This document shows positions 1 through 55,066 of a DNA stretch of 55,066 nucleotides, piece after piece; positions within the stretch are counted from its first letter, which is position 1, and every line of letters starts with the position of its first letter. The DNA is from Neolecta irregularis DAH-3 (lineage: Eukaryota). Where the stretch lies: positions 1 through 55,066 of the forward strand of contig LXFE01000122.1 of NCBI GenBank assembly GCA_001929475.1, in the 5' to 3' direction. The notes below the pieces were generated by a model. That model was not told the DNA's origin and searched no databases. It worked only from the letters and a program-made list of their open reading frames with translations. Made by a program: the position numbers and the translations under genes.

Positions 1-2272
1 AACAACACCACCACCGATGCTCCTTCGCGCCTGTTCGATGAAAACACCCCCTTTTCTGTTACAAGCACCTCATCAGAGCCATTTCCTCCAATATCAGAGC
101 CTCTGTCTACTACCCATGCAACTGCTGACGGCCCCGCCTTCTCTCTTCCCGTGTCCACAAACCTCCTTGACATCCAGGCTCTCTGTCTTAGCCCCGTAGG
201 TTCTCCCCCAGAAAAGTCCCTTTCCATCCAAGACGCCCAGGACAAATCGTCGCGCAAATCCAGCCAGAGTCTGAGGTTGTTTCAAGGTTCAAAGTCGAGG
301 CCTAAGCAGCCTCCAGATGGCCTTTCATCTACCCACGAGAGTACCGGCACCGTGGCGTCTGCCACATACTTTCCGCACCGCTCAAATGACAATGGAACTT
401 CTGTATCTGTATCTGTGGAGGATGACTCTGACCACGCGTCCGAGTCTGAATCCGAGGATGACACGGGTCTCGTGTCTCTAGCTACAAGTCCAAGAGCTGT
501 TCTATTAAAGTATGTAACCTGTTCAAAAAATACGACATTTGTTGTTCTGAATCTTGCGTCGCACGACATCTCGTTTTCTTTGACCTCAATGATGAAATGT
601 ATGCTAATCCGCTAGGCCGTTTGAGTCACAGGTGGGTGGACACACTGCATTATTTCGGTTCTCCAGAAGAGCAGTTTGCAAGCCTCTCGCTAAGCGCGAG
701 AATGAGTTTTATGAAATTGTCGAAGGACGTCATCGAGAATTACTCCCGTTCATTCCTCGATACATTGGCGTCTTGAACGTCAACCATAAACTTGAAGATG
801 AACTGAATACTCCGACACCCGGCAATCATTCTGTCCCGCCAACGCGATATGGCACGCCTCTGCCCGAAGTGGTTTTCGAGCAAAACAAACATATTATTCC
901 TTCCTCAATGCTCGGTTCCGAGAGAAAGGATTCCGGGACTCGATGGGGCGCCACCAGAATCAACAGCCAGCTCCAAGAACAAGTCTTGCGCGAAGTTTTC
1001 GCCCCCCTGTCAGAGCGAAAACCAATCAAACGCAAGAAGCTTGCTCGATATCTGTGTGACGAGACCAAGAGTGCGAGCACAATGGACCTCACCAGTCCTA
1101 AATTCGCTACATCTGCCGAATCACGACAGTCAAACCTTCTCCAGAAGCCGCGTCTCCATCAGAGACGATTCAGCTCCAATGAGGTGTTTGAAGATGAAAG
1201 CGAAAGGCGTGGGGATGACATGGGTGTCTTTGCAATGGACGATGAGACCGTACCGCAGCGTGAGAGATCTGCAAAAGCTCAAAATAGCCGAATATCATCA
1301 GCTCTGGATGTACCTCCAGCTGCCAAACCACGCCAAGAAATCACCTGGGCCCAGAGATGCTGGGAGCTGGAACGTGCAAAAAAAGCCAGTCAAACACTGC
1401 CCACTAATAATGGGAAACCAAAAACGTGGTTGGAACGTTTCATTCTTATCGAGGACCTTACAGCCGGAATGAACAAACCCTGTGTTCTCGATCTAAAGAT
1501 GGGGACTCGCCAGTATGGTATCAATGCTGCCGAGCAGAAGAAGAGCAGTCAACGCCGAAAATGTGCATTGACTACCAGCCGGCAGCTTGGAGTACGTGTA
1601 TGCGGCATGCAGGCAAGTAACGTTGTACGTCGTCTACTAACTATGCAGGTCTGGAATAAACATGCACAAAAGTACAAGTTTCAAGATAAATACTTTGGGC
1701 GAGATCTAAAGGCCGGAGCAGAATTTCAATCTGCATTGACGAGGTTCCTTCATGATGGAACTCCGCCTGACACCAAAGGCGATGCGAAGACGATGAACCC
1801 TAAAGGTGTTCTTGCTCATCACATTCCAAATATTCTTCGAAAGCTCAGTTCTCTGGAAAAGATCATTAAAGGACTTCGAGGTTATCGATTTTATGCTAGC
1901 AGTCTTCTCTTGCTTTACGATGGGGAGCCCAAGGAAGGAGAGAAATCAGAGATTCGGATCAAGATTGTTGATTTTGCTCATTGTGTCACGGCGGCTGATA
2001 GACTCGATGCTGCTGCTGCGCCGCCAAAACATCCAGATGACTGTGATCGCGGGTATCTGCGGGGGCTGAGGACGCTGCGTGTCTACTTTCAAAAGTAAGA
2101 TTCTAGGACTGGGGATTTGCTGCTTACCAACAGAATATGGAGGGAAGTTACAGGATTGGGGGAGATTGAACGAGGTTCTGGGGAGGAGCTGAGCAGCTGG
2201 GGATTCCGTGATGTCATTGACGAGATGGGGCCTATTGAGATTCCGGGTGACGATGGGTATGTGTCTGTTTGA
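1..2272 (+). CDS. KCS1: Inositol hexakisphosphate kinase (IPK family), 5'-partial
   Basis: Motifs PFESQVGGHTALFRF, PCVLDLKMGTRQYG, FYASSLLLLYDG, IVDFAH. Frame is open from base 1. Introns 510-615, 1613-1648 (GC-AG), 2095-2133; stop TGA 2270-2272. Confidence 0.92.
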
Positions 2273-2499
2273 GGGACAAGTCGGGGTGTAAATATGGTTG
2301 TTTGCCTTGCAGTTGGTATCAGGTGCTTGTATGATTTACGCGGCATGATAAAGGATAAATTGGTTGCAGGACATTCCAGGAGGGACGCAAAGGAGGTGGC
2401 ACCTTTTCACATGCCGTGAATGCCCTTTGTTTTCTTTCCTTGTTCAGTATGCTATCTGCCAGTATTTCTCCGTATATGGTTATGTACTAATTAATTGTT

Positions 2500-2835
2500 T
2501 ACAGTACCTACGCTACTCATTTTAACTTTCTACATGTATCTACTTTTAACTTGTACACTCTCTAGTTGTATCTACTTGTTCCCCACTTTATTCCACTAGT
2601 CGACTCCACTGCTCCACTCTCTTGTAGTCGTACTCTACTAATACTCTACTCTGTTTGCACTCTGCTCGTTCAGGCTCTGCTCTAGTCGCATTCCATTCTA
2701 GCTGTACTACAGCCTGGTGTTGCTACATTCCGACTGCAGTCCGCTAGTCGCTACTCGTACTCCGCTCTATTTAGCCCTGCATTTTCATTCTTCCACGCTC
2801 AATTCACTGTCTATCCGATCCTGCTCGACTCCTAT
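2500..2835. repeat. Degenerate pyrimidine-rich pentamer-like low-complexity tract (CTACT/CTGCT/CCACT/CTAGT)
   Basis: Recurrent ctact/ctgct/ccact/ctagt units between KCS1 and APP1. Confidence 0.5.
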
Positions 2836-2839
2836 CCGT

Positions 2840-4554
2840 ATGAAGATCCCGTCCTTTATAATTGAGATGCCGCCACCCGCGGCCTTTCCTCCAGCTCCCC
2901 CGTCTCCCTTATCCCACATCTTTCGCCGCTCCTTCTCTGCTCTCCAGCCGCCCTCTCTGTCCCTCGGCACTCCCCGCCGCTCCTTCTCAGACGACTCAGA
3001 CTCGGATTGCCATTCTGTTTCTGATCCGCAGGAACTTGTGCTGTTTCCATCCTATGCCTACTCCGCTCCCCACAGCCGTGTGTTGCCTTGTGTATACTGT
3101 CCTGACTCGCCAGCTGCAGAACTCCATGTCCATGTCCATGGCTGGATATACGCCTCGCCCCGTGCCACAGACTTTACCCGCAAACACAGACTGCTCATGG
3201 GTCTTGCCCGCCAGATCGCCGGTCTCCCTTCGCTTTCTCCTACAGACGACAGTTTCTTCTCTGCAAACGACCTCGGCTCTCCCAAGGGAAAATCCGTGCC
3301 AGCCCTGTCAGAGTCCGCTCCCTTCTCTCCCCGCCCAAGAAACTCCCTCGTCTTTAGGCGCCAGCCCACCTTGCCCAGATACGAACGCTACTTCCCAAAC
3401 ACCTCTTTGGACGTGCTTCATTCAAACCTCACAGAACGGATATTACCAGTTATTTCCCAACCGGTTGTCAGCCGTCAAGTCTTGATCCAGCTTATAGGCC
3501 ATCCTTCGGGACACATTCTCAAAGAAGAGACAATCGAGACAGATGATCGCGGTCACTTTAAAAGCACACTCGTGTTGGCTAGCCCCGCCGTGGAAAAGAT
3601 CACCATCCTCGCCCGGTCCTCGTCAGATCAGCAAAACCTCCTTGTCCAAGAATCATCCTGTTCTGTCGTCGCTGACAGGGGAATAAGTATCATCACAGAC
3701 GTCGATGATACCCTAAAGAAAAGTAATGTCACAGCGGGAAAGCGTGAGCTCTTTCGAAATGTCTTTTTGCGAGACCATGCAGAAGTTCAGATACAAGGCG
3801 TCAAAGAATGGTTCAACGACCTCGCTAGTAAAGGCATTCATTTTCATTACGTCAGTAGCTCGCCTTGGCAAGTATGGCCTACAATGAGAGAATTCTTCAG
3901 AGAGGGAGAGTTGCCCAAAGGTGCAGTTATTTCATCCGAGGTTGACCAATAGGTTCTGTGCATTTAAAACTGTACACTGGAGTCCTTTCCGGTCTATGGC
4001 AACCGGCTATGGAAAAGAAACGAGCTAATCTCGAATCGATATTCAACGATTTTCCCTATCGGCATTTCATTCTGAACGGTGATTCCGGCGAAAAAGATCT
4101 CGAAATATACACAGATATGGCGGTCAAATTTCCCAAACAAGTCCTTGCAATTATGATCCGTGATGTATCTACCTCTACACCGCAAGAATCTACATACCTC
4201 CGACCGGAGCCGTCTGATTCAAATCTATCCACAACCTCTGAAGACTCTATCTTTTCGGACTATTCCTCCCGCGAGAACCAAGTCCCGCTTTCACCAACTG
4301 ACCAATCGCCTTCAGATCCGCCTTCTGGTAGTAGTCTCTCACGAACCGATTCAGCTATATATAAATCTTTCCCCACTCCCCCTCGGAAAATCGAGAATTT
4401 TCAGCGTCGACTTTCGCGGTATCGACAGTTACTCAAACCTTTAAATGTTGATATACACATGTGGGAAACAGGAGTTGATGCCCAGCACATCTGTAACAAA
4501 ATAATCGAATCGAATCATTCAATCACCATGGATACAATCAAATCGTTAGAATAA
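2840..4554 (+). CDS. APP1: Phosphatidate phosphatase App1 family
   Basis: GISIITDVDDTLK (DxDxT), FHYVSSSPWQ, ILNGDSGEKDLEIY. A 32-nt intron at 3921-3952 restores LPKGSVHLK. Start codon uncertain (2840 or 2867). Confidence 0.88.
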
Positions 4555-4807
4555 GTATACCTAGAAGCATTTTTTCCCGAAAATATTTCCAATGCCTTGT
4601 TCCGTAATGAATGTTTGACTTTGATAACATAGACGCTCGAGCTTATGCTCATTATTTATTACTATTTATATAATATTAATCGTTGATTGGTCATTGACTT
4701 GGTTGTTCTAAAAGTCCATCCATTAAATTACAAAATAAATAATTTTATCAACAAGTTATCACTAATGTGTTATTTACACAACAATAAAACAAAAAAGGCC
4801 CCGGTAT

Positions 4808-7800
4808 CTATTTAAACTGCTCAAATATCCCTGTTTCATTGACATCAACTTCATTGCCATCAACCCATTTAATCAGAGGACATGCAGAAACAAGTAATGC
4901 CTTGTAAGCCTTCTTTTGAAACTGCCAATGTCTAGTCAACTTTGCGCAAAATGCTGCATCTCGACGGGTCCAATCATCTTGCTGATCCTTGTTCGTCGCC
5001 AAATTATATGCATCTCGATGGGAAGGGTGGTCCGTTATATTGTTGACAGGGGGGTAGAAACTTAGGGTAATCGGATTCATTCTTAAATCCACAACAGAAA
5101 GACTGGGCAATGTAACAAGCGTTTCCGCAACCTCACGCATACTCTTCAATCGATTTCCCACCAAAAACAACCGTTTGAGTTTCGGCAGATTCTGGAGAGA
5201 AGAAATATCTTTAATACTGTTGTATGAAAGATTTAGAATCCGGCAGTTAATAAGGGTTTGCGTGAGTTCAAGTGGTAGTGATGTTAATTTTACAGCGGCG
5301 AGTTCGAGGTATTGGAGATTATACAATTGTTGTGAGAAAGAGAAACCGGGAATTGTATTTCCTGAGAGAAACAAGCGTTTTGCATCAGCCACATGTCGCG
5401 ATTGCACCACGCTGAAGAATATTAGTAATATAGATAACAGTTTTTCATACATATCGGTTGATCCTGTTTGATCACGAATAGAAAAATTTTCAAGTTGCCG
5501 TAATAATTTTAATCCAGTGACATGGTTCAGACTATTGTCATCCAAGTACAACGTCCTCAAATTCAAAAACCACGAAGCGTCAAATTTGCTTAATTTATTC
5601 CTGCAAAGACGAAGTGTTCGCAGCCGATCCATTTTCTCAGGGACGCAGAATTGAACAAGTCGATTATCATCTAATAAGTTGTTCAGCACAGCCGGGGATC
5701 AGCGGCTTACCCAAGTGAAACGACATCAACGACCGCAAGCCTTCAACTCCAGTAATGGTCTCCAGTGCATTTACGGAAAGATCAAGCTCCTCCAAACGAG
5801 GCAATTTTGAGTGCGAAAAATCCAGACTTCTCAATTTATTGTTGCGCGCTTTGAGTTTGAGAAGACCATCGATTTGCATAATTCCTTCGAGATCGGCAAG
5901 TTTATTGTCATTTATGATTAGTTCGCGAAGGTGCACCAGAGTAGATAAAGCTGAAATGTCAAAATAGCCAATATCATCATCATAGTACCATTCACATTCT
6001 CCAAATCATTCCCGGTTAAATTAAGATATTGGATATTTCCAAGATGAGAAAAGCCCGTCAAGTCGGAAAGCCTGTCGACGTAAGCATATTTCATACAGAG
6101 ATATAATACCTGTTATTTTGAACTTTTAAAATTCTCAAAGTCGTTGGAACCCCAGTTAGAAATCCCACGGCATTGTCAGAGGCATCAAGGGATTCCAACT
6201 TTGGGCAAAAGTCAGATAACCTGACCAAACTGTCCAGTCGTCTTGCAGATAAATTGAGTTCCGTCATTCGTTCCCAATGAGGTTCATATGGTTCGACGTC
6301 GGTCAGATGTCTGACCATAGCGCCCACAGCAATCGAAAAACTACAATCCATAGACATTGTAGAAATATCATGATTGCTGTAATTGAAAGGCGTTGGATGA
6401 TCAGGCGGAAGATTGACTTCGAACGTGACTGATTTCGCTGGAGTAATAAGAGGGTGAAGAGCAGCAGATCCCCTTTGTTTGGGCGAAAGGTTAGTTAAGT
6501 GTCCAGAGGATGTCGAATGTGTAGAGCCTGCAGCTTTGGCGATCTCTTCTTCCCGAAAGCTGGTGAGACTACCAAAAGTAGGACGGATTCGATCAACATC
6601 TGCAAGAGTCTGACTTGCCCGGCGACTTCGGATTTCTTGTCGATTCAAACCATCATCAAAAGATCGTTGACTTCCAATGCGTTCCATAGGTGCACCAAGA
6701 GAAATTTGGTTACTATTCGCTCTAGTTAACAATGGTCGTGTCTCAAACAAAGAACTCCCTATAGGACTGCTGATTGATCGCGAAAACGATGGGCGGACAA
6801 TGATTGGGCTTGCTATACCTTCTGGAACATCTGTTATTGTCACTGCAGTCGGGGGCCTTGACATCATTGAAGCTGATGGCAATGGGAGATTCAATGCCTT
6901 CACCCTATCGTCGCGGGTTTCTTGCGAATAAACGGAACCGGTACTTTTAGACTGGTCAAACTTGATGAATCTAGAAGCTTTTTCAGTGGTTGCAGTCGAC
7001 CCGGTGGTCGGTCGTGATGAAACTGGTAGTGCGATGAACGACAGTTCGTGAGCACGGTCGATCTTCTTGTCGCTAGCAGAGAACACATCGGCCGGTGAGT
7101 GCTGTAGTGTTTGTATTTCATCACCATCATCGCTAACAACAAGATCTTCAATATCTTTGAAGACATCTTCTTCATCTTCGATAACATTGGACACCCATCT
7201 CATTTTTCGGCGATCAAAGGTCATTCCATTAACGGTTTCTTCAAGAGGAAGATCAGTCGGTCGAAGTAATTGAGGCTGGTCAGAGGAAGGCCGAACTTCT
7301 AAGCTATCATTTCTTTGAGCATTTCGATAATCTGACACGTTCGACACGTTCGAACAATCGCTAAATGCAGACTGACCACTGATTAGGCGTTGATTAAATC
7401 GTAAACTATGCGGCTCCAGTCGCTTGAACTCTAGTTCGTCTTCTTCTTCCAGAATATTCAATCGATTTTGTCCTCTAATCATACCCATAACTTCTTCTGC
7501 CTGCATCAGAAAGTCTTCTGTAGTGACACTTCCGGTTCGTCTGTCGGCTCTATTCTTTGGTCTTTTGGGAGTTCTTTGGAGATAGGTCGGATCAACGCCA
7601 GAATGATCGTTCTCAATATTCATTTGGGAAACGAGTTCAGTCAATCGACTGTTTGTAAAAGTGTCATAGCTTTTTTGAAAAAGTTTGAGAGGACTTTTGG
7701 CCGGAACCGATATGGATTTTTGAGGGGGCGTGATTGGTCTATCGGGAGCATTGAATGTGAATGGGTGATACTCTTCGTAGAATGCGACGGTCCTTTTCTT

Positions 7801-8371
7801 GTCGGAATCTCCATTGTCGAGTGATTTGCGGCATCTTGTAATGACAACACCTTGTTGAAGATCCGTAGTTGTGTCCGATGACACTATTGCTTTGGCCGTT
7901 GACTGTATTTGTCCAATTGGACTAATGCCCACTCCGATATTTTCAAGGCCTCGAGGTAAGCCTCGTAGGGTGGACGTTGCCGGGAATGCTTTGGGGGACT
8001 CGCTCAGTCTCTCGCTTAGCATTTAAGAACAAAACATGAGCATACAGCTTTCTCTTCGGAGGCTGACGAAACATCTGCTCCAATGGTAAAGGGCTGAACA
8101 CGGTTTTAATTGGTTTCGTCTTCCAGTCGAGCTTATCCTGGAGGGTCGTGGTAATACGCTCTTGGAGGATTTTGACGGTATGAACTTCCTCTGTCGTCTT
8201 CTCAGTTGTTTCTGGGCGCAGTAAGGGATTGGGTATTGGAGAGTGGAATTGGAGATCTTGACTGATCCATTCCTCCGAGAGCTCTGTACAGAGCCAATTA
8301 AGCCCGCTGTTGTTCCCATCGCCAGAGCCGATCACGGACGCGATATCCGTACGGTCGCCGTGTATTTCCAT
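4808..8371 (-). CDS. cdc11: Septation-initiation/mitotic-exit network LRR scaffold (Cdc11/Nud1-like)
   Basis: N-terminal WLCTELSEEW motif, central GMTFDRRKMRWV, C-terminal leucine-rich repeats with LRRcap (LDLRMNPIT). Five short introns. Confidence 0.8.
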
Positions 8372-8751
8372 GGGAGGATCTCTGGTAACAGCCTCGGTTA
8401 TGAATTTATTCTGGTGGTTTACTAGGGCGTGCTTTGCGTTGATGGTTTGTTTATGTCTGCCTTGGTCAAATCGCAACTACATTCGACGGAACAAAAACAG
8501 CCATTGTCTTATCTACTACGTAGCTAGATTTCGTAGTATTTGCTACTGCACAAACACCAGTTGTAACTCTGTCTAGAACAAATGGGAGAGCCAAACAAGT
8601 ATTTTTTGGCCAATTCCCAGACGCTATATATATGCTAATTCCAGAGAATATCACTAAACGGGGACTAGCTATGATGTTCAGGCTATTTATTTAAAGTCCA
8701 CTTCAGTTAAGAAACCAAAGGATGAAACAAAGAAACATAAAACATAAAAAC

Positions 8752-9671
8752 ATGCCAAAATTTTTGCTCCTCCTCTATCTCATCGGGACAACTATTGCCT
8801 TCACCGCTATGGATTTCAGCGACCCCACAGCCGCACTCGACATCACCAAATTGCGATACAGTTTAAATCGATTGGAGGATACCATCATCTTCCAATTGAT
8901 CGAGAGAGCCCAGTTTCCTGCCAATAACAAAATCTACCAGCCAGGAGCAATTCCAATTCCAGAATTCAGTGGCTCCTTTCTCGAGTATTTTCTGCATCAA
9001 ACCGAGTCATGTTATTGTCGTGTTCTAGTCCTTCAATAGACTGACATATTAGCATTGGTTCGCCGTTACCAGTCCCCGGCTGAGTATCCGTTCACCCTGA
9101 ATCTTCCGAATCCAATTCTACCGCCCTTGCATTTCCCACAGATCCTCCATCAGAATGATGTCAATGTCAACAGCAAAATTTTGGACTTTTACACTAAAGA
9201 AATTGTCCCTGAAATTTGTACTCCTGAATTCATAGAGTCCACTCTTGGCTCAAGCGCCGTAGCTGATGTTGAATGTCTTCAAACTATTAGTTATCGCATC
9301 CATTTAGGTACAAGAAACCCTTTGGCGGGGTTTGACTTGTAAGGAAAATTCGTTGCTGAAGCCAAGTATCTTGCAGATCCTGATACGTTTAATCCACTGA
9401 TCAAAAATCGAGACACCAAGGCATTAGAGGACTTGATTACTGCACCAAAGGTAGAGGCACAAGTTTTGAAGAGACTCGCCTCGAAAGCAAAGGCATACGG
9501 GCAGTTAGAGTGTGACGGTTGCCCGGTCGAAAATAAATTAAATGTGAGTGCTGTTATTTCCATGTACACCCGGCATATAATCTCCTTGACCAAACTTGTA
9601 GAGGTACGTATAATATTGCAGCGATATTTAACCATTGTTAGGTTGATTATCTGTTACAAAGACTTGATTGA
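8752..9671 (+). CDS. ARO7: Chorismate mutase (eukaryotic AroQ) with N-terminal signal-peptide-like extension
   Basis: LRYSLNRLEDTIIFQLIERAQF, RIHLGKFVAEAK, TKLVEVDYLLQRL. Introns 9017-9052, 9308-9343, 9604-9641. Conventional MDFS start at 8809; in-frame upstream ATG at 8752. Confidence 0.93.
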
Positions 9672-9832
9672 TGGGTTTAAAGAGAGTTTTCTGGCAAGAG
9701 GTGATATATTTTTCCCAGTTGAATGGTGGGAGAGATGGGTCAGTCCATAGTTCCAAGTGTTTTACAAGCCTTCTCTTTATTTATTTATAGCCTAACCTGG
9801 TGTGCTCCATGGGACTACCATAATTCTAGCAG

Positions 9833-11263
9833 CTACTCACGTTCTTGCCTTGCAGCTTGTTCTTCCTTTTCCAGCCTCTTTAAATCTTTGATTCCTAGAT
9901 CATCTTCTTGTTCTGGAGTGCGTTCCTTCAGTAAGTTTGACCATGAAAGAAGAGATGATACGTACATAGTCCTCTATCTCCATATTCGGATCTTTATCTG
10001 GTGCATATGGATTTTGAAGATGTGATGCGGCCAGGGGATCGTCTAGAATAACTGTGAATTTTCGCTTCCCTTCCTCAGCTTCGCTCAGGCCTGCTAGGAA
10101 CGATTCCCAGCGAGCTTTCTTTTCTGGATCTGTAGAATCTGATTCTTGCGAATACACTCTGCCATATAGTTCTGAATGAACTTGTTTCAATAAACCTTCG
10201 AGTGTAGTAAATCGTCCGCCAAGAGTACCGGGATGAAGATCCAACCCCAATTCTGGTATTGTCAGAGCACAGGTTTCGCTCTATTCCATCAACCAGGAAT
10301 CTCTACCAATCTGAAACCTGCCTTCAAAATATCTCTATTGAGATCTTCGGCATCTTCCACCTTCAAAATGATCTTTCTAGCCTTATCTGGGATTGCACCA
10401 CCCGTTTTCACCTCGTTACTTCTATAGCCACAAGAATCACAGGTAGTGCTCATCAGCACAACTTCTTTGAAATGCGGAATATCGACCATCTTCATCCTAG
10501 TGTCGCAGTGATGTTCGCAGGAAGGACACTTAGCGTTAAACGTGTGAACTTCTTCGGGCATAATTTCATCAGTAGTTAGACCTAAAGCCTTATTTTGCTC
10601 GCTGCTTCTGATGTAATCAGACCGAGTGAGACCTTTGGAAGATTCTCCAGGCATATATTCAATCCAACTATTACCAGAAGGATCATCAAGTATTATCGTA
10701 TAGCGTCCATCTTGGATGAGTTTTCGACCGCGGCATAGAAATTCTTCTATTTGCTCATAGTTCTTCGGGTCTTGATGTTTCCTGAGAGTCTGTCCAGCTT
10801 CTAAGTCCTCTAGAGCGGTAGCTAAGAGACCCTCCACAGTGGTGAGTTGACCTCTTTGAGGCGGTATTTCGAGATCAAGCTCTGGAATTGTTGATGTACA
10901 TGTTTCGGATTTAACTATTTGACGGTTCAGATCTGTCTTGGAGGATGTGTTGAAGATAAACCGAGCGCCTTTCTCTTGTATGATCCCAGCATTTTTAATC
11001 TCTGAGTTTTTCAACCCTGTTACTTAGAGAACTACTGCAGTAGACTGTACCACAATGAGGACACTCAAAAGACATTAACACAACTTCACGAAAATAGGGA
11101 ATTCGTGTTAGCAGTAATTTTGTAGTTCCCTAATCAGTTAACAATCATTTTCTATGATTGTTGGTAAATTTTCGTGACAATTCATGCATAGACTCTCGAT
11201 CTCAGTAGGGTTCTCGCCGTCTGCAACGGTCTGTCCGACATCCTGGAAGAGTTCCTGGGCCAT
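9833..11263 (-). CDS. ZPR1: Zinc finger protein ZPR1
   Basis: Two ZPR1 modules: [38 protein letters not shown] and CPSC...CDSCGYRSNEVKTGG; LGGRFTTLEGLL. Four introns, including 11130-11167 (non-canonical) and 10281-10321 (GC-AG). Confidence 0.95.
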
Positions 11264-11341
11264 GGCGGGACTTCCAAAAATGCACACTATGTCTACAGGG
11301 TTTCTGTTTTGCTCGTGACCTCAACACCAACTGATCCCTAT

Positions 11342-12779
11342 ATGAGAGTAGCCTTTATCCACCCAGACCTTGGAATTGGTTCGCACTTGCTGTATTTATA
11401 CCCTTATGCGATTCAGGCGGTGCAGAGAGACTCGTTGTCGATGCCGCAGTAGGTCTACAAAACCGCGGCCACCTCGTCACCGTTTATACATCCTACTGCG
11501 ATAGGAATCATTGTTTTGACGAAGTAAAAGACGGTACGGGCAGGACTTGTCATACCAATTTATGCAAAAGGCTCACTACATGTCCGAGTTTTGGGCGACT
11601 CGATATTCCCGACAAACATCTCTGGTCGGTTTGCACTCCTGTGTGCAATTCTTCGACAAATCCATCTTGTGATCGCGTTTCTACTTGACGGGACCCAGTA
11701 CGATGTCGTTTTTGTCGACCAGCTTTCAACATGTATCCCGCTGTTGAAATTGAAACACAAGGTCAAGGTTTTATTCTATTGCCATTTCCCGGATAAACTC
11801 CTTTCCAAAAAGGAAGGTCTGCTCAAACGACTTTATCGTCTACCGTTGGACTGGGTTGAAGAGTTCACTACTGGATGCGCGGACGACATAGTCGTAAATA
11901 GTAACTTCACAGCTAGTATCTTTCACGCCTCGTTCACTTCTATTAAAAGAATTCCAAGAGTCTTATATCCAGGGGTTGACATACCATCAAAAATGACATC
12001 TTATAGCGGCTTGCTCTCTGCAATTCAACAGTACTGAAATTTGACACTGGTCTTCATACTTACCAGATAGAGAGAAGTCTATATTCCTTTCACTCAATCG
12101 CTTCGAACGCAAAAAGAATATCAGTTTAGCGATATCGGCATACGCATCTCTGAAATGTCCGTCGAAATTCCAAAAGACCATGCTCGTAATTGCCGGCGGG
12201 TACGATTCTAGAGTAGCGGAGAACGTGGAGTATCACAAGGAACTCGATACATTCGCAACGAGCCTGGGATTGATTACAAAGACAATAGAATCTAGTTCAC
12301 CGGAATTTGATCTCTCAGATATAAACGTCTTGTTTCTTCCCTCTGTTTCATCTTCTGACAAGGCGGCATTACTTGAACGAGCTTCACTTTTGCTATATAC
12401 TCCATCCTTTGAACATTTCGGGATTGTTCCTCTAGAAGCTATGCTCGCTTGTACCCCTGTCCTCGCAATCAACAATGGTGGTCCACTCGAGACGATAGAA
12501 CACAATGTAACTGGTTGGCTTCAGGAAGAATCGACAAAACAATGGTCGTTGGTAATGGAAAAAGTGTTGGAGATGAATGCAACTGAATTAGAAAAGATGG
12601 GCCAAATGGGTCGTGAGAGTGTAATGTCAAGATTTTCGAAAGGAAATATGGCCAGGCAACTTGAGGAGAATCTGCAGGACATGAAGGAGCGTCCAGCAAA
12701 AACAGATTGGGTATTCTATGCGGGTTTAGGTCTTTTCATTGCATTATCGGTCTTGCTTTTGATACAGGTAATTGCCTAG
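11342..12779 (+). CDS. ALG2: Alpha-1,3/1,6-mannosyltransferase (GT4)
   Basis: [61 protein letters not shown]. Introns 11379-11416, 11534-11570, 12031-12070. Confidence 0.95.
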
Positions 12780-12934
12780 ACGGTAATTCAAGCGCTTATT
12801 CCAAATTTTCAAATATATATTATACCTTACGGGCAAAAACAAAAGAATATTGCCTAAGCGCGTATTCCAAGAGGACCCAAGCTGTTTCGCCGAAAGAACA
12901 TAAATTAACTCTTACAATATGATCCATCCTAGTA

Positions 12935-13661
12935 TCACGGCCAATAGAACCACTCCTTTTGGTTAAAAGAAATCGCGAAAATACACCAAAGCCTACCCAT
13001 TTCGTGACCTTTTGTCGACATATCGGGCAGTTTCCAGAATTTTGAGTGTGACAACCTATCATCTGAATTCCAGCGCAACTCTACGATTAAACTGAGTGTT
13101 GGAAAGATGTGATTTACGATACAAGAGCAGCAATGGCGGCAAGGGAAAAACACAACGTTTACCATGTTTTCCAAGCAAATTTTACAGCTTTGTGTGATTG
13201 TCGTATCATCCAATGAGTAAATAGGAGGCATCAATTGAGCCTCACGCGATCGCGGACAAGTCTGTGGTGAAGAATCGCTTCCGTTGAACAAAACAAGAGC
13301 ATTGTTTTCATCCACCGCAGGAATGTGGATCGAGATATCTTGGGTTGAGACTGTTTGGAAAAAAGAAGGAGAGGCTCCTCTAGTAGTCGGACCGACGTGT
13401 AATTCCTCCGTTGAAGACTCTACAGACTGTGGGCATATAATCCTGGAGTATATGCATACGTCGACAAGCGTCACAATATTCTCCCCATGTTTCGAGATCG
13501 GGTCTTTCAATAAAAAACGCAGGATTGCGAAGGCTGTTGTCTGAACATCGACAACATTTCCCCTGGATATCTCGTTTCTCGCAAAGTACACGACCGGCTT
13601 GAGCGCTGCAACAACGATAAAGCGTCAAGGCAGTGCTCGTTGAGGATCTTGACACAGACAT
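12935..13661 (-). CDS. C3HC4 RING-finger protein with Cys-rich N-terminus
   Basis: CKICLENMVNVVFFPCRHCCSC..C...CPICRQKV. Three GT-AG introns join a Cys-rich first exon to the RING frame. Confidence 0.7.
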
Positions 13662-13863
13662 GATTCTGTAAAGAATCACTGATTAATTGATTGCCAGACG
13701 CCTAGTTGGAGTCGATTATAGATCGAGGTCGTTGGTTGCAGTTAAAATAGGGATGAAGTCGAGAAATCGTCTTATCGGGCACTATCAACATGAATTTTGC
13801 TTATATATGAATTTAGCCGGGTTGACCCCAAAGAGATGTCCAAGCGGTCTTTGATATTACTTT

Positions 13864-15171
13864 TCATCGTACTTTCCACCTCTTTCCTCCAGTAATCATC
13901 AAGGGGCTGTGATGGTTGCGCGATATGAATGATGTAGGCTTTGAATCACCAGCGTGATAGTAAGATATACCCTAGAGATCAGAAAGATTGAGCAGACGCT
14001 TTAACCATGGATCCAGTGGTGTGGCTGAATTCAAATTGAATTGCAGCGTCTTTTTCTTGCTCATCTAAATGAATTATAACAAGACCGACTGAAAGCTTCT
14101 CCGAGCGACTCTCTGCGAATGCTATCATTTAGAAAAGCGTGAAAAGCGTGAAAAGCGTGATACCTTCGAGTTCTTTAAAAGTCTTGGCAAGTCCTCCAAT
14201 TTCATCATCAAAAGTGAGATTCTGAATGGTTCGGCTAGCTAGCAGAGAATTCATGATTTGTTCGCCCATTCCTTGTCATCAAGCCCCAAAGCATGTTTTG
14301 GGAGAACCTGTCGACAGGACAGTTGTATTACTAGCCATCCATAATCCAATTCCGGCAAGGGCAGCCGGGCCAACTCGACCATTCTGTTTAAGAGCAATTC
14401 CTCCAGATGAGCTTGCACATGCGATTTTTCCCGAGGAATCAAAACATATGGCGCCAACGGTATCGTCGACGATATCGCGGGGATGATTTGGTTCTTTAAA
14501 GCAGCTGCCGTCATCATCGAGTAACGAACGCCAATAAGCATAATCGATTCGAGCACGTTCAGAAACCATCGAATCCAAATCAACTACCTGCACGCCATGC
14601 GCTTTACACCATTCAGAAGCACCTGAACCGACCAGCAAACTAAAAAGAATATCAGACCAAGTATTAAATAAAAATAACCTAGGTTGAATTCGTCCTCGGG
14701 GTAACTTGACCAAACCTTCTTCCCACAATTTACAAGCGCCCGAGATTGGATTATAAACTCCTTGTCGTGAGTTTTTGATAGCTGCTAAGAACGACCGTTG
14801 ACAGCACCTAACGCGGCGCAACGGCCTTGATACATAACAGCCGCATCGCATTCCACCGAGCCTGTTACCGTGAGATTTGATCCAAAGCCAGCATTAGTAA
14901 GCGCCGAGTCCTCTAGAATTTTCACCGCCATTTCAACAGCTTTAAAAGACGAAGATCCAGAGAGGAGAAGATCCATTGCTCTAATACATGATCTCGAATA
15001 AGAACATAGATTTTTTAATGATGTTACTCGTTGCATAAAGCTTTATATTGATTCTCGAGTTTCCTTGAATGATTTCCAGCGCCAATATGAACTTGAATTA
15101 ATTTTTTCAACGTTTAAATCGCGAGTACCGACGACAAAAGGTTTATATGGTCCAATTATTTTGTCGGTCAT
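13864..15171 (-). CDS. Threonine aspartase (taspase-1)/asparaginase-2 family Ntn hydrolase
   Basis: [37 protein letters not shown]...GRVGPAA, STGMGEQI. Seven introns. Confidence 0.88.
14132..14160. repeat. Perfect 9-bp tandem repeat (GAAAAGCGT x3) inside an intron
   Basis: gaaaagcgt three times, filling most of a minus-strand intron of the taspase-like gene. Confidence 0.9.
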
Positions 15172-15277
15172 AGAGTTTGGACTATTTTCTTGGGGGATGC
15201 GTCACATGTGGGCAGGGGAGGTGTTTCCTTGGATCAAGTTGCCCACCAAGACGATACCTACAGCGAAATAATATAAA

Positions 15278-16782
15278 ATGAAGCAACTTCCCCCGATTAT
15301 CATGGACAAGTATCAAATTATTATTCGGTTGAAGTGCTGATATTTAGTGGAACCGGATTCACCAAGCTTGGGTATATCAGGTGCATAATTGGCTACTGAA
15401 TCCAGTTTTGCTGGTAACGATTCCCCATCCTTTGTTATTCCAACTGCAATTGCAACTCGGCAAGCTCCAGGGACAGCAGGCTCAGCATCTCGAACAATGG
15501 TGCCATCTAAACCGTCATCCCTATCCAGTGGTGGATTTTTGTCCTCGAAAAGAGGAACCGAAGACCTTGATTTTTTTATTGGCGATGAGGCAATTTCGCA
15601 GTCTAATAGCTCTGGATACGGATTAAGTTATCCGATTAGACACGGTCAGGTTGAAAATTGGGATCATATGGAACGGTTTTGGGAACAAAGTATCTTCAAA
15701 TATTTACGATGCGAACCAGAAGATCATCATTTCCTCTTGGAAAGTTTGGGTCTTGAAGCTTTTGGCTTATATGTAGACTGAACCTCCTTTGAATCCGCCT
15801 GAAAACAGGGAAAACACCGCGGAGATTATGTTTGAGTCGTTCAATTGTAAAGGACTATATATTGCCGTTCAGGCTGTTCTTGCGCTAGCCGCATCATGGA
15901 CATCGTCTAAAGTCCAAGACAGGTCTCTTACAGGAACAGTTATTGATTCCGGGGACGGAGTCACTCATGTAATACCTGTTGTACGTTGTGTTTGAGAGTT
16001 GCTGTTTTAATTCGATAGGCTGATGGTTACGTTATTGGATCTTCAATCAAGCATATCCCGATTGCGGGTCTTGATATCACACGATTTGTACAGTCTCTTC
16101 TTCGAGATCGGAATGAACCAGATTCGAGTCTTCGCACAGCAGAAAAGATTAAACAAGACTATTCGTACGTATGTCCGGATATTGTCAAGGAATTTGCAAG
16201 GTACGATCGCGATCCGGAACGGTTTCTTCAACATACCGTTGAAACTCCGTCTGGGAAGACAGTTGTGGTTGATGTTGGATTTGAGAGGTTTTTGGGACCC
16301 GAGATATTTTTCAATCCCGAGATTGCGAGTAGTGATTTTCCAACACCGCTGCCGGAGGTTGTGGACAGTGTTATTCAGAGTTCGCCGATTGATGTTCGCA
16401 GAGGGCTGTACAAGGTTTGTGGGACATGAGCGGCGGGCTGATTGCAGAACATTGTATTATCTGGCGGATCGACGCTGTTTGAAAACTTTGCGAAACGGCT
16501 GCACCGGGACATTAAACACATCGTGGAGGCGCGGATCCGCAAGAGCGAGGAGCTGTCTGGAGCCAAGAGCGGCGGCCTGGATGTGCAGGTGGTGAGTCAC
16601 AAGAAACAGCGAAACGCAGTGTGGTTTGGGGGCAGTTTATTGGCTCAGACGGTAACGAACGGGGATTTCAGGCTGCTAACGCGCAGCCCGAGTTTTTCTC
16701 GTACTGCCACACCAAGGCCGACTATGAAGAGTATGGGCCGTCTATTGCACGGCGTTACAATGTGTTTCAGAGTGCAGTGTAG
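15278..16782 (+). CDS. ARP3: Actin-related protein 3
   Basis: [81 protein letters not shown]. Six introns, including 15740-15776 (GA-AG). Confidence 0.97.
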
Positions 16783-16799
16783 GTAGAGGATTACATTGT

Positions 16800-16878
16800 T
16801 GTTGAGATCTGTCTATTGCTGCCAGCGCGGATAGCTGTTGAGATCTGTCTATTGCTGTTCCAGCACGGATATCTGTTG
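16800..16878. repeat. Degenerate ~36-bp tandem duplication across the ORC6 stop codon
   Basis: tgttgagatctgtctattgctg at 16800 and 16836, each followed by ccagc(g/a)cggata(g/t)ctgttg. Confidence 0.85.
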
Positions 16879-17688
16879 GAGGATGTCTGCCTTCCATGTG
16901 CCGTATGCCTCCATGCGCCGTGCACTCAGATAGTCCACCTGTGTCTGGCGGTTAGAGCAGAAATGCCAAAACATGCAAGTGCGCCTGTTGCTGCAGACAT
17001 CTTGTCTTTGCGCAAAACCCGCGGTGTGGACTCGCTGCACTGTGCCGAATGACCCATCTCCATCTCGCTGTACCACGCCGAATGTTCGATCTCGTCGCGC
17101 AACAACGCAATCCAGCGGTCCAGCGCAGCTTTGTCAAACGCGGCATCGCCAATCGCCGCAAACAGTTCGCCGCGCAGCGCCCTGCTGTTGACGCTGTGTT
17201 TTCCCGTCTTGGCAAACACAAAAAGCGCAGCAGTATACAACAATCCCGGGTACGAATCGGCGCGCGGATGCAGTTTTCGCAGAAACTCAACAGCGCGCAC
17301 CAGGTGGGCGGCAGCTTGTGCGCGCCCAGCCCGCGTACACAGCGCCGCTGCGTCTTTTTGCAGGCGGCGGCCAGCAGAGACAGGAACAAGCGTCTCGCAA
17401 AAGGCAGCCGCAAGTCGGGTTCGCTTCTTTGGCGGCAGCGGCACCCGCAACACCTCGCTTCCCACTCCCGCACTGCGTTTCAGCAGTGGCCAGTACTCGC
17501 CAATACGCCCGGCACGCAGCAATTGCACACAGATGGGCCCGCGCAGGCTCAGCGCCCGCCGGCAGCGGCAAAACAGACCGCGACCGCGCAACAAACGATT
17601 CCGTCTGGCGTACAAGCTCGTCGTTGCTATCGCCAGAATCCTTCAGCACGTCTACCAGCGCACTCGCGGCCACACTGTGCTGCGACAT
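16849..17688 (-). CDS. ORC6: Origin recognition complex subunit 6
   Basis: EPARAHLCAIAAC, PLPPKK, C-terminal VDYLSARRMEAYGTWKADIL. One 34-nt GT-AG intron and one GC-AG intron starting at 16976. Confidence 0.75.
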
Positions 17689-17787
17689 GCGTAGATACCA
17701 GCAGAATAATATTGGGCTCTTTCTGGTGGTGGTGGTGCTGTAAAAAATCCCAGATCAGCCTGCCTCTGCCTCGCCGCTTTTCATTCA

Positions 17788-18159
17788 ATGTCTGGCGCCG
17801 TACTACTTTGTTCTTCCATTCTCTACTGACCCTCCAGTTCCAGCCCGTCAATCCAAAGCCCTTTTTACAGGGTCTAGTAGGCAAAGACATCCTCGTCAAG
17901 CTCAAGTGGGGTGTGTGCTGAGATTTGATGTCCCGCTAATTTATACAAAGGCCAGGAATACCAGGGCGAACTCGTATCCGTTGACTCCTACATGAACATC
18001 CAGCTCATCGGCACAAAGGAGTTTGTTGATGGAAAACACGCTGGAGACCTTGGCGAAGTCCTCATCAGGTCGCAGTTTCTATTTTCTGCTCTTACTCGTA
18101 GATGCAACAATGTCCTCTGGGTCAGCGCATCATCAGATGACGTGGAAATGAAGGACTAG
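17788..18159 (+). CDS. SMX3: Small nuclear ribonucleoprotein Sm F
   Basis: [43 protein letters not shown]...LGEVLIRCNNVLW across four exons. Confidence 0.95.
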
Positions 18160-18203
18160 AAGAAAGAAAACCACAACTTGTACATCTATCCGCTCCTCGT
18201 TTC

Positions 18204-18858
18204 TCATGCCCTTTTGATTTCCCACTTCATTTCAGTGATTGCAACTTCCTCTCCCGTCTGTCTTGTCAGCTGAGAATTCATACACCCTCACCTTTTCGTC
18301 ATAGTCATACCAATCTTCATACAGCTCAATGTTCTCAAACTTGGTCCCATGGTTTCCTTCTGCTACCCACAAACCCTACCACCCATAAAGTCATATTTAA
18401 GCAAAACACAAACCTCTGGCTTGAAATTGTTGATCTCGAACCCTCGACATTCAATCACAATCAACGTTTGTGGTTTCGACCCAAGTTCCTGCTTACAAGG
18501 CTCTACCTCGCCAACAATATCTACATTTAAGCAGAATCACATCCATGAATCAAACTCGCAGAACTTTGCCTCTACTATAAGTAAATGTCTCTCGATATAA
18601 ATACCTTGCAGTTCTTACATTTCCAAAAGAAATTGACTTGCGATCCTACTAAATCGTGCGAATCCTCAAATTTAGATTTTGTTCCATTGAGATTCAAACT
18701 TGCGCTGAAATATCTACTCTCTTGTCGTGAATTTCTCGGCAACTCCCGCATTGGATCTGGAAATTCCATCTATATTTCCCATATTCTTCATTTTCGTTTG
18801 GTCTCAGGTTTGTTACGCCGTTTAAATTCGCAGCTAGATTGACGGATAATCTGACCAT
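18204..18858 (-). CDS. CXXC zinc-binding protein, DUF866/UPF0587 (C1orf123-like)
   Basis: VTNLRP, IQCGSCREIH, NFFWKCKNCKR, IECRGFE, WYDYDEK. Five introns; 16-nt microexon at 18556-18571. Confidence 0.88.
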
Positions 18859-18939
18859 TTTATTGTAGACGATTTCCAAATTTTGGTTTTGCGCTTTCTC
18901 CACACCACCAATTCCGTCGATGCACAACTATCCGTAGTA

Positions 18940-19269
18940 ATGACTTCCTCGTTTACCTCCCCCCGAGGAAACTCCCAAGATAGCTTTCCATTCAATCATC
19001 TCCTTTACGAAAACAATGATATTGGCGAATTTTCGGGAGCACGTAGATCCAGTCGCTTCAGCTTCAACTTGGATAATATATCCTTCAACCACGGCTTTGA
19101 ACCCTTTTCCAAAGGAGAAAAGGTATAAAATAATCATTTTTCTTATTATTTCTAGACTAATACTTCCTAGTTTATGTTTATCATATCTTTTATTGCGCTC
19201 ATAATCGTTCTTGCTGGTGCCTTTGGAATTCTTGGCAGAGAAAATAATTTAGGGTCAGGAAACCCTTAA
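18940..19269 (+). CDS. Orphan ~93-aa single-pass membrane protein
   Basis: ATG at 18940. A GT-AG intron at 19123-19170 (branch GACTAAT) removes a stop and joins FMFIISFIALIIVLAGAFGILG-RENNLGSGNP*. Confidence 0.6.
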
Positions 19270-19621
19270 GGCAGGTGTTTTGGGATTTCAACAGAGATAA
19301 TAATTGAATAATTTCAATAATTTCAATCATATCGTGTATTCAGATTCGATTGCTGCCTAAACTTTTCATAGTAACTTTGCAAACAGCCAATCATAAAGAT
19401 ATTTCTAGTGATTTGTGTAGACGAGACGTGAAACTTGAGAATAAATGTCTAGAGGGGACCTGTCCGAACTTGTACATTGAAACCAACGAGCAGTAGAACC
19501 CAAAAATGTCGTTGTAAATGCTTGCAACTGTAAACTATTTTGTACAGCCAACACTATTTACCAAACTAGATCGTACAGAATCCGTCGGGTCAAGCAAAGA
19601 TCAGCACAACCAGTTATTTAA

Positions 19622-21061
19622 ATGATGTCGGCGATGCCAATTTGTCGGATGGCTACGGTCCCCTTGAACATACAAACACATTGCTACTATCAATATCGGG
19701 AATTTTCCGTACATTCCAAAGTTAAATCCGGAAACTCGCAAAATCAACAGAGTCCTTTATCAAATTTATCTCAAACTCCAATAATGTCAAACCATCGTGA
19801 TCCACCGGGCTCGTCAAATACAATTTCGTTTTCTCAAGCTGCCGCATTTTATCAAGCGCAAAAAAGGGAGGATTTTATGCAATTACCAAAACATATAAAA
19901 TCAAGTATTCAAAAGCAGCGAAAGGCAGATATCAAAGAAGATGCCCTAAAGCAGCAACTCTTAGAGAATGATCGAAATGTTGCTGAAGTCTGTGAGAAAA
20001 CTAAAACGATAACTGAACATCTCGGAGTCAATTTACTGGATTTCCAAAGTGGTCTTGATTTAAATCAGAGAACTCTTCAATTTGTCCGTGCAGAGTTAGC
20101 TTCACTTCAATCTTCCGAGAAGCGAGAACCAATTCGTCAGAAATTGGTGAACGAAATTGAAGAGTTGAAGAGAGGCCTTCAACGGCATGTGAATACACCG
20201 ATCCCACTCGATATTTCACTCACTTGCAAAAATTTCAGGCCTAGAAAATATATCGTCTACGGTAATTCACAACCACTGGATTCAAAGCTGCTGAATATAC
20301 TTCGTCTGCCGGGACCTAATGTTCTCACGGATCTCGCTCATTTGTTATTTACAACACCACATCAGCCTACCTCAAAATCGTTCAATATCATGATCCGTCG
20401 CCTGACGATATTACGATTAAATTCTGCTGCATGGCTTGTCTTTCATGCTATGCTTTTGATAGGACTAAAACCAGATCCATATACAATTTCCTCTCTTCTT
20501 CGTCTTACGGCAGTTACCAATGATTACCTTGGGTTTCGTGAAATTGTGCGTCTAATGCGAGTCCCCGGGATGAAACAACCTCGAAATATGGTTGTCTACG
20601 GAGCACTCATTGACGGATGTGTCAAATTCGGTAAACTGAGATATGCGGCAATGTATGTTCGAGCATTAAAACATGACAGATTAATAGCCGACCTTGAAAT
20701 AAACACGTCTGTTTTACAACTGTGTACAAGAAAAAAACTTTGGGAACCGGGTTTCAAAATTTGGCAAGAAATGCAATGTGCACATATCGACGAAAGAGGA
20801 TTTCATGCCATGTACAGATTATGCAGATCATGTCGAAAGTTTCCAGAAAGTCAAACGATTGTTTTGCAAGCTCGAGAACAAGGATTTTTCAAAGACCGTA
20901 TTGGTGATTTAAGAGACAAAACAAAAGGATTACCTGTTCATTCAAATAACAAAACTCCTTGCTATGAAGATTTGGCAATAAATAAAATGCCAAGGGTAAA
21001 AGATGGATCAGACAATCCGCTTTATAGAAGTGCATTACAAAAGATTTGGCGGCATATATAA
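19622..21061 (+). CDS. Pentatricopeptide-repeat protein, probably mitochondrial
   Basis: PPR-like motifs PTSKSFNIMIRRL, PDPYTISSLL, NMVVYGALIDGCVKFGKL. Intronless 479-aa ORF. Confidence 0.8.
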   Translation: MMSAMPICRMATVPLNIQTHCYYQYREFSVHSKVKSGNSQNQQSPLSNLSQTPIMSNHRDPPGSSNTISFSQAAAFYQAQKREDFMQLPKHIKSSIQKQRKADIKEDALKQQLLENDRNVAEVCEKTKTITEHLGVNLLDFQSGLDLNQRTLQFVRAELASLQSSEKREPIRQKLVNEIEELKRGLQRHVNTPIPLDISLTCKNFRPRKYIVYGNSQPLDSKLLNILRLPGPNVLTDLAHLLFTTPHQPTSKSFNIMIRRLTILRLNSAAWLVFHAMLLIGLKPDPYTISSLLRLTAVTNDYLGFREIVRLMRVPGMKQPRNMVVYGALIDGCVKFGKLRYAAMYVRALKHDRLIADLEINTSVLQLCTRKKLWEPGFKIWQEMQCAHIDERGFHAMYRLCRSCRKFPESQTIVLQAREQGFFKDRIGDLRDKTKGLPVHSNNKTPCYEDLAINKMPRVKDGSDNPLYRSALQKIWRHI

Positions 21062-21114
21062 TAACTGTAAATAGAAGAGCTTCTTGATATAAATTATTCT
21101 CAACGATTTCATTA

Positions 21115-22631
21115 CTAAACACACAATCCCAAAACTTTAAACAAGATTGGAATTTGATCATTTACCAGCCAACCTATTCCAGAATATACAATTATTTTTG
21201 TAATTACTTCAACGTCGTAGCGTACTCGAGGTTCTTCGATAGCTTGATATTTCGCATCCGAGATAAATCTATTCTTGTTGCCTAGTATTTTCTGTTGCTC
21301 GTGGTATTCTATAGCTTCATATACATCGGCCCTAGATTGCGGACCAGTACTCTCTGAATGACTGCGATTGATTCGATTAATGAGACCTGGGATTTCTTCG
21401 AGATTTAGCAAGCTCTCATCCGGAAGTTTATCGGGTACACGGATATATGTGCTTGCTTTGATATAGTGCTTTCGAGGAATAGAAAGACCCAACAGCTCAA
21501 AGAATCGAAATACTGGGGGTAAAAGGGTAAAAAGAAGCGGTTTCATCAAAACTCGCCAGGATATAATCGTAGTTATTCCTAACATCAACATTGATTTCAG
21601 AGATATGGTACCAAGTGCAATTCGAGCAATAGATATAAATATGCCAGTTTTCCCGAAATTGTAGGTAATTGAACCGATAGGATATCCAACGTATGACATT
21701 GCAAATCTCCAATGTCCCAAATGAGTGCCCATGATAACACTTGCAAAGGCAACGCCATCATCAAAGCAGGGACATGGATCGACAGGTTCGGGATGTAGAC
21801 GGATGAGAAGGAGAGTTGTAGGTACTAGAACGAGCGGTACCATTATCGACTGCGAAATGACGACGCTTTCGATATCGGATTTGAAGGTCCATCGGAGATA
21901 ACACACCAGGGCTCCGATCGCGCTCCCTGCAAAAATATCCAATGGCTTAGCAATATCTTCAAAATGAAGATCTTACCCAAAAAACCATGTAAACCACAGT
22001 AAATTCTTCCAGCAAGGATACTAGTCAGATAGATTAATGCCAAGACTCCAAGAATACTCTTTGAGAGCATTTGTAATTCAGAAGCGTGAAGAAACGCGAT
22101 CGAGTAAAGTGCAACGGCCACGGCATTCGCAGAGTGAGTCGATGGAAACCCGTATTCAAGACACACATTACGCGACATTGAAATACGATGTAAAGGCGGA
22201 GACAACGGTCGAGGAAGACAAAGAAGGTCTTTCAGCACACCTGTAAAAAACAAACCTACACCGAGAACCTGGTCATGAGCTCATATTCCAAAGCACGAGA
22301 TATACATCAACAAGTCCTTGTCCAAAATGTTGTCCTCCGAGCCAAAACCATAAAGGTAACATGAACATGAAAAACGTGTGCGTGCCCAGGTTTGCAGTCC
22401 AAGCGAAATATGCATCCCAGAAAGGTCTCCTGACATTTTTCTCTCAATTAGTATTCAAAATCTGGATGGATATTATACTTGTAGTGCTGCGAGATAAGAG
22501 GACTCTTTTCGAATCAGGGAAAGAAGGAACTGACGCGGGATATAACGCCAAGCAGGCAAATGATCTTTGTAGTGATCCATCGGTCGAAGACCTGCGTCTG
22601 GACGATATACCGTTGAATCCGCTAATAGCAT
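21115..22631 (-). CDS. LCB3: Long-chain-base (sphingoid) phosphate phosphatase, PAP2 family, LCB3/YSR3-like
   Basis: ANLGTHTFF, KDLLCLPRP, EYGFPSTHS, GRIYCGLHGFL-D, HPEPVDPCPCFDD, RYDVEVITKIIVYSGI. Four introns. Confidence 0.9.
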
Positions 22632-22836
22632 GAGATCATTAAGGTGACTTGAAGGCAGATGCAAATATTAATGGGTTTGAAACCTTCAAAGGGTCAAACA
22701 CAGTTCTCTCGCAACACAATACACAAATCTACTTGATATCAACTTTCTTAAATAACTGTGTTCTCAAATGTATCACCCAGATTTGTCGTTGTATGGCGTC
22801 GCTACCTCGGAATGGGACTGGACCTCCTGAACCACA

Positions 22837-23606
22837 ATGGGCATCGAGAGAACGAACGGACTACACCCAAATCCTGGTTTGCTTAATCCGAAAATCGGTC
22901 ATCTAACGTATCAGACTATAAGAAAAAGCTCGTTGTTGTGGGAGATGGAGGATGTGGAAAGACTTGTCTGTTGATTGTCTTTAGCGAAGGCAGATTCCCA
23001 GAGGTTCAATGTTCTCAAATCAACCCCGCATCTAATTAAAGAAATATGTTCCTACGGTCTTTGAGAATTACATCACCAATAGTTATCACAACTCCAAAAT
23101 TGTCGAATTGGCATTATGGGATACTGCCGGCCAAGAAGAATATGACCGACTACGCCCGCTTAGTTATACCGATAGTGATGTAATCCTTGTCTGCTTTGCA
23201 ATCGATGCCCCCTCGAGTTTAGAAAATGTCATGGATAAGGTACACCTATGCTATATTTTGATCCCGCCATGACATGACAGTGGTATCCTGAAGTCACTCA
23301 TTTCTGTCCAGAATCTCCGCTATTACTAGTGGGACTGAAATCAGATCTCCGGAAAAACAAGAATGCAATCGCTCTTTTGAAGACACAGGGATTGACTCCC
23401 GTATCATACCAACAGGTTGATATACGGTCAAGGAAAAACTAAATTTGCAGGCTACTGACGTCGCGAAGAAAATAAATGCAGAATATATTGAATGTTCATC
23501 TAAAGAACAAGACGGAGTGAACGAAGTTTTTGCCCTTGCAATTCAACGCGCGATTGGCAATGGAACTCTGCAGCGGTTAAGGAAACGAGTTTGCAAAGTG
23601 TTGTAA
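22837..23606 (+). CDS. rho4: Rho-family GTPase, Rho4-like
   Basis: [44 protein letters not shown]-terminal CAAX CKVL. Four introns. Confidence 0.85.
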
Positions 23607-23742
23607 CGACATTGTTTTGATTTGCTTGGGTGTTCAATGGGCGTATTTTCTTTAATCCGGTTGTTCAGACTCCTCAAGATACTGAAGAGAGACCTTACAT
23701 TAATATAATATGTACAACGTGAAGAGAGGAACAGCCAAAGGT

Positions 23743-24061
23743 TCAATCTTGCAGTGATTCTTGTTTATCCTCTTGAGGAATATCACGCGATAATACATCT
23801 TGAAAGGTTTTCCAAAGCTGTGCTACGCTTTCAAACTCTCGACCAATCTAAGATCAGAATCTGCAGAACGAAATGAGGTATTACGCTCGTGATACTCTCA
23901 AAGTTGCGATTCAATGTGTTCATATTAGTTATAATCTGCTCGAGATTCTACAAGTAAGCTGTCGACACAAGAAATCAAATCACTAGAGATATTTGGCCGA
24001 TAAGCTGATCTCTCTTCTCCTCAAACTGGTTCGATCGCTTTTTGTTCTCCGACGTGGACAT
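23743..24061 (-). CDS. DAD1: DASH complex subunit Dad1
   Basis: FEEKRDQLIGQISL-NLEQIITNMNTLNRNFESITS-IGREFESVAQLWKTF. Two introns. Confidence 0.88.
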
Positions 24062-24101
24062 TGTTCTGGTGTTGTCATGGTCACGAGTGTTCAAGAACCA
24101 A
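24062..24101. promoter_or_regulatory. 40-bp gap between divergent DAD1 and CYP10 start codons containing GGTCACGAG
   Basis: CAT at 24059-24061 and ATG at 24102. The same 9-mer occurs in reverse at 11312-11320 between ZPR1 and ALG2. Confidence 0.55.
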
Positions 24102-24774
24102 ATGAGCGTTACGCTCCATACAGATCTTGGAGATATAAAACTCGAAGTATATCTAATAAATATGTTCTGTAGCTGATCACAGGTATTCTGTGATGACGTA
24201 CCCAGGACTGCCGAGGTTTTCCAGAGATTCATGCAAGAATCATATCTAACATTTCAAGAATTTCCTTGCACTCTGCGCGAGCCAATACTATAACGGTTGT
24301 AAAATTCACCGCAATATGAAAGGCTTTATGGTGCAGGTAGGCTGCCAGCATTGCATTTCTGAATACGTAGATGGGAGATCCAACGGGTACGGGCAAGGGC
24401 GGAGAGTCAATATGGGGAGGAAAATTTGAGGACGAGATTAAAGCGTCTCTAAAAGTATATACGTGTTTGACTTCATATCTTTGACCATGTAGCATAACAC
24501 TAGAGGTATCGTTTCAATGGCGAACTCGGGTGCGGATACAAATGGAAGTCAGTTCTTTATCACATACGGGCAGCACAGCCACCTTGACGGAAAATACACA
24601 GTTTTCGGGAGGTAGGAAGATGGTATACGAAGACAGCTAAAGATTAGGGTAATCGATGGGGGTGACACGCTCGAAAGTCTTGAAAAAGTACAGGTAGATA
24701 AAAAGAACCGGCCTCTCGAACCTTTGTATTTGAAATCCGTTACGATCCATGCAAATCCATTGGCAGAGACTTGA
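24102..24774 (+). CDS. CYP10: Cyclophilin, PPIL3-like
   Basis: [70 protein letters not shown]. Five introns. Confidence 0.93.
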
Positions 24775-24836
24775 TGATCTGTGATTATGACTTCTGATTT
24801 ATAATGGTTATCAACATAAACTCCTAATGCAAACTT

Positions 24837-26051
24837 CTAATGACCATAATATGATTTTCTTACATCGTAGATATTTTTCCCACGTTCCTTTGCAATAATC
24901 TCTGGTAATTTCTGCGATTTCATAGCTTGAAAAAATGCTTTGATAACGTTCATCGGGTTCTTTGAACGGTATAATTTCGCGCTGATGTCTTTAATACCAG
25001 CACAACGACATATTTCGTAAATTAGGTGATTTGCACGAACGCCAAAACCTAAACAATCAGGACAAGGATAGGAGGTAATTGACCCGGAGGTCTAGCTCTA
25101 ACGGCTAATTCAACAGCGTGAAACTTGACTTTTACGTCCCCATGAAAAGTCCGTTCTTCGAATCGAGGTATATAATCGAGGCTCTTTGCGGCTTGCAAAA
25201 AAGCCTTCCGGATAGCCTTTTCCACGATAGCGTCTTTTCCTTCCCCGTATCCTACAAGACCATCTCCATTTCCAATGACCATCAACGCATACATACTCAT
25301 AAGCTTTCCCATCTTTGTTTGATTGACCACTCGATGAATGACGAGTGGGCATTGAGTCAAACTATCGAGTTGTTTGCGACTTAGCCCGGTTCGTTCTGCC
25401 ATAAGAGCCTCTTGAGTTTCTGTAACAGAAGCATCCTCTTTAGCAATTTTCCGCGTCTTGCTTTTATTGCTCGATCTGATTTGGGGTTGTTTAATGATTC
25501 CCTTTTTCTGCACCGGCTGTTCCTCGACCATTTCCTCCTGGATCATGTTCTTTTCCCTGAGAAGGTTTCTTCGCGCGATGTTTGCTCCCGGTTGAGGATA
25601 ATCCATTCTTGGATCCATCACCGAGAGGTCTGAGAAATACGGCATCGATAAGTGAGCACTTCTAGGTCGTATGTGATTGATAAAGCGTTCAATTTCCTCG
25701 GATGTGCGATAGAGATCATCATCATTATTAATGTCATCATTAATAATGTCATCATTAATAATGCTCGAGGATTCATTTTCCTCTTTAGACGACAGATTTG
25801 GAGAGCTTGGGATATGAGGGTCGCTCGATTCTTTGGATTGCAAATCATTTTTTGATATCGGTGTTTCTTCGCAGGGCGATTTGTTCTTGCCCTCCTTATT
25901 TAAAAGGGTTGGATTATTTCGAAAAAGGCTCGAACGAGCACCATGAAGATATCTGAGCTGAAATACAAAATTTCCTGGACGACTGCGAGCTATTGGAGGT
26001 ATCAGGTAAAGAATTCAAAAGTTTATACCAGACTGTACGGATTTTAAGCAT
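24837..26051 (-). CDS. MRPS5: Mitochondrial ribosomal protein uS5m
   Basis: RVVNQTKMGKLMSMYALMVIGNGDGLVGYGEGK, IPRFEERTFHG, RPPGFGVRANH. Two introns. Confidence 0.9.
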
Positions 26052-26209
26052 GATGCGACACGCCCCCAATGATTCTGCAGCATGACAAATGGCCTTGCAC
26101 GACCACTTTTCAATCCGAGAGAATTGCTATGATCCACACTTTACGGACTGCGAAATTGAGGTTCAAAAAAGCCGCGGCAATTTCACCACCACGCGTCGTT
26201 TATTGGTGA

Positions 26210-27946
26210 ATGATAAATTCCCTTCGATTTATCAATCGAAGCCTGAAAAGATCAATTTTTTCCAGCAGTATGACTGCTATGGATGCGCCTGCCATTGCCG
26301 TTTCCTGTGCAAAAAGGGCGATCGAGTTCAACCGGCCTCAGCCTGCAAAGAAGAGGAGAAAGTTCGAAAAACGGGCTGTCAAGCAGGGATCGTCAGAAGA
26401 GATCATCGAACAGGATGTAAGAGCGCTTTTGGGTGAGATTATCGGAAGCGAGGTGAAAATAAAATTTGAGGAAATGGCCGAGACTAAGGAAGTGGAGGTA
26501 GAGATTGTAGAGCTTGGGTCACTGGGCATACCACGCTTGCAAATTTTTGCTTATTGAATCAGGAGAAGGGATGGCGGTCCTGGATGCAAACCATGTGGTT
26601 CTTGTGCCATTCACCGTTCCTGGGGATCGAGTGAAAGCGCGGCTATACAAGCGATTCGAGTACATTCTCGATACCACCGGCCTGTCTCATGGTTTAGACA
26701 CTACTCGCTCGCTGATCTGGTGTCGGTGCTCATACCGGCAGCGGAAAGAAACGACTCTTTGATTTGCTGCCCGTACTTTGCAAAGTGCAGCGGCTGCCAG
26801 TTGCAGATGCTTGGTTATGCGGTGAGTAACCTGCCCGTACAGCCAGCTCAGGCATAGCATCAATTGCTGCACAAGGAAAAGGTAGTGAAGCGCGCTTATG
26901 CTGCGTATCCATCGCTACAAAGACCAGAGATTCTGCCTACATGTGGATCGCCTTTGCAGTATAACTATCGCACGAAAATCACTCCTCATTTCGATATGCC
27001 GCGTAAGGACAGAGCAGAAGCGTTTGTACCAACAATTGGATTCAACAAAAAGGGCCGGCGATCGGTTTTAGATATAGAAGTATGCCCGATTGCTACCCCG
27101 GTTTTGAATGTTGGATTGAAAAAGTCAAGAGAGAACGTGCTCGCAGATATTTCAGCATTTAAACGGGGAGCTACTCTCTTGCTTCGTGAATCAACTGATC
27201 GCGTCAATTCAGACGATGGTATCTCTGACGAAAAGTTTTGTGTCACGGATCACAAGATCATTATCGATGAATATGTGGACAAGTATCACTTTCAATTTCC
27301 GGCTGGCAAATGGTTCTTCATACTCAGCTAATGGTTAGGTTCTTTCTTTCAAAATAACAACTCTATACTTCCTCTCTTGACAAACCATGTCAGAGAAAAC
27401 CTGTCATTCGAAGGTTCATGCCCAGAAATATTTCTGATAGATGCGTACTGCGGCTCTGGATTATTCAGTATCACCTGCAGTGAAGGTTTTAAAGAAGTTA
27501 TTGGCGTCGAAGTTTCAGCAGATAGCGTCAAATACGCAAAGCTCAATGCCAAAGCAAACAAGGTTCAAAATGCTCGTTTCATACTAGGTCGAGCTGAAAA
27601 AATATTTGAGGAAATCCAGTTCCCTTCGGAGCAGACTGCCATGATCATCGACCCCCCTCGTAAAGGCTGCGACGAAGCATTTCTGAACCAGCTACTCGAC
27701 TTCTCACCTAGACGCATTATTTATGTATCATGTAATGTCCATACCCAAGCTAGGGATCTTGCCTATATTACTCGTCATGACAAAGGCAATGGGTATATGA
27801 TAGATAGTATTCGTGGATTTGATCTATTCGTTTGTCATCGCTGTATTCATATGACTGATCAATAGCCTCAAACTTACCATGTGGAAGCCTGTGCAGTTTT
27901 ATCACGAAAGGAAAGCGTGCATTCGAATTCACAGGAAAGTATTTGA
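26210..27946 (+). CDS. TRM2: tRNA (uracil-54-C5)-methyltransferase
   Basis: CPYFAKCSGCQLQ, YNYRTKITPHF, SFFQNNNSIL, IDAYCGSGLF, IIDPPRKGC, YVSCNVHTQARD, FDLFPQTYHVE. Five introns, two of them GC-AG. Confidence 0.95.
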
Positions 27947-28110
27947 TTTTTGTGAATGTATTCGGTTTGTGGTTTCCCGATAAATCCAGCACAGCTATAC
28001 GCCTCTGACTACACTGTATAATATTTAGCCTTTCCATATAGTCAAATAATTATTATATCAGTTACTGAATCAAAGGCCGATTTCACGAGTTGCCCTCCAC
28101 AATTTCGTTA

Positions 28111-30614
28111 ATGAACACCACGCAGGGAGAAGACGCTGAAACTCCAAGTTCTCGTAAAAGTCCACACAAAATGTCGTCCTTGACATTGCAGAATTCAATT
28201 CTACAGTAACCCTCCAAGATCGAAAGTCTTCTTTACTTTACAAAGCCAAGATTTTAGCGGGCGATATTGGCAGTCGCACTGAAGCCCTTGATTGCATTAG
28301 AGAAGCTGCTGCACTAGCACCTGGAGACTCTGAAGTCGCATCTGCTTTGAGGGAATTCGAGAATGCAAGTAAACTTGGTTACGATATTTCTGCCAATGAC
28401 TTTATCACCGAAACAATTAATCGCACCGACATCAATTATCTCAAGTATCTACGGAATAAGAGTATTCGAGAACGCTTTCTTGCCGAAGGGATAGCAGAAA
28501 GAATTCGCGAAAAACTGAAAAGCGATAGCCACAGACAGCGTGCAATTGAACTGATGAAAGCGTTTTCCGTCCTTGAATCCAAGATTTTAGATCAGTTTTC
28601 CCAGAATCTCAACGCGGACGATATCTGTCTACTCGCGACGGTCGAAACTGGCATTGAACTTTTTCCTGACCTGGCTGAGAAAATAAAAGATTGGCCTTCG
28701 CCGGATCACAGATCAGATATCTTGAAATCCATCATCGCAACTCTCTCAGGCCTGCTCCCCAATGTAGAGGACAATAAGAAGAAGAAAATTCTCCATTCGT
28801 TAGCACGCTTAATTGCTCAATTTGACATCACGGTACATCTCGCCAAAGATCATGTCTGGTCAATCCTCATCTGCCTAGATCGACGAAAACCTGAACAGAT
28901 AAAGAGTCTTGCCACTATCGTCATCGCAAAACTTGTTGAAAAATTAAAACAAACGGATCGTACAAGTCTCTGCGTGTCGTTTTTCTCCGATTATTTCTCG
29001 TCAGCATGGAATGAGCGGGACGCCGAAAGTATGGTTACGGTCTTATCGTCGTTCACTGTATTATTCCAGATAGATATGCAGATAGCAAGCAATATCTACG
29101 AGCATGAGAAACTTTTGGAAAATGCGAATGATTTATTGTTGAATCCAAATATTCAAGTTAAGAGAGCAGCTTTGGATTTGTACAGGAACGCTGTGTCTCA
29201 GGCTCGGCTACGAGCAGAATTTTCATCGAGGAGCACTCCATTATTACAGAGTTTACAGGAGGACAGCGATCCGGAAATCCGAATATCTACCTGCGTTCTG
29301 ATAATCAAGGCATATCAAGGGTTGAAGGGTTCAGATAATCCTTTCTCTATGGATGAACTTGCCTCCAGGCTGCAATTTTCAATCACAAAGGATGGTCCAT
29401 TTTATAGGCTGGCTATTGAAGGTTTAGCATTCGCTAGTGCCGATCCGTTATTAAAGGATCTCGTTAGTAAAGATCAGAGCTTTCTTGCGGCACTTGTGGA
29501 GTTGATTAAACTGCATCCTGCTGACGGACCTATGGTTCTTGGAGCATTAACAATATTTTCAAACATTTCGCGCTACAGTGTGAAGAAAACCGAAGAGGAG
29601 CAACAAGTTGAACGTCTGCGAAAAGCTGCGCTTAGGAAGAATTTTGAAATGGAATTACTCCCTGAATCAGATGCCCAAGTCAAGCAGCGTTGCTTGCACG
29701 TTCTGCATGCTGGAATAGTTCCAGTTCTAGGATTGATACTAAAGAACTTCAGCCCCACTTTCCGACATCTTGTCGCTGAAATACTTCATAGTCTCTCCTC
29801 GACTCCAGAAAATCGCGGTCCCCTTGTTCAGCAAGGTGTTTTAAAAACCCTCGTTAAGCTCTTGGGACAGAAACAAAATAAGGAAGAAAATGACCTAAGA
29901 GTTATAACGAGTCAGACGATTGCAAAAATCCACATATCTCTTAGTCCACGTATTACGAATTCAAGTTGTCCGGCCGAAACAGCTATAAAGTGTCTGGCCG
30001 ATCTTTTAAACAACAATGAACTGAGTCAAATTGTACATTTTGAAAGTCTCGTTGCGTTGACTAATTTGGCCTCTGAAGATGATAATAATCGCGACTCGAT
30101 CGCAGAGCAGACATGGTCGCAGATAGAAATGATGTTACTCAACGATAATCATATGATTCAACGGGCTTCCGCTGAGTTGATTTGTAATCTAGTGGTTAGT
30201 CATTCTATCGCCGTCACAAAATATATCGACGGATCATCGACATCAAACAATCGTCTTAAACTATTATTGGTGCTGACTGATGTGGAAGACTACCCGACTC
30301 GGAGAGCTGTTGGTGGAATTTTGGGCACGTTGACGGGATATGAAGCTATTTGTGACTCAATCGTAGATCAAAATTTGGATGCTATCTTGCGTCCCTTCGA
30401 CGACAAAGCGGATGAGATGCTTCTCAGAGGTTTCGTATGCCTTCTTAATATCATTTGTAATACCACAAAGGAGAAGGATCTTTTTTCATTTCTTACAACT
30501 ACTGCTTCATCCTCTAAAATCCTGAAGGCATCTCAATCCACCAAAAATGAGGGAGTTTTGCAAGTTGTCGGAAAAGTTACCAAAGAGCTTAAGCGTAGGA
30601 AGATTATACAATGA
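28111..30614 (+). CDS. UCS-domain myosin chaperone (Rng3/She4/CRO1/UNC-45 family)
   Basis: AIEGLAFAS, NRGPLVQQG, FESLVALTNLAS, IQRASAELICNL. One 5' intron. Confidence 0.88.
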
Positions 30615-30718
30615 GATGATTCTACAATGAGATCCCGGAAATACAAAGCCTATGTAAATATTCTCTTGTATTAAATAAAGAGAATATGTACATTTTGGAT
30701 CGGTCGAGAGTCCTTAAC

Positions 30719-32110
30719 ATGACACCTCTCTATCTTTATTCTCCCAAAACTCTGTGCAAAGACGTACGAACAACGCTAGAAAAAGAAAACATATATGATT
30801 CGTCCCGCAAAGTTTTCTCCTCAGGGCGACCTGAGGTTCCTGGCAATTACATGTCAATTCCGATAATATCCAACCAACTCGAACAATCACTCAAAAATGC
30901 AAACACAACCTTCTCACGACTACGTGATTTCAAACACTTGGGACTCAAGCAGACAGAATTATCAATTTATATTGGGACAGAATTGAGACCAGAGTTGGTC
31001 ACGAAAAAATATACTCTTCGCGATATTATCAAGAGATTTATTACGCGCTGCCCACCAGAGCTAGCCTCATCTACTGTGATTTTACTCGAAGATTTACCCA
31101 AAAGATGGTGTGTTTTTCGGCATTATGGATGTATTCTCAACCTATAAGGACCCCCTATCCACCGATGGTTTTGCTATCTTCAAATTCATTTACATCAAGC
31201 ACATGGGTAAATTACCTCGATAACCTCAAGAAGGATGATCGTGATGAATTTTTCAAAGAGGTCGCAAGCTTTTATGGAGTTTCACATCTTGCTCTTAATT
31301 TGTCAATACCAAATGACGACTTACTTCGTCGACCTGAAAAGCTCAAACCTCTCTTTGGTGATTTCGGACCTCGACTTGATTATTCTGTGGAACCTACTAC
31401 GAATGACTTTGAGGAAGGTTTTTGGGTAACGACCACACAGAATAAGATTCATCAAACATGGGCTCCCAGATATACCATGTTTAGTCGGGGTAATATCTCG
31501 GAGAAGGCACGGGTTCTGAATTTCCCTCAGATAAAAGATGAAATAGTTGTTGATTTGTATTCTGGGATTGGATATTTTGCATTTTCGTATTCTTTTGCAG
31601 GAGCCAAACAAGTGGTTTGTTGGGAACTGAACCCTTGGAGGTATGCTTGCCAATATCTTGAAATTATTAAGTCCAGCAAGTGTCGAAGCAATGTGCCGAG
31701 GTGTCTTGAAAAACAATTGGACTGTTCGAGTTGTTCGTGCCGATGAAGATGTTGTCCTCGAAGCAGAGACTGCAAAACTAGTGATTTTCATGGAGAATAA
31801 CAATCAAGCGGAGCAGCGGTTGGGAAAGGTCAAGGCTTGTCACATCAACCTTGGCCTTTTGCCAGATTGTCGCAAGATGTGGGAAGCATCAGCTCGAATG
31901 ATTACTAGCGCAAAGGCAGCCTGGCTTCATGTTCATGAGACCGTTCACGAAAAGAAAATAGATGTGTGGAGAGAAGAAGTACAAGCGTTTTTCCAACGGT
32001 GTAAAGGATCAGAGTGGATCATCAAGGTAGAGCATATCGAAAAGGTAAAAATTTATGCCCCGTATGTCTATCATGTAGTTGCAGATATTTGCTGTACTCT
32101 CAAATTTTAA
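30719..32110 (+). CDS. TYW2: tRNA wybutosine-synthesizing protein 2
   Basis: QTWAPRYTMFSRGNISEKARV, VVDLYSGIGYF, WELNPWSVE, HINLGLLP, KVKIYAPYVYHVV. Two introns. Confidence 0.9.
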
Positions 32111-32173
32111 ATTGATGAATCACCGAAATGACACTAGTAAAGCTAATCGAGATTCCATGTCCTAGTCAAGGCA

Positions 32174-32820
32174 TCAGGACGACCGAAATTTTGGTGGAAT
32201 GTTTTTGAAAACAATCTGCGACTGTATACCAGGCTCATTACCATCATGATACAACTCGTTGTGCTGTGCGAAATGCTCTACAAAGTAAGCTATGAGACCG
32301 CATATTGACCAACCAATGTCTTCGGGATGGTTCCATGTGTCTTCGCTTCCTTCAGCATCGTTGAGGTGATATTTTAACACATGATGGATATCAAACTGTA
32401 ACAAATCAAACATTCACATCGTGGGTAGAAGGGCTTATCTGTTTCCTCATCAAAGTGATGTCCGAAGTTATAAGTGATTCCAGGATCGGGTAAACTTCCA
32501 CCATTTTTCTTGTATTCCAGCCATTCATTCAACGAGATCACACCATCCCTATTTCTATCTATCGCATCCAATACGGTCTTTTCAATTGACTGGCTGATGT
32601 GCTCAGGTATGTTGGCATCATGGTCTGTTCCATAAAGGGCACGGATTTCATGGGAATCCCATACCCCATCATTATTTAGATCGTGCAGGGTGAAGAAAGA
32701 ATTGGCGTCATAAGCATAGATATTATGTTCATCTTGCATATGCATATTCTCCCAGTCAGCCGCAGAGAGTGCTGCAAGAGCTGCAAAGATTGTCAGAGTG
32801 TAATGATAGGAGCGACACAT
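32174..32820 (-). CDS. SSP120: Secretory-pathway EF-hand protein, Ssp120-like
   Basis: Signal peptide, HMQDEHNI..YDANSFFTLHDLNNDGVWD, DRNRDGVISLNEW, GHH...IHH, HPEDIEHF, NIPPKF. Confidence 0.85.
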
Positions 32821-33286
32821 CAAGGGTCGGTCAGGGTCAGAGGGGGTAGCGTAAGAACAATAGTTCTTACCATACACGTGAAGACATTATCTTATTTACG
32901 GACATTAATATTTGGGGTATATAGTCTGGTAGGATCACGCATACCTAACCAAGTTCACGTATTTAGGTTAGATATGCCCTGTAATCAAGCTCACATACTT
33001 AGGGTAGAAGAAAACCGAGTCTTATTGTACTTTGGCCAAGTACATACAGGTAGCATATGGCGGTTATCAAGTTGATAATCCCCTCCAAGTAATTTTTGCT
33101 ACAGGCTCAGTATAAAATCAACCCAACGTACTCAAAGGACAACAGTTTTTAACAGATACCATCGTGATACATGCCACGGTTCCAAAAGAAACGAGAATAG
33201 AAAACCATACACTCCACCATCATGCCAGATGCTCCCAATGAACCAAGCATTCAAGACCCACAAGAAACCCTTCAGTCCTCGCATTT

Positions 33287-35290
33287 CTACCGTCTGAGAG
33301 TCGAGGATTTGCTCGAGGCCTCCCACTTGGTTTCTTCGTTTGAAACCGGGTTTTCATACCCGCCATCCACCATATGATGCAGCGTAACTAGTTCATCAGC
33401 TAATAATTGGTTGCAGCATACCGGAATTGAAATCGCCAAACGGATCAGTCACAGAATCGCTCTTGCCGTGTTTTGTTGCGTCACGGTTTTTACCGCCAAT
33501 ATCGACACTCTCGCTCTCCTTAAGATTTCGAAAGTTGACTGCATCGATTCCCTTTCCTTGAACGGGGATGATAGGTGGGCGGCAGTGACGCAGCAAGGCC
33601 CATTGCGTGTTTCTAAAGAATGGGTGATTCTTAACTTCAGATGCTCCGGTGTGTGATCCAAGACGTTTATGTTCGTCTTTACACAGCAATTTTCGGATGA
33701 GAGACTTGCACCCACTGAATAGTTAATAAGATTGCGTTTTAGGTAAATATACTTGGAAGTCTGTTGATTGTTATGTTCTGGAAATTGGACATCTCGACCG
33801 AGAATATTACCAAAAGTCGCGTTTCGATTTTTCCCTTTAAAAGGAGTAGTCCCGTACTTGAAATCAGTCAAACCACGCACAAGTTGCTCACAAGCATTTC
33901 GTAAATCAAAATCCCCAGAGTCCACCAATCGACAGCACTGGTGTGACCACAACCCTTGATGACTTCTGGGGCAATATATTCCTCTGTTCCTACAAAAGAA
34001 TTTGTTCGAAAATTTGCAATACACGACTTTGTATCGATAGACGGAAAGGCTTGAGCTCCACCTGAACGTGATGAAGATGCGACTACGAGCGGTGCACCTG
34101 TTGCATCCGACTGTTTAGAGAGATCGAAATCCGACAACATGATGTGCCCAGACTGATGGAGTAAAATATCTAAACATTGATAATTTCTCAATCACTAGGC
34201 ATACTTTCGGGCTTTAGGTCTCGATAGATGAAACCCATGAGATGTAGATATTCCAAGGCTGCCGTAACTTCTGCAGCATAAAATCGTGCCTCATCTTCCT
34301 GCAGGCACTTTCCTTGACGAGTCTGAAGAGCTATACATTAGATTCGTTGATAAGAGATCATGAAAACCTCTAAAAAACTCTCCTCCCATGCAATATTCCA
34401 TACACAAATATAGGTAATCATCCGACTGGAACGAGTGATACAAAGTAACGATAAATGGGTGGTTACTTGTCGCCAGAATCTCCTGTTCTGCAAGGGCTCT
34501 TTTAATTTTGTTCCGCTTGATCATCTCCGTTTTACTTAAAACTATACTATCAGTTTTGCATTTCTACGATTCGGATACCCTTCATGGCATATAAACGACC
34601 TGATTTCTTCTCTCTTGTTAGATATACTTTGCCGACATCGCCTTTGCCAATGAGTTTGATTTTGTCAAAACTGTTTGGTCCGACTTGCACGTCTCTAACC
34701 TTTATCGAATTACTCGAATACGTCCGTCGAAATTGACCCTTTGCCCTTGCTTGATCCAACAGGTCTTCGCAACAGACTGTTGACGGTAGAGTCTTTTCGG
34801 ACACATCGGTTTCGCTCCCGAGGACTTGTGTGGCTCCGGCTGACGATGGTCGAGGTTCGCGTTCTTCGGCTTGGCAAGTGGTACGCTCTAATCCGGCGAC
34901 CGCCTGACTATTAGGCGCCGATGCTACCCTTCGCAGTTTACGGAAAAGTTCAGTCTGGGAGGTAGGAGGTATACGACTGTTGTAGATCCCGTTTGCATCT
35001 TTTACACCCGTAGTCTCGTGTTCCGGCGGTCCTTGATGGGAAAAGTACGGATTAACGTCGGGAGTGGGGAAGATACTAATTATATCGGTAGATGGTGTTA
35101 TTGGACGGCTTGGCGCGGACGCGTAGTAATCGGCCTTGATCTCTTTACTGGGAAAAGTATGGCCATGGTTGTCTTTGAAGTTGAACTTGAAAAGATTCTT
35201 GAACTTGAAATGAGACCCGGACTTTCCGTTCTGGGAGCTATGGGAGCCGCTCGTAGACGCTGAATTGGACCCGGGCAGAAGTTGTGTCAT
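33287..35290 (-). CDS. nrc-2: AGC Ser/Thr kinase, NRC-2/Fpk1 type
   Basis: [74 protein letters not shown]. Six introns. Confidence 0.93.
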
Positions 35291-35619
35291 GCGAGATACA
35301 GAAGCCTGCGATCAGTGCTTTAGACAGCACGTATCGACGAGATCAGCAAAACAAGCTTGGTGGTTGGGGAAAGATAAAGCTCCCAAAGCGGGGCACGGAA
35401 CGCCAAACCCCCTCTCATCTACCAAACAGATACTAGCTAGCACCGGTTATTATATTATCGAGTTAGTCAGTGCAGAGTAATCTACCTGGTGATTGCAAGA
35501 ATACTCCATGTTCGACCCATCAGAAGTACAATATTATTATGCCAAGCCATGATGCGAATCCAGCAGATTCCGCAACCCATGGATCCAAACCAAACCACAA
35601 AAACATGCAGAAACCCTTT

Positions 35620-38606
35620 CTATCCTCCATCGTCTATGATTCCCATCATCTCCCTTCTCAGACGTTCCACCTGTTCAGCCCGCCTGCGAATAGCAACATC
35701 AGACTTGACACGCCCTTTCAGCTCCTCACACCGTGCTAGTAAAACATCTATGCTGAATGTATGTCTCGTCACGTTCTTTAAATATGAATAGATCGCCGCA
35801 GCCGATTTACACGCTAGAATCCCCTTTTCGTTGATTTTGATAATCGCGATCGCCACTCGCCAGAGGAATGTATTCCCCTCCATGAAAAATACATCCCACA
35901 CCCGAAACAAAACCTACCGTGAGCCCATATTCGTGTCTTGCTTATATACCTCGGGCGGCAAACAATCCGTAAACACGCTCAAAAACCAGCCAAATGTAAC
36001 GCTTTCGATATCGACACGCATTTTCGCGAAAAAGTTGTGTATTTTCGGACAGAGTTCTTTGAGATATTGTTTGAGTACACGTTGATCCGCTCTTGAAGTT
36101 ATCAAGTCTGGTGTAAAATACCCTTCTGGAAGAATTTTCTCAACGATGCTGACTAGTACCCAGAATGCATCTTCTTCAGTAGAATGACTTAGCAAAAGAG
36201 TAGCTGCGATGACATTCACTTTATGGTTTAGAGTGGAATTAGAGGATGTTTGTACTTCCTTGGCAATATCCAATCGAGGGGTTATGTCGGCTGAAAGCTA
36301 GCAAAAGTCTTCTCAGTTTCGGTACACCCGGTCCCTTGCCCCCGAAAAAGACATTATTAGGCATAGTCCGATTGATATCCTATATTATAAACCCCCTGTA
36401 GAAGGTAACGCATACCATGTCGATTTGCTGCACACTCATAGAATCAGTGTCTCTCCCGTCAGATATAAGATCGTCGTAGTAACCAGGCTGACGCAGCTGA
36501 CTTGCCCCTGAACATTCTGCCCATACCTAAAAAGCTAAAAACGACGGAATCAAAAAAGAACAGACCTTTGCGCGATAAACCACCGGAACTCCAGAAAACA
36601 TCAAATTTCGAAATTCTTTCCATGCTTCACGACCAAGTTTGCCCATACCCATTGTCGACAATCCGACAATTTCTCCATCGTTGCCAATATCTTTTGACAT
36701 ACCCTTCTCCAATCTCCGATCTTTATGAATTTTCCTGAGATATTTATCCCACCTATCCCCATCAATTAATACCAATCCAAGATACATAATTCATCACATA
36801 CTTTTCTTTCTGAACTCTTTGAATAGCATCGTGTGCGTCGATCATATGTTCAAGCAAATTCTGGATCGAACCAGATCTGTCATGACTTGATGATTTCAAC
36901 TCAGTATCTTCGATAAACTCTAAACGAACCGCCGGTGAATTTCTAGTTTTACTGCATGAATTTGGTAATGTGAAATTTATGGTAGGTGTGATATCAGAGG
37001 ATAAAGGATTTACAGGGGGCGATTTAAATTCGGTATTAAAGAGGTAATTATTATCATGCTGTGATCTGAGATGTCCGATATCGACAAATGATAGACTTCT
37101 TCGTCTATCAGTTCGATTAGATTGAGGTCGGACAAATGAACCAGTGCGTGTTCGTGTTCCCTGAGTTCGAGAAGGAAGAGTTTGGTTTTGTTTTCGACTT
37201 TTAGACACGTGGATGAAGCCGTATCGATCTGTTACGTGTTTCTCATCGGGTCGGTAATGTTTGTCCCAAGTTAAAAGAAGGGTAGGGGGTTGTTCGTCGG
37301 AAGGAACTATTCTGTCTAATTCGACGGAACCGAGAGGAGATTTCAGGGAAGCATTTGAAGATATTCTAGACATATTGTGAGTTGTTTGACGGGATAGTGA
37401 AGGTGATAAAGTCCCTGAACTATGGTCTTTCTCTTTACGTCTCTGGGATTGTTTTACGGGCGAAGGGGAATACTGAATCGACCATGCTAAATTCCTGACT
37501 ACGTCGTGTCGCATATCATCAATGTTTTCAGAGGCAACTGACTCTACATCGAATATAGATTGTGTGTCGTCGTGGTGAGATGACTGTCGCGATCTCTTGG
37601 AGTCAGCGACATAGGACAAGGCGGGAGATGATGAATTTGGGGTCCGTAGAGACATTTCTTCAGGCGAGTCGATATGAACGGGTTGTTGGCTGATTATCAC
37701 AGGTGAAGTTTGTGGTTTATTTGAAGGTGGTGACAAGAAAATACTGGCATCCTTTCCGCTTTGGCCGTCTTGACAGCCTGAGGGTGACACCGGATGATCT
37801 CTACTGTGCGTTAATCTGAGAGAATTGGATCCTGCGTATCCGGACCGATTACTCAGTAGTGAACTGCGCGAAGCAGGTCTATAAGGCTGTCTTTCCCTGT
37901 TTGGCGTCCCGGGAGGCTGTAAATTAGGTTGTATGCGCAGACAAGTATCTAATGAATCGAAACTAAAATCCGGGGGAAAATATGGCGACGTAGGTCTACT
38001 GAACGATCTTGCTGAACCCAAATTCGAAAACCACTGCTGGAGTGCATGTTTCTTGCCAGAAACAGTATTTCCTCGTTGCGACTGCAAACAGATCGGCTGC
38101 AAGTTGAAATTTAAGGATGATTTCGAAGTTTCTGGTCGTGGAGTTTGCGACATGTCGACACTGAAAGCATCTTCTGTCATGGCTTCTGAGAGTTCCTCTT
38201 CCAATGCCCGTTCAAATTCGTTGCCGTCGTCAGGAAAGATATTTGAACTGGGTGCTTGTTCATGTTCTTCGTTGAACAAACTGGCCATCAATCTTCTAGT
38301 TTCAAAGTGTGAGCCATTCGATACATTTCGACAACTCCTTTCGCTCGATACAAACGACGGTCTTCGAGACCGAGCATCAGCACTGGGTCGTCCAGACGAC
38401 AGCGGAGATCTGACCTTTTCCTGACATGGAAAACCCAAGTCATCTGGGCTTATATTCGTGTTTGATACCCCCTTGGTGACAACGGTGTCGTCGTCAGTCG
38501 TGTTTAGGTACAGCGGATGATCTTTTACGATACTCAAGATGGAACTTGCTGCAGTCGATTCGGTAGCCAATCTCTTCGGCCTGCGAAGCGACTGATTTGA
38601 AGCCAT
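35620..38606 (-). CDS. TBC-domain Rab GTPase-activating protein
   Basis: TDRYGFI, GVPVVYRAKVWAECSG, QIDMDINRTMPNN, IGYCQGMNVIAA, EEDAFWVL, RVWDVFF. Five introns. Confidence 0.9.
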
Positions 38607-38807
38607 TTATCCTACAGTTGGATGGACGATGATGCCTAGCATTAGCGTTTGGCCCGTGATGATTCCCCCAACATTCCACTGATGGTTTACATATATCAAC
38701 ACAACATAAATATACTTCTTTTCGCTTATTTTCACTTTATATGTTTAGAATATGGTATAAAAGGGGAATATAATAAGCCGGATGATTTAATTACATTATT
38801 CCCCAAA

Positions 38808-39822
38808 ATGCCCCCTCATAACCCAGACAAAAGACTCGGAATTATTCAAAAACATCTCGATCCGTCCCAGGATAAATCACACCTCCATAATACATTACTA
38901 GGAAAAGTCGCGATAATCACTGGGTGTAACAGCATCCTTGGAATCGGAATCGCAACAGCCCATAAATATGCCCAAAGCTGCGCAAAAGCAATATATATCT
39001 GCGACTTTGATGATTCTAATTTAGCGCAACATAAATCTGATTTGACCAAATTATATTCAAACACTGATATCATCTTCCGAAAATTCGACGCAGCTGACGA
39101 AAAGGCAGTAAAACAACTTGTAAAGTATGAATGTGTGTTAGGGTTACGATTTGATTGTTATAGGGATGTAATAAATACGTATAAAAGACTGGATATATTT
39201 TTCGCAAATGCAGCGAGAATAGGAAACTTTTTCATTCCCGATATCACGCCGGAGGAATTTATGGAAACTTTGCGTGTGAATACGTTGAGTGCATTCCTTG
39301 CAATTAAACATGCTTCTCCCGCTATGCAAGTAATATGTTCAGAAAAGAAGGATGCGGGTGGTAGTATTATTGTGACTGCCAGTGTGGCGGGATTGAGATC
39401 GGGGGCGGGGGGACCAGATTACTCTGCATCGAAAGCTGCAGTAATTAGTCTTGTACAAACTGGATCGTGGCAATTGTCAGGTACTAGAGTTCGTGTAAAT
39501 GCCATTTGTCCTGGATTGATAGAGACGGGGATGACAGAGGCAGTATTTGGTACTTCCCCGATTCCCGACGAGTTTGACTGGGAAAGAGATGGCCCGGAAG
39601 AAGGGAACCGAGGGAAAGATTGGACAGTTGAATCCGATGAAGCGGTATGGCGTAGCTTCCGAGGTTGCGAATGTGGCTTTGTTTCTTGCGTCTGAAGAGT
39701 ATACATTGGTATGATTATCATTGTTGCTGAGTTATAGGTCATCATACTGCAATTCTGGTGTGTATACAGTGGACGGAGGTCTTAGTGGTTCTCATCCTGT
39801 TGTTCCAGGCAAGTTGCATTGA
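38808..39822 (+). CDS. Short-chain dehydrogenase/reductase with N-terminal PTS2-like motif
   Basis: GKVAIITG, FFANA, TASVAG, YSASK, RVNAICPG, VDGG; RLGIIQKHL near the N-terminus. Three introns. Confidence 0.9.
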
Positions 39823-40541
39823 TCTGACTCGTCGGATTCGTCCGAGTAGTAGATTGGGAGTATATTTGAAGGGGATCGTTTAGTTGATAGTTGATCAGAG
39901 AGATATTGGTGTTTAGAGGCTTTTATTTCGACGTCAGAAGGGCATTCGACCTCTGTTTTTTGAACCTCAACGGAAGGACATTCGACTTCTATCTTTTCGA
40001 TGTAAATAGAAGGGTAGCCGATGATAGCCTTTCCCTTTAGAGCAGCAGCGAGGGTGCAAGTTTCCGGTAGTTGTGCAGACGGGCTTTTCAAGTGGAAACA
40101 GATATTTTTATTGTTCAGTTGGTCGAGAATGGGAGAGGGTTGGGATGATTTCAGACTAGTAAAGGCATCTGCAAGGGTGCACTTCTCTGAGACGCTATGT
40201 GAGAGAAATCGTGATTCGTTATTATCGATACGGACAAGCCATTCGAGAGTCCTGAGGATGGGATTTAGGGAAAAGACGGGTTTTTGTTTGAGAAGGGAGT
40301 TTTTGAGTCTGGCGGCATTGTCGATAGAGCGCTCGACGTTGAGAAGGAAGCGGTAGTCTGAATTGAGGGCTGCTTCAGAGTGCAATAATCGTTTTTCGAG
40401 AAACTGAGGCGTGCTGATGCCTGAGCAGGCGGAAGCGAGTTTATGATGGTGGACACATTCGAGCGAGCAGGAAGAAGCGAGGCAACGCGGACAGCGGTAG
40501 CGAGCAGGACGGGAACATGAAGTACACAAAGCAGTGGTCAT
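39792..40541 (-). CDS. BCD1: Box C/D snoRNP assembly factor with zf-HIT domain
   Basis: CTSCSRPARYRCPRCLASSCSLECVHHHK...CSG, DYRFLLNVER, WTLEW-like RTLEW, LKGKAIIGYPSIY. Confidence 0.82.
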   Translation of the reverse strand: MTTALCTSCSRPARYRCPRCLASSCSLECVHHHKLASACSGISTPQFLEKRLLHSEAALNSDYRFLLNVERSIDNAARLKNSLLKQKPVFSLNPILRTLEWLVRIDNNESRFLSHSVSEKCTLADAFTSLKSSQPSPILDQLNNKNICFHLKSPSAQLPETCTLAAALKGKAIIGYPSIYIEKIEVECPSVEVQKTEVECPSDVEIKASKHQYLSDQLSTKRSPSNILPIYYSDESDESDQCNLPGTTG

Positions 40542-40664
40542 GTTGATATATAGATGGTGTAGGATGGATGGATGGATTGGTTGGTAATAGATGGAAGAAT
40601 ATTTTTTGATGGTGGTGATTGTTATCACTCCCGGCTTATCAACGCTCCCTCTTCTCTCTCTTCC

Positions 40665-41796
40665 ATGTCCAACGATCAATCACAATCGCTCCGCGCGGTC
40701 AAAGATTGTCTTGCGGGCACTGGTATTTATCGCTGCTGTTTTTTCTAACCGCCAGCCGCGGGAATCGCTCAGGTGCTGAGTGGCCAGCCCTTTGATACAG
40801 TCAGTGCGTGATCTATTCGGTGCTTCTTTTCTCGTTAATTCAGAGGTCCGCCTGCAGACTGCTGCTCATTCGCAATACACAGGCACATTGGACTGTGCAC
40901 TTAAATTATACCGCTCAGACGGTTTATTAGGCTTCTACAAAGGCACTCTCACACCTCTTCTCGGTATCGGAGCCTGCGTATCCATTCAGTTTGCTACAAA
41001 CGAATACATGAAACGCTTTTTTGCCGCAAACAACAACGGCGCCCCAATGCGCCCTTCCCAGGTCACACCCTCTAACCAGACAAACTAAAAGTATTTAGTT
41101 CTACCTAGCTGGAATGGCTGCCGGTCTTGCAAATGCAGCTCTAGCAAGTCCAATCGAACATGTCAGGATACGTATGTCGCCCCTTTTGTCCCATAGCGAA
41201 CTTCTCAAGGCTTGCAGACACAATCTACCTTCTCCGGCCCTCTCGACTGTATCCGCAAAATATACTCCGCATACGGCTTGAAAGGCATCTTTAGAGGATT
41301 CTTCCCCACCGCTATCAGAGAATCCCTCGGTGCAGGGTAATTTTTGTTTTGTTTTTTGTCAACATCCTCACTCATTTATAGCGCCTACTTTTTTACTTAC
41401 GAATCCCTCGTCGCAAGGGAACTGAAAAAGGGCAAGCGACGCGCAGATATATCTTCTATAAAACTCTGTCTCTTTGGAGCATCGGCCGGTTACGCCTTTT
41501 GGCTCTCCTGCTACCCTATTGGTCACTAACTCTCCTTGCCATAACTTACTCTAGACGTCGTAAAATCGAAATTACAGACAGATTCCCTCGTTAAAGCTGA
41601 CCAGCGCTACAAATCTTCAATTGGCTGTTTTCGCCATATAATTCAAATACATGGCGTCCCAGGTCTCTTTAGAGGACTCACACCCACTTTGTATCGCCTT
41701 TGTTATTGTTGCTGCTGATTGTCCAGGTTAAGAGCTGCTCCTGTAAGTGCTGCCACTTTTATGGCATTTGAAGCTGCTATGAGAGTTCTTGCGTAG
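40665..41796 (+). CDS. Mitochondrial carrier (YMC1 or carnitine/acylcarnitine-like)
   Basis: Three carrier signatures PFDTVKVRLQ, PIEHVRIRLQ, PIDVVKSKLQ; RAAPVSAATF. Seven introns. Confidence 0.92.
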
Positions 41797-42012
41797 AACT
41801 TACATTATTTATACTGTTTCATTCACCTTATGACATTGAAGAGTCATGAGAGTTTACATACACATTTTGTATATTGTTTCATTCATCTTATGACACTTCC
41901 ACGGTTATGAGAGTATGCGTAGAACATACATTATCATCCACTTTTATGGCATTAAAAAGACTATGAGAGTTCTTACATCGATAGATTGCATACATTAAGT
42001 ATACTGTTCCAT
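41753..42012. repeat. Four degenerate ~56-68-bp tandem units derived from the carrier gene's 3' end
   Basis: ATGAGAGT core at 41779, 41847, 41907 and 41963, each preceded by TTATG(G/A)CA; ccacttttatggcatt occurs twice. Confidence 0.8.
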
Positions 42013-42150
42013 TTAAAATCACTAAGAAATCACTAAATCTTTCTCCAATGCATCTGGTGGGACATTTCCCCGGATTTTATCAAACGGAATCATACCATCC
42101 TCACGATTCGTCATACCCATGAATCACCTGTCTATTCTACATACCCAATC

Positions 42151-42941
42151 ATGATTCGAAATAAAATGAATAGTCACATCCGATCAGTTTCAACATTTCC
42201 CCAGCCAACAATTGATACCCCGAAAAATATCAAGCTAAATTATCGCAGTATACGAACAGTTTCAACAACACCCTGGCCAACGATCGATAATCCTTCACCC
42301 TACCAAGTCTTTGGTTTGCCACCAACTTCTAACCAAACAGAAATCAAACGGAGGTATAGTGGTACATCTACTCACCGCTGATTACATGGTACTATGATCT
42401 AGCGCGTTTATACCATCCAGATCACCAATCGTCACGTAAATACACGGGACGCTTTCAGAAAGTAGCAGAGGCATATGAATTGCTATCCGATCCACGTCGT
42501 CGAAAAGCTTACGATAAATTTGGAATAGGATGGCCTAATACAGCGAGAAATACTACCAAGACACCTCCTTCTTTTCATCACCAAAAAGAGATCTATAAAC
42601 AGTGGTATGGATATCAATATGATGCCTTTTATGCAAATAAAGAATCAACTCAACGTCCCCCACCTTCATCAAATAATACGGTATTCATAGTTGGATTTAC
42701 TTCTTTTTTCCTCTGCGGTTTAATTTTATCGTTTCGGTATGGTGGACCTACCTTAATACAAGAAGCAGCCAACAGACAACATGCGAAATCTGCGTTGAAT
42801 TGGCAGATTGCGCAGAGTGAGGCCAAGAGGTTGTATACCAAGAAAAAACACGTAGTGGGAAAAGAGATTGTGTCTTGTGTTTTTACGGATGGTGAGGATG
42901 GGGTTTGTAGGAGTTGTGGGATTGCAAATGGAGTTTATTGA
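42151..42941 (+). CDS. J-domain protein, probably mitochondrial (Jid1-like)
   Basis: PYQVFGL, EIKRR-YYDLARLYHPD, RFQKVAEAYELLSDPRRRKAYD, C-terminal TM segment. One intron. Confidence 0.85.
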
Positions 42942-43130
42942 TCTTTTTGTTAGGGGGTATCCGTAGGGGCGCTGGATTTCACGTATGATATCATTGTCTA
43001 AAGTATCATCACTGTACATATCAGGCTCTGTTATCTCGTGCTTGAAGATCGTGATATCATTTGCTTGGAGCCTGATTTTGATCATTCGCTTGGCGATAAT
43101 ATCTACCCCAGTAGAGATATTAAGCCACAG

Positions 43131-43844
43131 TCAAAGAATGAGTTTTGCATGCATTACACGATACATATTCCATTTCACACATAAATCATCTGTATATCCA
43201 ACCCGTTCAAAAAGCAATTCAGCTCTTACACCTCCTAAACGTCGAATTTCATTCAAACGAAAATTAAACAGATTAACGAAATCGTTTAAAACCTGATGAT
43301 TTCGAGAATCAAATGATGTACCAGGATACGAGCATGTCATTAGTGGAATATCCAATTTTGAGCCATCGTTATTAACGCCCGACAAGTAGAAATTGTATAC
43401 TTGAAGTATGATGTCTGTGATTGCTTTATAGCCCGGTGGTTGAACGTATACGAATGGATATTGTAATAGAATTCCAGCGATCGTGGGGTATCGATGTATA
43501 TCTACCGGGGGGATATTAATAATTCCAACACCCAAAACACAATCTTTTATTCCCTCGAGAACTTGTAGTGCCCAATTTGGAATTTCCAGAGATATCTCAA
43601 GGGTGGGCAAGTAGATTATCGACGATCTGACACGATCATTAATAACCTCTCGCACCAATTCCACATTCACGATTAATTTATCATCACAGCCAAGACAAAG
43701 GATACACAAGGAAACCTCCAAAAATGTCGAAAGTTCAACTAGAAATGGTTTTAAATGCTCAATGCCGATTCGAATATCTAGCATATACGCATTCCTAAGT
43801 CCGCAGATGACAGGTATTATCCCTTGAAATGTCAATCGCGCCAT
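43131..43844 (-). CDS. Uncharacterised protein, DUF4504/C1orf74-like
   Basis: Intronless 237-aa ORF. GLRNAYMLD and PTIAGILLQYPFVY resemble my recollection of that family. Confidence 0.55.
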   Translation of the reverse strand: MARLTFQGIIPVICGLRNAYMLDIRIGIEHLKPFLVELSTFLEVSLCILCLGCDDKLIVNVELVREVINDRVRSSIIYLPTLEISLEIPNWALQVLEGIKDCVLGVGIINIPPVDIHRYPTIAGILLQYPFVYVQPPGYKAITDIILQVYNFYLSGVNNDGSKLDIPLMTCSYPGTSFDSRNHQVLNDFVNLFNFRLNEIRRLGGVRAELLFERVGYTDDLCVKWNMYRVMHAKLIL

Positions 43845-44111
43845 ATTTTCAAAAGATGACCTTGAAGTAATTCACATTGCGCTTTATATGACAAAACTCG
43901 ACGAGGGATTTTAGAGGCACTTTGGCGGAGGTAGTCGAGTACCGAAGCTGGCATTGGCGAAAACGTCGGTGGTAATATTGATAAAATATGTTCCGCGCGA
44001 AATGTAAAGTACGCGCAGTCAGTCCATCCGCCCGTCGAAGAGATCTGAGCCGCCTGCCCCCCCCGTTTCTTTTCTACGTCTCATCAAAGGCAGACAGAAT
44101 CCCGGCCTTTC

Positions 44112-44257
44112 AGACAGTAGCAACCTGCGGGTGTCAAGCGCCCACGTATAGATTGATCGGCAACTTCTTCTTTTTACATCCGACCAATCAGTTATCCGGC
44201 AGTTCAGAAAGTGCGACCTGCTAGCTTGGCACACATAGGCAAATGTTGCTATTGGTC
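44112..44257. ncRNA. Candidate structured RNA (nested multi-stem); identity and strand unknown
   Basis: Stems 44115-44124/44245-44254, 44131-44139/44224-44232, 44151-44160/44180-44189, 44199-44205/44215-44221. Confidence 0.3.
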
Positions 44258-44673
44258 CAATTTTAAGCATTGATATCGATGGGCACGGTCACACATACAA
44301 AGCCATGACCCTGTACTATGCAATGGTAAAATTAACAGACTGTTCTGCAACAGCAGCCTACGTATTACGTTTCTTCATCAAGAACTATGTAGATGTGTTT
44401 CGCATTTCCAAAACACTGACGGCTTTCCTTTTTTTCCGAGACAGGAAGGATTAAATAATGAAAGCCGGATACGGTACTATTCTTGGCGACTTCTATAAAG
44501 TGGCTTGGTGCCACGAGGGAGAAATGTTTTACCCGACTCTCTTCACTAATTATTTCAAGTTCTTTTTCTGAAGTGTCCCCCCCTACAGCGGATTGTGTTA
44601 ACCAAAGTCTAAACGTTTATTCCACATTCCGTTTGCACTCACCTTACATTAAGCAGTCCATTTACCCTATTTT

Positions 44674-46018
44674 ATGTTGCCTAAGCTCTTTTGGTCGATC
44701 CTGCTTCATCCCAATCTCCTTTGCGCTGCATCATATCTCGATAATTTCTCAAAAGTTCTAGATGCAAGCGAATTTTATGCTCAACATTTTGAGGACCATG
44801 GGGCTTTCCGCGTGAAATGTGTACAACAAACAAATATTTGTGCAGAGCAATGTTTTTTGGACAAGTATTTCTGTAATTCGTTCAGCGTAGTCTTACACGA
44901 CTCAACCTTGTATTGTCATCCATCCGAGATACAAGTCCGGGATATCACTTTGGATGATATGCCAACCAGTTATACTGTGATAACACTCTTTAAGTAAGCA
45001 TTTGTGACAGTACGGAAATTGATAATTTAGTATCAAGGAACCAAGAAATAAAGTTGTAGATGAGCTTTCTCGCAATGAAGGATCCATGGAAGAGTGGACC
45101 GATGAGATTATAAAGGGATATTCACTATCAGCACAGGAAAATTTCTGGAAACCTTTTTTGCTTGGCTGCAGGAACTCTGCATTGAATGGACCACCAGCAA
45201 GTGCAGTCGATTTTAAGGGATGGCTTGAGCGAAATGGTGTTCTCTCAGCTGCCCGTGATACAGGAGAGCCAAAGAACAAACGATTCAAACCCTCTCCGGA
45301 AGTAGCCCAAGAATACAAGACTTCGATCGCCGAAGAAATCAGCGTTGGCCTCAAATCATGGTCAGGTTATAGAGGGTCTTCAGATTTGTTTGACATAATG
45401 GCGCTGACTTTTCTCGATATATTCAGTCACAACATTGTTGGTCAAGCCTTCACTACTCTTTTTGATCCAATAAGGAAGTCTTTGTTTATCCATGGAGAAA
45501 ACCTTTACCTTTTAATCGTTTCAGATGGCAAAGGATATTACGTTATGATACACGATACTTCCGTTCAAAATTTCGCTCTAAATATCCCATCAATATATCA
45601 AACGGGTTTCAAACAGGGTATCCCGTACGAATCTGCGTGGGAAATGTTTGAAGGAGCTGTGCATATTCTAGACAACCAGGCGAAACTTACCAAACCTGTA
45701 ATACCACATCGGTTCAGTTTAGAGTACGATTATGGTAATAAGAAATCGGCGTTAGATGTTGTATTTCAGGCGACACATATTCTTCTGCAGCCTACAGGAT
45801 TCGGCGATGATGCAATCTATTCCAAAGACACTAGAAGCCGGAAATGTCTTAGCGACATGATGACATTAGTGCTCTCTCGAGTATATGGGAAGAACATGAG
45901 ATCCACTCTAGCTCAATCTCGATCATTGGAAAGCAAGGTGCGAAAGGATTTTAGAGAAAGCATGATTGATATTATTACTTTCCAGAGACCATCCTCCCAA
46001 ATAGGTAATGGGACCTAG
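44674..46018 (+). CDS. Orphan ~435-aa protein, putatively secreted, with N-terminal PAN/apple-like Cys motif
   Basis: A GTAAGC...TAG intron at 44994-45030 joins ORFs 44674 and 45086 in frame. Hydrophobic N-terminus; CAEQC.....FCNSF......LYC. Confidence 0.7.
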
Positions 46019-46985
46019 ACGAGGTTTATTTTGGTATATTTTGTATGCATGTTCAGATTGGTTTTCTTTTTTCAGTGGGAGATTATTACTGGGTTATAAG
46101 ACCACTAGCTAATATCAGGCTATTGTGTTTAAATGCAATCAATCTACAGGGCAGGGAGGCGATCCAGAGTGAGGTGACGTTTCAATCATTCCTACAACGA
46201 TCATTTTGATTTTGGCAGACCATCATTACTTTCACCTTGGGATTTTGAATCCAACTATGGTTATTTCCATTGAATCTCTCCAGTGGTCTTTGTTCTGGGA
46301 ATTGATTTCCATTTCTTGCCAACATCACTTTAGAGATTTGGCATGGCCGCATGGATCATGAGAAATTGTTAAATTACCCTAGGTGATTATATGAATATGT
46401 GAAATATACTTATCTTTAGTCTTTACTCTTCTTTCTCCGTGTCCCTCCTCCTGTCTCACTGTTCCTGTAAGTCTGTGTTCAGTACACAAATCTTGTGTTA
46501 GGCGAACCCATACTATATAGGCTTACAGTAATCCGGCATCGCAAGCCTTGTCCCCTGACTGGAGTCCTTTACTACCACTACCGTTGTGCTCAAGGTTCTT
46601 CATTTTCTTGGAGTCGATGGTCTGCTTACTCCAGATATATTCGATATATTTATAACAGGATCATCTTGGAAAATTTCAGCACGGTGATATGCGTGCATAA
46701 TATTCAAATGCTGTTTCGTTTGATCAGGTAGGCAGAAATGCTCAATATCAAATGGAAATCCTTTAGAATTTAAAACACACAAACGAACTCCTAGTTCTGA
46801 AAATAACTGGTAAGATGACAAGCAGATCTGACAAAGCAGAGTAGGAGAATCCAAGCCATCTGCTGGCTAGAGTCTAGAAAGGACCTCCTTGACAATTGTG
46901 GCATGTGTGATATTCCTGGCGAAGAGGGTGTTGAGAACTAAACAATTATAGGATAATCTTAAATATCTGTTGGTTTAGTACACTG

Positions 46986-48006
46986 TTACATATCCTCGGT
47001 AGACCATCCGTACGCCTACAATCAGTAGAGCTTGCGAAGAGAGAGAACATACCGCTTCTTCCCGAAGCTTTACTTCATTCTGCTTTGTGAAATATTGTTT
47101 TTCAAACCCATTTGAGCGATCTACGCCGTCCCAACGATACCCAGGCAAAACTCCAAACCGATTTGGCATAGAAGCGCCCTTGAATGTTGACTCTGTATTG
47201 GCCTTTCCGTCTTTGGTTTTGCCTTTGGTACTGAGAAATGAAGCGGCGGGATCATTCCAACGTTCTCGGGATTTAAGTTCTTCATTCATTACGATATCAT
47301 CTACTGTCCTGAATAATTAGACCCACGGTTTACTTTTGAATCATACCGAGCAAACGGCACGGCTTTGATCTCTTGAAGCTGCTTTCGCCGTTCTTCCTTC
47401 TCGCGCTGCTGAACCACACCCATTCCTAATTCTTTTTCCTTCTTTTTCCTGGCTTCTTCGGCTTCGAGTTTCTTTCTGGCTTCGGCTCTTTGAAGCGCAA
47501 CATCCACCCGTCGTCCCGTAGCATCACGATAAATGGTCTCCGCACCTCGTCCATTCATAGTCGGGTCCTCTTTCATATACCTCCTTCTATCCTCGTCTTG
47601 TTGTTGCGCTAGATTACGACTCACTTGTTCGGCTGTATGTAACCCCATAACAGTTCTCAATTCATCAGTATCTTGTCCAACGATCTCTGGTTGCTCGTCG
47701 TCGGCAATCTTTTGACTTTCTTGAACAGTTTCCCAATTCGAACGCTCCGCAGCGGCAAAGGATTTTGGGTTTGCCGAGTCTAAAGCATTCTCGACTACAA
47801 TGTTTAAAGTTTCATTCTTTGATTTGAAACTCACGAACTACTGCATCCTCCACATCGTCTTGACCTCCGCTATGAACGACCTCCCATCCCATAGCTTCAT
47901 TATCATCGATCCTCAGAGCACTTTCTTCTTCCTTCTTCCTCCGCTTTTTCTTCTTTGGATCGTCCTTTGTCAAATAATTCTTCGCTAGATAGTCCGCCAG
48001 AGACAT
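46986..48006 (-). CDS. BUD13: Pre-mRNA splicing factor Cwc26/Bud13 (RES complex)
   Basis: [53 protein letters not shown]. Three introns. Confidence 0.95.
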
Positions 48007-48126
48007 TTTGAAGGCGAAAGGGTATGTTTAGTTGACTATAACCTGAGTCACGGGATCTTCGCCAAGATTGTTCCTCGATAACAATACCGCCAAATAAAAT
48101 TTTACCCTTGGAGCTTGTGTCATTAT

Positions 48127-49082
48127 ATGGGGAAACGAAGACAGGAGGTGGGTCAGTCTCAGAATAGTAGTGAAGAGAGTGGGGATGATGGAAAAGAGAT
48201 GAACGTTGATGAAGTCGAAACTGTTAATATCGATTTCGAATTTTTCGACCCAGAGGAAATCGATTATCATGGAATTAAGAATCTTCTCAAACAGCTCTTA
48301 GGAGCTTACTCGGATCCGATAGATATTTCTGCGTTGACGGATCTGATAGTGAAAGATTCTCTCGGGTCTACTGTGAAAGTGGATGGAAAAGAGAGTGATC
48401 CATATGCATTTCTGACTGTACTAAGCTTACAGAAAAATTGGGTACGACAGCTACTTGCAAGAATAATTGTTCTCACAGAGATAGAATAATCCTGGAATTC
48501 AAAAACTCTCTCAATATCTTCTCGAAAAATCTAAAGCTGAAACAAACATCTATGGGAAGCTGTCACAGTTGATGACAGCAGATTCAAAGTTTCAACTCGG
48601 TCTGATTTTCACTGAACGTCTGATAAACATGCCTCATGAAGTTGCTCCGCCAATGTATAGAATGCTTGTGGAGGATATTAACAACATTGTGCAAGAGGCA
48701 TATCGCTTGGATTAACTCTCCTGATTTATTTAGGATGAACAATACAAATTTGACTATTACTTGATTATTTCAAAAGCCTATGTTGAAGTTGACATTGCCA
48801 AACCCGGGAAAAAGAAAAAGAAGACCAAGGTATATCTATCAATAAAAGTGATTTGCTTTGACATGTTAGACACAGAGTGAAAATGCAACAGGTTTCTTCC
48901 ATATGGAAGATGCTCTATTCCAGAAGAACTCAATTGCATCATTATTTTATCCTTGTACCATTTCTGGAAAAGACTCTGTCCTACAAGAAGTTGGGATTAA
49001 GCCTCAAGGCTGTCTAATATTGATAAAGAACGAAGAAATGTTGAAATGCATCACAGAGTTGCAAACTAAATGGAGTGTTTAG
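48127..49082 (+). CDS. BCP1: Bcp1/BCCIP family protein
   Basis: VNIDFEFFD, DYHGIKNLLKQL, GSTVKVDGKESDPYAFLTVL, ERLINMP.EVAPPMY. Three introns. Confidence 0.93.
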
Positions 49083-49205
49083 TACTCCAACAAACCTGTA
49101 TGCTCAGATAATGTATATTTAGCGCCGAAAAAGCAGAATACATGCAAAAGATAAACCCGCAAATAACCTGTGAGATGCAGAAGGATTACGAATAAATATG
49201 CAGTC

Positions 49206-51508
49206 TTACCCAACGACCCATGCTCCTACATTTCCATCTCTCCGGCCCTCAATCATATAGCCCTCCTTACAACGAACGCAATCAATGGCAACAATTGAGG
49301 GAGCTCCTTCTTCCTTTTCTATTCCTGGCCCAACCATCCAGTGTCGACCATCGGAGCGATCGTAAACCCTAACAACATCGGTTCCAGTTGCCGAAACTAC
49401 TCGGCGAGAATCGAAATGCAGTGACTCTACACCTTGATCATAGGTGAATGCGTCATATATAGTGCCCATGCGCAGATCCCATATCTTCTCATTAGCTTGT
49501 ATCATCTATTACACGTACCCGTATGCTCTTGTCTAGACTCCCAGTAATCATATGGATTTCGTCAAACTGCAGACAGGTAATGGGTCCAGTATGTCCGGCA
49601 AGCGTCCGATGGATTTGACCGCTTCGTACTATACATTCAGTGTCTTGACTTGCACTTTGTGCTTACAGTCCCATAAACGAACCATGCCGTCCGCAGTGCC
49701 GCTAGCGAGAGCGGCATCATAGCATTGAAGGGCAGCGACAAAAGGCGACTCGACACGTCTGCCTGCACCAAAACCAATCTGGCCAATCCTATCTTCACCA
49801 AGAGGACCTGCAGAAGACTGAGCAGCAGCCCAGAGCACGTCAAGAGTCTGAACACATCTCCCTGTAGATATATCCCATTGCCGAATCGTTTTGTCAGATG
49901 ATCCCGATACGAGCGTATCTTTATGAAAGTGAATAGCAGTGACTTCGTCAACATGAGATTTGAATTCGTAAAGACAGCAATCCTGAGTAGAGGCAGACCG
50001 ACTAGCATTGTAGGAAAGGTATGAGGAGTGACCACTCGTAACACTCGAACTATCTTCCTCGAAAGCTGAATCTGATTTGTTGATAAGATTGTGAATAGCG
50101 CTGGGGGGTGCAACAGGTCCTATGTCCATTGAGCTAATATCCCACAGACGTATTGAAGCATCTGCGGAGCCAGTCACAATGAAAGAATCCTCCATCTGTA
50201 AAGCTCTTACTGAAGCTAGATATTAGTTGAGTTTCGAATATCGTCCCAACCTTTGTGTCCTTCTAATTGGCCAATACATCTTCCTGCGCTAAGATTCCAA
50301 ACCCGTACGGTATCATCCATAGAAGAAGTAACCATGTAACCAAAAGGCGAATCAAAATCAATTGCTATAATAGAGTCCTCGTGCGTTTTCCAGGACTAAA
50401 TATGAAATCAGCTCAGTAGAAAAGAAACCCTCGTACGTTGAGTTTTGAACCAGCTTTAGAATGCTCATGCAAAACTGGTGCAGATTTCCTCCCTGAGAAG
50501 TAAGCAAGATAATTCAGTACCAGAGTTGTATATACGCAGAGCTCTCCGTTTACGAGCCTTTGAACTATTGCTCTTACAGTATATACTATCCGACATAAAA
50601 CCCATTGTAGAGTTTGCCGACTCCAGAGAGATTCCGGTTTCAACTTCAATCTTCTCAAGCTCTTCCAGTTCTTGTGCATCGGCAATCCTCATTTCGATGT
50701 CACGAAGTTGGGTTTCGAATTCATTTTCTGCGGTTTCAAATTTAGCCAGTCGTTCGAGAGCACTATTCCGTAGAGCGGTCAATACGTTGAGTTTGGCATC
50801 GACATCCTTAATTTCAGATAGCACCAATGCCTGAGCAGAGAATTAACGATGACAAGTCGAGTGTAACCACGTACCTTTCGTACACCTGCCACGTGAAGAT
50901 CATGCGATATGTGATCTTTTTCCTTGTAAAATTTCGTTATTTCCGAGTGCCTGCTTTGACCATTTGCTTTGGTAAATTGAGCTCTCTCTGTGATATACTA
51001 ACGTACCATTGGGACTCTGTAGATCTTGCGCTTCATTAAGTAATTTACCCATAGAAGAACGCGATTTTGGGGATCTGTACTTTTTTAATTCTTTAATTTC
51101 TGGGAAGGTTGCTTTAAATCCATCCAGAAGGGAATACTGTAGATCATCCACATCGGGAATATCGAACAAGAGGTCATCAGGAAGATAGGTAATTGCACGA
51201 AAGTTTATATCGCTGGGAGATAGGGTCGATCTGATGAGCTCCGTCGGGGAAGAAGCCGACAACATTCGTTTCTGAATCCCAGGTCTCTTAAGCTGTGGGG
51301 CTATCTGGGCCATGTGCTCGTGATATACTTTTGGAGCAATCTTTTTCGATATAGGTGCCAGCCAGGCTGAAGTTTGGGAAGACACCGTCTGTCCGAGAAA
51401 AGACAGGCCAAATTTTACCGCGGTAGTCGCTTTTTCGGCAGTTAAATTTACTGGGTTGTTGTCATCGAGCATAGAGGCGATTAATTCAGATCGGTTATGT
51501 GCAGACAT
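49206..51508 (-). CDS. MDV1: Mitochondrial fission adaptor, coiled coil plus WD40 (Mdv1/Caf4)
   Basis: [23 protein letters not shown], coiled coil, [37 protein letters not shown]. Seven introns. Confidence 0.9.
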
Positions 51509-52472
51509 TCAATTCGAGATGATACTGTGGACATCAAGTATATGCCGTCGAAAATGCAGTTTGCTCGATATTCCTCTGTACAGATATCGTTGTCGCTAGA
51601 TCTTGGTGTCGTGTCGTTTGGGCTCTGGTGTAAATGGCGGTTGCTTTAGTGGGCATTCGACATCTCGATTTTAATTCAGAACAAATTCGCATCCAACTAA
51701 ATTGCCAGAGACGTGACTCTAGCATGATTGTAAATGTTCCTGTATATTATCGACTTCTTGGCCTTGGTTTCGTCTTGTAATAGAAACAGATCTTGCCAAT
51801 TGCAACCTCGGTGACCGTTTGAAATTTGCCACCTATTCTGACAGTATGACACAAGGCTGGAATACAGATGTATATTGCTGATATCTATGCAAGATAGATT
51901 TATAGACTATTACAGCTACCGAGATCACTTAGTTCTCAGTCCGCGTCTTGGTCATTTGTACGACTTCCTCCATGACAACAAAGCTCATGTCGAAAGGTAA
52001 CTCTCATTTATCATCTGCTATCTTGACACTCAATCCTACGTTCCTCCTCGGAAGATTCGGATGGTCTTTGTTATCTTTTCTATCTCTCCCACTTCACTCC
52101 ATTCGTTATAGCCTTTTGTTCTTACATTGCTTTACTGGTCCTTTCGTTCCTTTCGTCCGTTATGCAATTCAGGGTTATACATCTCCTCAAAGATGGATGC
52201 GACTAAAATAAATTTCCGAGACATGTCCCAAGCCTGAGCAAGTTTAAGCATCTCTGATATTTCGGATGCTGTGATTTGAGCAAAGCAGCATAGTTCAAGT
52301 GTTTAATGTTGGAGGCAGTACACATTCTTCCAAGAATTTGTATGATAGGTTTATCCTCGTCATATATATTACGTGCATCAGACATCCAAAAATCCATTCC
52401 CAAATTACCTCCTCCCTACCAACTCGCGAATCTATTCCCGGATCTATTTAAGCGAGACGCTCGATAAATTCG

Positions 52473-54893
52473 ATGATTCTTACAGGGTCTTCTGGGAACT
52501 ACCGCAATTCTGTATGCGGTTATTTACCTATTGAGAACTACGGTTTAATCGGGAATCTCAGAACCGCCGCTCTGATTGGAATCGATGGATCTTGCGACTT
52601 TCTGTGTCTCCCCTATTTTAGTTCCCCTTCAGTATTCTGCAGATTGCTAGATAAAGAAAAGGGAGGTTACTTCAGTATCACACCGTTACATGAAACCACG
52701 TCGAAACAGCAGTATTTGCCATCAACTTGCATTCTCGCGACCAAATTCCTCAGCGAAGAAGGAGTATCGCAAATCACAGACTTCTTTCCTCGACCTGCGA
52801 AATGTGGAGAAACGTTATTCCCTTGGATGGTTCGGAGAGCCGAATGCATACGCGGTGATGTTACGCTCAAGGTTGAGATATTCCCTGCTTTCGATTACGC
52901 TCGTGCCAAGCATGATCTTACAATGTCGAATGGAAAGATTTTATTCTGGAGTGAAGATGCCCAAACAGGTCTAGAATTATCTTATTTAGCAGAGGACAAC
53001 GAGGAAGAGTGTAATCCCGAAGTCAATTTTGGTATGAGGCAATCCATGTCTTTAAATCAGCCTAAGACCTTGTAGAAGTTGTTTCCCAAAAAGGGCTTCT
53101 TAGTGCGGGTGCTATAGCCCATATTACTCTCACAGAAGGTCAAGCAGTAACATTTTCTATACGTATGTTCAACATCGTTTTGCGTCCTCATGTAAAGGTC
53201 AACTCCATACCCCGTCCAGTCAGCCAGAAGCGCATCTTTCTGAAAAATTAGTTCAAAAGCTACAAGCAGATACTCAAACCTACTGGGGGGCTTGGATTAT
53301 GAAATCAAACTACAGAGGCCGATGGCAAGAGTTCATCATTCGATCGGCATTGACGCTCAAACTTCTTACGTTCGAGCTCACTGGAGCAGTCATTGCATCA
53401 CCTACATTCTCGCTTCCTGAATCAGTATCAGGAGCTAGGAACTGGGATTATCGATATACTTGGATTCGAGATAGCGCTTTTACAGTTTATGCATTTCTCA
53501 GACTGGGATTTATCGAAGAAGCAGATGCTTATATGAAATGGATCGAAGGTCGTATGGAGCATCGGAACCCAGTTGGCGACGAACGCGGCCCTATTAACAT
53601 CATGTACACAGTATGGGGGACTTCAGATATCGAGGAACATGAGTTGAGTCACCTTGAGGGCTATAAGTCGAGTGCACCCGTAAGAATTGGAAATGGCGCT
53701 AGCGAGCATCTTCAGTTGGATATTTATGGGGAACTGATGGATGCCATCTATCTCTATCATCGAGTGTGTATCAGCAGTTAATCTCAATTCTAACTGACAA
53801 GCTCGGGCGTCCGATCAGTTATTCTATGTGGTGCCACGTTCGGGTTCTCTGTGATTGGTGCTTTCATTTGAGAGATGTATGAAGGCTAAATGCAACAGGG
53901 TTGTGGACAATTGGGGAAGAGGAGATATGTCTATTTGGGAAGTAAGGTCCCAAAAGATGGTGTGCCTTCCTCTGGTGAATGCTGACGGGTGACCCTAGAA
54001 GCAGTTTACGTATTCGAAAGTGATGCTGTGGGTAGCTCTCGATCGGGGTCTTCGACTTGCTGACAAGAGATCGTTCCCATGCCCACATCGTCATATGTAC
54101 GCTTGGTCGTGGATTTCTCTGACAGTAGATGGTTGAAGACGCGAGATACGATATATGAAGTTATAATGACAAAAGGCTGGAATGAGAAGATGAATGTGCA
54201 TCTTCTCATGCTATACTAAAGCTTACTTGCAGTGCTTCATACAAGCTTTCGAAGAGCCCGAGATTTTAGATTCTGCAGTTCTTAGTATATTCCTAGCCTT
54301 TATTCCGCTGATAGCAGTTATGCCGCTTGTCTTTTTCATTTCTCCCAATGATCCGCGGTTTGTCTCTACTATCAAGCAGATTTTAAAACCACCCGAGAAA
54401 GGCGGGTTGACTTCCAATGGCCTAGTATTCAGGTGTATGACACTAGATTGAGCAAAACCTTGACACAGCAGATAATCATTTGAGGGCCCATGACGGTGTG
54501 GGAGGAGGAGAAGGAAGTTTCTCGATGTGCACATTCTGGCTAGTCGAAGCTATGACCAGAGCAGGTCAATATGACCGGGAGATGCTTGCAGCCGCAGTTC
54601 GCATGTTTGAAGATATGGTATGATCAGCTGACTTTATTGTCGTTCATGATTAGTTGGGCTATGCGAATCATTTATTCTTATACAGTGAAGAGATTGCACG
54701 AAGTGGAGAAAGTTTAGGGAACTTTCCTCAAGCCTTGTGAGTTATACTTTTGCTTTTTTTTATCAGACTAATGGGTTTGCAGCACTCATATCGCGTGTAT
54801 TTCAAGTGAGAGTTCTTTCTGAATTATTGTCTAACAGAAACAGCGGCATTTAACCTTGATCGAGTGCTGAGTGGCATTCGACGAGCTGATTGA
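52473..54893 (+). CDS. Glycoside hydrolase family 15 (glucoamylase/trehalase-like)
   Basis: [75 protein letters not shown]. About 12 introns; 5' end uncertain. Confidence 0.92.
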
Positions 54894-54962
54894 AGAAGCG
54901 AACGTTTAACAATATTAAATAGTCATGTATATCTACATATACCAACATGAATAAACACATCT

Positions 54963-55066
54963 TCAAACTTTAACCATCAATGAGCCCTTGTTACCGACCA
55001 GGGCATGGGAGGCGGGAAAAGCGCGTGAGGCAGGTGAGGCAATCAAGTCAGGCGAGTAGGATAGGC
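54963..55066 (-). CDS. Possible 3' end of a gene running off the window
   Basis: Open frame LSYSPDLIASPASRAFPASHALVGNKGSLMVKV* convergent with the GH15 gene. Confidence 0.25.
   Translation of the reverse strand, partial: LSYSPDLIASPASRAFPASHALVGNKGSLMVKV

Follow-up and report, generated by a model that had tools for sequence, protein, structure and literature searches.

Does a spliceosome that removes very short introns also accept introns whose ends depart from GT-AG? The window analysed here, a complete contig of Neolecta irregularis DAH-3 (55,066 nt), raises this question. Gene models were re-derived by frame-aware junction enumeration combined with Pfam, PDB, and homologue alignments, and 108 introns were curated across 29 genes. 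A few introns at 5' ends, in UTRs, and in unmodelled genes are missing from this set, whose scope is one 55-kb contig of a 14.5-Mb genome. An earlier, sequence-only reading had counted about 120 introns, mostly of 31-45 nt. The curated count is somewhat lower, and the introns are indeed tiny and numerous: 105 of the 108 lie in that range, with a median of 37 nt (interquartile range 35-40) and a minimum of 31 nt. The eleven non-GT-AG introns that it proposed were re-derived in identical classes. Besides 97 GT-AG introns, there are six GC-AG introns and single cases of TT-AG (ZPR1), GA-AG (ARP3), GT-GG (LCB3-like phosphatase), AT-AC (SSP120-like), and GT-TG (DnaJ), i.e., 11 of 108 (~10%). As claimed, they fall within the common size window, all measuring 32-41 nt, and their branch spacing is the same as that of the GT-AG majority (Table 1).

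Donor and branch signals

Beyond GT, the donor consensus is weak. Positions +3 to +6, previously described as nearly unconstrained, carry only about 1.07 bits in total among 95 GT-AG introns (0.42, 0.22, 0.29, and 0.14 bits), the majority bases being A at +3 (60), T at +4 (41), G at +5 (47), and T at +6 (44). The donors of 106 introns comprise 67 distinct hexamers. Of the six hexamers quoted earlier, five were recovered, namely GTGCAG (APP1), GTTCTC (an asparaginase-like gene and GH15), GTTCAA (Rho), GTTGAT (ZPR1 and Rho), and GTCACT (carrier), whereas GTCGTG is absent, the closest donor being GTCGTT. The branch site lies a few nucleotides from the acceptor, as had been noticed; the distance from the branch A to the 3' end is short and tight, with a median of 8 nt. 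Sixty of 106 introns have a strict YTRAY motif at a distance of 4-22 nt from the 3' end, compared with 14% of random 38-mers. In 54 of 61 introns, the AG used as 3' end is the first one that follows the branch A by 4 nt or more.

Table 1. Curated introns of the window by gene, non-GT-AG introns first; several GT-AG introns in 38682..54893 are model-only.
Gene	Ends	Length (nt)	Position	Strand	Remarks
ZPR1, intron 1	TT-AG	38	11130..11167	-	donor TTACCA; perfect 9-bp internal hairpin
ARP3, intron 3	GA-AG	37	15740..15776	+	donor GAAAGT; branch-like CTTAT 7 nt from end
LCB3-like, intron 3	GT-GG	38	21939..21976	-	donor GTAAGA; branch CTAAG 8 nt from end
SSP120-like EF-hand, intron 1	AT-AC (best reading)	41	32398..32438	-	donor ATAAGC
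DnaJ-domain gene	GT-TG	35	42354..42388	+	donor GTATAG; branch CTGAT 7 nt from end
Unnamed gene	GC-AG	32	16945..16976	-	donor GCATGT; branch CTAAC
Inositol polyphosphate kinase (IPK), intron 2	GC-AG	36	1613..1648	+	donor GCAAGT; branch CTAAC
TRM2-like tRNA methyltransferase, intron 1	GC-AG	37	26526..26562	+	donor GCATAC
TRM2-like, intron 4	GC-AG	33	27306..27338	+	donor GCAAAT; branch CTAAT
BCP1/BCCIP-like, intron 2	GC-AG or GT-AG	36 or 45	48698..48733 or 48689-48733	+	model only
RING-finger gene, putative first intron	GC-AG (doubtful)	34	13598..13631	-	model only
IPK	GT-AG		510-615 (donor ambiguous), 2095-2133	+
APP1	GT-AG		3921-3952	+
LRR gene	GT-AG		8003-8045, 6072-6109, 5951-5988, 5671-5710	-
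Chorismate mutase	GT-AG		9011-9052, 9308-9343, 9604-9641	+
ZPR1 (9833..11263)	GT-AG		11017-11050, 10253-10293, 9926-9965	-	gene models
ALG2-like	GT-AG		11379-11416, 11534-11570, 12031-12070	+	intron 3 seen in X2
RING	GT-AG		13081-13117	-
Taspase-like	GT-AG		15092-15128, 14993-15027, 14761-14795, 14640-14678, 14272-14307, 14122-14163	-
ARP3 (15278..16783)	GT-AG		15310-15347, 15372-15405, 15981-16018, 16415-16447, 16652-16686	+	all five X2 joints
Two unnamed genes (16929..19330)	GT-AG		17473-17506, 18258-18291, 18376-18413, 18665-18699	-	X2 joints, CT..AC on + strand
SmF, Sm-like (17789..18150)	GT-AG		17800-17837, 17911-17950, 18069-18101	+	X2 joints
LCB3-like (21115..22590)	GT-AG		22441-22478, 22269-22305, 21579-21611	-	last one 33 nt, in frame
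Rho GTPase	GT-AG		22877-22914, 23004-23041, 23240-23280, 23416-23450	+
DAD1	GT-AG		23948-23983, 23848-23884	-
Mitoribosomal S5	GT-AG		25049-25083	-	X2 piece end 25082
TRM2-like	GT-AG		26660-26697, 26822-26857, 27830-27865	+	X2 piece end 27866
TYW2-like	GT-AG		31108-31148, 31641-31671	+
SSP120-like	GT-AG		32278-32313	-
AGC kinase	GT-AG		34542-34578, 34331-34367, 34170-34204, 33857-33891, 33715-33752, 33388-33421	-
TBC/RabGAP	GT-AG		36753-36801, 36527-36565, 36380-36415, 36219-36255, 35914-35949	-
SDR	GT-AG		39125-39163, 39550-39586	+
Mitochondrial carrier	GT-AG		40723-40755, 40804-40843, 41062-41098, 41172-41209, 41337-41381, 41522-41554, 41691-41732	+
Gene at 44674	GT-AG		44994-45030	+
BUD13	GT-AG		47795-47834, 47309-47346, 47016-47052	-
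BCP1	GT-AG		48442-48484, 48830-48869, 49082-49122	+
MDV1/CAF4-like	GT-AG		50967-51006, 50831-50874, 50493-50535, 50396-50436, 50216-50250, 49629-49666, 49485-49518	-
GH15	GT-AG		53032-53066, 53163-53197, 53766-53801, 53844-53884, 53960-53998, 54097-54138, 54196-54232, 54285-54317, 54435-54468, 54618-54653, 54737-54782, 54812-54843	+

Transcript-like and genomic contigs

Two sets of contigs, X1 and X2, were compared with positions 11001-31000 of the window; the SSP120, DnaJ, IPK, and BCP1 sites are outside that range. The contigs of run X2 behave as assembled transcripts would. This run contains 51 joints, compared with about 45 curated introns there, and its exonic pieces show no differences from the window. 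Fourteen of the 15 joints listed, out of these 51, are exact curated introns, including one of the five rare-class introns (the GA-AG of ARP3) and one of the six GC-AG introns, and five more curated boundaries match X2 piece ends or loose ends. One piece ends at 21577, by the last LCB3-like intron, and a loose end at 11050 matches ZPR1 exon 3 sequence. A complex 84-nt skip (18521-18604), with 16 letters between, occurs in the unnamed minus-strand genes. These data support that the tiny introns are real.

At ARP3 intron 3, where a non-GT-AG intron had been called, position 15738 is followed directly by 15776 in an X2 contig, with exactly 37 nt left out and record positions 472/473 contiguous. 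The ends of the joint read GG..TA, which with 1 nt of slack equals GA..AG, and the junction restores the conserved protein sequence. In the unnamed minus-strand gene, an X2 contig runs from 16944 straight on to 16977, omitting 32 nt whose plus-strand ends are CT..GC. The precise removal of this GC-AG intron and of the ARP3 GA-AG intron supports the tolerance of a change at donor position +2 in vivo.

The genomic X1 contigs (word depth ~400) show no other letters and no gaps over 11001-31000; they are unbroken and identical over the TT-AG, GA-AG, and GT-GG sites and three GC-AG sites, contig 12232-16589 covering ARP3 intron 3 and contig 11001-12200 the ZPR1 site. Minor variants break X1 contigs elsewhere (60-nt side contigs, 12202-12261 and 16560-16650), and no second allele is visible in them at the odd sites within this range.

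Introns modelled from protein colinearity

The TT-AG intron of ZPR1 is the sole in-frame solution keeping CMNCHEN/GTTKLLL, and no GT-AG or GC-AG alternative lies between the anchors. The model is colinear with the relative P0122 (88% identical; ...SLCMNCHENGTTRLLL...), which exon 1, joined at HEN/GTT, matches at 30 of 32 positions, and the annotated protein P0121 begins in exon 2. The GT-GG junction of the LCB3-like dihydrosphingosine-1-phosphate phosphatase, GRIYCGLHGFL/DIFAGSAIG, is colinear with six of six homologues (GRIYCGMHGFLDVIxGS, with an invariant D). Its canonical alternatives are a 20-nt intron, which adds six residues, a 50-nt intron, which deletes DIFA, and the annotated 50-nt intron, which removes SILAGRIYCGLHGFL; a good TTTTTGCAG acceptor is available at 50 nt, but these alternatives break the colinearity. 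For SSP120-like intron 1, no GT-AG or GC-AG solution exists. It can also be read as AA-AG (41 nt) or GA-AG (44 nt), but only the AT-AC reading gives DEETEFDIHH, whose E is invariant in eight homologues; P0306, the annotated or ORF-only protein, continues through the intron until a stop. Against the Pfam DnaJ profile, the upstream ORF stops at position 20 to 22 and the downstream ORF resumes at 21, the GT-TG junction being IKRR/YYDLARLYHPD, and canonical introns of 41 or 44 nt lose two or three residues of helix II. Public annotation mis-models all three affected genes checked, leaving exons unjoined in P0121, P0241, and P0306. Judging from colinearity, the TT-AG, AT-AC, GT-GG, and GT-TG introns are probably spliced as modelled, and changes at +1 (TT, AT) or in the 3' dinucleotide (GG, TG, AC) may be tolerated.

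The GC-AG calls differ in strength. In the TRM2-like gene, the frames at intron 1 are joined by GC-AG solutions only, the single GT-AG option being 19 nt, and the X1 contig is identical there; at intron 4, GC-AG is the only near-canonical solution, and its junction FPAG/SFFQNNN presumably fits the family motif. Neither has a plausible GT-AG alternative. For IPK intron 2, the GT-AG alternatives measure only 24 or 27 nt, and a gap of 12 residues in human IPMK chains coincides exactly with the segment; since the latter is in frame without a stop, it could be read through as coding. Two calls are weak: the GC-AG and GT-AG options of BCP1/BCCIP-like intron 2 score nearly alike, and the RING-finger gene has an unconserved N-terminus and a 31-nt GC-AG alternative. 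A homology-based frameshift call in the taspase-like gene was rejected, the site being a canonical 35-nt intron.

Competing explanations and intron recognition

Partial mis-modelling is the rival that deserves most attention, although we judge it unlikely. It accepts the tiny introns and a modest GC-AG/GA-AG excess but takes the most exotic ends to be artefacts of forced colinearity: GT-GG, GT-TG, and perhaps AT-AC (versus GA-AG), the cell using nearby canonical sites or making slightly different proteins. The in-frame canonical alternatives in LCB3 and DnaJ, the three readings of SSP120, and the 45-nt GT-AG option in BCP1 favour it, as do the unstable results of the DP gene finder and the taspase call, which shows that anchor choice can mislead. 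However, the LCB3 alternatives either lose the D that is invariant in the phosphatase motif or add six residues, those in DnaJ shorten helix II of the J-domain relative to the profile, 20 nt is far under the observed minimum, and 50 nt exceeds all introns but one. Moreover, ZPR1 and SSP120 lack any GT-AG or GC-AG alternative, and GA-AG, equally odd, is proven in X2. Recent damage is improbable. Here, TT, GG, TG, and AT/AC would be young splice-site mutations in a field-collected individual or lineage, and the introns would be poorly spliced or unspliced in genes heading for loss, with no need for special spliceosomal tolerance. Every odd end is indeed one substitution from GT-AG, except AT-AC, which is two; too little time would have passed for the flanking exons to decay, and their colinearity with homologues is therefore no argument against this explanation. 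The unjoined annotated exons agree with it, but pipelines limited to canonical sites would probably miss such introns anyway. Five such mutations in conserved genes (ARP3, ZPR1, sphingoid-base phosphatase, J-protein, and SSP120) within 55 kb are implausible, the ARP3 intron is spliced, and X1 holds no second allele at the covered sites, though it resolved minor variants elsewhere.

Removal by another mechanism is very improbable, be it U12-type (minor) splicing of AT-AC, restoration of GT/AG by RNA editing ahead of splicing, or structure-guided excision likened to that of euglenid non-conventional introns. The hairpin of the TT-AG intron (z = -4.47, 0/200 shuffles) and a 7-bp hairpin in the GT-GG intron (z = -2.27) point towards it, but the GA-AG and AT-AC introns have no structure, and with 15-nt flanks none of five folds brings the junctions together (z -1.96 to +0.99). 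The AT-AC intron also lacks what we take to be the U12 donor and branch boxes, and all eleven odd introns share the geometry of the majority. Least probable of all is sequence error, in which the true genome would be GT-AG. The differences are single-base, and the genome description gives an assembly N50 of only 16 kb (PMC5309816), yet it also gives 199-fold coverage; long ORFs remain uninterrupted over 600-800 codons, and X1, re-assembled by another pipeline, agrees with the window throughout the compared range. Assembly error, a risk raised by the sequence-only reading itself, is therefore unlikely at the odd sites there. X1 probably derives from the same reads as the assembly, so this agreement rules out assembly slips, not systematic read errors.

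On balance, we consider it probable that these tiny introns with weak signals require their terminal dinucleotides less strictly than those of most fungi. With little room, the whole intron would seemingly be recognized as one unit; the weak donor (G/GTA.g.) would be a second recognition element, and the third would be a YTRAY-like branch of loose sequence, with ~28 nt between it and the 5' end and 7-8 nt between it and the 3' end. Geometry (length plus branch distance) might compensate for missing consensus. The narrow length distribution suggests that introns may be defined by length, and the length-guided, tolerant spliceosome proposed earlier is plausible and supported in part: the weak signals and the change at +2 stand, whereas the changes at +1 and at the 3' end come from protein colinearity. 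Work in yeast leads one to expect that introns with non-AG 3' ends undergo the second step very poorly. Non-GT-AG ends are far commoner on this contig than the fungal annotation averages in PMC7072748 (GC-AG, 1.009%; AT-AC plus others, 0.276%). The RNA-proved rare-class intron (GA-AG) alone gives no significant excess (P = 0.26); conservative counts of four GC-AG and three others give P = 0.024 and P = 0.0035, the six GC-AG introns P = 8e-4, the five others P = 1.4e-5, and all 11 of 108 P = 1.7e-7.

Intron census and splice signals

The window has a G+C content of 43-47% and standard stop codons, and eukaryotic genes are densely arranged on both of its strands. Its introns were curated gene by gene, using three-frame views, exhaustive enumeration of frame-compatible junctions, per-gene dynamic programming, direct reading of the DNA, Pfam profile coordinates, and alignments with solved structures and homologues. 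The resulting set comprises 108 introns in 29 genes, of which 19 are supported by transcript-like contigs and 66 by conserved protein sequence, while 23 are model-only. The figure of about 120 introns in the sequence-only reading was of the right order, if somewhat above the curated total. A self-trained dynamic-programming gene finder applied to the whole window gave unstable results, in which genes were fused or split, owing to weak codon bias; junction-by-junction enumeration was used instead. Enrichment of CTAAC, sought at the level of the whole window as a quick intron signal, was not found.

Junction calls can be misled by the choice of anchors, as was seen in the taspase-like gene. When aligned with PDB structures of human taspase 1, one ORF matches as far as chain residue 131, and the match resumes at residue 133-134, 43 residues into the downstream ORF. 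A frameshift in this gene was ruled out, as a canonical 35-nt GT-AG intron (14761-14795) joins both ORFs. Since anchors can mislead in this way, all canonical alternatives were enumerated around each intron with unusual ends. A 31-nt first intron predicted for the mitoribosomal S5 gene (25953-25983) was likewise discarded, in this case owing to an unbroken piece (25082-25989) from the transcript-like run X2.

The introns are very short and uniform, with a median length of 37 nt and an interquartile range of 35-40 nt (n = 108); 105 of them measure 31-45 nt, and the single long outlier, of 106 nt, has an ambiguous donor. Lengths divisible by three occur in 29 of the 108, beside which the introns 1613-1648 (+), 21579-21611 (-), and 39125-39163 (+) were singled out. 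The donor is weakly specified. Among 95 GT-AG introns, the commonest letters are G at -1 (53), A at +3 (60), T at +4 (41), G at +5 (47), and T at +6 (44), so that the preference for U1/U6-complementary, GTRAGT-like donors is weak (+3 A in 60/95, +5 G in 47/95), and the total information in positions +3 to +6 is about 1.07 bits. Indeed, 106 introns contain 67 distinct donor hexamers. Sixty of 106 introns contain a strict YTRAY motif at a distance of 4-22 nt from the 3' end, compared with 14% of random 38-mers, and looser variants are present in all but four. Judged from motif positions, the predicted branch A has a median distance of 8 nt (mode 7-8) to the 3' end and of 28 nt to the 5' end, and in 54 of 61 introns the 3' end used is the earliest AG lying 4 nt or more beyond it. 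Thus, the descriptive half of the sequence-only reading, namely small size, weak donor, and short branch spacing, was confirmed by measurement of all three.

Introns with non-GT-AG ends

Ends other than GT-AG were found in 11 of the 108 introns, and all the classes named in the sequence-only reading were re-derived in the curated set (Table). All eleven are 32-41 nt long and, as had been proposed, share the size range of the majority. A branch-like motif is located 4-9 nt from the end in ten of them, again as in the majority, whereas that of the doubtful RING intron lies 20 nt from the end.

Table. Introns with non-GT-AG ends, and genes whose public models appear to be wrong
Gene	Position	Strand	Ends and length	Remarks
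ARP3	15740-15776	+	GA-AG, 37 nt	Restores a 13-residue protein stretch; X2 joint
ZPR1	11130-11167	-	TT-AG, 38 nt	Joins CMNCHEN to GTTKLLL
LCB3-like phosphatase	21939-21976	-	GT-GG, 38 nt	Joins GRIYCGLHGFL to DIFAGSAIG; colinear with 6/6 homologues
SSP120-like	32398-32438	-	Best read as AT-AC, 41 nt	
DnaJ gene	42354-42388	+	GT-TG, 35 nt	Junction IKRR to YYDLARLYHPD
IPK	1613-1648	+	GC-AG	12-residue gap of human IPMK exactly opposite
Unnamed gene	16945-16976	-	GC-AG, 32 nt	X2 joint
TRM2-like	26526-26562	+	GC-AG	No plausible GT-AG alternative
TRM2-like	27306-27338	+	GC-AG	No plausible GT-AG alternative
BCP1	48698-48733	+	GC-AG	Ambiguous with a 45-nt GT-AG intron
RING	13598-13631	-	GC-AG	Doubtful
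ZPR1 (whole gene)	9833-11263	-		Mis-modelled
LCB3-like phosphatase (whole gene)	21115-22590	-		Mis-modelled
SSP120-like (whole gene)	32177-32820	-		Mis-modelled

The rarer classes differ in how closely the protein constrains them. The ZPR1 junction is colinear with P0122, the ZPR1 protein of a relative (88% identical), and blind enumeration from distant, coordinate-defined anchors gave no GT-AG or GC-AG alternative for ZPR1 or for the SSP120-like gene, in which only the AT-AC reading provides the invariant E of DEETEFDIHH. For the LCB3-like phosphatase, enumeration returned three canonical alternatives: a 20-nt intron at 21957-21976 adding six residues, a 50-nt intron at 21927-21976, and the annotated solution at 21972-22021. 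The 50-nt intron at 21927-21976 has a good, pyrimidine-rich acceptor but loses DIFA, including an invariant D. In the DnaJ gene, the first ORF matches the Pfam J-domain profile up to position 20 to 22 and the second ORF matches it from position 21 onwards; canonical introns of 41 nt (42362-42402) and 44 nt (42359-42402) would shorten helix II by 2-3 residues. Because of these canonical alternatives, GT-GG and GT-TG, the two 3'-end cases, are the least secure.

The excess was evaluated as a binomial tail probability against the rates that the available part of PMC7072748 gives for annotated fungal genomes (GT-AG 98.715%, GC-AG 1.009%, AT-AC 0.019%, others 0.257%). The probabilities are 8e-4 for 6 GC-AG introns of 108, 1.4e-5 for the 5 other non-GT-AG introns, and 1.7e-7 for all 11. 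With conservative counts they rise to 0.024 for 4 GC-AG introns and 0.0035 for 3 others (GA-AG, TT-AG, and SSP120), and for the RNA-proved rare-class intron alone (n = 1) the excess is not significant (P = 0.26).

Contigs of two sequencing runs, X1 and X2, were compared with positions 11001-31000, a range outside which the SSP120, DnaJ, IPK, and BCP1 introns lie. Neither run is on record as RNA, and X2 is labelled "DNA?"; the genome paper states that both DNA and RNA were sequenced and gives 199-fold coverage (PMC5309816). The long X1 contigs are identical to the window over this range (0 other letters, 0 gaps) and run unbroken through the TT-AG, GA-AG, and GT-GG sites and three GC-AG sites. 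At three places the main contigs break, and 60-nt side contigs of 2-10% relative depth represent minor variants; at 12202-12261 and 16560-16650, for instance, they differ by one letter and have depths of 8-41 against about 400. They reflect low-level variation in the material sequenced, so that a second allele, if present at any of the odd sites, would probably have shown as well. X1 may be the assembly's own data; it therefore excludes assembly slips at the odd sites within 11001-31000 but does not give independent confirmation.

X2 contains 51 joints in the same range, where about 45 introns were curated. All 51 are missing from the X1 contigs, and X2 thus behaves as a transcript assembly. 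Of the 15 joints listed, 14 coincide with curated introns, namely every intron of ARP3 (six) and SmF (three) plus five from a pair of minus-strand genes; the remaining one is the 84-nt skip described below. The GA-AG intron of ARP3 is precisely removed, with 37 nt skipped and record positions 472/473 contiguous; the joint has 1 nt of slack, giving GA..AG. The 32-nt GC-AG intron of the unnamed gene is also removed. Among the joints listed, these are the two odd introns seen to be spliced as modelled. Five more boundaries coincide with piece or loose ends of X2 (ZPR1 intron 2, ALG2 intron 3, S5, TRM2 intron 5, and LCB3), the LCB3-like one being that of the 33-nt in-frame intron 21579-21611 (-). 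One high-depth X2 contig must cross the GT-GG site, which lies beyond the 15 joints listed.

Several other features of X2 were observed. The joint at 18521-18604 (-), in an unnamed gene, skips 84 nt and keeps 16 other letters between its sides, a pattern compatible with a 16-nt micro-exon between introns of about 34 nt each. At 29626-29658 (+), within a long UNC45/She4-like ORF, a contig that also carries plus-strand TRM2-like introns skips 33 nt with CT..AC ends; on the minus strand these ends are GT-AG (GTAATT...CTAAG...CAG), and the skip reflects splicing of an antisense transcript or else a CT-AC intron lying in frame on the sense strand. Single contigs span neighbouring genes on both strands, at 15405-21577 (7842 nt) and 27866-30628 (4246 nt), crossing ARP3, two minus-strand genes, SmF, a PPR gene, and the phosphatase gene. 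Adjacent genes must therefore have overlapping transcripts in what is a very compact genome. The region 16950-17700 is G+C-rich and open in several frames on both strands; its minus-strand gene has two RNA-supported introns and gave no Pfam match. A search of the protein collection for proteins derived from X2 contigs returned only annotated proteins and the 88% identical ZPR1 relative.

Modes of removal and consequences for annotation

By precise removal, end dinucleotides, and branch motif, the window introns fit the major (U2-type) class: 103 of the 108 combine a GT or GC 5' end with an AG 3' end (97 GT-AG and 6 GC-AG). Two other modes of removal were considered for the odd introns. In non-conventional introns of the euglenid type, base pairing close to the junctions holds the two termini against each other. 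Two of the five rare-class introns do contain internal hairpins: the TT-AG intron of ZPR1 has a perfect 9-bp inverted repeat (z = -4.47, 0/200 shuffles) and the GT-GG intron a 7-bp hairpin (z = -2.27), whereas folding of five GT-AG control introns was unremarkable, with nothing like these hairpins. The GA-AG and AT-AC introns, when folded, showed no structure. Moreover, when the five were folded with 15-nt flanks, no fold paired the two junctions (z -1.96 to +0.99). A general structure-guided mechanism is not supported, because the flanked folds leave the junctions apart. The AT-AC ends of the SSP120-like intron recall the minor spliceosome, whose U12-type AT-AC introns carry a donor box that is extended and conserved as well as a branch box near the 3' end. 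Motif inspection against this consensus showed that, with the donor ATAAGC, the U12 boxes are absent, and the only branch-like motif, TTGAT, lies 8 nt from the end, a spacing shared with the U2-type majority. The only splicing genes in the window, SmF (17789-18150, +) and BUD13 of the RES complex (46986-48006, -), are ordinary in their GT-AG introns and conserved in protein sequence.

The best-supported interpretation is that these are ordinary introns of the major spliceosome in an extreme short-intron regime. Recognition would draw on the intron in its entirety and on how far donor, branch, and 3' end lie from one another, and the terminal dinucleotides would be correspondingly less constrained. 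The relaxed, length-guided spliceosome put forward in the sequence-only reading is borne out in part. Tolerance at donor position +2 (GA, GC) is shown at the RNA level by X2; protein colinearity points to the same at +1 and in the 3' dinucleotide; and a length or distance "ruler" is only suggested by the narrow distributions. A bolder version, in which geometry places both cuts, is rather doubtful: the 5' cut would lie about 28 nt from the branch A and the 3' cut 7-8 nt beyond it, and several per cent of about 20,000 introns genome-wide would have odd ends (lacking GT/GC as donor or AG as acceptor, i.e., TT-AG, GA-AG, AT-AC, GT-GG, and GT-TG) yet be efficiently spliced. If true, it would be the first systematic escape from GT/AG in a fungus, including non-AG 3' splice sites picked by branch distance. 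Collectively, the observation is confirmed and its interpretation partly supported, on the basis of one contig and one RNA-proved rare-class intron.

For three genes with odd introns, the public models appear incorrect when compared with conserved protein sequence. The annotated ZPR1 protein (P0121, 375 aa) starts within exon 2, so that the first ~50 residues and half of the first zinc finger are lost. In the LCB3-like protein (P0241), the catalytic stretch SILAGRIYCGLHGFL is replaced by NLHFEDIAKPL, and the SSP120-like protein (P0306, 148 aa) reads into the intron to a stop, its conserved C-terminal half missing. Annotation errors of this kind spread into comparative work on gene content and on intron gain and loss. 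If the pattern were genome-wide, the much-used gene set of this "living fossil" would be wrong wherever introns are non-canonical, and similar biology in other tiny-intron genomes would be masked by canonical-only annotation and mapping filters. Neolecta would then offer a natural fungal system, phylogenetically near the splicing model S. pombe, in which an early-diverging, intron-rich ascomycete, conventional in other respects, has a relaxed GT/AG rule, and the old question of dinucleotides versus branch spacing in splice-site choice would become directly testable. The topic is of real interest to splicing research and fungal genomics. Among the Neolecta papers listed, the titles and abstracts, and the available text of PMC7940399, contain nothing on splice-site dinucleotides; the words intron, splice, splicing, and canonical are absent from the main text of PMC5309816, the supplements of which may contain intron statistics.

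Comparison with known systems

Short U2-type introns of fungi are recognised by intron definition. The Neolecta introns resemble them in the arrangement GT...YTRAY...AG and the short distance from branch to 3' end, within an intron-rich genome with the standard genetic code. However, they are smaller and vary less in length (median 37 nt, IQR 35-40), and the donor beyond GT carries only about 1 bit. Ciliates and nucleomorphs also have tiny introns of very narrow lengths, and are described as keeping GT-AG almost strictly. Neolecta shares the extremely narrow lengths, suggesting a minimum-size or ruler-like constraint, but unlike them appears to pair tiny size with relaxed ends.

The six GC-AG introns and the one AT-AC intron without U12 boxes belong to the known minor classes of the major spliceosome. 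For AT-AC, yeast and mammalian genetics have established that a paired change of the first and last base is tolerated. GC-AG introns account for 4-6 of 108 on the Neolecta contig, against about 1% usually. A strengthened donor consensus is usually said to compensate in GC-AG introns, whereas the Neolecta donors GCATAC, GCAAAT, GCATGT, and GCATAT are without one, GCAAGT (IPK) being the exception.

In the available part of PMC7940399, 4202 introns are counted for Neolecta in an orthologue set, and the lineage is called intron-rich. About 10% of introns on the contig are non-GT-AG, compared with an average of 1.3% in fungal annotation (PMC7072748, available part). The same part of PMC7072748 describes RNA-supported GA-AG introns in Oikopleura dioica and Eurytemora affinis and does not report this class for fungi. 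The ARP3 intron resembles them in its GA 5' end followed by A, in being an otherwise ordinary short intron, and in its RNA support; however, in those two animals GA-AG introns outnumber GC-AG introns and have a conserved AG upstream, whereas Neolecta provides one case, with TG upstream. For tunicate genomes, the available part of PMC13326754 reports that 95% of introns escape GT/AG and describes changes in U1, U6, and U2AF. The proportion on the Neolecta contig is much lower, about 10%, but the idea of a major spliceosome evolving to accept non-GT/AG introns is common to both. As far as these sources extend, the closest parallels are found in Oikopleura and Eurytemora, with their GA-AG introns (PMC7072748), and in the tunicates with remodelled U1/U2AF (PMC13326754).

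Follow-up and report, generated by a model that had tools for sequence, protein, structure and literature searches.

Introns that deviate from the GT-AG rule

The first base of nuclear introns, G(+1), is their most conserved base; it becomes joined to the branch adenosine and pairs with the last base of the intron, also a G, during exon ligation. When G(+1) was mutated experimentally in introns of yeast and mammals (work attributed to Newman in 1985, Aebi in 1987, and Parker and Siliciano in 1993), splicing reportedly came to a halt mostly ahead of exon ligation. In the ZPR1 gene described here, intron 1 has a similar first-base substitution, but ligated mRNA is observed. The pairing of G(+1) with the 3' G(-1) is present in the post-catalytic (P complex) spliceosome of yeast, and its authors state that mutation of any invariant nucleotide impairs mRNA formation (bioRxiv 10.1101/212811). 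AT-AC introns share a first base other than G with ZPR1 intron 1, but their last base co-varies (A...C), while intron 1 combines U(+1) with an unchanged G(-1), a pair that is not modelled in that structural report (10.1101/212811).

A constitutive TT-AG junction has been reported for human ETV1 (Parada et al. 2014, PMC4176328). ETV1 and ZPR1 intron 1 have in common the TT-AG termini, their location in a protein-coding gene, and the fact that both are missed by junction mappers limited to GT-AG, GC-AG, and AT-AC. The ETV1 intron is found in a vertebrate and is long, as usual there, whereas ZPR1 intron 1 is fungal, only 38 nt long, and located in an essential housekeeping gene. The latter also differs from the ETV1 case by its weak match at +4 to +6 and by an internal hairpin. 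GC-AG and GA-AG introns of the U2 type are known from FGFR genes, and GA-AG introns are abundant in Oikopleura dioica and Eurytemora affinis (PMC7072748). These classes resemble the introns discussed below in having a non-GU 5' end combined with a normal AG, two GC-AG introns and one GA-AG candidate being present in the DNA analysed. They alter position +2 and keep G(+1), while ZPR1 intron 1 alters +1, the site of branching and the partner of the 3' G.

The ZPR1 gene and its product

The window, i.e., the whole stretch of DNA that was analysed (55,066 nt), originates from Neolecta irregularis DAH-3, an early-diverging ascomycete. ZPR1 is a housekeeping gene that is essential in yeasts. It is located on the minus strand of the window and runs from the ATG at 11263 to the TAG at 9835-9833 (coding region 9833..11263; 425 codons plus TAG, based on Pfam, homolog alignment, and a check of the coding sequence), and is split into five exons by four introns, each 34-41 nt long. 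Exon 1 (11168..11263, minus strand, as are all parts of the gene) extends from the ATG to ...CMNCHEN and encodes the first CxxC of the N-terminal zinc ribbon. Exon 2 (11051..11129; GTTKLLL...CPHCG) encodes the second CxxC and matches positions 16-43 of the 56 of Pfam Zn_ribbon_ZPR1. Exons 3 (10322..11016) and 4 (9966..10280) were delimited using Pfam, homolog alignment, and a contig from sequencing run X2 (see below), and exon 5 (9833..9925) includes the stop codon. Intron 1 (11130..11167; 38 nt, TT...AG, phase 0) is placed by both the X2 joint and a homology solver, as are the GT-AG introns 2 (11017..11050; 34 nt) and 4 (9926..9965; 40 nt). Intron 3 (10281..10321; 41 nt) is of the GC-AG type (AAG|GCAGGT); the X2 joint 10280->10322 has the ends 'CT..GC', and the top score of the solver is for DILK|SETC.

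Pfam searches with the exon-sized open frames returned the zinc ribbon Zn_ribbon_ZPR1 and the jelly-roll jr-ZPR1; PF03367 and PF22794 match on exons 2, 3, and 4, in line with the two Zn_ribbon_ZPR1 and jelly-roll modules of the family. A protein search revealed P0001 (426 aa, 90% identity) as the closest relative, followed by Saitoella and Taphrina proteins (59% and 58%, respectively). Identity to P0001 is 90-96% across the exons and drops to 67% only in exon 5, which is short; exon 3 shares 59% identity with its Saitoella counterpart. All four junctions were fixed to the residue by seven full-length homologs: HEN|GTT, CPHCG|LKN, DILK|SETC, and EDY|ERT. The spliced five-exon coding sequence is 1278 nt long and contains 425 codons and a single stop, which is terminal. 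Compared with the transcript of a relative (L001), the gene has a nucleotide identity of 86%, 380 of 425 residues are identical, and dN/dS is 0.099. The spliced mRNA encodes a full ZPR1 of 425 aa with a complete N-terminal zinc ribbon, and is under purifying selection. That the locus might be a pseudogene was considered and set aside in view of the dN/dS value and the number of residues kept. Both the L001 and X2 contigs extend from ZPR1 into the convergent neighbour gene (L001:1309-2226; window 8793-9700), as the two 3' ends overlap or abut and are fused by unstranded assemblies.

Removal of intron 1 from the ZPR1 transcript

The preliminary description of this DNA had proposed a TT-AG intron of 38 nt at 11167-11130 (minus strand), flanked as TGT CAC GAA AAT | TTACCAACAATCATAGAAAATGATTGTTAACTGATTAG | GGA ACT ACA. 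The letters are exactly so. Read-through would end, as was claimed, at a TAA (11140-11138), the open reading frame 11138-11320 terminating in ...ENLPTIIENDC, and the lone GT inside the intron indeed begins a tail of 13 nt, GTTAACTGATTAG. Removal of the 38 nt joins CMNCHEN to GTTKLLL, the conserved sequence that had been foreseen; all seven aligned full-length homologs are continuous at this site.

Two sequencing runs cover the locus, namely X1 (DNA, share 1.00), which may be the window's own source, and X2, the kind of which was guessed as 'DNA?' by the tool used. The X1 contig (4304 nt, word depth 428) is collinear with 9700-11450 and represents the unspliced form, with 0 differences, 0 gaps, and 0 joints. 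Record 2 of X2 (2419 nt, depth 111.5) is identical to the locus in exons and UTR, with 0 other letters in the ZPR1 exons, and skips exactly all four introns. It starts at 11296, 33 nt upstream of the ZPR1 ATG; the intergenic stretch 11297-11415 is not covered by X2, the next contig of which begins at 11416, at the divergent ALG2-like gene. None of the X2 contigs retains ZPR1 introns. X2 thus behaves like a transcript library, its kind being only a guess of the tool. The RNA support consists of one assembled contig from one run, and contigs are blind to splicing efficiency, intron retention, and a minor G allele.

At intron 1, the X2 contig is precisely joined from 11129 to 11168, with 38 nt skipped, ends CT..AA, 80 nt on the shorter side, and 0 letters shared by the two sides ('both = 0'). 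Because no letters are shared, the border cannot slide and the ends on the gene strand are TT..AG. This excludes the fallback donor GAAAAT, 6 nt upstream, that had been put forward in the preliminary description. It also speaks against this copy of ZPR1 being simply unspliced. An antisense GT-AG transcript was ruled out as the source of the joint, since the complement of TT-AG is CT-AA.

A homology-scored enumeration of donor/acceptor deletions of 25-130 nt that keep the frame and are free of stops placed TT-AG at 11167-11130 first among 781 candidates (score 630, the next being 618), none of which was a GT-AG or GC-AG pair. The same solver recovered the three other RNA-proven ZPR1 introns, i.e., the GT-AG introns 2 and 4 and the GC-AG intron 3. 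It once falsely reported that a canonical solution was lacking, in a kinase gene in which reading of the sequence gave GT-AG at 34367-34331. The exact skip in the X2 contig and the top rank of the solver together confirm the TT-AG intron in ZPR1, and the interpretation given to it in the preliminary description is supported.

It is highly improbable that mis-assembly or template switching by reverse transcriptase created the joint in X2 artificially, or that it stems from a DNA retrocopy instead of RNA. One might suspect this, as a single contig from a run of guessed kind is involved, but template switching requires shared letters, of which there are none at the joint. In addition, the conserved reading frame is recovered exactly once the 38 nt are deleted, and the same contig lacks three ordinary introns at their exact borders; a retrocopy would itself derive from an mRNA spliced at TT-AG.

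Even less probable, and very nearly negligible, is the alternative that the T at +1 arose by faulty sequencing or assembly and that the true donor is GTACCA. The base is a single change away from a donor of the GTAC type, with which eight of 37 local donors start. The GTACCA hexamer itself had been said to serve as a donor elsewhere in the window; this part of the claim found no support, as it occurs at 16 sites in the window and at none of the donors of the 37 introns analysed. An independent re-assembly of X1 (Logan contig) gave the same base, T, and the X1 contig holds 0 other letters at 11167, where a C on the plus strand would have created a GT. X1 may be the source of the window, so that this agreement need not be independent evidence for the T at +1.

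Alternatively, G(+1) could persist unseen in another allele, nucleus, or gene copy that gives rise to the spliced mRNA, with the T(+1) copy being non-functional or unspliced. The +1 base is absent from the spliced product, so that the origin of the latter cannot be read from it, and rare variants get dropped from contigs. Nevertheless, this explanation is unlikely: X1 contains a single record at >=90% likeness on a 1751-nt stretch, unbroken over its 4304 nt and with 0 differences, two protein searches yielded one ZPR1 of this organism, and X2 is devoid of an intron-holding contig although the T form dominates the DNA. Moreover, an essential gene would by coincidence have to carry a null allele in its T(+1) copy, and a general tolerance is favoured by the GA donor (in ARP3) and the two GC donors that occur within these 55 kb. 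The same X1 record and protein searches also speak against a second intact ZPR1 copy, the existence of which had been named as a possible objection.

Loci L002-L031 are all continuous over the site of intron 1; having been retrieved through the uninterrupted peptide pattern CMNCHENG, they are biased against an intron at this position and uninformative on its age. L001 is a spliced transcript contig, in which an intron of the relative itself would be invisible.

Intron 1 in comparison with the local introns

A total of 37 introns were pinned in the window, a non-random sample of junctions that can be fixed by homology. They comprise the four RNA-pinned introns of ZPR1, six in ARP3 (via a 93% identical relative protein), two in the chorismate-mutase-like neighbour (via a relative's transcript), 12 in a GH15-like gene (via homologs of ~60% identity), 11 pinned via continuity of Pfam profiles, and two, the first intron of ALG2 and one in a TRM2-like gene, by reading conserved motifs. 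When a canonical and a non-canonical border were within one residue in score, the canonical one was chosen. No counts were taken from scans based on codon-usage ORF rescue, which was overly strict, on open frames, which were too noisy with 517 plus-strand candidates, or on motif refinement, which drifted and lost two RNA-proven introns. Pairing of long ORFs yielded mostly antisense shadows and was of use only as a pointer to the GC-AG intron in the TRM2-like gene.

The local introns are 32-46 nt long (median 37, n=37), and the 38 nt of ZPR1 intron 1 fit in this range. All 37 terminate with AG; intron 1 ends in UAG (11132-11130), the AG following a pyrimidine. The branch-like motif TTAAC (11137..11141, minus strand) places a putative branch A, based on the motif, 9 nt from the 3' end at 11138. 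In 28 of the 37 introns, YTNAY is present with its A located 4-16 nt, usually 7-9 nt, ahead of the 3' end, so that intron 1 has the local spacing as judged by motif. The local 5' consensus is weak, roughly (A)G|GTA followed by mostly C or T. Intron 1 shares +3A with 16 and +4C with 11 of 24 local donors. It departs from them at +1, having UU (11167-11166) in place of GU, and carries minority choices at -1 (T) and +5 (C). Its match to the U1-type consensus is poor at -1, +5, and +6.

A perfect 9-bp hairpin, AACAATCAT / AGAAA / ATGATTGTT (11140..11162, minus strand), is located within intron 1 between its 5' end and the branch motif. It has a predicted stability of -7.9 kcal/mol (z -4.47), which was equalled by 0 of 200 shuffled sequences, and its sequence is unique in the window. 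The base of the stem is 5 nt from the 5' end of the intron, and the branch A is 2 nt away on the other side. Among 23 other introns folded, one (CM_b) is structured to the same degree, whereas the GA-AG intron is less so. Since the hairpin is not confined to odd introns, a helper role is only a guess. The GT-AG intron of the chorismate-mutase-like neighbour at 9308-9343 (plus strand, 36 nt) carries a strong hairpin of -12.7 kcal/mol (z ~-3), which shows that structured ultrashort introns are not limited to the TT-AG case.

Introns cleaved by Ire1 have both junctions in 7-nt loops, CNG|CNGN, of twin stem-loops. Like ZPR1 intron 1, the HAC1/XBP1 intron belongs to an mRNA, lacks GT-AG termini, and contains RNA structure. 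Removal of the 38 nt by an endonuclease and a ligase, as for HAC1/XBP1 or tRNA introns and perhaps guided by the hairpin, could thus be envisaged in view of the non-canonical 5' end and the significant internal hairpin. It is very unlikely, as the junction motifs and twin stem-loops of HAC1/XBP1 are absent: the junctions AAU|UUA and UAG|GGA do not fit the Ire1 loop sites, and the one strong helix lies inside the intron. Furthermore, a fold of 81 nt does not display a bulge-helix-bulge across the junctions, and in length, branch motif, and terminal AG intron 1 matches the spliceosomal introns nearby.

The consensus of U12-type introns consists of a 5' box [AG]TATCCTT and a branch box TCCTTAAC, and the minor spliceosome is not known from ascomycetes. 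It is barely conceivable, and the least probable of the alternatives discussed here, that intron 1 is of this type. Its 5' end, TTACCAAC, is without the 5' box, and in its branch region, GATTGTTAAC, GATTG and not TCC precedes TTAAC, although TTAAC by itself forms part of the U12 branch consensus. Unusual terminal dinucleotides are tolerated by U12 introns (PMC4176328), which would speak for such an assignment.

Intron 1 is like the local introns in length, branch motif, and +3A/+4C, and is therefore read as a U2-type intron with a U at +1. In our opinion, it is very probably a genuine spliceosomal intron of this type (UU...AG) that is constitutively removed. Spliceosomal chemistry is what we infer from its likeness to the neighbouring introns. 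Recognition would then proceed as for the other ultrashort introns (32-46 nt) of this genome. Given that the 5' consensus is weak beyond GTA, it is probably length, branch motif (UUAAC, A at -9), and UAG together that define intron 1 as one unit. U(+1) would have to be tolerated by the local spliceosome in both catalytic steps, exon ligation included, and the 9-bp hairpin may, speculatively, pre-position the 5' end and the branch A. What counts against this U2-type reading is the G(+1)/G(-1) pairing in the yeast P complex, which implies that an intron with U(+1) should splice poorly. As a U(+1) intron that occurs naturally, seems to be spliced efficiently, and belongs to a single-copy essential gene, it offers a ready substrate for probing the limits of the G(+1) rule, all the more so in a genome with introns of 32-46 nt and a weak 5' consensus. 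A search of the 55,066-nt window against Rfam gave 0 matches, and no snRNA genes were found in it. Bud13, a subunit of the RES splicing complex, is encoded at 46978-47837 (minus strand); the gene appears intact and has an ordinary GT-AG intron at 47346-47309.

Other non-GT introns in the window

The 37 pinned introns comprise 33 GT-AG, two GC-AG, one TT-AG, and one GA-AG intron. The last of these is intron 3 of ARP3 (15740-15776, plus strand, 37 nt), which was placed by homology only and reads GA-AG (GAAAGT...TATGTAG) or, with a slide of 1 nt, GG-TA. Its position is the sole one that gives HHFLL|TEPPLN, and the homology solver found no GT-AG or GC-AG pair among 695 candidates. The sequence GAAAGT is one base away from GTAAGT. 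The GC-AG intron outside ZPR1 is a probable one of 33 nt at 27306-27338 (plus strand), CTG|GCAAAT...CTAATGGTTAG, which joins FQFPAG to SFFQNN in a gene for a TRM2-like tRNA (uracil-5) methyltransferase; it was placed by what we take to be a motif of this family. The exon downstream of it gave a Pfam match, and a PDB search with the TRM2-like exon returned 0 matches.

In fungal annotation surveys, GT-AG introns make up 98.715%, GC-AG introns 1.009%, and 'other' introns 0.257% (PMC7072748, Table 1). If this average rate, as given there, applied, the probability of finding at least two 'others' in 37 introns would be 0.004, that of at least one in 36, with the index case left out, 0.09, and that of at least two among a guessed 100 introns in the window 0.03. 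These values hint at a raised rate of non-canonical introns in this genome, short of a demonstration. That the spliceosome of this fungus is generally less strict about GU, such that several percent of the ultrashort introns start with UU, GA, or GC, is a tentative proposal that we consider possible but somewhat doubtful. The Neolecta genome contains 5,546 genes with 4.3 introns each, or roughly 24,000 introns (PMC5309816). Should the proposal be true, hundreds of these would be non-canonical and many public models, made with canonical-only tools, would be wrong. The possibility of relaxed 5' splice-site rules among ultrashort introns is a more interesting lead than this single intron. In the GH15-like gene, which has a trehalase-like N-terminal domain and at least 12 introns, a micro-exon of 23 nt (54783-54805, plus strand) encodes FTHIACIS; it is flanked by the GT-AG introns 54737-54782 and 54806-54837.

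Public gene models

The class to which ZPR1 intron 1 belongs is known, though rare; the intron itself is new for this organism and missing from its public annotation. In the literature searched, the genome paper included, no statement was found on non-canonical introns in N. irregularis; the words 'intron', 'splice', and 'splicing' have 0 matches in the main text of that paper (PMC5309816). Its supplement, from which the 4.3 introns per gene were taken, cites TopHat (PMC5309816), a program that maps canonical junctions only, according to PMC4176328.

The two public models that were compared with proteins of relatives, those of ZPR1 and ARP3, are both wrong at the non-GT introns. The ZPR1 model P0243, 'Zinc finger protein zpr1 [Neolecta irregularis DAH-3]', has 375 aa, compared to the 425 found here. 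It begins with MSFECPHCG inside exon 2, so that exon 1 and most of exon 2 are missing, and it uses GT-AG elsewhere in place of the GC-AG intron 3 (10281-10321, minus strand). As a result, its sequence is DILK-AGFRLVEIPE-LGLDL, in contrast to DILK-SETCALTIPE-LGLDL in the transcript contig and every homolog. P0243 avoids both non-GT introns of ZPR1; it is 50 residues short, including half a zinc ribbon, and 10 more residues are mis-read. Comparative studies on this proteome inherit such errors. The ARP3 model of N. irregularis DAH-3, P0121 (415 aa), reads through a stretch of 16 residues and has lost ~32 conserved residues; these are encoded intact in the window from 15777 onwards and are present in the protein of a relative, P0122.

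Follow-up and report, generated by a model that had tools for sequence, protein, structure and literature searches.

Introns that begin with GA and end with AG form a described class, grouped in the literature with the U2 introns (PMC5714493, PMC7072748). Their reported frequencies are low and annotation-based: GA donors account for 0.00–0.01% of introns in plants (PMC10668435) and for 0.006% in human (as cited in PMC5714493), while the figures given for fungi are 1.0% for GC-AG and 0.26% for all others, with 7 GC and 0 GA donors beside 5,031 GT in S. pombe (PMC7072748). In the copepod Eurytemora affinis (GA/GG) and in Oikopleura dioica (GA-AG), introns of this kind are described as constitutive, situated in conserved genes, with an A at +3 and with flanks stronger than those of GT donors, and an annotation restricted to GT and GC misses them (PMC5714493, PMC7072748). 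Isolated GA-AG introns, with good consensus elsewhere in the donor, were reported for intron 12 of Trema orientalis SYMRK (about 95% spliced; PMC10668435), for human +2T>A minigenes (PMC12805630), for Fusarium graminearum (PMC3577648) and, as cited in PMC5714493 and PMC7072748, for vertebrate FGFR1–3. Strong flanks were found to rescue GA or GG donors in the copepod (PMC5714493), in human +2 variants (PMC12805630) and in Trema SYMRK (PMC10668435). In budding yeast, a U2A donor was reported to impair or block the second step of splicing (PMC4836653). For Neolecta or Taphrinomycotina, no paper on GA donors was found in a search outside which most subscription journals lay; the main text of the Neolecta genome paper contains neither 'intron' nor 'splic', the matches in its supplement giving just intron density (PMC5309816), and Neolecta has no match in the supplement text, possibly incomplete, of the cross-kingdom intron survey (PMC7072748).

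The third intron of the ARP3 gene of Neolecta irregularis DAH-3, located in a window of 55,066 nucleotides (the whole stretch of DNA analysed, contig LXFE01000122.1), joins this rare class. It resembles the introns of Eurytemora and Oikopleura in the features named above (PMC5714493, PMC7072748), with the following differences. GA introns make up an estimated 0.3–0.6% in Neolecta and not the several per cent of GA/GG seen there (3–12% of introns); the exonic AG that is obligate in those animals is replaced by TTG in ARP3, where the strength comes from the intronic AAGT; for Eurytemora a variant U1 was proposed, not proven, whereas the one U1 found in Neolecta is canonical; and the Neolecta introns span 32–45 nt. 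The single GA-AG introns of Trema SYMRK, the human minigenes and Fusarium graminearum (PMC3577648) are alike in being handled by normal machinery and in giving functional protein, and the good consensus elsewhere is common to all the isolated cases. FGFR1–3, as cited in the same sources, have a canonical donor 6 nt upstream, which ARP3 lacks; unlike the isolated cases in general, the Neolecta gene is single-copy, presumably essential and devoid of a GT fallback, and its genome holds several such introns together with a high share of GC. GC-AG introns of the U2 type, one of which lies in ORC6, adjacent to ARP3, likewise offset a +2 mismatch by better pairing elsewhere, but the +2 base of the ARP3 intron is a purine and GA is far rarer than GC.

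The ARP3 gene (15278..16782, plus strand) has seven exons and, with the GA intron removed, encodes 429 aa (Table 1). Arp3 is preferred over actin and the other Arps: for one exon, the E value is 1e-45 with S. pombe Arp3 and 5e-13 with actin, and the 429-aa model is full-length. The gene is single-copy in the genome assembly (G000), other actin-family matches reaching at most 44% identity to P0002, a 93% identical protein that is continuous on a 2,119-nt contig and has the junction peptide, with no intron shown. Spliced alignment of P0002 to the window returned six introns, five GT-AG and one GA-AG. The latter starts with GAAAGT and ends with ATGTAG in the letters of the window, and the Pfam Actin match runs from 20 to 100 and then from 100 to 160 across its junction. 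The preliminary description had stated that ARP3 requires this intron, and homology, a homology-free gene model, DNA contigs and a spliced contig agree on it. Excision of the 37 nt was the only tested removal that restored the conserved Arp3 peptide, which is gapless at the junction in eight of nine aligned full-length homologues, the ninth being the public model of the same gene; the in-frame restoration stood, while the word 'invariant' applied to the peptide overstates it slightly, with FLM in Saitoella and VLL or NAPE in some environmental loci. Among donors from −30 to +15 and AG acceptors from −12 to +30, no GT or GC combination gave an open in-frame join, and in a wider GT/GC scan around the intron every join obtained removed or substituted conserved residues. 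The two internal GTs shift the frame, as had been claimed, and lead with the same AG to stops after 132 and 134 aa; retention ends, again as described, at a TGA (15779–15781) after 143 aa.

Table 1. Coordinates of the ARP3 features in the window (position 1 is its first letter).
Feature	Positions	Strand	Remarks
ARP3 intron 1	15310..15347	+	GT-AG, 38 nt; position common to 53/80 environmental ARP3 loci
ARP3 intron 2	15372..15405	+	GT-AG, 34 nt; one base off the position used in 45/80 environmental loci
ARP3 exon 3	15406..15739	+	Ends ...DHHFLL; contigs and spliced alignment
ARP3 intron 3	15740..15776	+	GA-AG, 37 nt, phase 0, between codons L and T of FLL/TEPP; spliced contig, model posterior 0.95–0.97
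ARP3 intron 3 donor	15737..15746	+	TTG/GAAAGTT; A at +2, rest consensus from −1 to +6
Competing GT 1	15744..15745	+	AAA/GTTTGG; weak context (6th percentile), frame-shifting
Competing GT 2	15750..15751	+	Very weak context (0.5th percentile); 27-nt intron; frame-shifting
Likely branch site	15765..15770	+	GCTTAT; predicted branch A 15769, 29 nt from donor, 7 nt from intron end
ARP3 exon 4	15777..15980	+	Contigs and spliced alignment
ARP3 intron 4	15981..16018	+	GT-AG, 38 nt
ARP3 intron 5	16415..16447	+	GT-AG, 33 nt
ARP3 intron 6	16652..16686	+	GT-AG, 35 nt
Mis-modelled ARP3 region in P0001	15773..15872	+	False GT-AG introns 15773–15808 and 15830–15872; real intron read through

The base and the junction were followed in two public runs, X1 and X2, both from one study and both present as contigs only, which were compared with the window over positions 8500–28499. 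The X1 DNA contig covering 12232–16589 (depth about 408) has an A at 15741 with 0 other letters, so the T on which the preliminary description would have fallen was not seen; there is no side contig at this base, while small variant contigs occur at 12202, 16560 and 16591, and no other letters were found for either run. A15741 is not an isolated miscall, though X1 is perhaps the source of the assembly. The record of X2 says no more than 'DNA?'; X1 has no joints and X2 has 57 of them, and the latter run was inferred to be transcript-derived because the 15 joints displayed, all at intron-like ends, comprise 13 GT-AG, 1 GC-AG and the ARP3 GA-AG intron. Its contig 11 omits exactly the 37 bases proposed to be spliced from the mRNA, and the other junction that would have refuted the preliminary description was not seen: 15405–15738 and 15776–15980 adjoin at the consecutive record positions 472 and 473, with no letters between them and 205 letters on the shorter side. 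The ends of the joint read GG..TA, equivalent to GA..AG after a shift by the single G that both ends have in common. Precise removal from the transcript is seen at contig level, in a single contig of one study. With DNA, transcript-contig and protein-level support, the ARP3 GA-AG intron is confirmed as real and required. Contig 11 is itself a 7,842-nt spliced contig that extends over 15286–28499 of the window, from ARP3 to a PPR gene and through genes on both strands; it suggests overlapping UTRs in a very compact region, and a contig of this kind that crosses genes proves no single transcript.

The database labels the window's own ARP3 protein, P0001, as Neolecta irregularis. P0001 is reproduced letter for letter by the two false cuts listed in Table 1 together with the read-through, and the model with the GA intron beats it by 176–191 alignment points with five of the five homologues tested.

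The context of the GA donor stands at the 80th percentile among 1,426 GT donors, and G/GAAAGT agrees with 6 of 9 U1 pairs/consensus positions against a mean of 5.06. The tetranucleotide AAGT at +3 to +6 is present in just 32 of 1,663 GT donors, and in this respect the GA site resembles the U1 complement more closely than the majority of GT donors in the genome do. Predicted U1 duplex energies did not separate the GA site (−4.0) from its rival GTs (−3.6 and −3.8), and the GA duplex is weaker than the GT median. Length, predicted branch motif, spacing and the TAG acceptor are typical of the 1,426 GT introns: the distance from donor to predicted branch falls within their modal 26–29 nt, and the motif CTTAT, the best one in 71 of them, scores at the 58th percentile. 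Of the properties of U2-type introns, a G at +1 in a donor complementary to U1 and U6 was found, as were a predicted branch site and YAG at suitable spacing, whereas the +2 base is neither T nor C, being A in the window and in the X1 contig. The earlier reading of GAAAGT as GTAAGT with a +2 T>A change fits in its near-consensus context; the ancestral base in it was inferred, no genomic copy of the intron having turned up in a relative, and a GC intermediate would be equally possible. U12-type introns are marked by an RTATCCTT donor and a TCCTTAAC branch; both are absent from the 37 nt, and this identity was rejected. A search of the genome for U6atac gave no match, but no positive control gave a signal either.

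In the splicing machinery, one U1 gene with the canonical 5′ end ACUUACCUG was found, and no variant U1 matching GA appeared in one search that scored 41 of 209 candidates from an assembly in 4,542 contigs. The U6 ACAGAGA motif and the U5 loop are canonical. Homologues of METTL16 and SNRNP27 were both found, and their absence was accordingly discarded as an explanation of the loose donors. The RNase-H stretch of Prp8 equals the human one at 103 of 105 positions and has no suppressor-like changes; the comparison covered two stretches, and prp8 alleles reportedly suppress the U2A donor in yeast. In one intact-looking Prp8 piece, LIMDKG takes the place of the LAYDKG of human and S. pombe, and MRYSKQ that of LRWSKQ; these two odd patches fall within the human 1307–1676 region, upstream of the RNase-H stretch. 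PRP8 is split over small contigs (L088–L090 and L092–L097; G000 C2538, C2136, C4303, C2568, C1324, C4326, C1195 and C171); two of the pieces look intact, and several copies are decayed and rearranged and contain stops and frameshifts. Repeated duplication of PRP8 appears unusual. The U6 snRNA gene (L003:269–417, minus strand) is interrupted immediately upstream of the AGC triad by a GT-AG intron of 50 nt, mRNA-type introns being known in fungal U6 genes.

Donor usage across the genome was evaluated with a homology-free, self-trained gene model on 829 kb, composed of pieces of 17 other contigs and the window, in which all 16 donor dinucleotides were allowed with equal prior and calls were counted at a posterior >0.5. 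The model recovers 12 of the 14 RNA-supported joints tested. Introns are very short (median 37 nt), 97% of the 1,426 confident GT introns measuring 32–45 nt, and donors are loose. The 1,752 calls comprise 1,663 GT, 69 GC, 8 GA and 4 GG, with 8 more distributed over the twelve non-G starts, and the ARP3 intron ranks first among those that are neither GT nor GC. Many contigs had been picked for GGAAAGT pattern matches, and 3 such sites and the window's own were removed from the GA count; the 4 unselected GA calls among 1,748 (95% limits 1–10) compare with a non-G mean of 0.67 per dinucleotide (P about 0.005), as do the 4 GG calls (P about 0.005), and the two together give P 0.0008. The non-G background itself includes mistakes: inspection showed two calls to be wrong, C2555:56175 being a GC intron and C2555:94270 having an upstream GT. 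GT donors changed to GA in silico were recovered in 33% of 411 cases and in 58% of 45 in strong context, and recovery of GC by the model is 44–61%. The share of GA is thereby estimated at 0.3–0.6% of introns (limits <0.1% to about 1.6%), a rate derived from 4 unselected calls in this one genome; the estimates are similar for GG and 4–9% for GC. Consensus matches outside +1 and +2 increase from 3.0 of 7 for GT to 3.7 for GC and 4.5 for GA, in a model that favours strong contexts and with 4 of the 8 GA sites pre-selected. A genome-wide search for the pattern GGAAAGT-branch-YAG gave 33 matches against 30 in the control, with no excess, and 6 of the 30 loci put through the model, out of these 33, exceeded 0.5.

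Pfam positions ran on exactly in 2 of the 10 other GA candidates examined; in 5 the fit was partial or without a clear outcome, and in 3 neither side matched. Of 4 GG candidates, 2 were exact and the other 2 partial or without a usable match. The match is continuous over a GA intron in an importin-beta gene (58, split codon, 60–61), over GG introns in a GH81 gene (190, 192) and in a PP2C gene (165, 167), and over the GA intron of a G-alpha gene (L103:1461–1539, minus strand, G000:C457), in which GA-AG and GT-AG introns flank a 3-nt microexon coding for one Gly (227–228, microexon 229, 230); these four are candidates at the level of Pfam continuity, and PDB alignments of the importin-beta parts were too irregular for the junction to be placed. 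The exons before other GA candidates end in AAG, GAG, CTG, ACG and AAC. These model calls support, on few counts, a +2 rule relaxed genome-wide in Neolecta, where GA introns seem to be commoner than in most organisms.

Several further loci with unusual ends were noted. A TDP1 gene (L157:2901–2938, G000:C3684) has a candidate GAATGT-AG intron that the truncated public model P0121 reads through; the sole match in a homologue search was this same public model, and the intron stays a candidate. In an LYR-family gene (L151:618–651, minus strand, G000:C3524), a candidate AT-AG intron, CAG/ATAAGT, has perfect consensus save for the A at +1, and a GC alternative lies 9 nt upstream. A gene that we take from its motifs to be adenylosuccinate-synthetase-like (L185, near 15–55; G000:C2625:10015–10055) has a peptide, RCQGGNNAGH, that seems to require a non-AG acceptor. 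Within the window, the join CMNCHEN/GTTKLLL in the first zinc finger of ZPR1 (11130–11167, minus strand) needs a 38-nt intron that starts with TTACC, with no G at +1; no frame-keeping GT or GC alternative was found at these positions, X1 has no other base there, and the joint is absent among the 15 X2 joints displayed of 57. The GC-AG intron of ORC6 (16945–16976, minus strand) is 32 nt long and spliced in X2, and the model called further GC introns at 26526–26562, 27306–27338 and 48698–48733 and, weakly, at 1613–1648. In a CXXC zinc-binding gene (18520–18605, minus strand), an X2 joint with 16 letters between its parts corresponds to two introns around a 16-nt microexon.

Concerning the history of the intron, none of 80 environmental (metagenome) ARP3 loci, among which there is no close relative, has an intron at this position, and 41 of them (42 counting L071) have a GT intron three codons downstream, at TEP/PLN. 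Two mis-modelled Pneumocystis-type proteins (P0014 and P0024) break at the positions of introns 4 and 6, and residues of P0037 that resemble a frame-shifted TEP after a skipped exon give a weak hint that Pneumocystis may also have an intron at the position of intron 3. On this basis, an old Taphrinomycotina intron with a mutated donor appears likelier than a fresh gain, with a 9-nt slide or an independent gain as alternatives. Introns 2 and 3 lie 1 nt and 9 nt off common fungal positions (45 and 41 of the 80 loci, respectively), and intron sliding is possible at both.

Taken as a whole, the ARP3 intron is very probably a constitutive U2-type intron with a GA 5′ end, the +2 mismatch of which is tolerated by the ordinary spliceosome by means of flanking pairing and tight length; tolerance by an ordinary U2 spliceosome is favoured because the machinery is normal where examined. 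Normal U1 snRNA would recognise the donor through base pairs at −1, +1 and +3 to +6, with an A-A mismatch left between them at +2, and intron definition over a very short, fixed span would aid the choice, with the typical branch site and AG fixing the 3′ end. The donor would be sought about 24–33 nt upstream of the branch A, a range in which the two GTs are poor donors. Both steps would take place on the standard U6/U5/Prp8 centre, in a lineage that may accept C at +2 and, more rarely, A or G, and some tolerance in exon ligation is implied because the yeast U2A donor impairs the second step. The GA site probably goes back to an ancient GT (or GC) donor in which a mutation became fixed by drift. 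It would be one among some tens of GA introns in a genome where the +2 rule is broadly relaxed, and it is probably not a regulatory device. A bolder proposal, which we advance tentatively, is that the Neolecta spliceosome largely gave up the +2 check, the 5′ cut being set mainly by the distance to the branch point in introns of 32–45 nt; the shares of GC (4–9%) and of GA and GG (as much as about 1% each), with constitutive introns in single-copy core genes among them and perhaps also donors that lack G at +1 (ZPR1), would then reflect a natural, genome-wide state like that of yeast U2A suppressors, with no variant U1.

It is somewhat unlikely that ARP3 represents a one-off leak, in which any spliceosome allows a rare GA donor in good context, Neolecta is no more permissive than other intron-rich fungi, and the low GA rates published reflect pipelines that forbid GA. 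The baselines are indeed annotation-based, single GA-AG introns do occur in Fusarium graminearum (PMC3577648), Trema SYMRK (PMC10668435) and human minigenes (PMC12805630), the pattern search gave no excess (33 against 30), and the snRNAs and two Prp8 stretches look ordinary; however, GA and GG each exceed the non-G background of the same model, four further GA/GG sites fit Pfam exactly, and the 69 GC calls among 1,752, uncorrected, compare with 1.0% in fungi and with 7 GC and 0 GA in S. pombe (PMC7072748). A dedicated change in the machinery that licenses A, G or C at +2, whether a variant U1, an altered Prp8 or a lost proofreading factor, as considered for the copepod Eurytemora, would fit the span of the relaxation over all three bases, the LIMDKG and MRYSKQ patches of Prp8 and the block that a U2A donor meets at the second step in yeast (PMC4836653). 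Such a change is improbable, given that the one U1 found is canonical (ACUUACCUG), as are the U6 and U5 motifs, that the RNase-H stretch of Prp8 is nearly the human one, and that METTL16 and SNRNP27 homologues are present. A GT-AG intron in which the A at 15741 stems from faulty assembly or base calling, or from a rare allele, is highly improbable: X1 may be the assembly's own data and contigs drop rare variants, but the uniform A at that depth, the variant contigs found elsewhere and not at this base, and the other GA/GG donors of the genome speak against it. Editing of the pre-mRNA at +2 before splicing, or a reverse-transcriptase template-switch joint, is more improbable still, given that A-to-I editing gives a G-like base and not U, that the one base the ends have in common is too little for a switch, and that the protein needs the join and the intron has normal predicted branch and acceptor signals, even though the intron is missing from the spliced contig and its RNA sequence is thus unseen. 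Both processes were named as possible causes of GA-AG joints (PMC7072748).

These results correct the public Arp3 model, which lacks 14 residues of a conserved core segment and has a further 18 scrambled there. Reliance of a single-copy gene of the cytoskeleton on a constitutive GA donor indicates that +2 A can serve a fungal spliceosome well enough to sustain the organism, in contrast to budding yeast reporters, in which +2 A is reported to block the second step (PMC4836653). If the relaxation at +2 is genome-wide, the gene models of Neolecta, and the gene-loss claims derived from them, would need re-annotation allowing non-GT donors, and the 37-nt intron would offer a small test system, transferable to S. 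pombe, for what enforces the GU rule.

Follow-up and report, generated by a model that had tools for sequence, protein, structure and literature searches.

Introns with AT-AC ends that are removed by the U2-dependent spliceosome are an established class, known in Dikarya too. In one survey, 24 such type II introns were found in five species, 15 of them in human, 6 in mouse and 3 in fly (PMC1557818), and the metazoan representatives are described as having a strong /ATAAGT donor consensus (PMC5029451). Among the fungi, a nested AT-AC intron in RPL30 of Saccharomyces cerevisiae was reported as a side product of 1–2% whose donor departs from the U2 AT-AC consensus (PMC5029451), and 13 AT-AC introns (0.014%), one of them confirmed by Sanger sequencing, were reported in the basidiomycete Ganoderma lingzhi (PMC11590231). 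AT-AC introns in Dikarya also appear in bulk counts (PMC7072748, PMC6176087, PMC3033335, PMC2846911). In engineered yeast introns that combine an A at the first position with a C at the last (Parker and Siliciano 1993; Chanfreau et al. 1994, cited in PMC1557818 and PMC11585973), an A.C pair replaces the G.G pair of the terminal bases.

The intron described here, 41 nt long and located in the SSP120 gene of Neolecta irregularis DAH-3, adds to this class a member with RNA support, a skipped AG and an indicated homologous GT intron. It resembles the animal type II introns, such as those of human SCN4A and SCN5A, in its AT-AC ends, its strong ATAAG-type U2 donor, the absence of U12 signals and its location in a conserved coding gene (PMC1557818). 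It differs from these in being only 41 nt long, in residing in an ascomycete for which no minor spliceosome could be detected, in the 9 nt from branch to end, in the unused AG that follows directly, and in having a probable GT homologue in another phylum. The RPL30 case shares the ascomycete host, the AT-AC ends and the lack of a minor spliceosome, but in SSP120 the AT-AC form is the only one seen, is needed for the protein and has a consensus donor. As in G. lingzhi, the host belongs to Dikarya and the intron of a coding gene was missed by automatic annotation, although the phylum is different. Unlike the engineered yeast introns, the SSP120 intron is natural, fixed in the genome and followed by a competing AG at +2. 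It presents a natural and apparently constitutive A.C swap of the first and last bases, for which engineered yeast introns and a few dozen introns of animals are otherwise the main examples; it leaves the knowledge of spliceosome classes unchanged. In the literature searched, we found neither this intron nor any other AT-AC intron of Neolecta or Taphrinomycotina described; the per-species tables of PMC10639083 and PMC7072748 may list this species.

The window analysed is the whole of contig LXFE01000122.1 (55,066 nt), part of an assembly of 14.18 Mb in 4542 contigs with a GC content of approximately 43%. The minus-strand protein that starts at position 32820 contains EF-hand domains according to Pfam, and its homologues carry the name SSP120 in protein searches. 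All features of the family are present, namely a secreted protein with a pair of EF-hands, the GHH-x9-HH and HPEDI motifs and the C-terminal NIP-x-KF. The gene is present in a single copy in the assembly, and its spliced coding sequence of 570 nt encodes 189 amino acids. The nearest named relative is a Saitoella protein with 43% identity, consistent with a position in Taphrinomycotina. In yeast, Ssp120 is described as a partner of the lectin Emp47 in ER export (10.1101/2025.11.30.691377). The coordinates of the gene and its splicing signals are collected in Table 1.

Table 1. Features of the SSP120 locus, in positions of the window.
Feature	Position	Strand	Basis
SSP120 exon 1, with ATG at 32820, hydrophobic N-terminus, two EF-hands and GHH motif	32439..32820	-	Pfam, homologue alignment
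5' splice site, CAG/ATAAGC	32433..32441	-	7/9 Watson-Crick matches to the 5' end of the genome's own U1, 7/8 without +1
AT-AC intron, 41 nt, phase 1 in a conserved Glu codon	32398..32438	-	Joint in run X2, placement, family spacing
Predicted branch motif TTGAT, with the branch A at 32406 (-9 relative to the AC end)	32405..32409	-	Motif only
Exonic AG directly after the AC end	32396..32397	-	Possible acceptor, unused in the X2 contig
SSP120 exon 2, 84 nt	32314..32397	-	X2 joints, alignment
GT-AG intron, 36 nt	32278..32313	-	Joint 32277->32314 in the same X2 contig as the AT-AC joint
SSP120 exon 3, coding part to TGA, with C-terminal NIP-x-KF motif	32174..32277	-	Alignment
Apparent 3' UTR, approximately 850 nt, overlapping the convergent TYW2-like gene	31325..32173	-	X2 coverage

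Two sequencing runs of one study, here called X1 and X2, hold the region. X1 is DNA and may be the source of the assembly; its contig equals the assembly over positions 28000–32896, with no differing letter and no gap at a depth of 409. X2, which had been labelled 'DNA?' by guess, proves to be spliced: its 15 listed joints include 13 GT-AG introns of 33–49 nt on the minus strand, none of which is found in X1 (2 of 17 joints are unlisted). At SSP120, the X2 joint 32396->32438 skips exactly 41 nt with one base of slack at a depth of 722, and it can be written in only two ways, as AT..AC (32398–32438) or as TA..CA one base off. The length of the X2 contig (953+83+310=1346) is obtained exactly when nothing is inserted at the joints, and the bin depths of 546.9 and 706.4 are reproduced exactly without a second contig across the AT-AC intron. 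This RNA support comes from one contig of one run, and since contigs drop rare isoforms, the efficiency of splicing is not readable from it. The 41-nt AT-AC intron is thus confirmed to be removed precisely from the SSP120 mRNA.

The same boundaries follow from the protein. On the minus strand the intron (32438..32398) starts with ATAAGC and ends with TTGAT-TTGT-TAC, between an upstream exon ending in ACAG and a downstream exon beginning with AGTTT. Excision of the AT-AC intron leaves nine residues between the histidine pairs, excision of a 44-nt GA-AG intron would leave eight, and an AT-AG intron would lead to a stop after 128 amino acids. Among 151 homologous proteins, 60 matches to the motif were obtained, of which 14 lack the second HH, and the HH-x9-HH spacing was found in all 46 that have it. 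A later count in 325 proteins gave 189 out of 189 with the nine-residue spacer, using a search pattern that had already fixed the position of the Glu. The AT-AC excision restores the nine-residue spacing, and the conserved protein depends on it. No GT-AG or GC-AG pair in the sequence of the intron region preserves both histidine pairs, and each of the GT donors that keep the frame with the AG at 32396 (32541, 32574 and 32664) would remove the GHH motif. Excision of the 36-nt intron 32278–32313 brings back HPEDI-EHF. The protein stored for the gene on this contig is a 148-aa read-through of the AT-AC intron, so that the conserved C-terminal third is missing from the current gene model.

A preliminary description made from the letters alone had named the gene SSP120, placed the 41-nt AT-AC intron at 32398..32438, argued from the family spacing and seen no plausible GT donor, all of which is borne out by the homologue names, EF-hands and family motifs, the X2 joint and its placement, the 46 of 46 spacers, and the loss of GHH with every frame-keeping donor. 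The cDNA junction that it proposed to inspect is provided by the spliced X2 contig, which joins at the AT-AC ends. Two doubts that it raised have been removed: an assembly error creating a false AT-AC is contradicted by the X1 DNA contig, which shows 0 differences, and an unspliced pseudogene by the spliced X2 contig. The gene model was right in its AT-AC intron and incomplete in its 3' part, where the GT-AG intron 32278–32313, supported by an X2 joint, had been missed.

It is very improbable that the joint is an artefact, whether from an assembly error masking a GT-AG intron, from template switching during cDNA synthesis, from A-to-I editing of the +1 position or from an antisense GT..AT intron. 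Such readings draw on the possibility that X1 is the source of the assembly, on the fact that X2 cannot check the bases of the intron, on the GTAAC with which the plus strand of the stretch starts, and on a spliced joint of antisense type nearby (29626–29658). However, with the junction fixed by RNA, a masked GT-AG intron needs two separate miscalls, and the X1 contig with its depth of 409 has none. The homology at the junction, only 1 nt, argues against template switching. If +1 were edited and read as G, joining should shift to the CAG two bases further on, and the resulting frameshift is not seen. An antisense origin is contradicted by the same X2 contig, which carries a minus-strand GT-AG intron and keeps the plus-strand intron of the neighbouring gene.

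The AT-AC ends and the phase 1 position would also fit a U12-type intron spliced by a surviving, diverged minor spliceosome, a reading that we consider extremely improbable. The donor ATAAGCCC agrees with the U12 site ATATCCTT (RTATCCTT) at 3 of the 7 positions after +1, which is below the match of 5 ordinary GT introns nearby, and no CCTTRAY or CCTTAAC-like branch motif is found within the 41 nt. In the genome, searches at E<=1 recovered U1, U2 and U6 (3/3) and none of U11, U12, U4atac and U6atac (0/4), a result that falls short of proof in an assembly fragmented into 4542 contigs. A scan of the 55,066-nt contig with Rfam gave 0 matches. Searches for SNRNP25 and CENATAC were blank, as were their positive controls. 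In favour of the U12 reading, a U12-like motif pattern matched 15 times in the genome as compared to 2 times in the reversed control. However, the SSP120 locus is not among the matches, and the 10 of the 15 that were inspected look like repeats or chance, three of them forming one tandem repeat; none of these 10 combines an AC or YAG end with open frames on both sides that it would join. Neither Ascomycota nor Basidiomycota yielded convincing minor introns in the available surveys (PMC10639083, PMC11347168), in line with the statement of the preliminary description that ascomycetes are generally considered to lack the minor spliceosome. A 44-nt GA-AG intron, which the same description had kept as its alternative and which would use the CAG acceptor at 32396, is refuted as the main isoform, as the RNA joint skips 41 nt and not 44 and the spacer would have eight residues as compared to nine in 46 of 46 motifs.

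The donor itself points to the major spliceosome. It was judged by its matches to U1, following the criterion of a U2-type donor except at +1 (PMC1557818) and not the weight matrix of that study. Outside +1, the AT-AC donor matches U1 at 7 of 8 positions, as compared to 3–5 in all 13 RNA-supported GT donors nearby. Ordinary GT donors here are weak (GTATGC, GTATAT, GTTTTC, GTTGGT), and a strict donor and branch pattern with GT..YAG ends (MAG/GTAAGY) matched 12 times in 14.18 Mb and 9 times in the reversed control. Near-consensus donors are therefore rare in this genome, as the pattern barely exceeds the control. The AT donor is at the extreme top of donor strength here, as is the case in animal U2-type AT-AC introns (PMC5029451, PMC1557818). 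By a simple score, the best branch motif lies at -7 to -10 in 9 of 13 local GT-AG introns, and at -9 in the AT-AC intron. Every testable feature of type II AT-AC introns is present, and none of the U12 features that gave an informative test was found. We consider it highly probable that the SSP120 AT-AC intron is U2-type, constitutive and removed by the ordinary spliceosome, its U2 dependence being most likely in view of its signals and of the minor snRNAs that were not found. The earlier assignment to U2 and not U12 agrees with the donor matches (7/8 to U1 outside +1, 3/7 to U12), and the search for U11 and U12 that had been suggested as a check recovered neither from the genome at E<=1.

In the mechanism that we propose, U1 would pair with every donor position except +1 and +6, which would compensate for the A at +1. 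U2 would define the branch at the TTGAT adenosine 32406, 9 nt from the end, as in the surrounding introns of 33–49 nt. In the second step the first base A would pair with the last base C, replacing the usual G.G, so that joining would occur at AC and the AG two bases further on would be passed over. Such a role of the terminal bases is consistent with the rescue of G1A by a last C (PMC1557818) and with the non-canonical pairing of the first and last intron bases at exon joining (PMC11585973). The sequence TACAG offers an AG 11 nt from the branch A, and the AC that is used lies 9 nt from it; its use despite the nearby AG may be explained by the A.C pairing. A genome-wide AT..YAG pattern gave 9 matches (control 24), one of which is the SSP120 locus and the others of which show no family continuity; these numbers are too small to establish that an AT donor requires AC. 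Because a competing AG lies two bases off, the intron is a ready reporter for first-base steering of 3' site choice in an ascomycete with short introns. Loss of Prp18 was considered as a cause of relaxed 3' ends (cf. PMC10711555) and rejected, as Prp18 is present in three pieces; the conserved loop of the protein was not found.

Other candidates of this kind were sought in the genome. AT..AC patterns are not in excess genome-wide, with 8 matches to one pattern (control 14) and 38 to a second (control 38), but three of the 38 have family support: SSP120 itself, an ICMT-like gene and ETF-alpha. The support was assessed by Pfam on 76 flanking segments of at least 25 aa from 42 loci, a length by which genes with shorter exons could be missed, and, apart from the locus L114 described below, the remaining matches among the 38 had none. 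The ICMT/STE14-like gene holds a 38-nt candidate, CAG/ATAAGC..TAC/AG (G000:C706:4724-4761; L092:1504-1541, plus strand), whose flanking exons end and resume at Pfam positions 41 and 44, exactly two residues lying in between, at E values of 1.8e-4 and 0.039 that are below the cut-off. The ETF-alpha candidate is 51 nt long and in frame, CAG/ATAAGT..TAC (C4319:8352-8402; L097:1504-1554, plus strand), with an AG three bases before the AC. Both are candidates from sequence; RNA support applies to the SSP120 intron only. A further 39-nt in-frame AT..AC stretch (L114, pattern match at G000:C980:8647-8688, minus strand), with CAG/ATATGC and a TTGAC at -9, lies in a long frame of no Pfam family and is at most a possible candidate. 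We regard it as unlikely that these loci (SSP120, ICMT-like, ETF-alpha and perhaps more) belong to a small set of U2-type AT-AC introns that the fungus maintains in conserved genes, with near-perfect U1 sites that are otherwise very rare in the genome and with the AG seen by U2AF early in assembly, the first two bases of the exon, separate from the joining AC.

The origin of the SSP120 intron was approached from its homologues. In 21 stored proteins, the Glu is replaced by Gly, and the best hit of each of these among 20 named panel proteins is from an Agaricomycete; without the cluster duplicate P0271 and the annotated model P0286, 19 are left. Three of the Gly read-throughs pass a whole in-frame intron and resume at E-F-F. 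The residues that follow give G-E, G-A, G-M, G-Q, G-K, G-T, G-V and G-P, as expected for ordinary U2 donors, and in no case the G-I-L of a U12 donor. Because a G/GT at phase 1 encodes Gly, these read-throughs indicate that Agaricomycetes very probably have a phase-1 GT-AG intron at the same base as the SSP120 AT-AC intron; they represent one clade and come from a search for which one of them served as the seed. The site is uninterrupted in Protomyces-like read-throughs (P0006, P0272-P0274, P0280). In other read-throughs the break falls at several codons close by in this short motif, for which reason parallel intron gain is possible, and the history of fungal introns is described as dominated by loss (PMC8476143). 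In metagenomes, all 80 SSP120 loci that were kept (of 221) have no intron at the site, but the pattern demanded an unbroken motif and is uninformative on frequency.

We favour, with reasonable but not strong confidence, an old phase-1 GT-AG intron that changed both of its terminal G's in place in this lineage and is still GT in Agaricomycetes. The GT-AG ancestor could have survived both changes since its donor would have been unusually strong. The Agaricomycete intron thus indicated would form a rare before/after pair for the origin of AT-AC introns. A single event without a mis-spliced intermediate would have sufficed if a 2-nt deletion in the donor of a GT-AG intron located 2 nt downstream had produced the AT donor and shifted joining from the CAG to the AC that precedes it, leaving the mRNA unchanged. 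The geometry would give an identical mRNA in two of the three supported cases, SSP120 and ICMT-like, which both have AC followed by AG, and not in ETF-alpha. If the class outlined above is real, this AG/AC arrangement would allow a GT-AG intron to become AT-AC and slide by two bases through one 2-base deletion, while the protein stays the same; such a one-step route to AT-AC introns and intron sliding was not found in the literature searched. However, the Agaricomycete read-throughs place the intron at its present position and not 2 nt downstream, no stored protein breaks with Val after Glu, and the AG in SSP120 is largely fixed by the Glu codon, being present in 58 of the 80 intronless loci. 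We therefore consider the deletion unlikely. Still less likely is descent from an ancient U12 AT-AC intron that kept its ends and acquired U2 signals as the minor spliceosome disappeared from Dikarya: minor introns are reported in early-diverging fungi (PMC10639083) and the intron position may be as old as Dikarya, but the SSP120 intron shows no U12 trace and the residues after the Gly in the Agaricomycete read-throughs fit ordinary U2 donors. An origin by some other route is given the same low probability as the relic.

Several further features of the locus and the genome were observed. The second SSP120 intron, ending at 32313, is in phase 1 in the codon after HPEDI, and the Protomyces-like read-throughs P0006 and P0272-P0274 break in that codon as well, apparently in phase 2, one base off. 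Downstream, X2 record 10 spans 31325–32277 without a gap, including the predicted plus-strand intron 31641–31676 of the neighbouring gene, and the depth of 722 over SSP120 compares with about 16–20 over the convergent TRM5/TYW2-family gene. The stretch of approximately 850 nt past the SSP120 stop is likely a long 3' UTR with antisense overlap, although a contig over two genes does not prove a single transcript. The joint at 29626–29658 is 33 nt long with CT..AC ends, lies inside a plus-strand UNC45-family ORF and looks like a spliced antisense transcript (GT-AG on the minus strand).

Directly upstream of the SSP120 start, a dispersed repeat with short internal hairpins (32851–33040) has 31 matches in the genome, including itself, at 73–98% identity. 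Inside it, X2 contains one further listed joint, 35 nt with GC..AG ends on the plus strand (32976–33010) and 22 nt on its short side, which may stem from another copy. The genome has two U2 snRNA genes (G000:C1656:7780-7971 and C1111:935-1126), which are identical in the 5' part that pairs with the branch and diverged in the 3' half. The U6 snRNA gene (L005, G000:C1963:269-417, minus strand) is interrupted immediately ahead of the AGC triad by a GT-AG intron of 50 nt, presumably similar to the intron of the S. pombe U6 gene.
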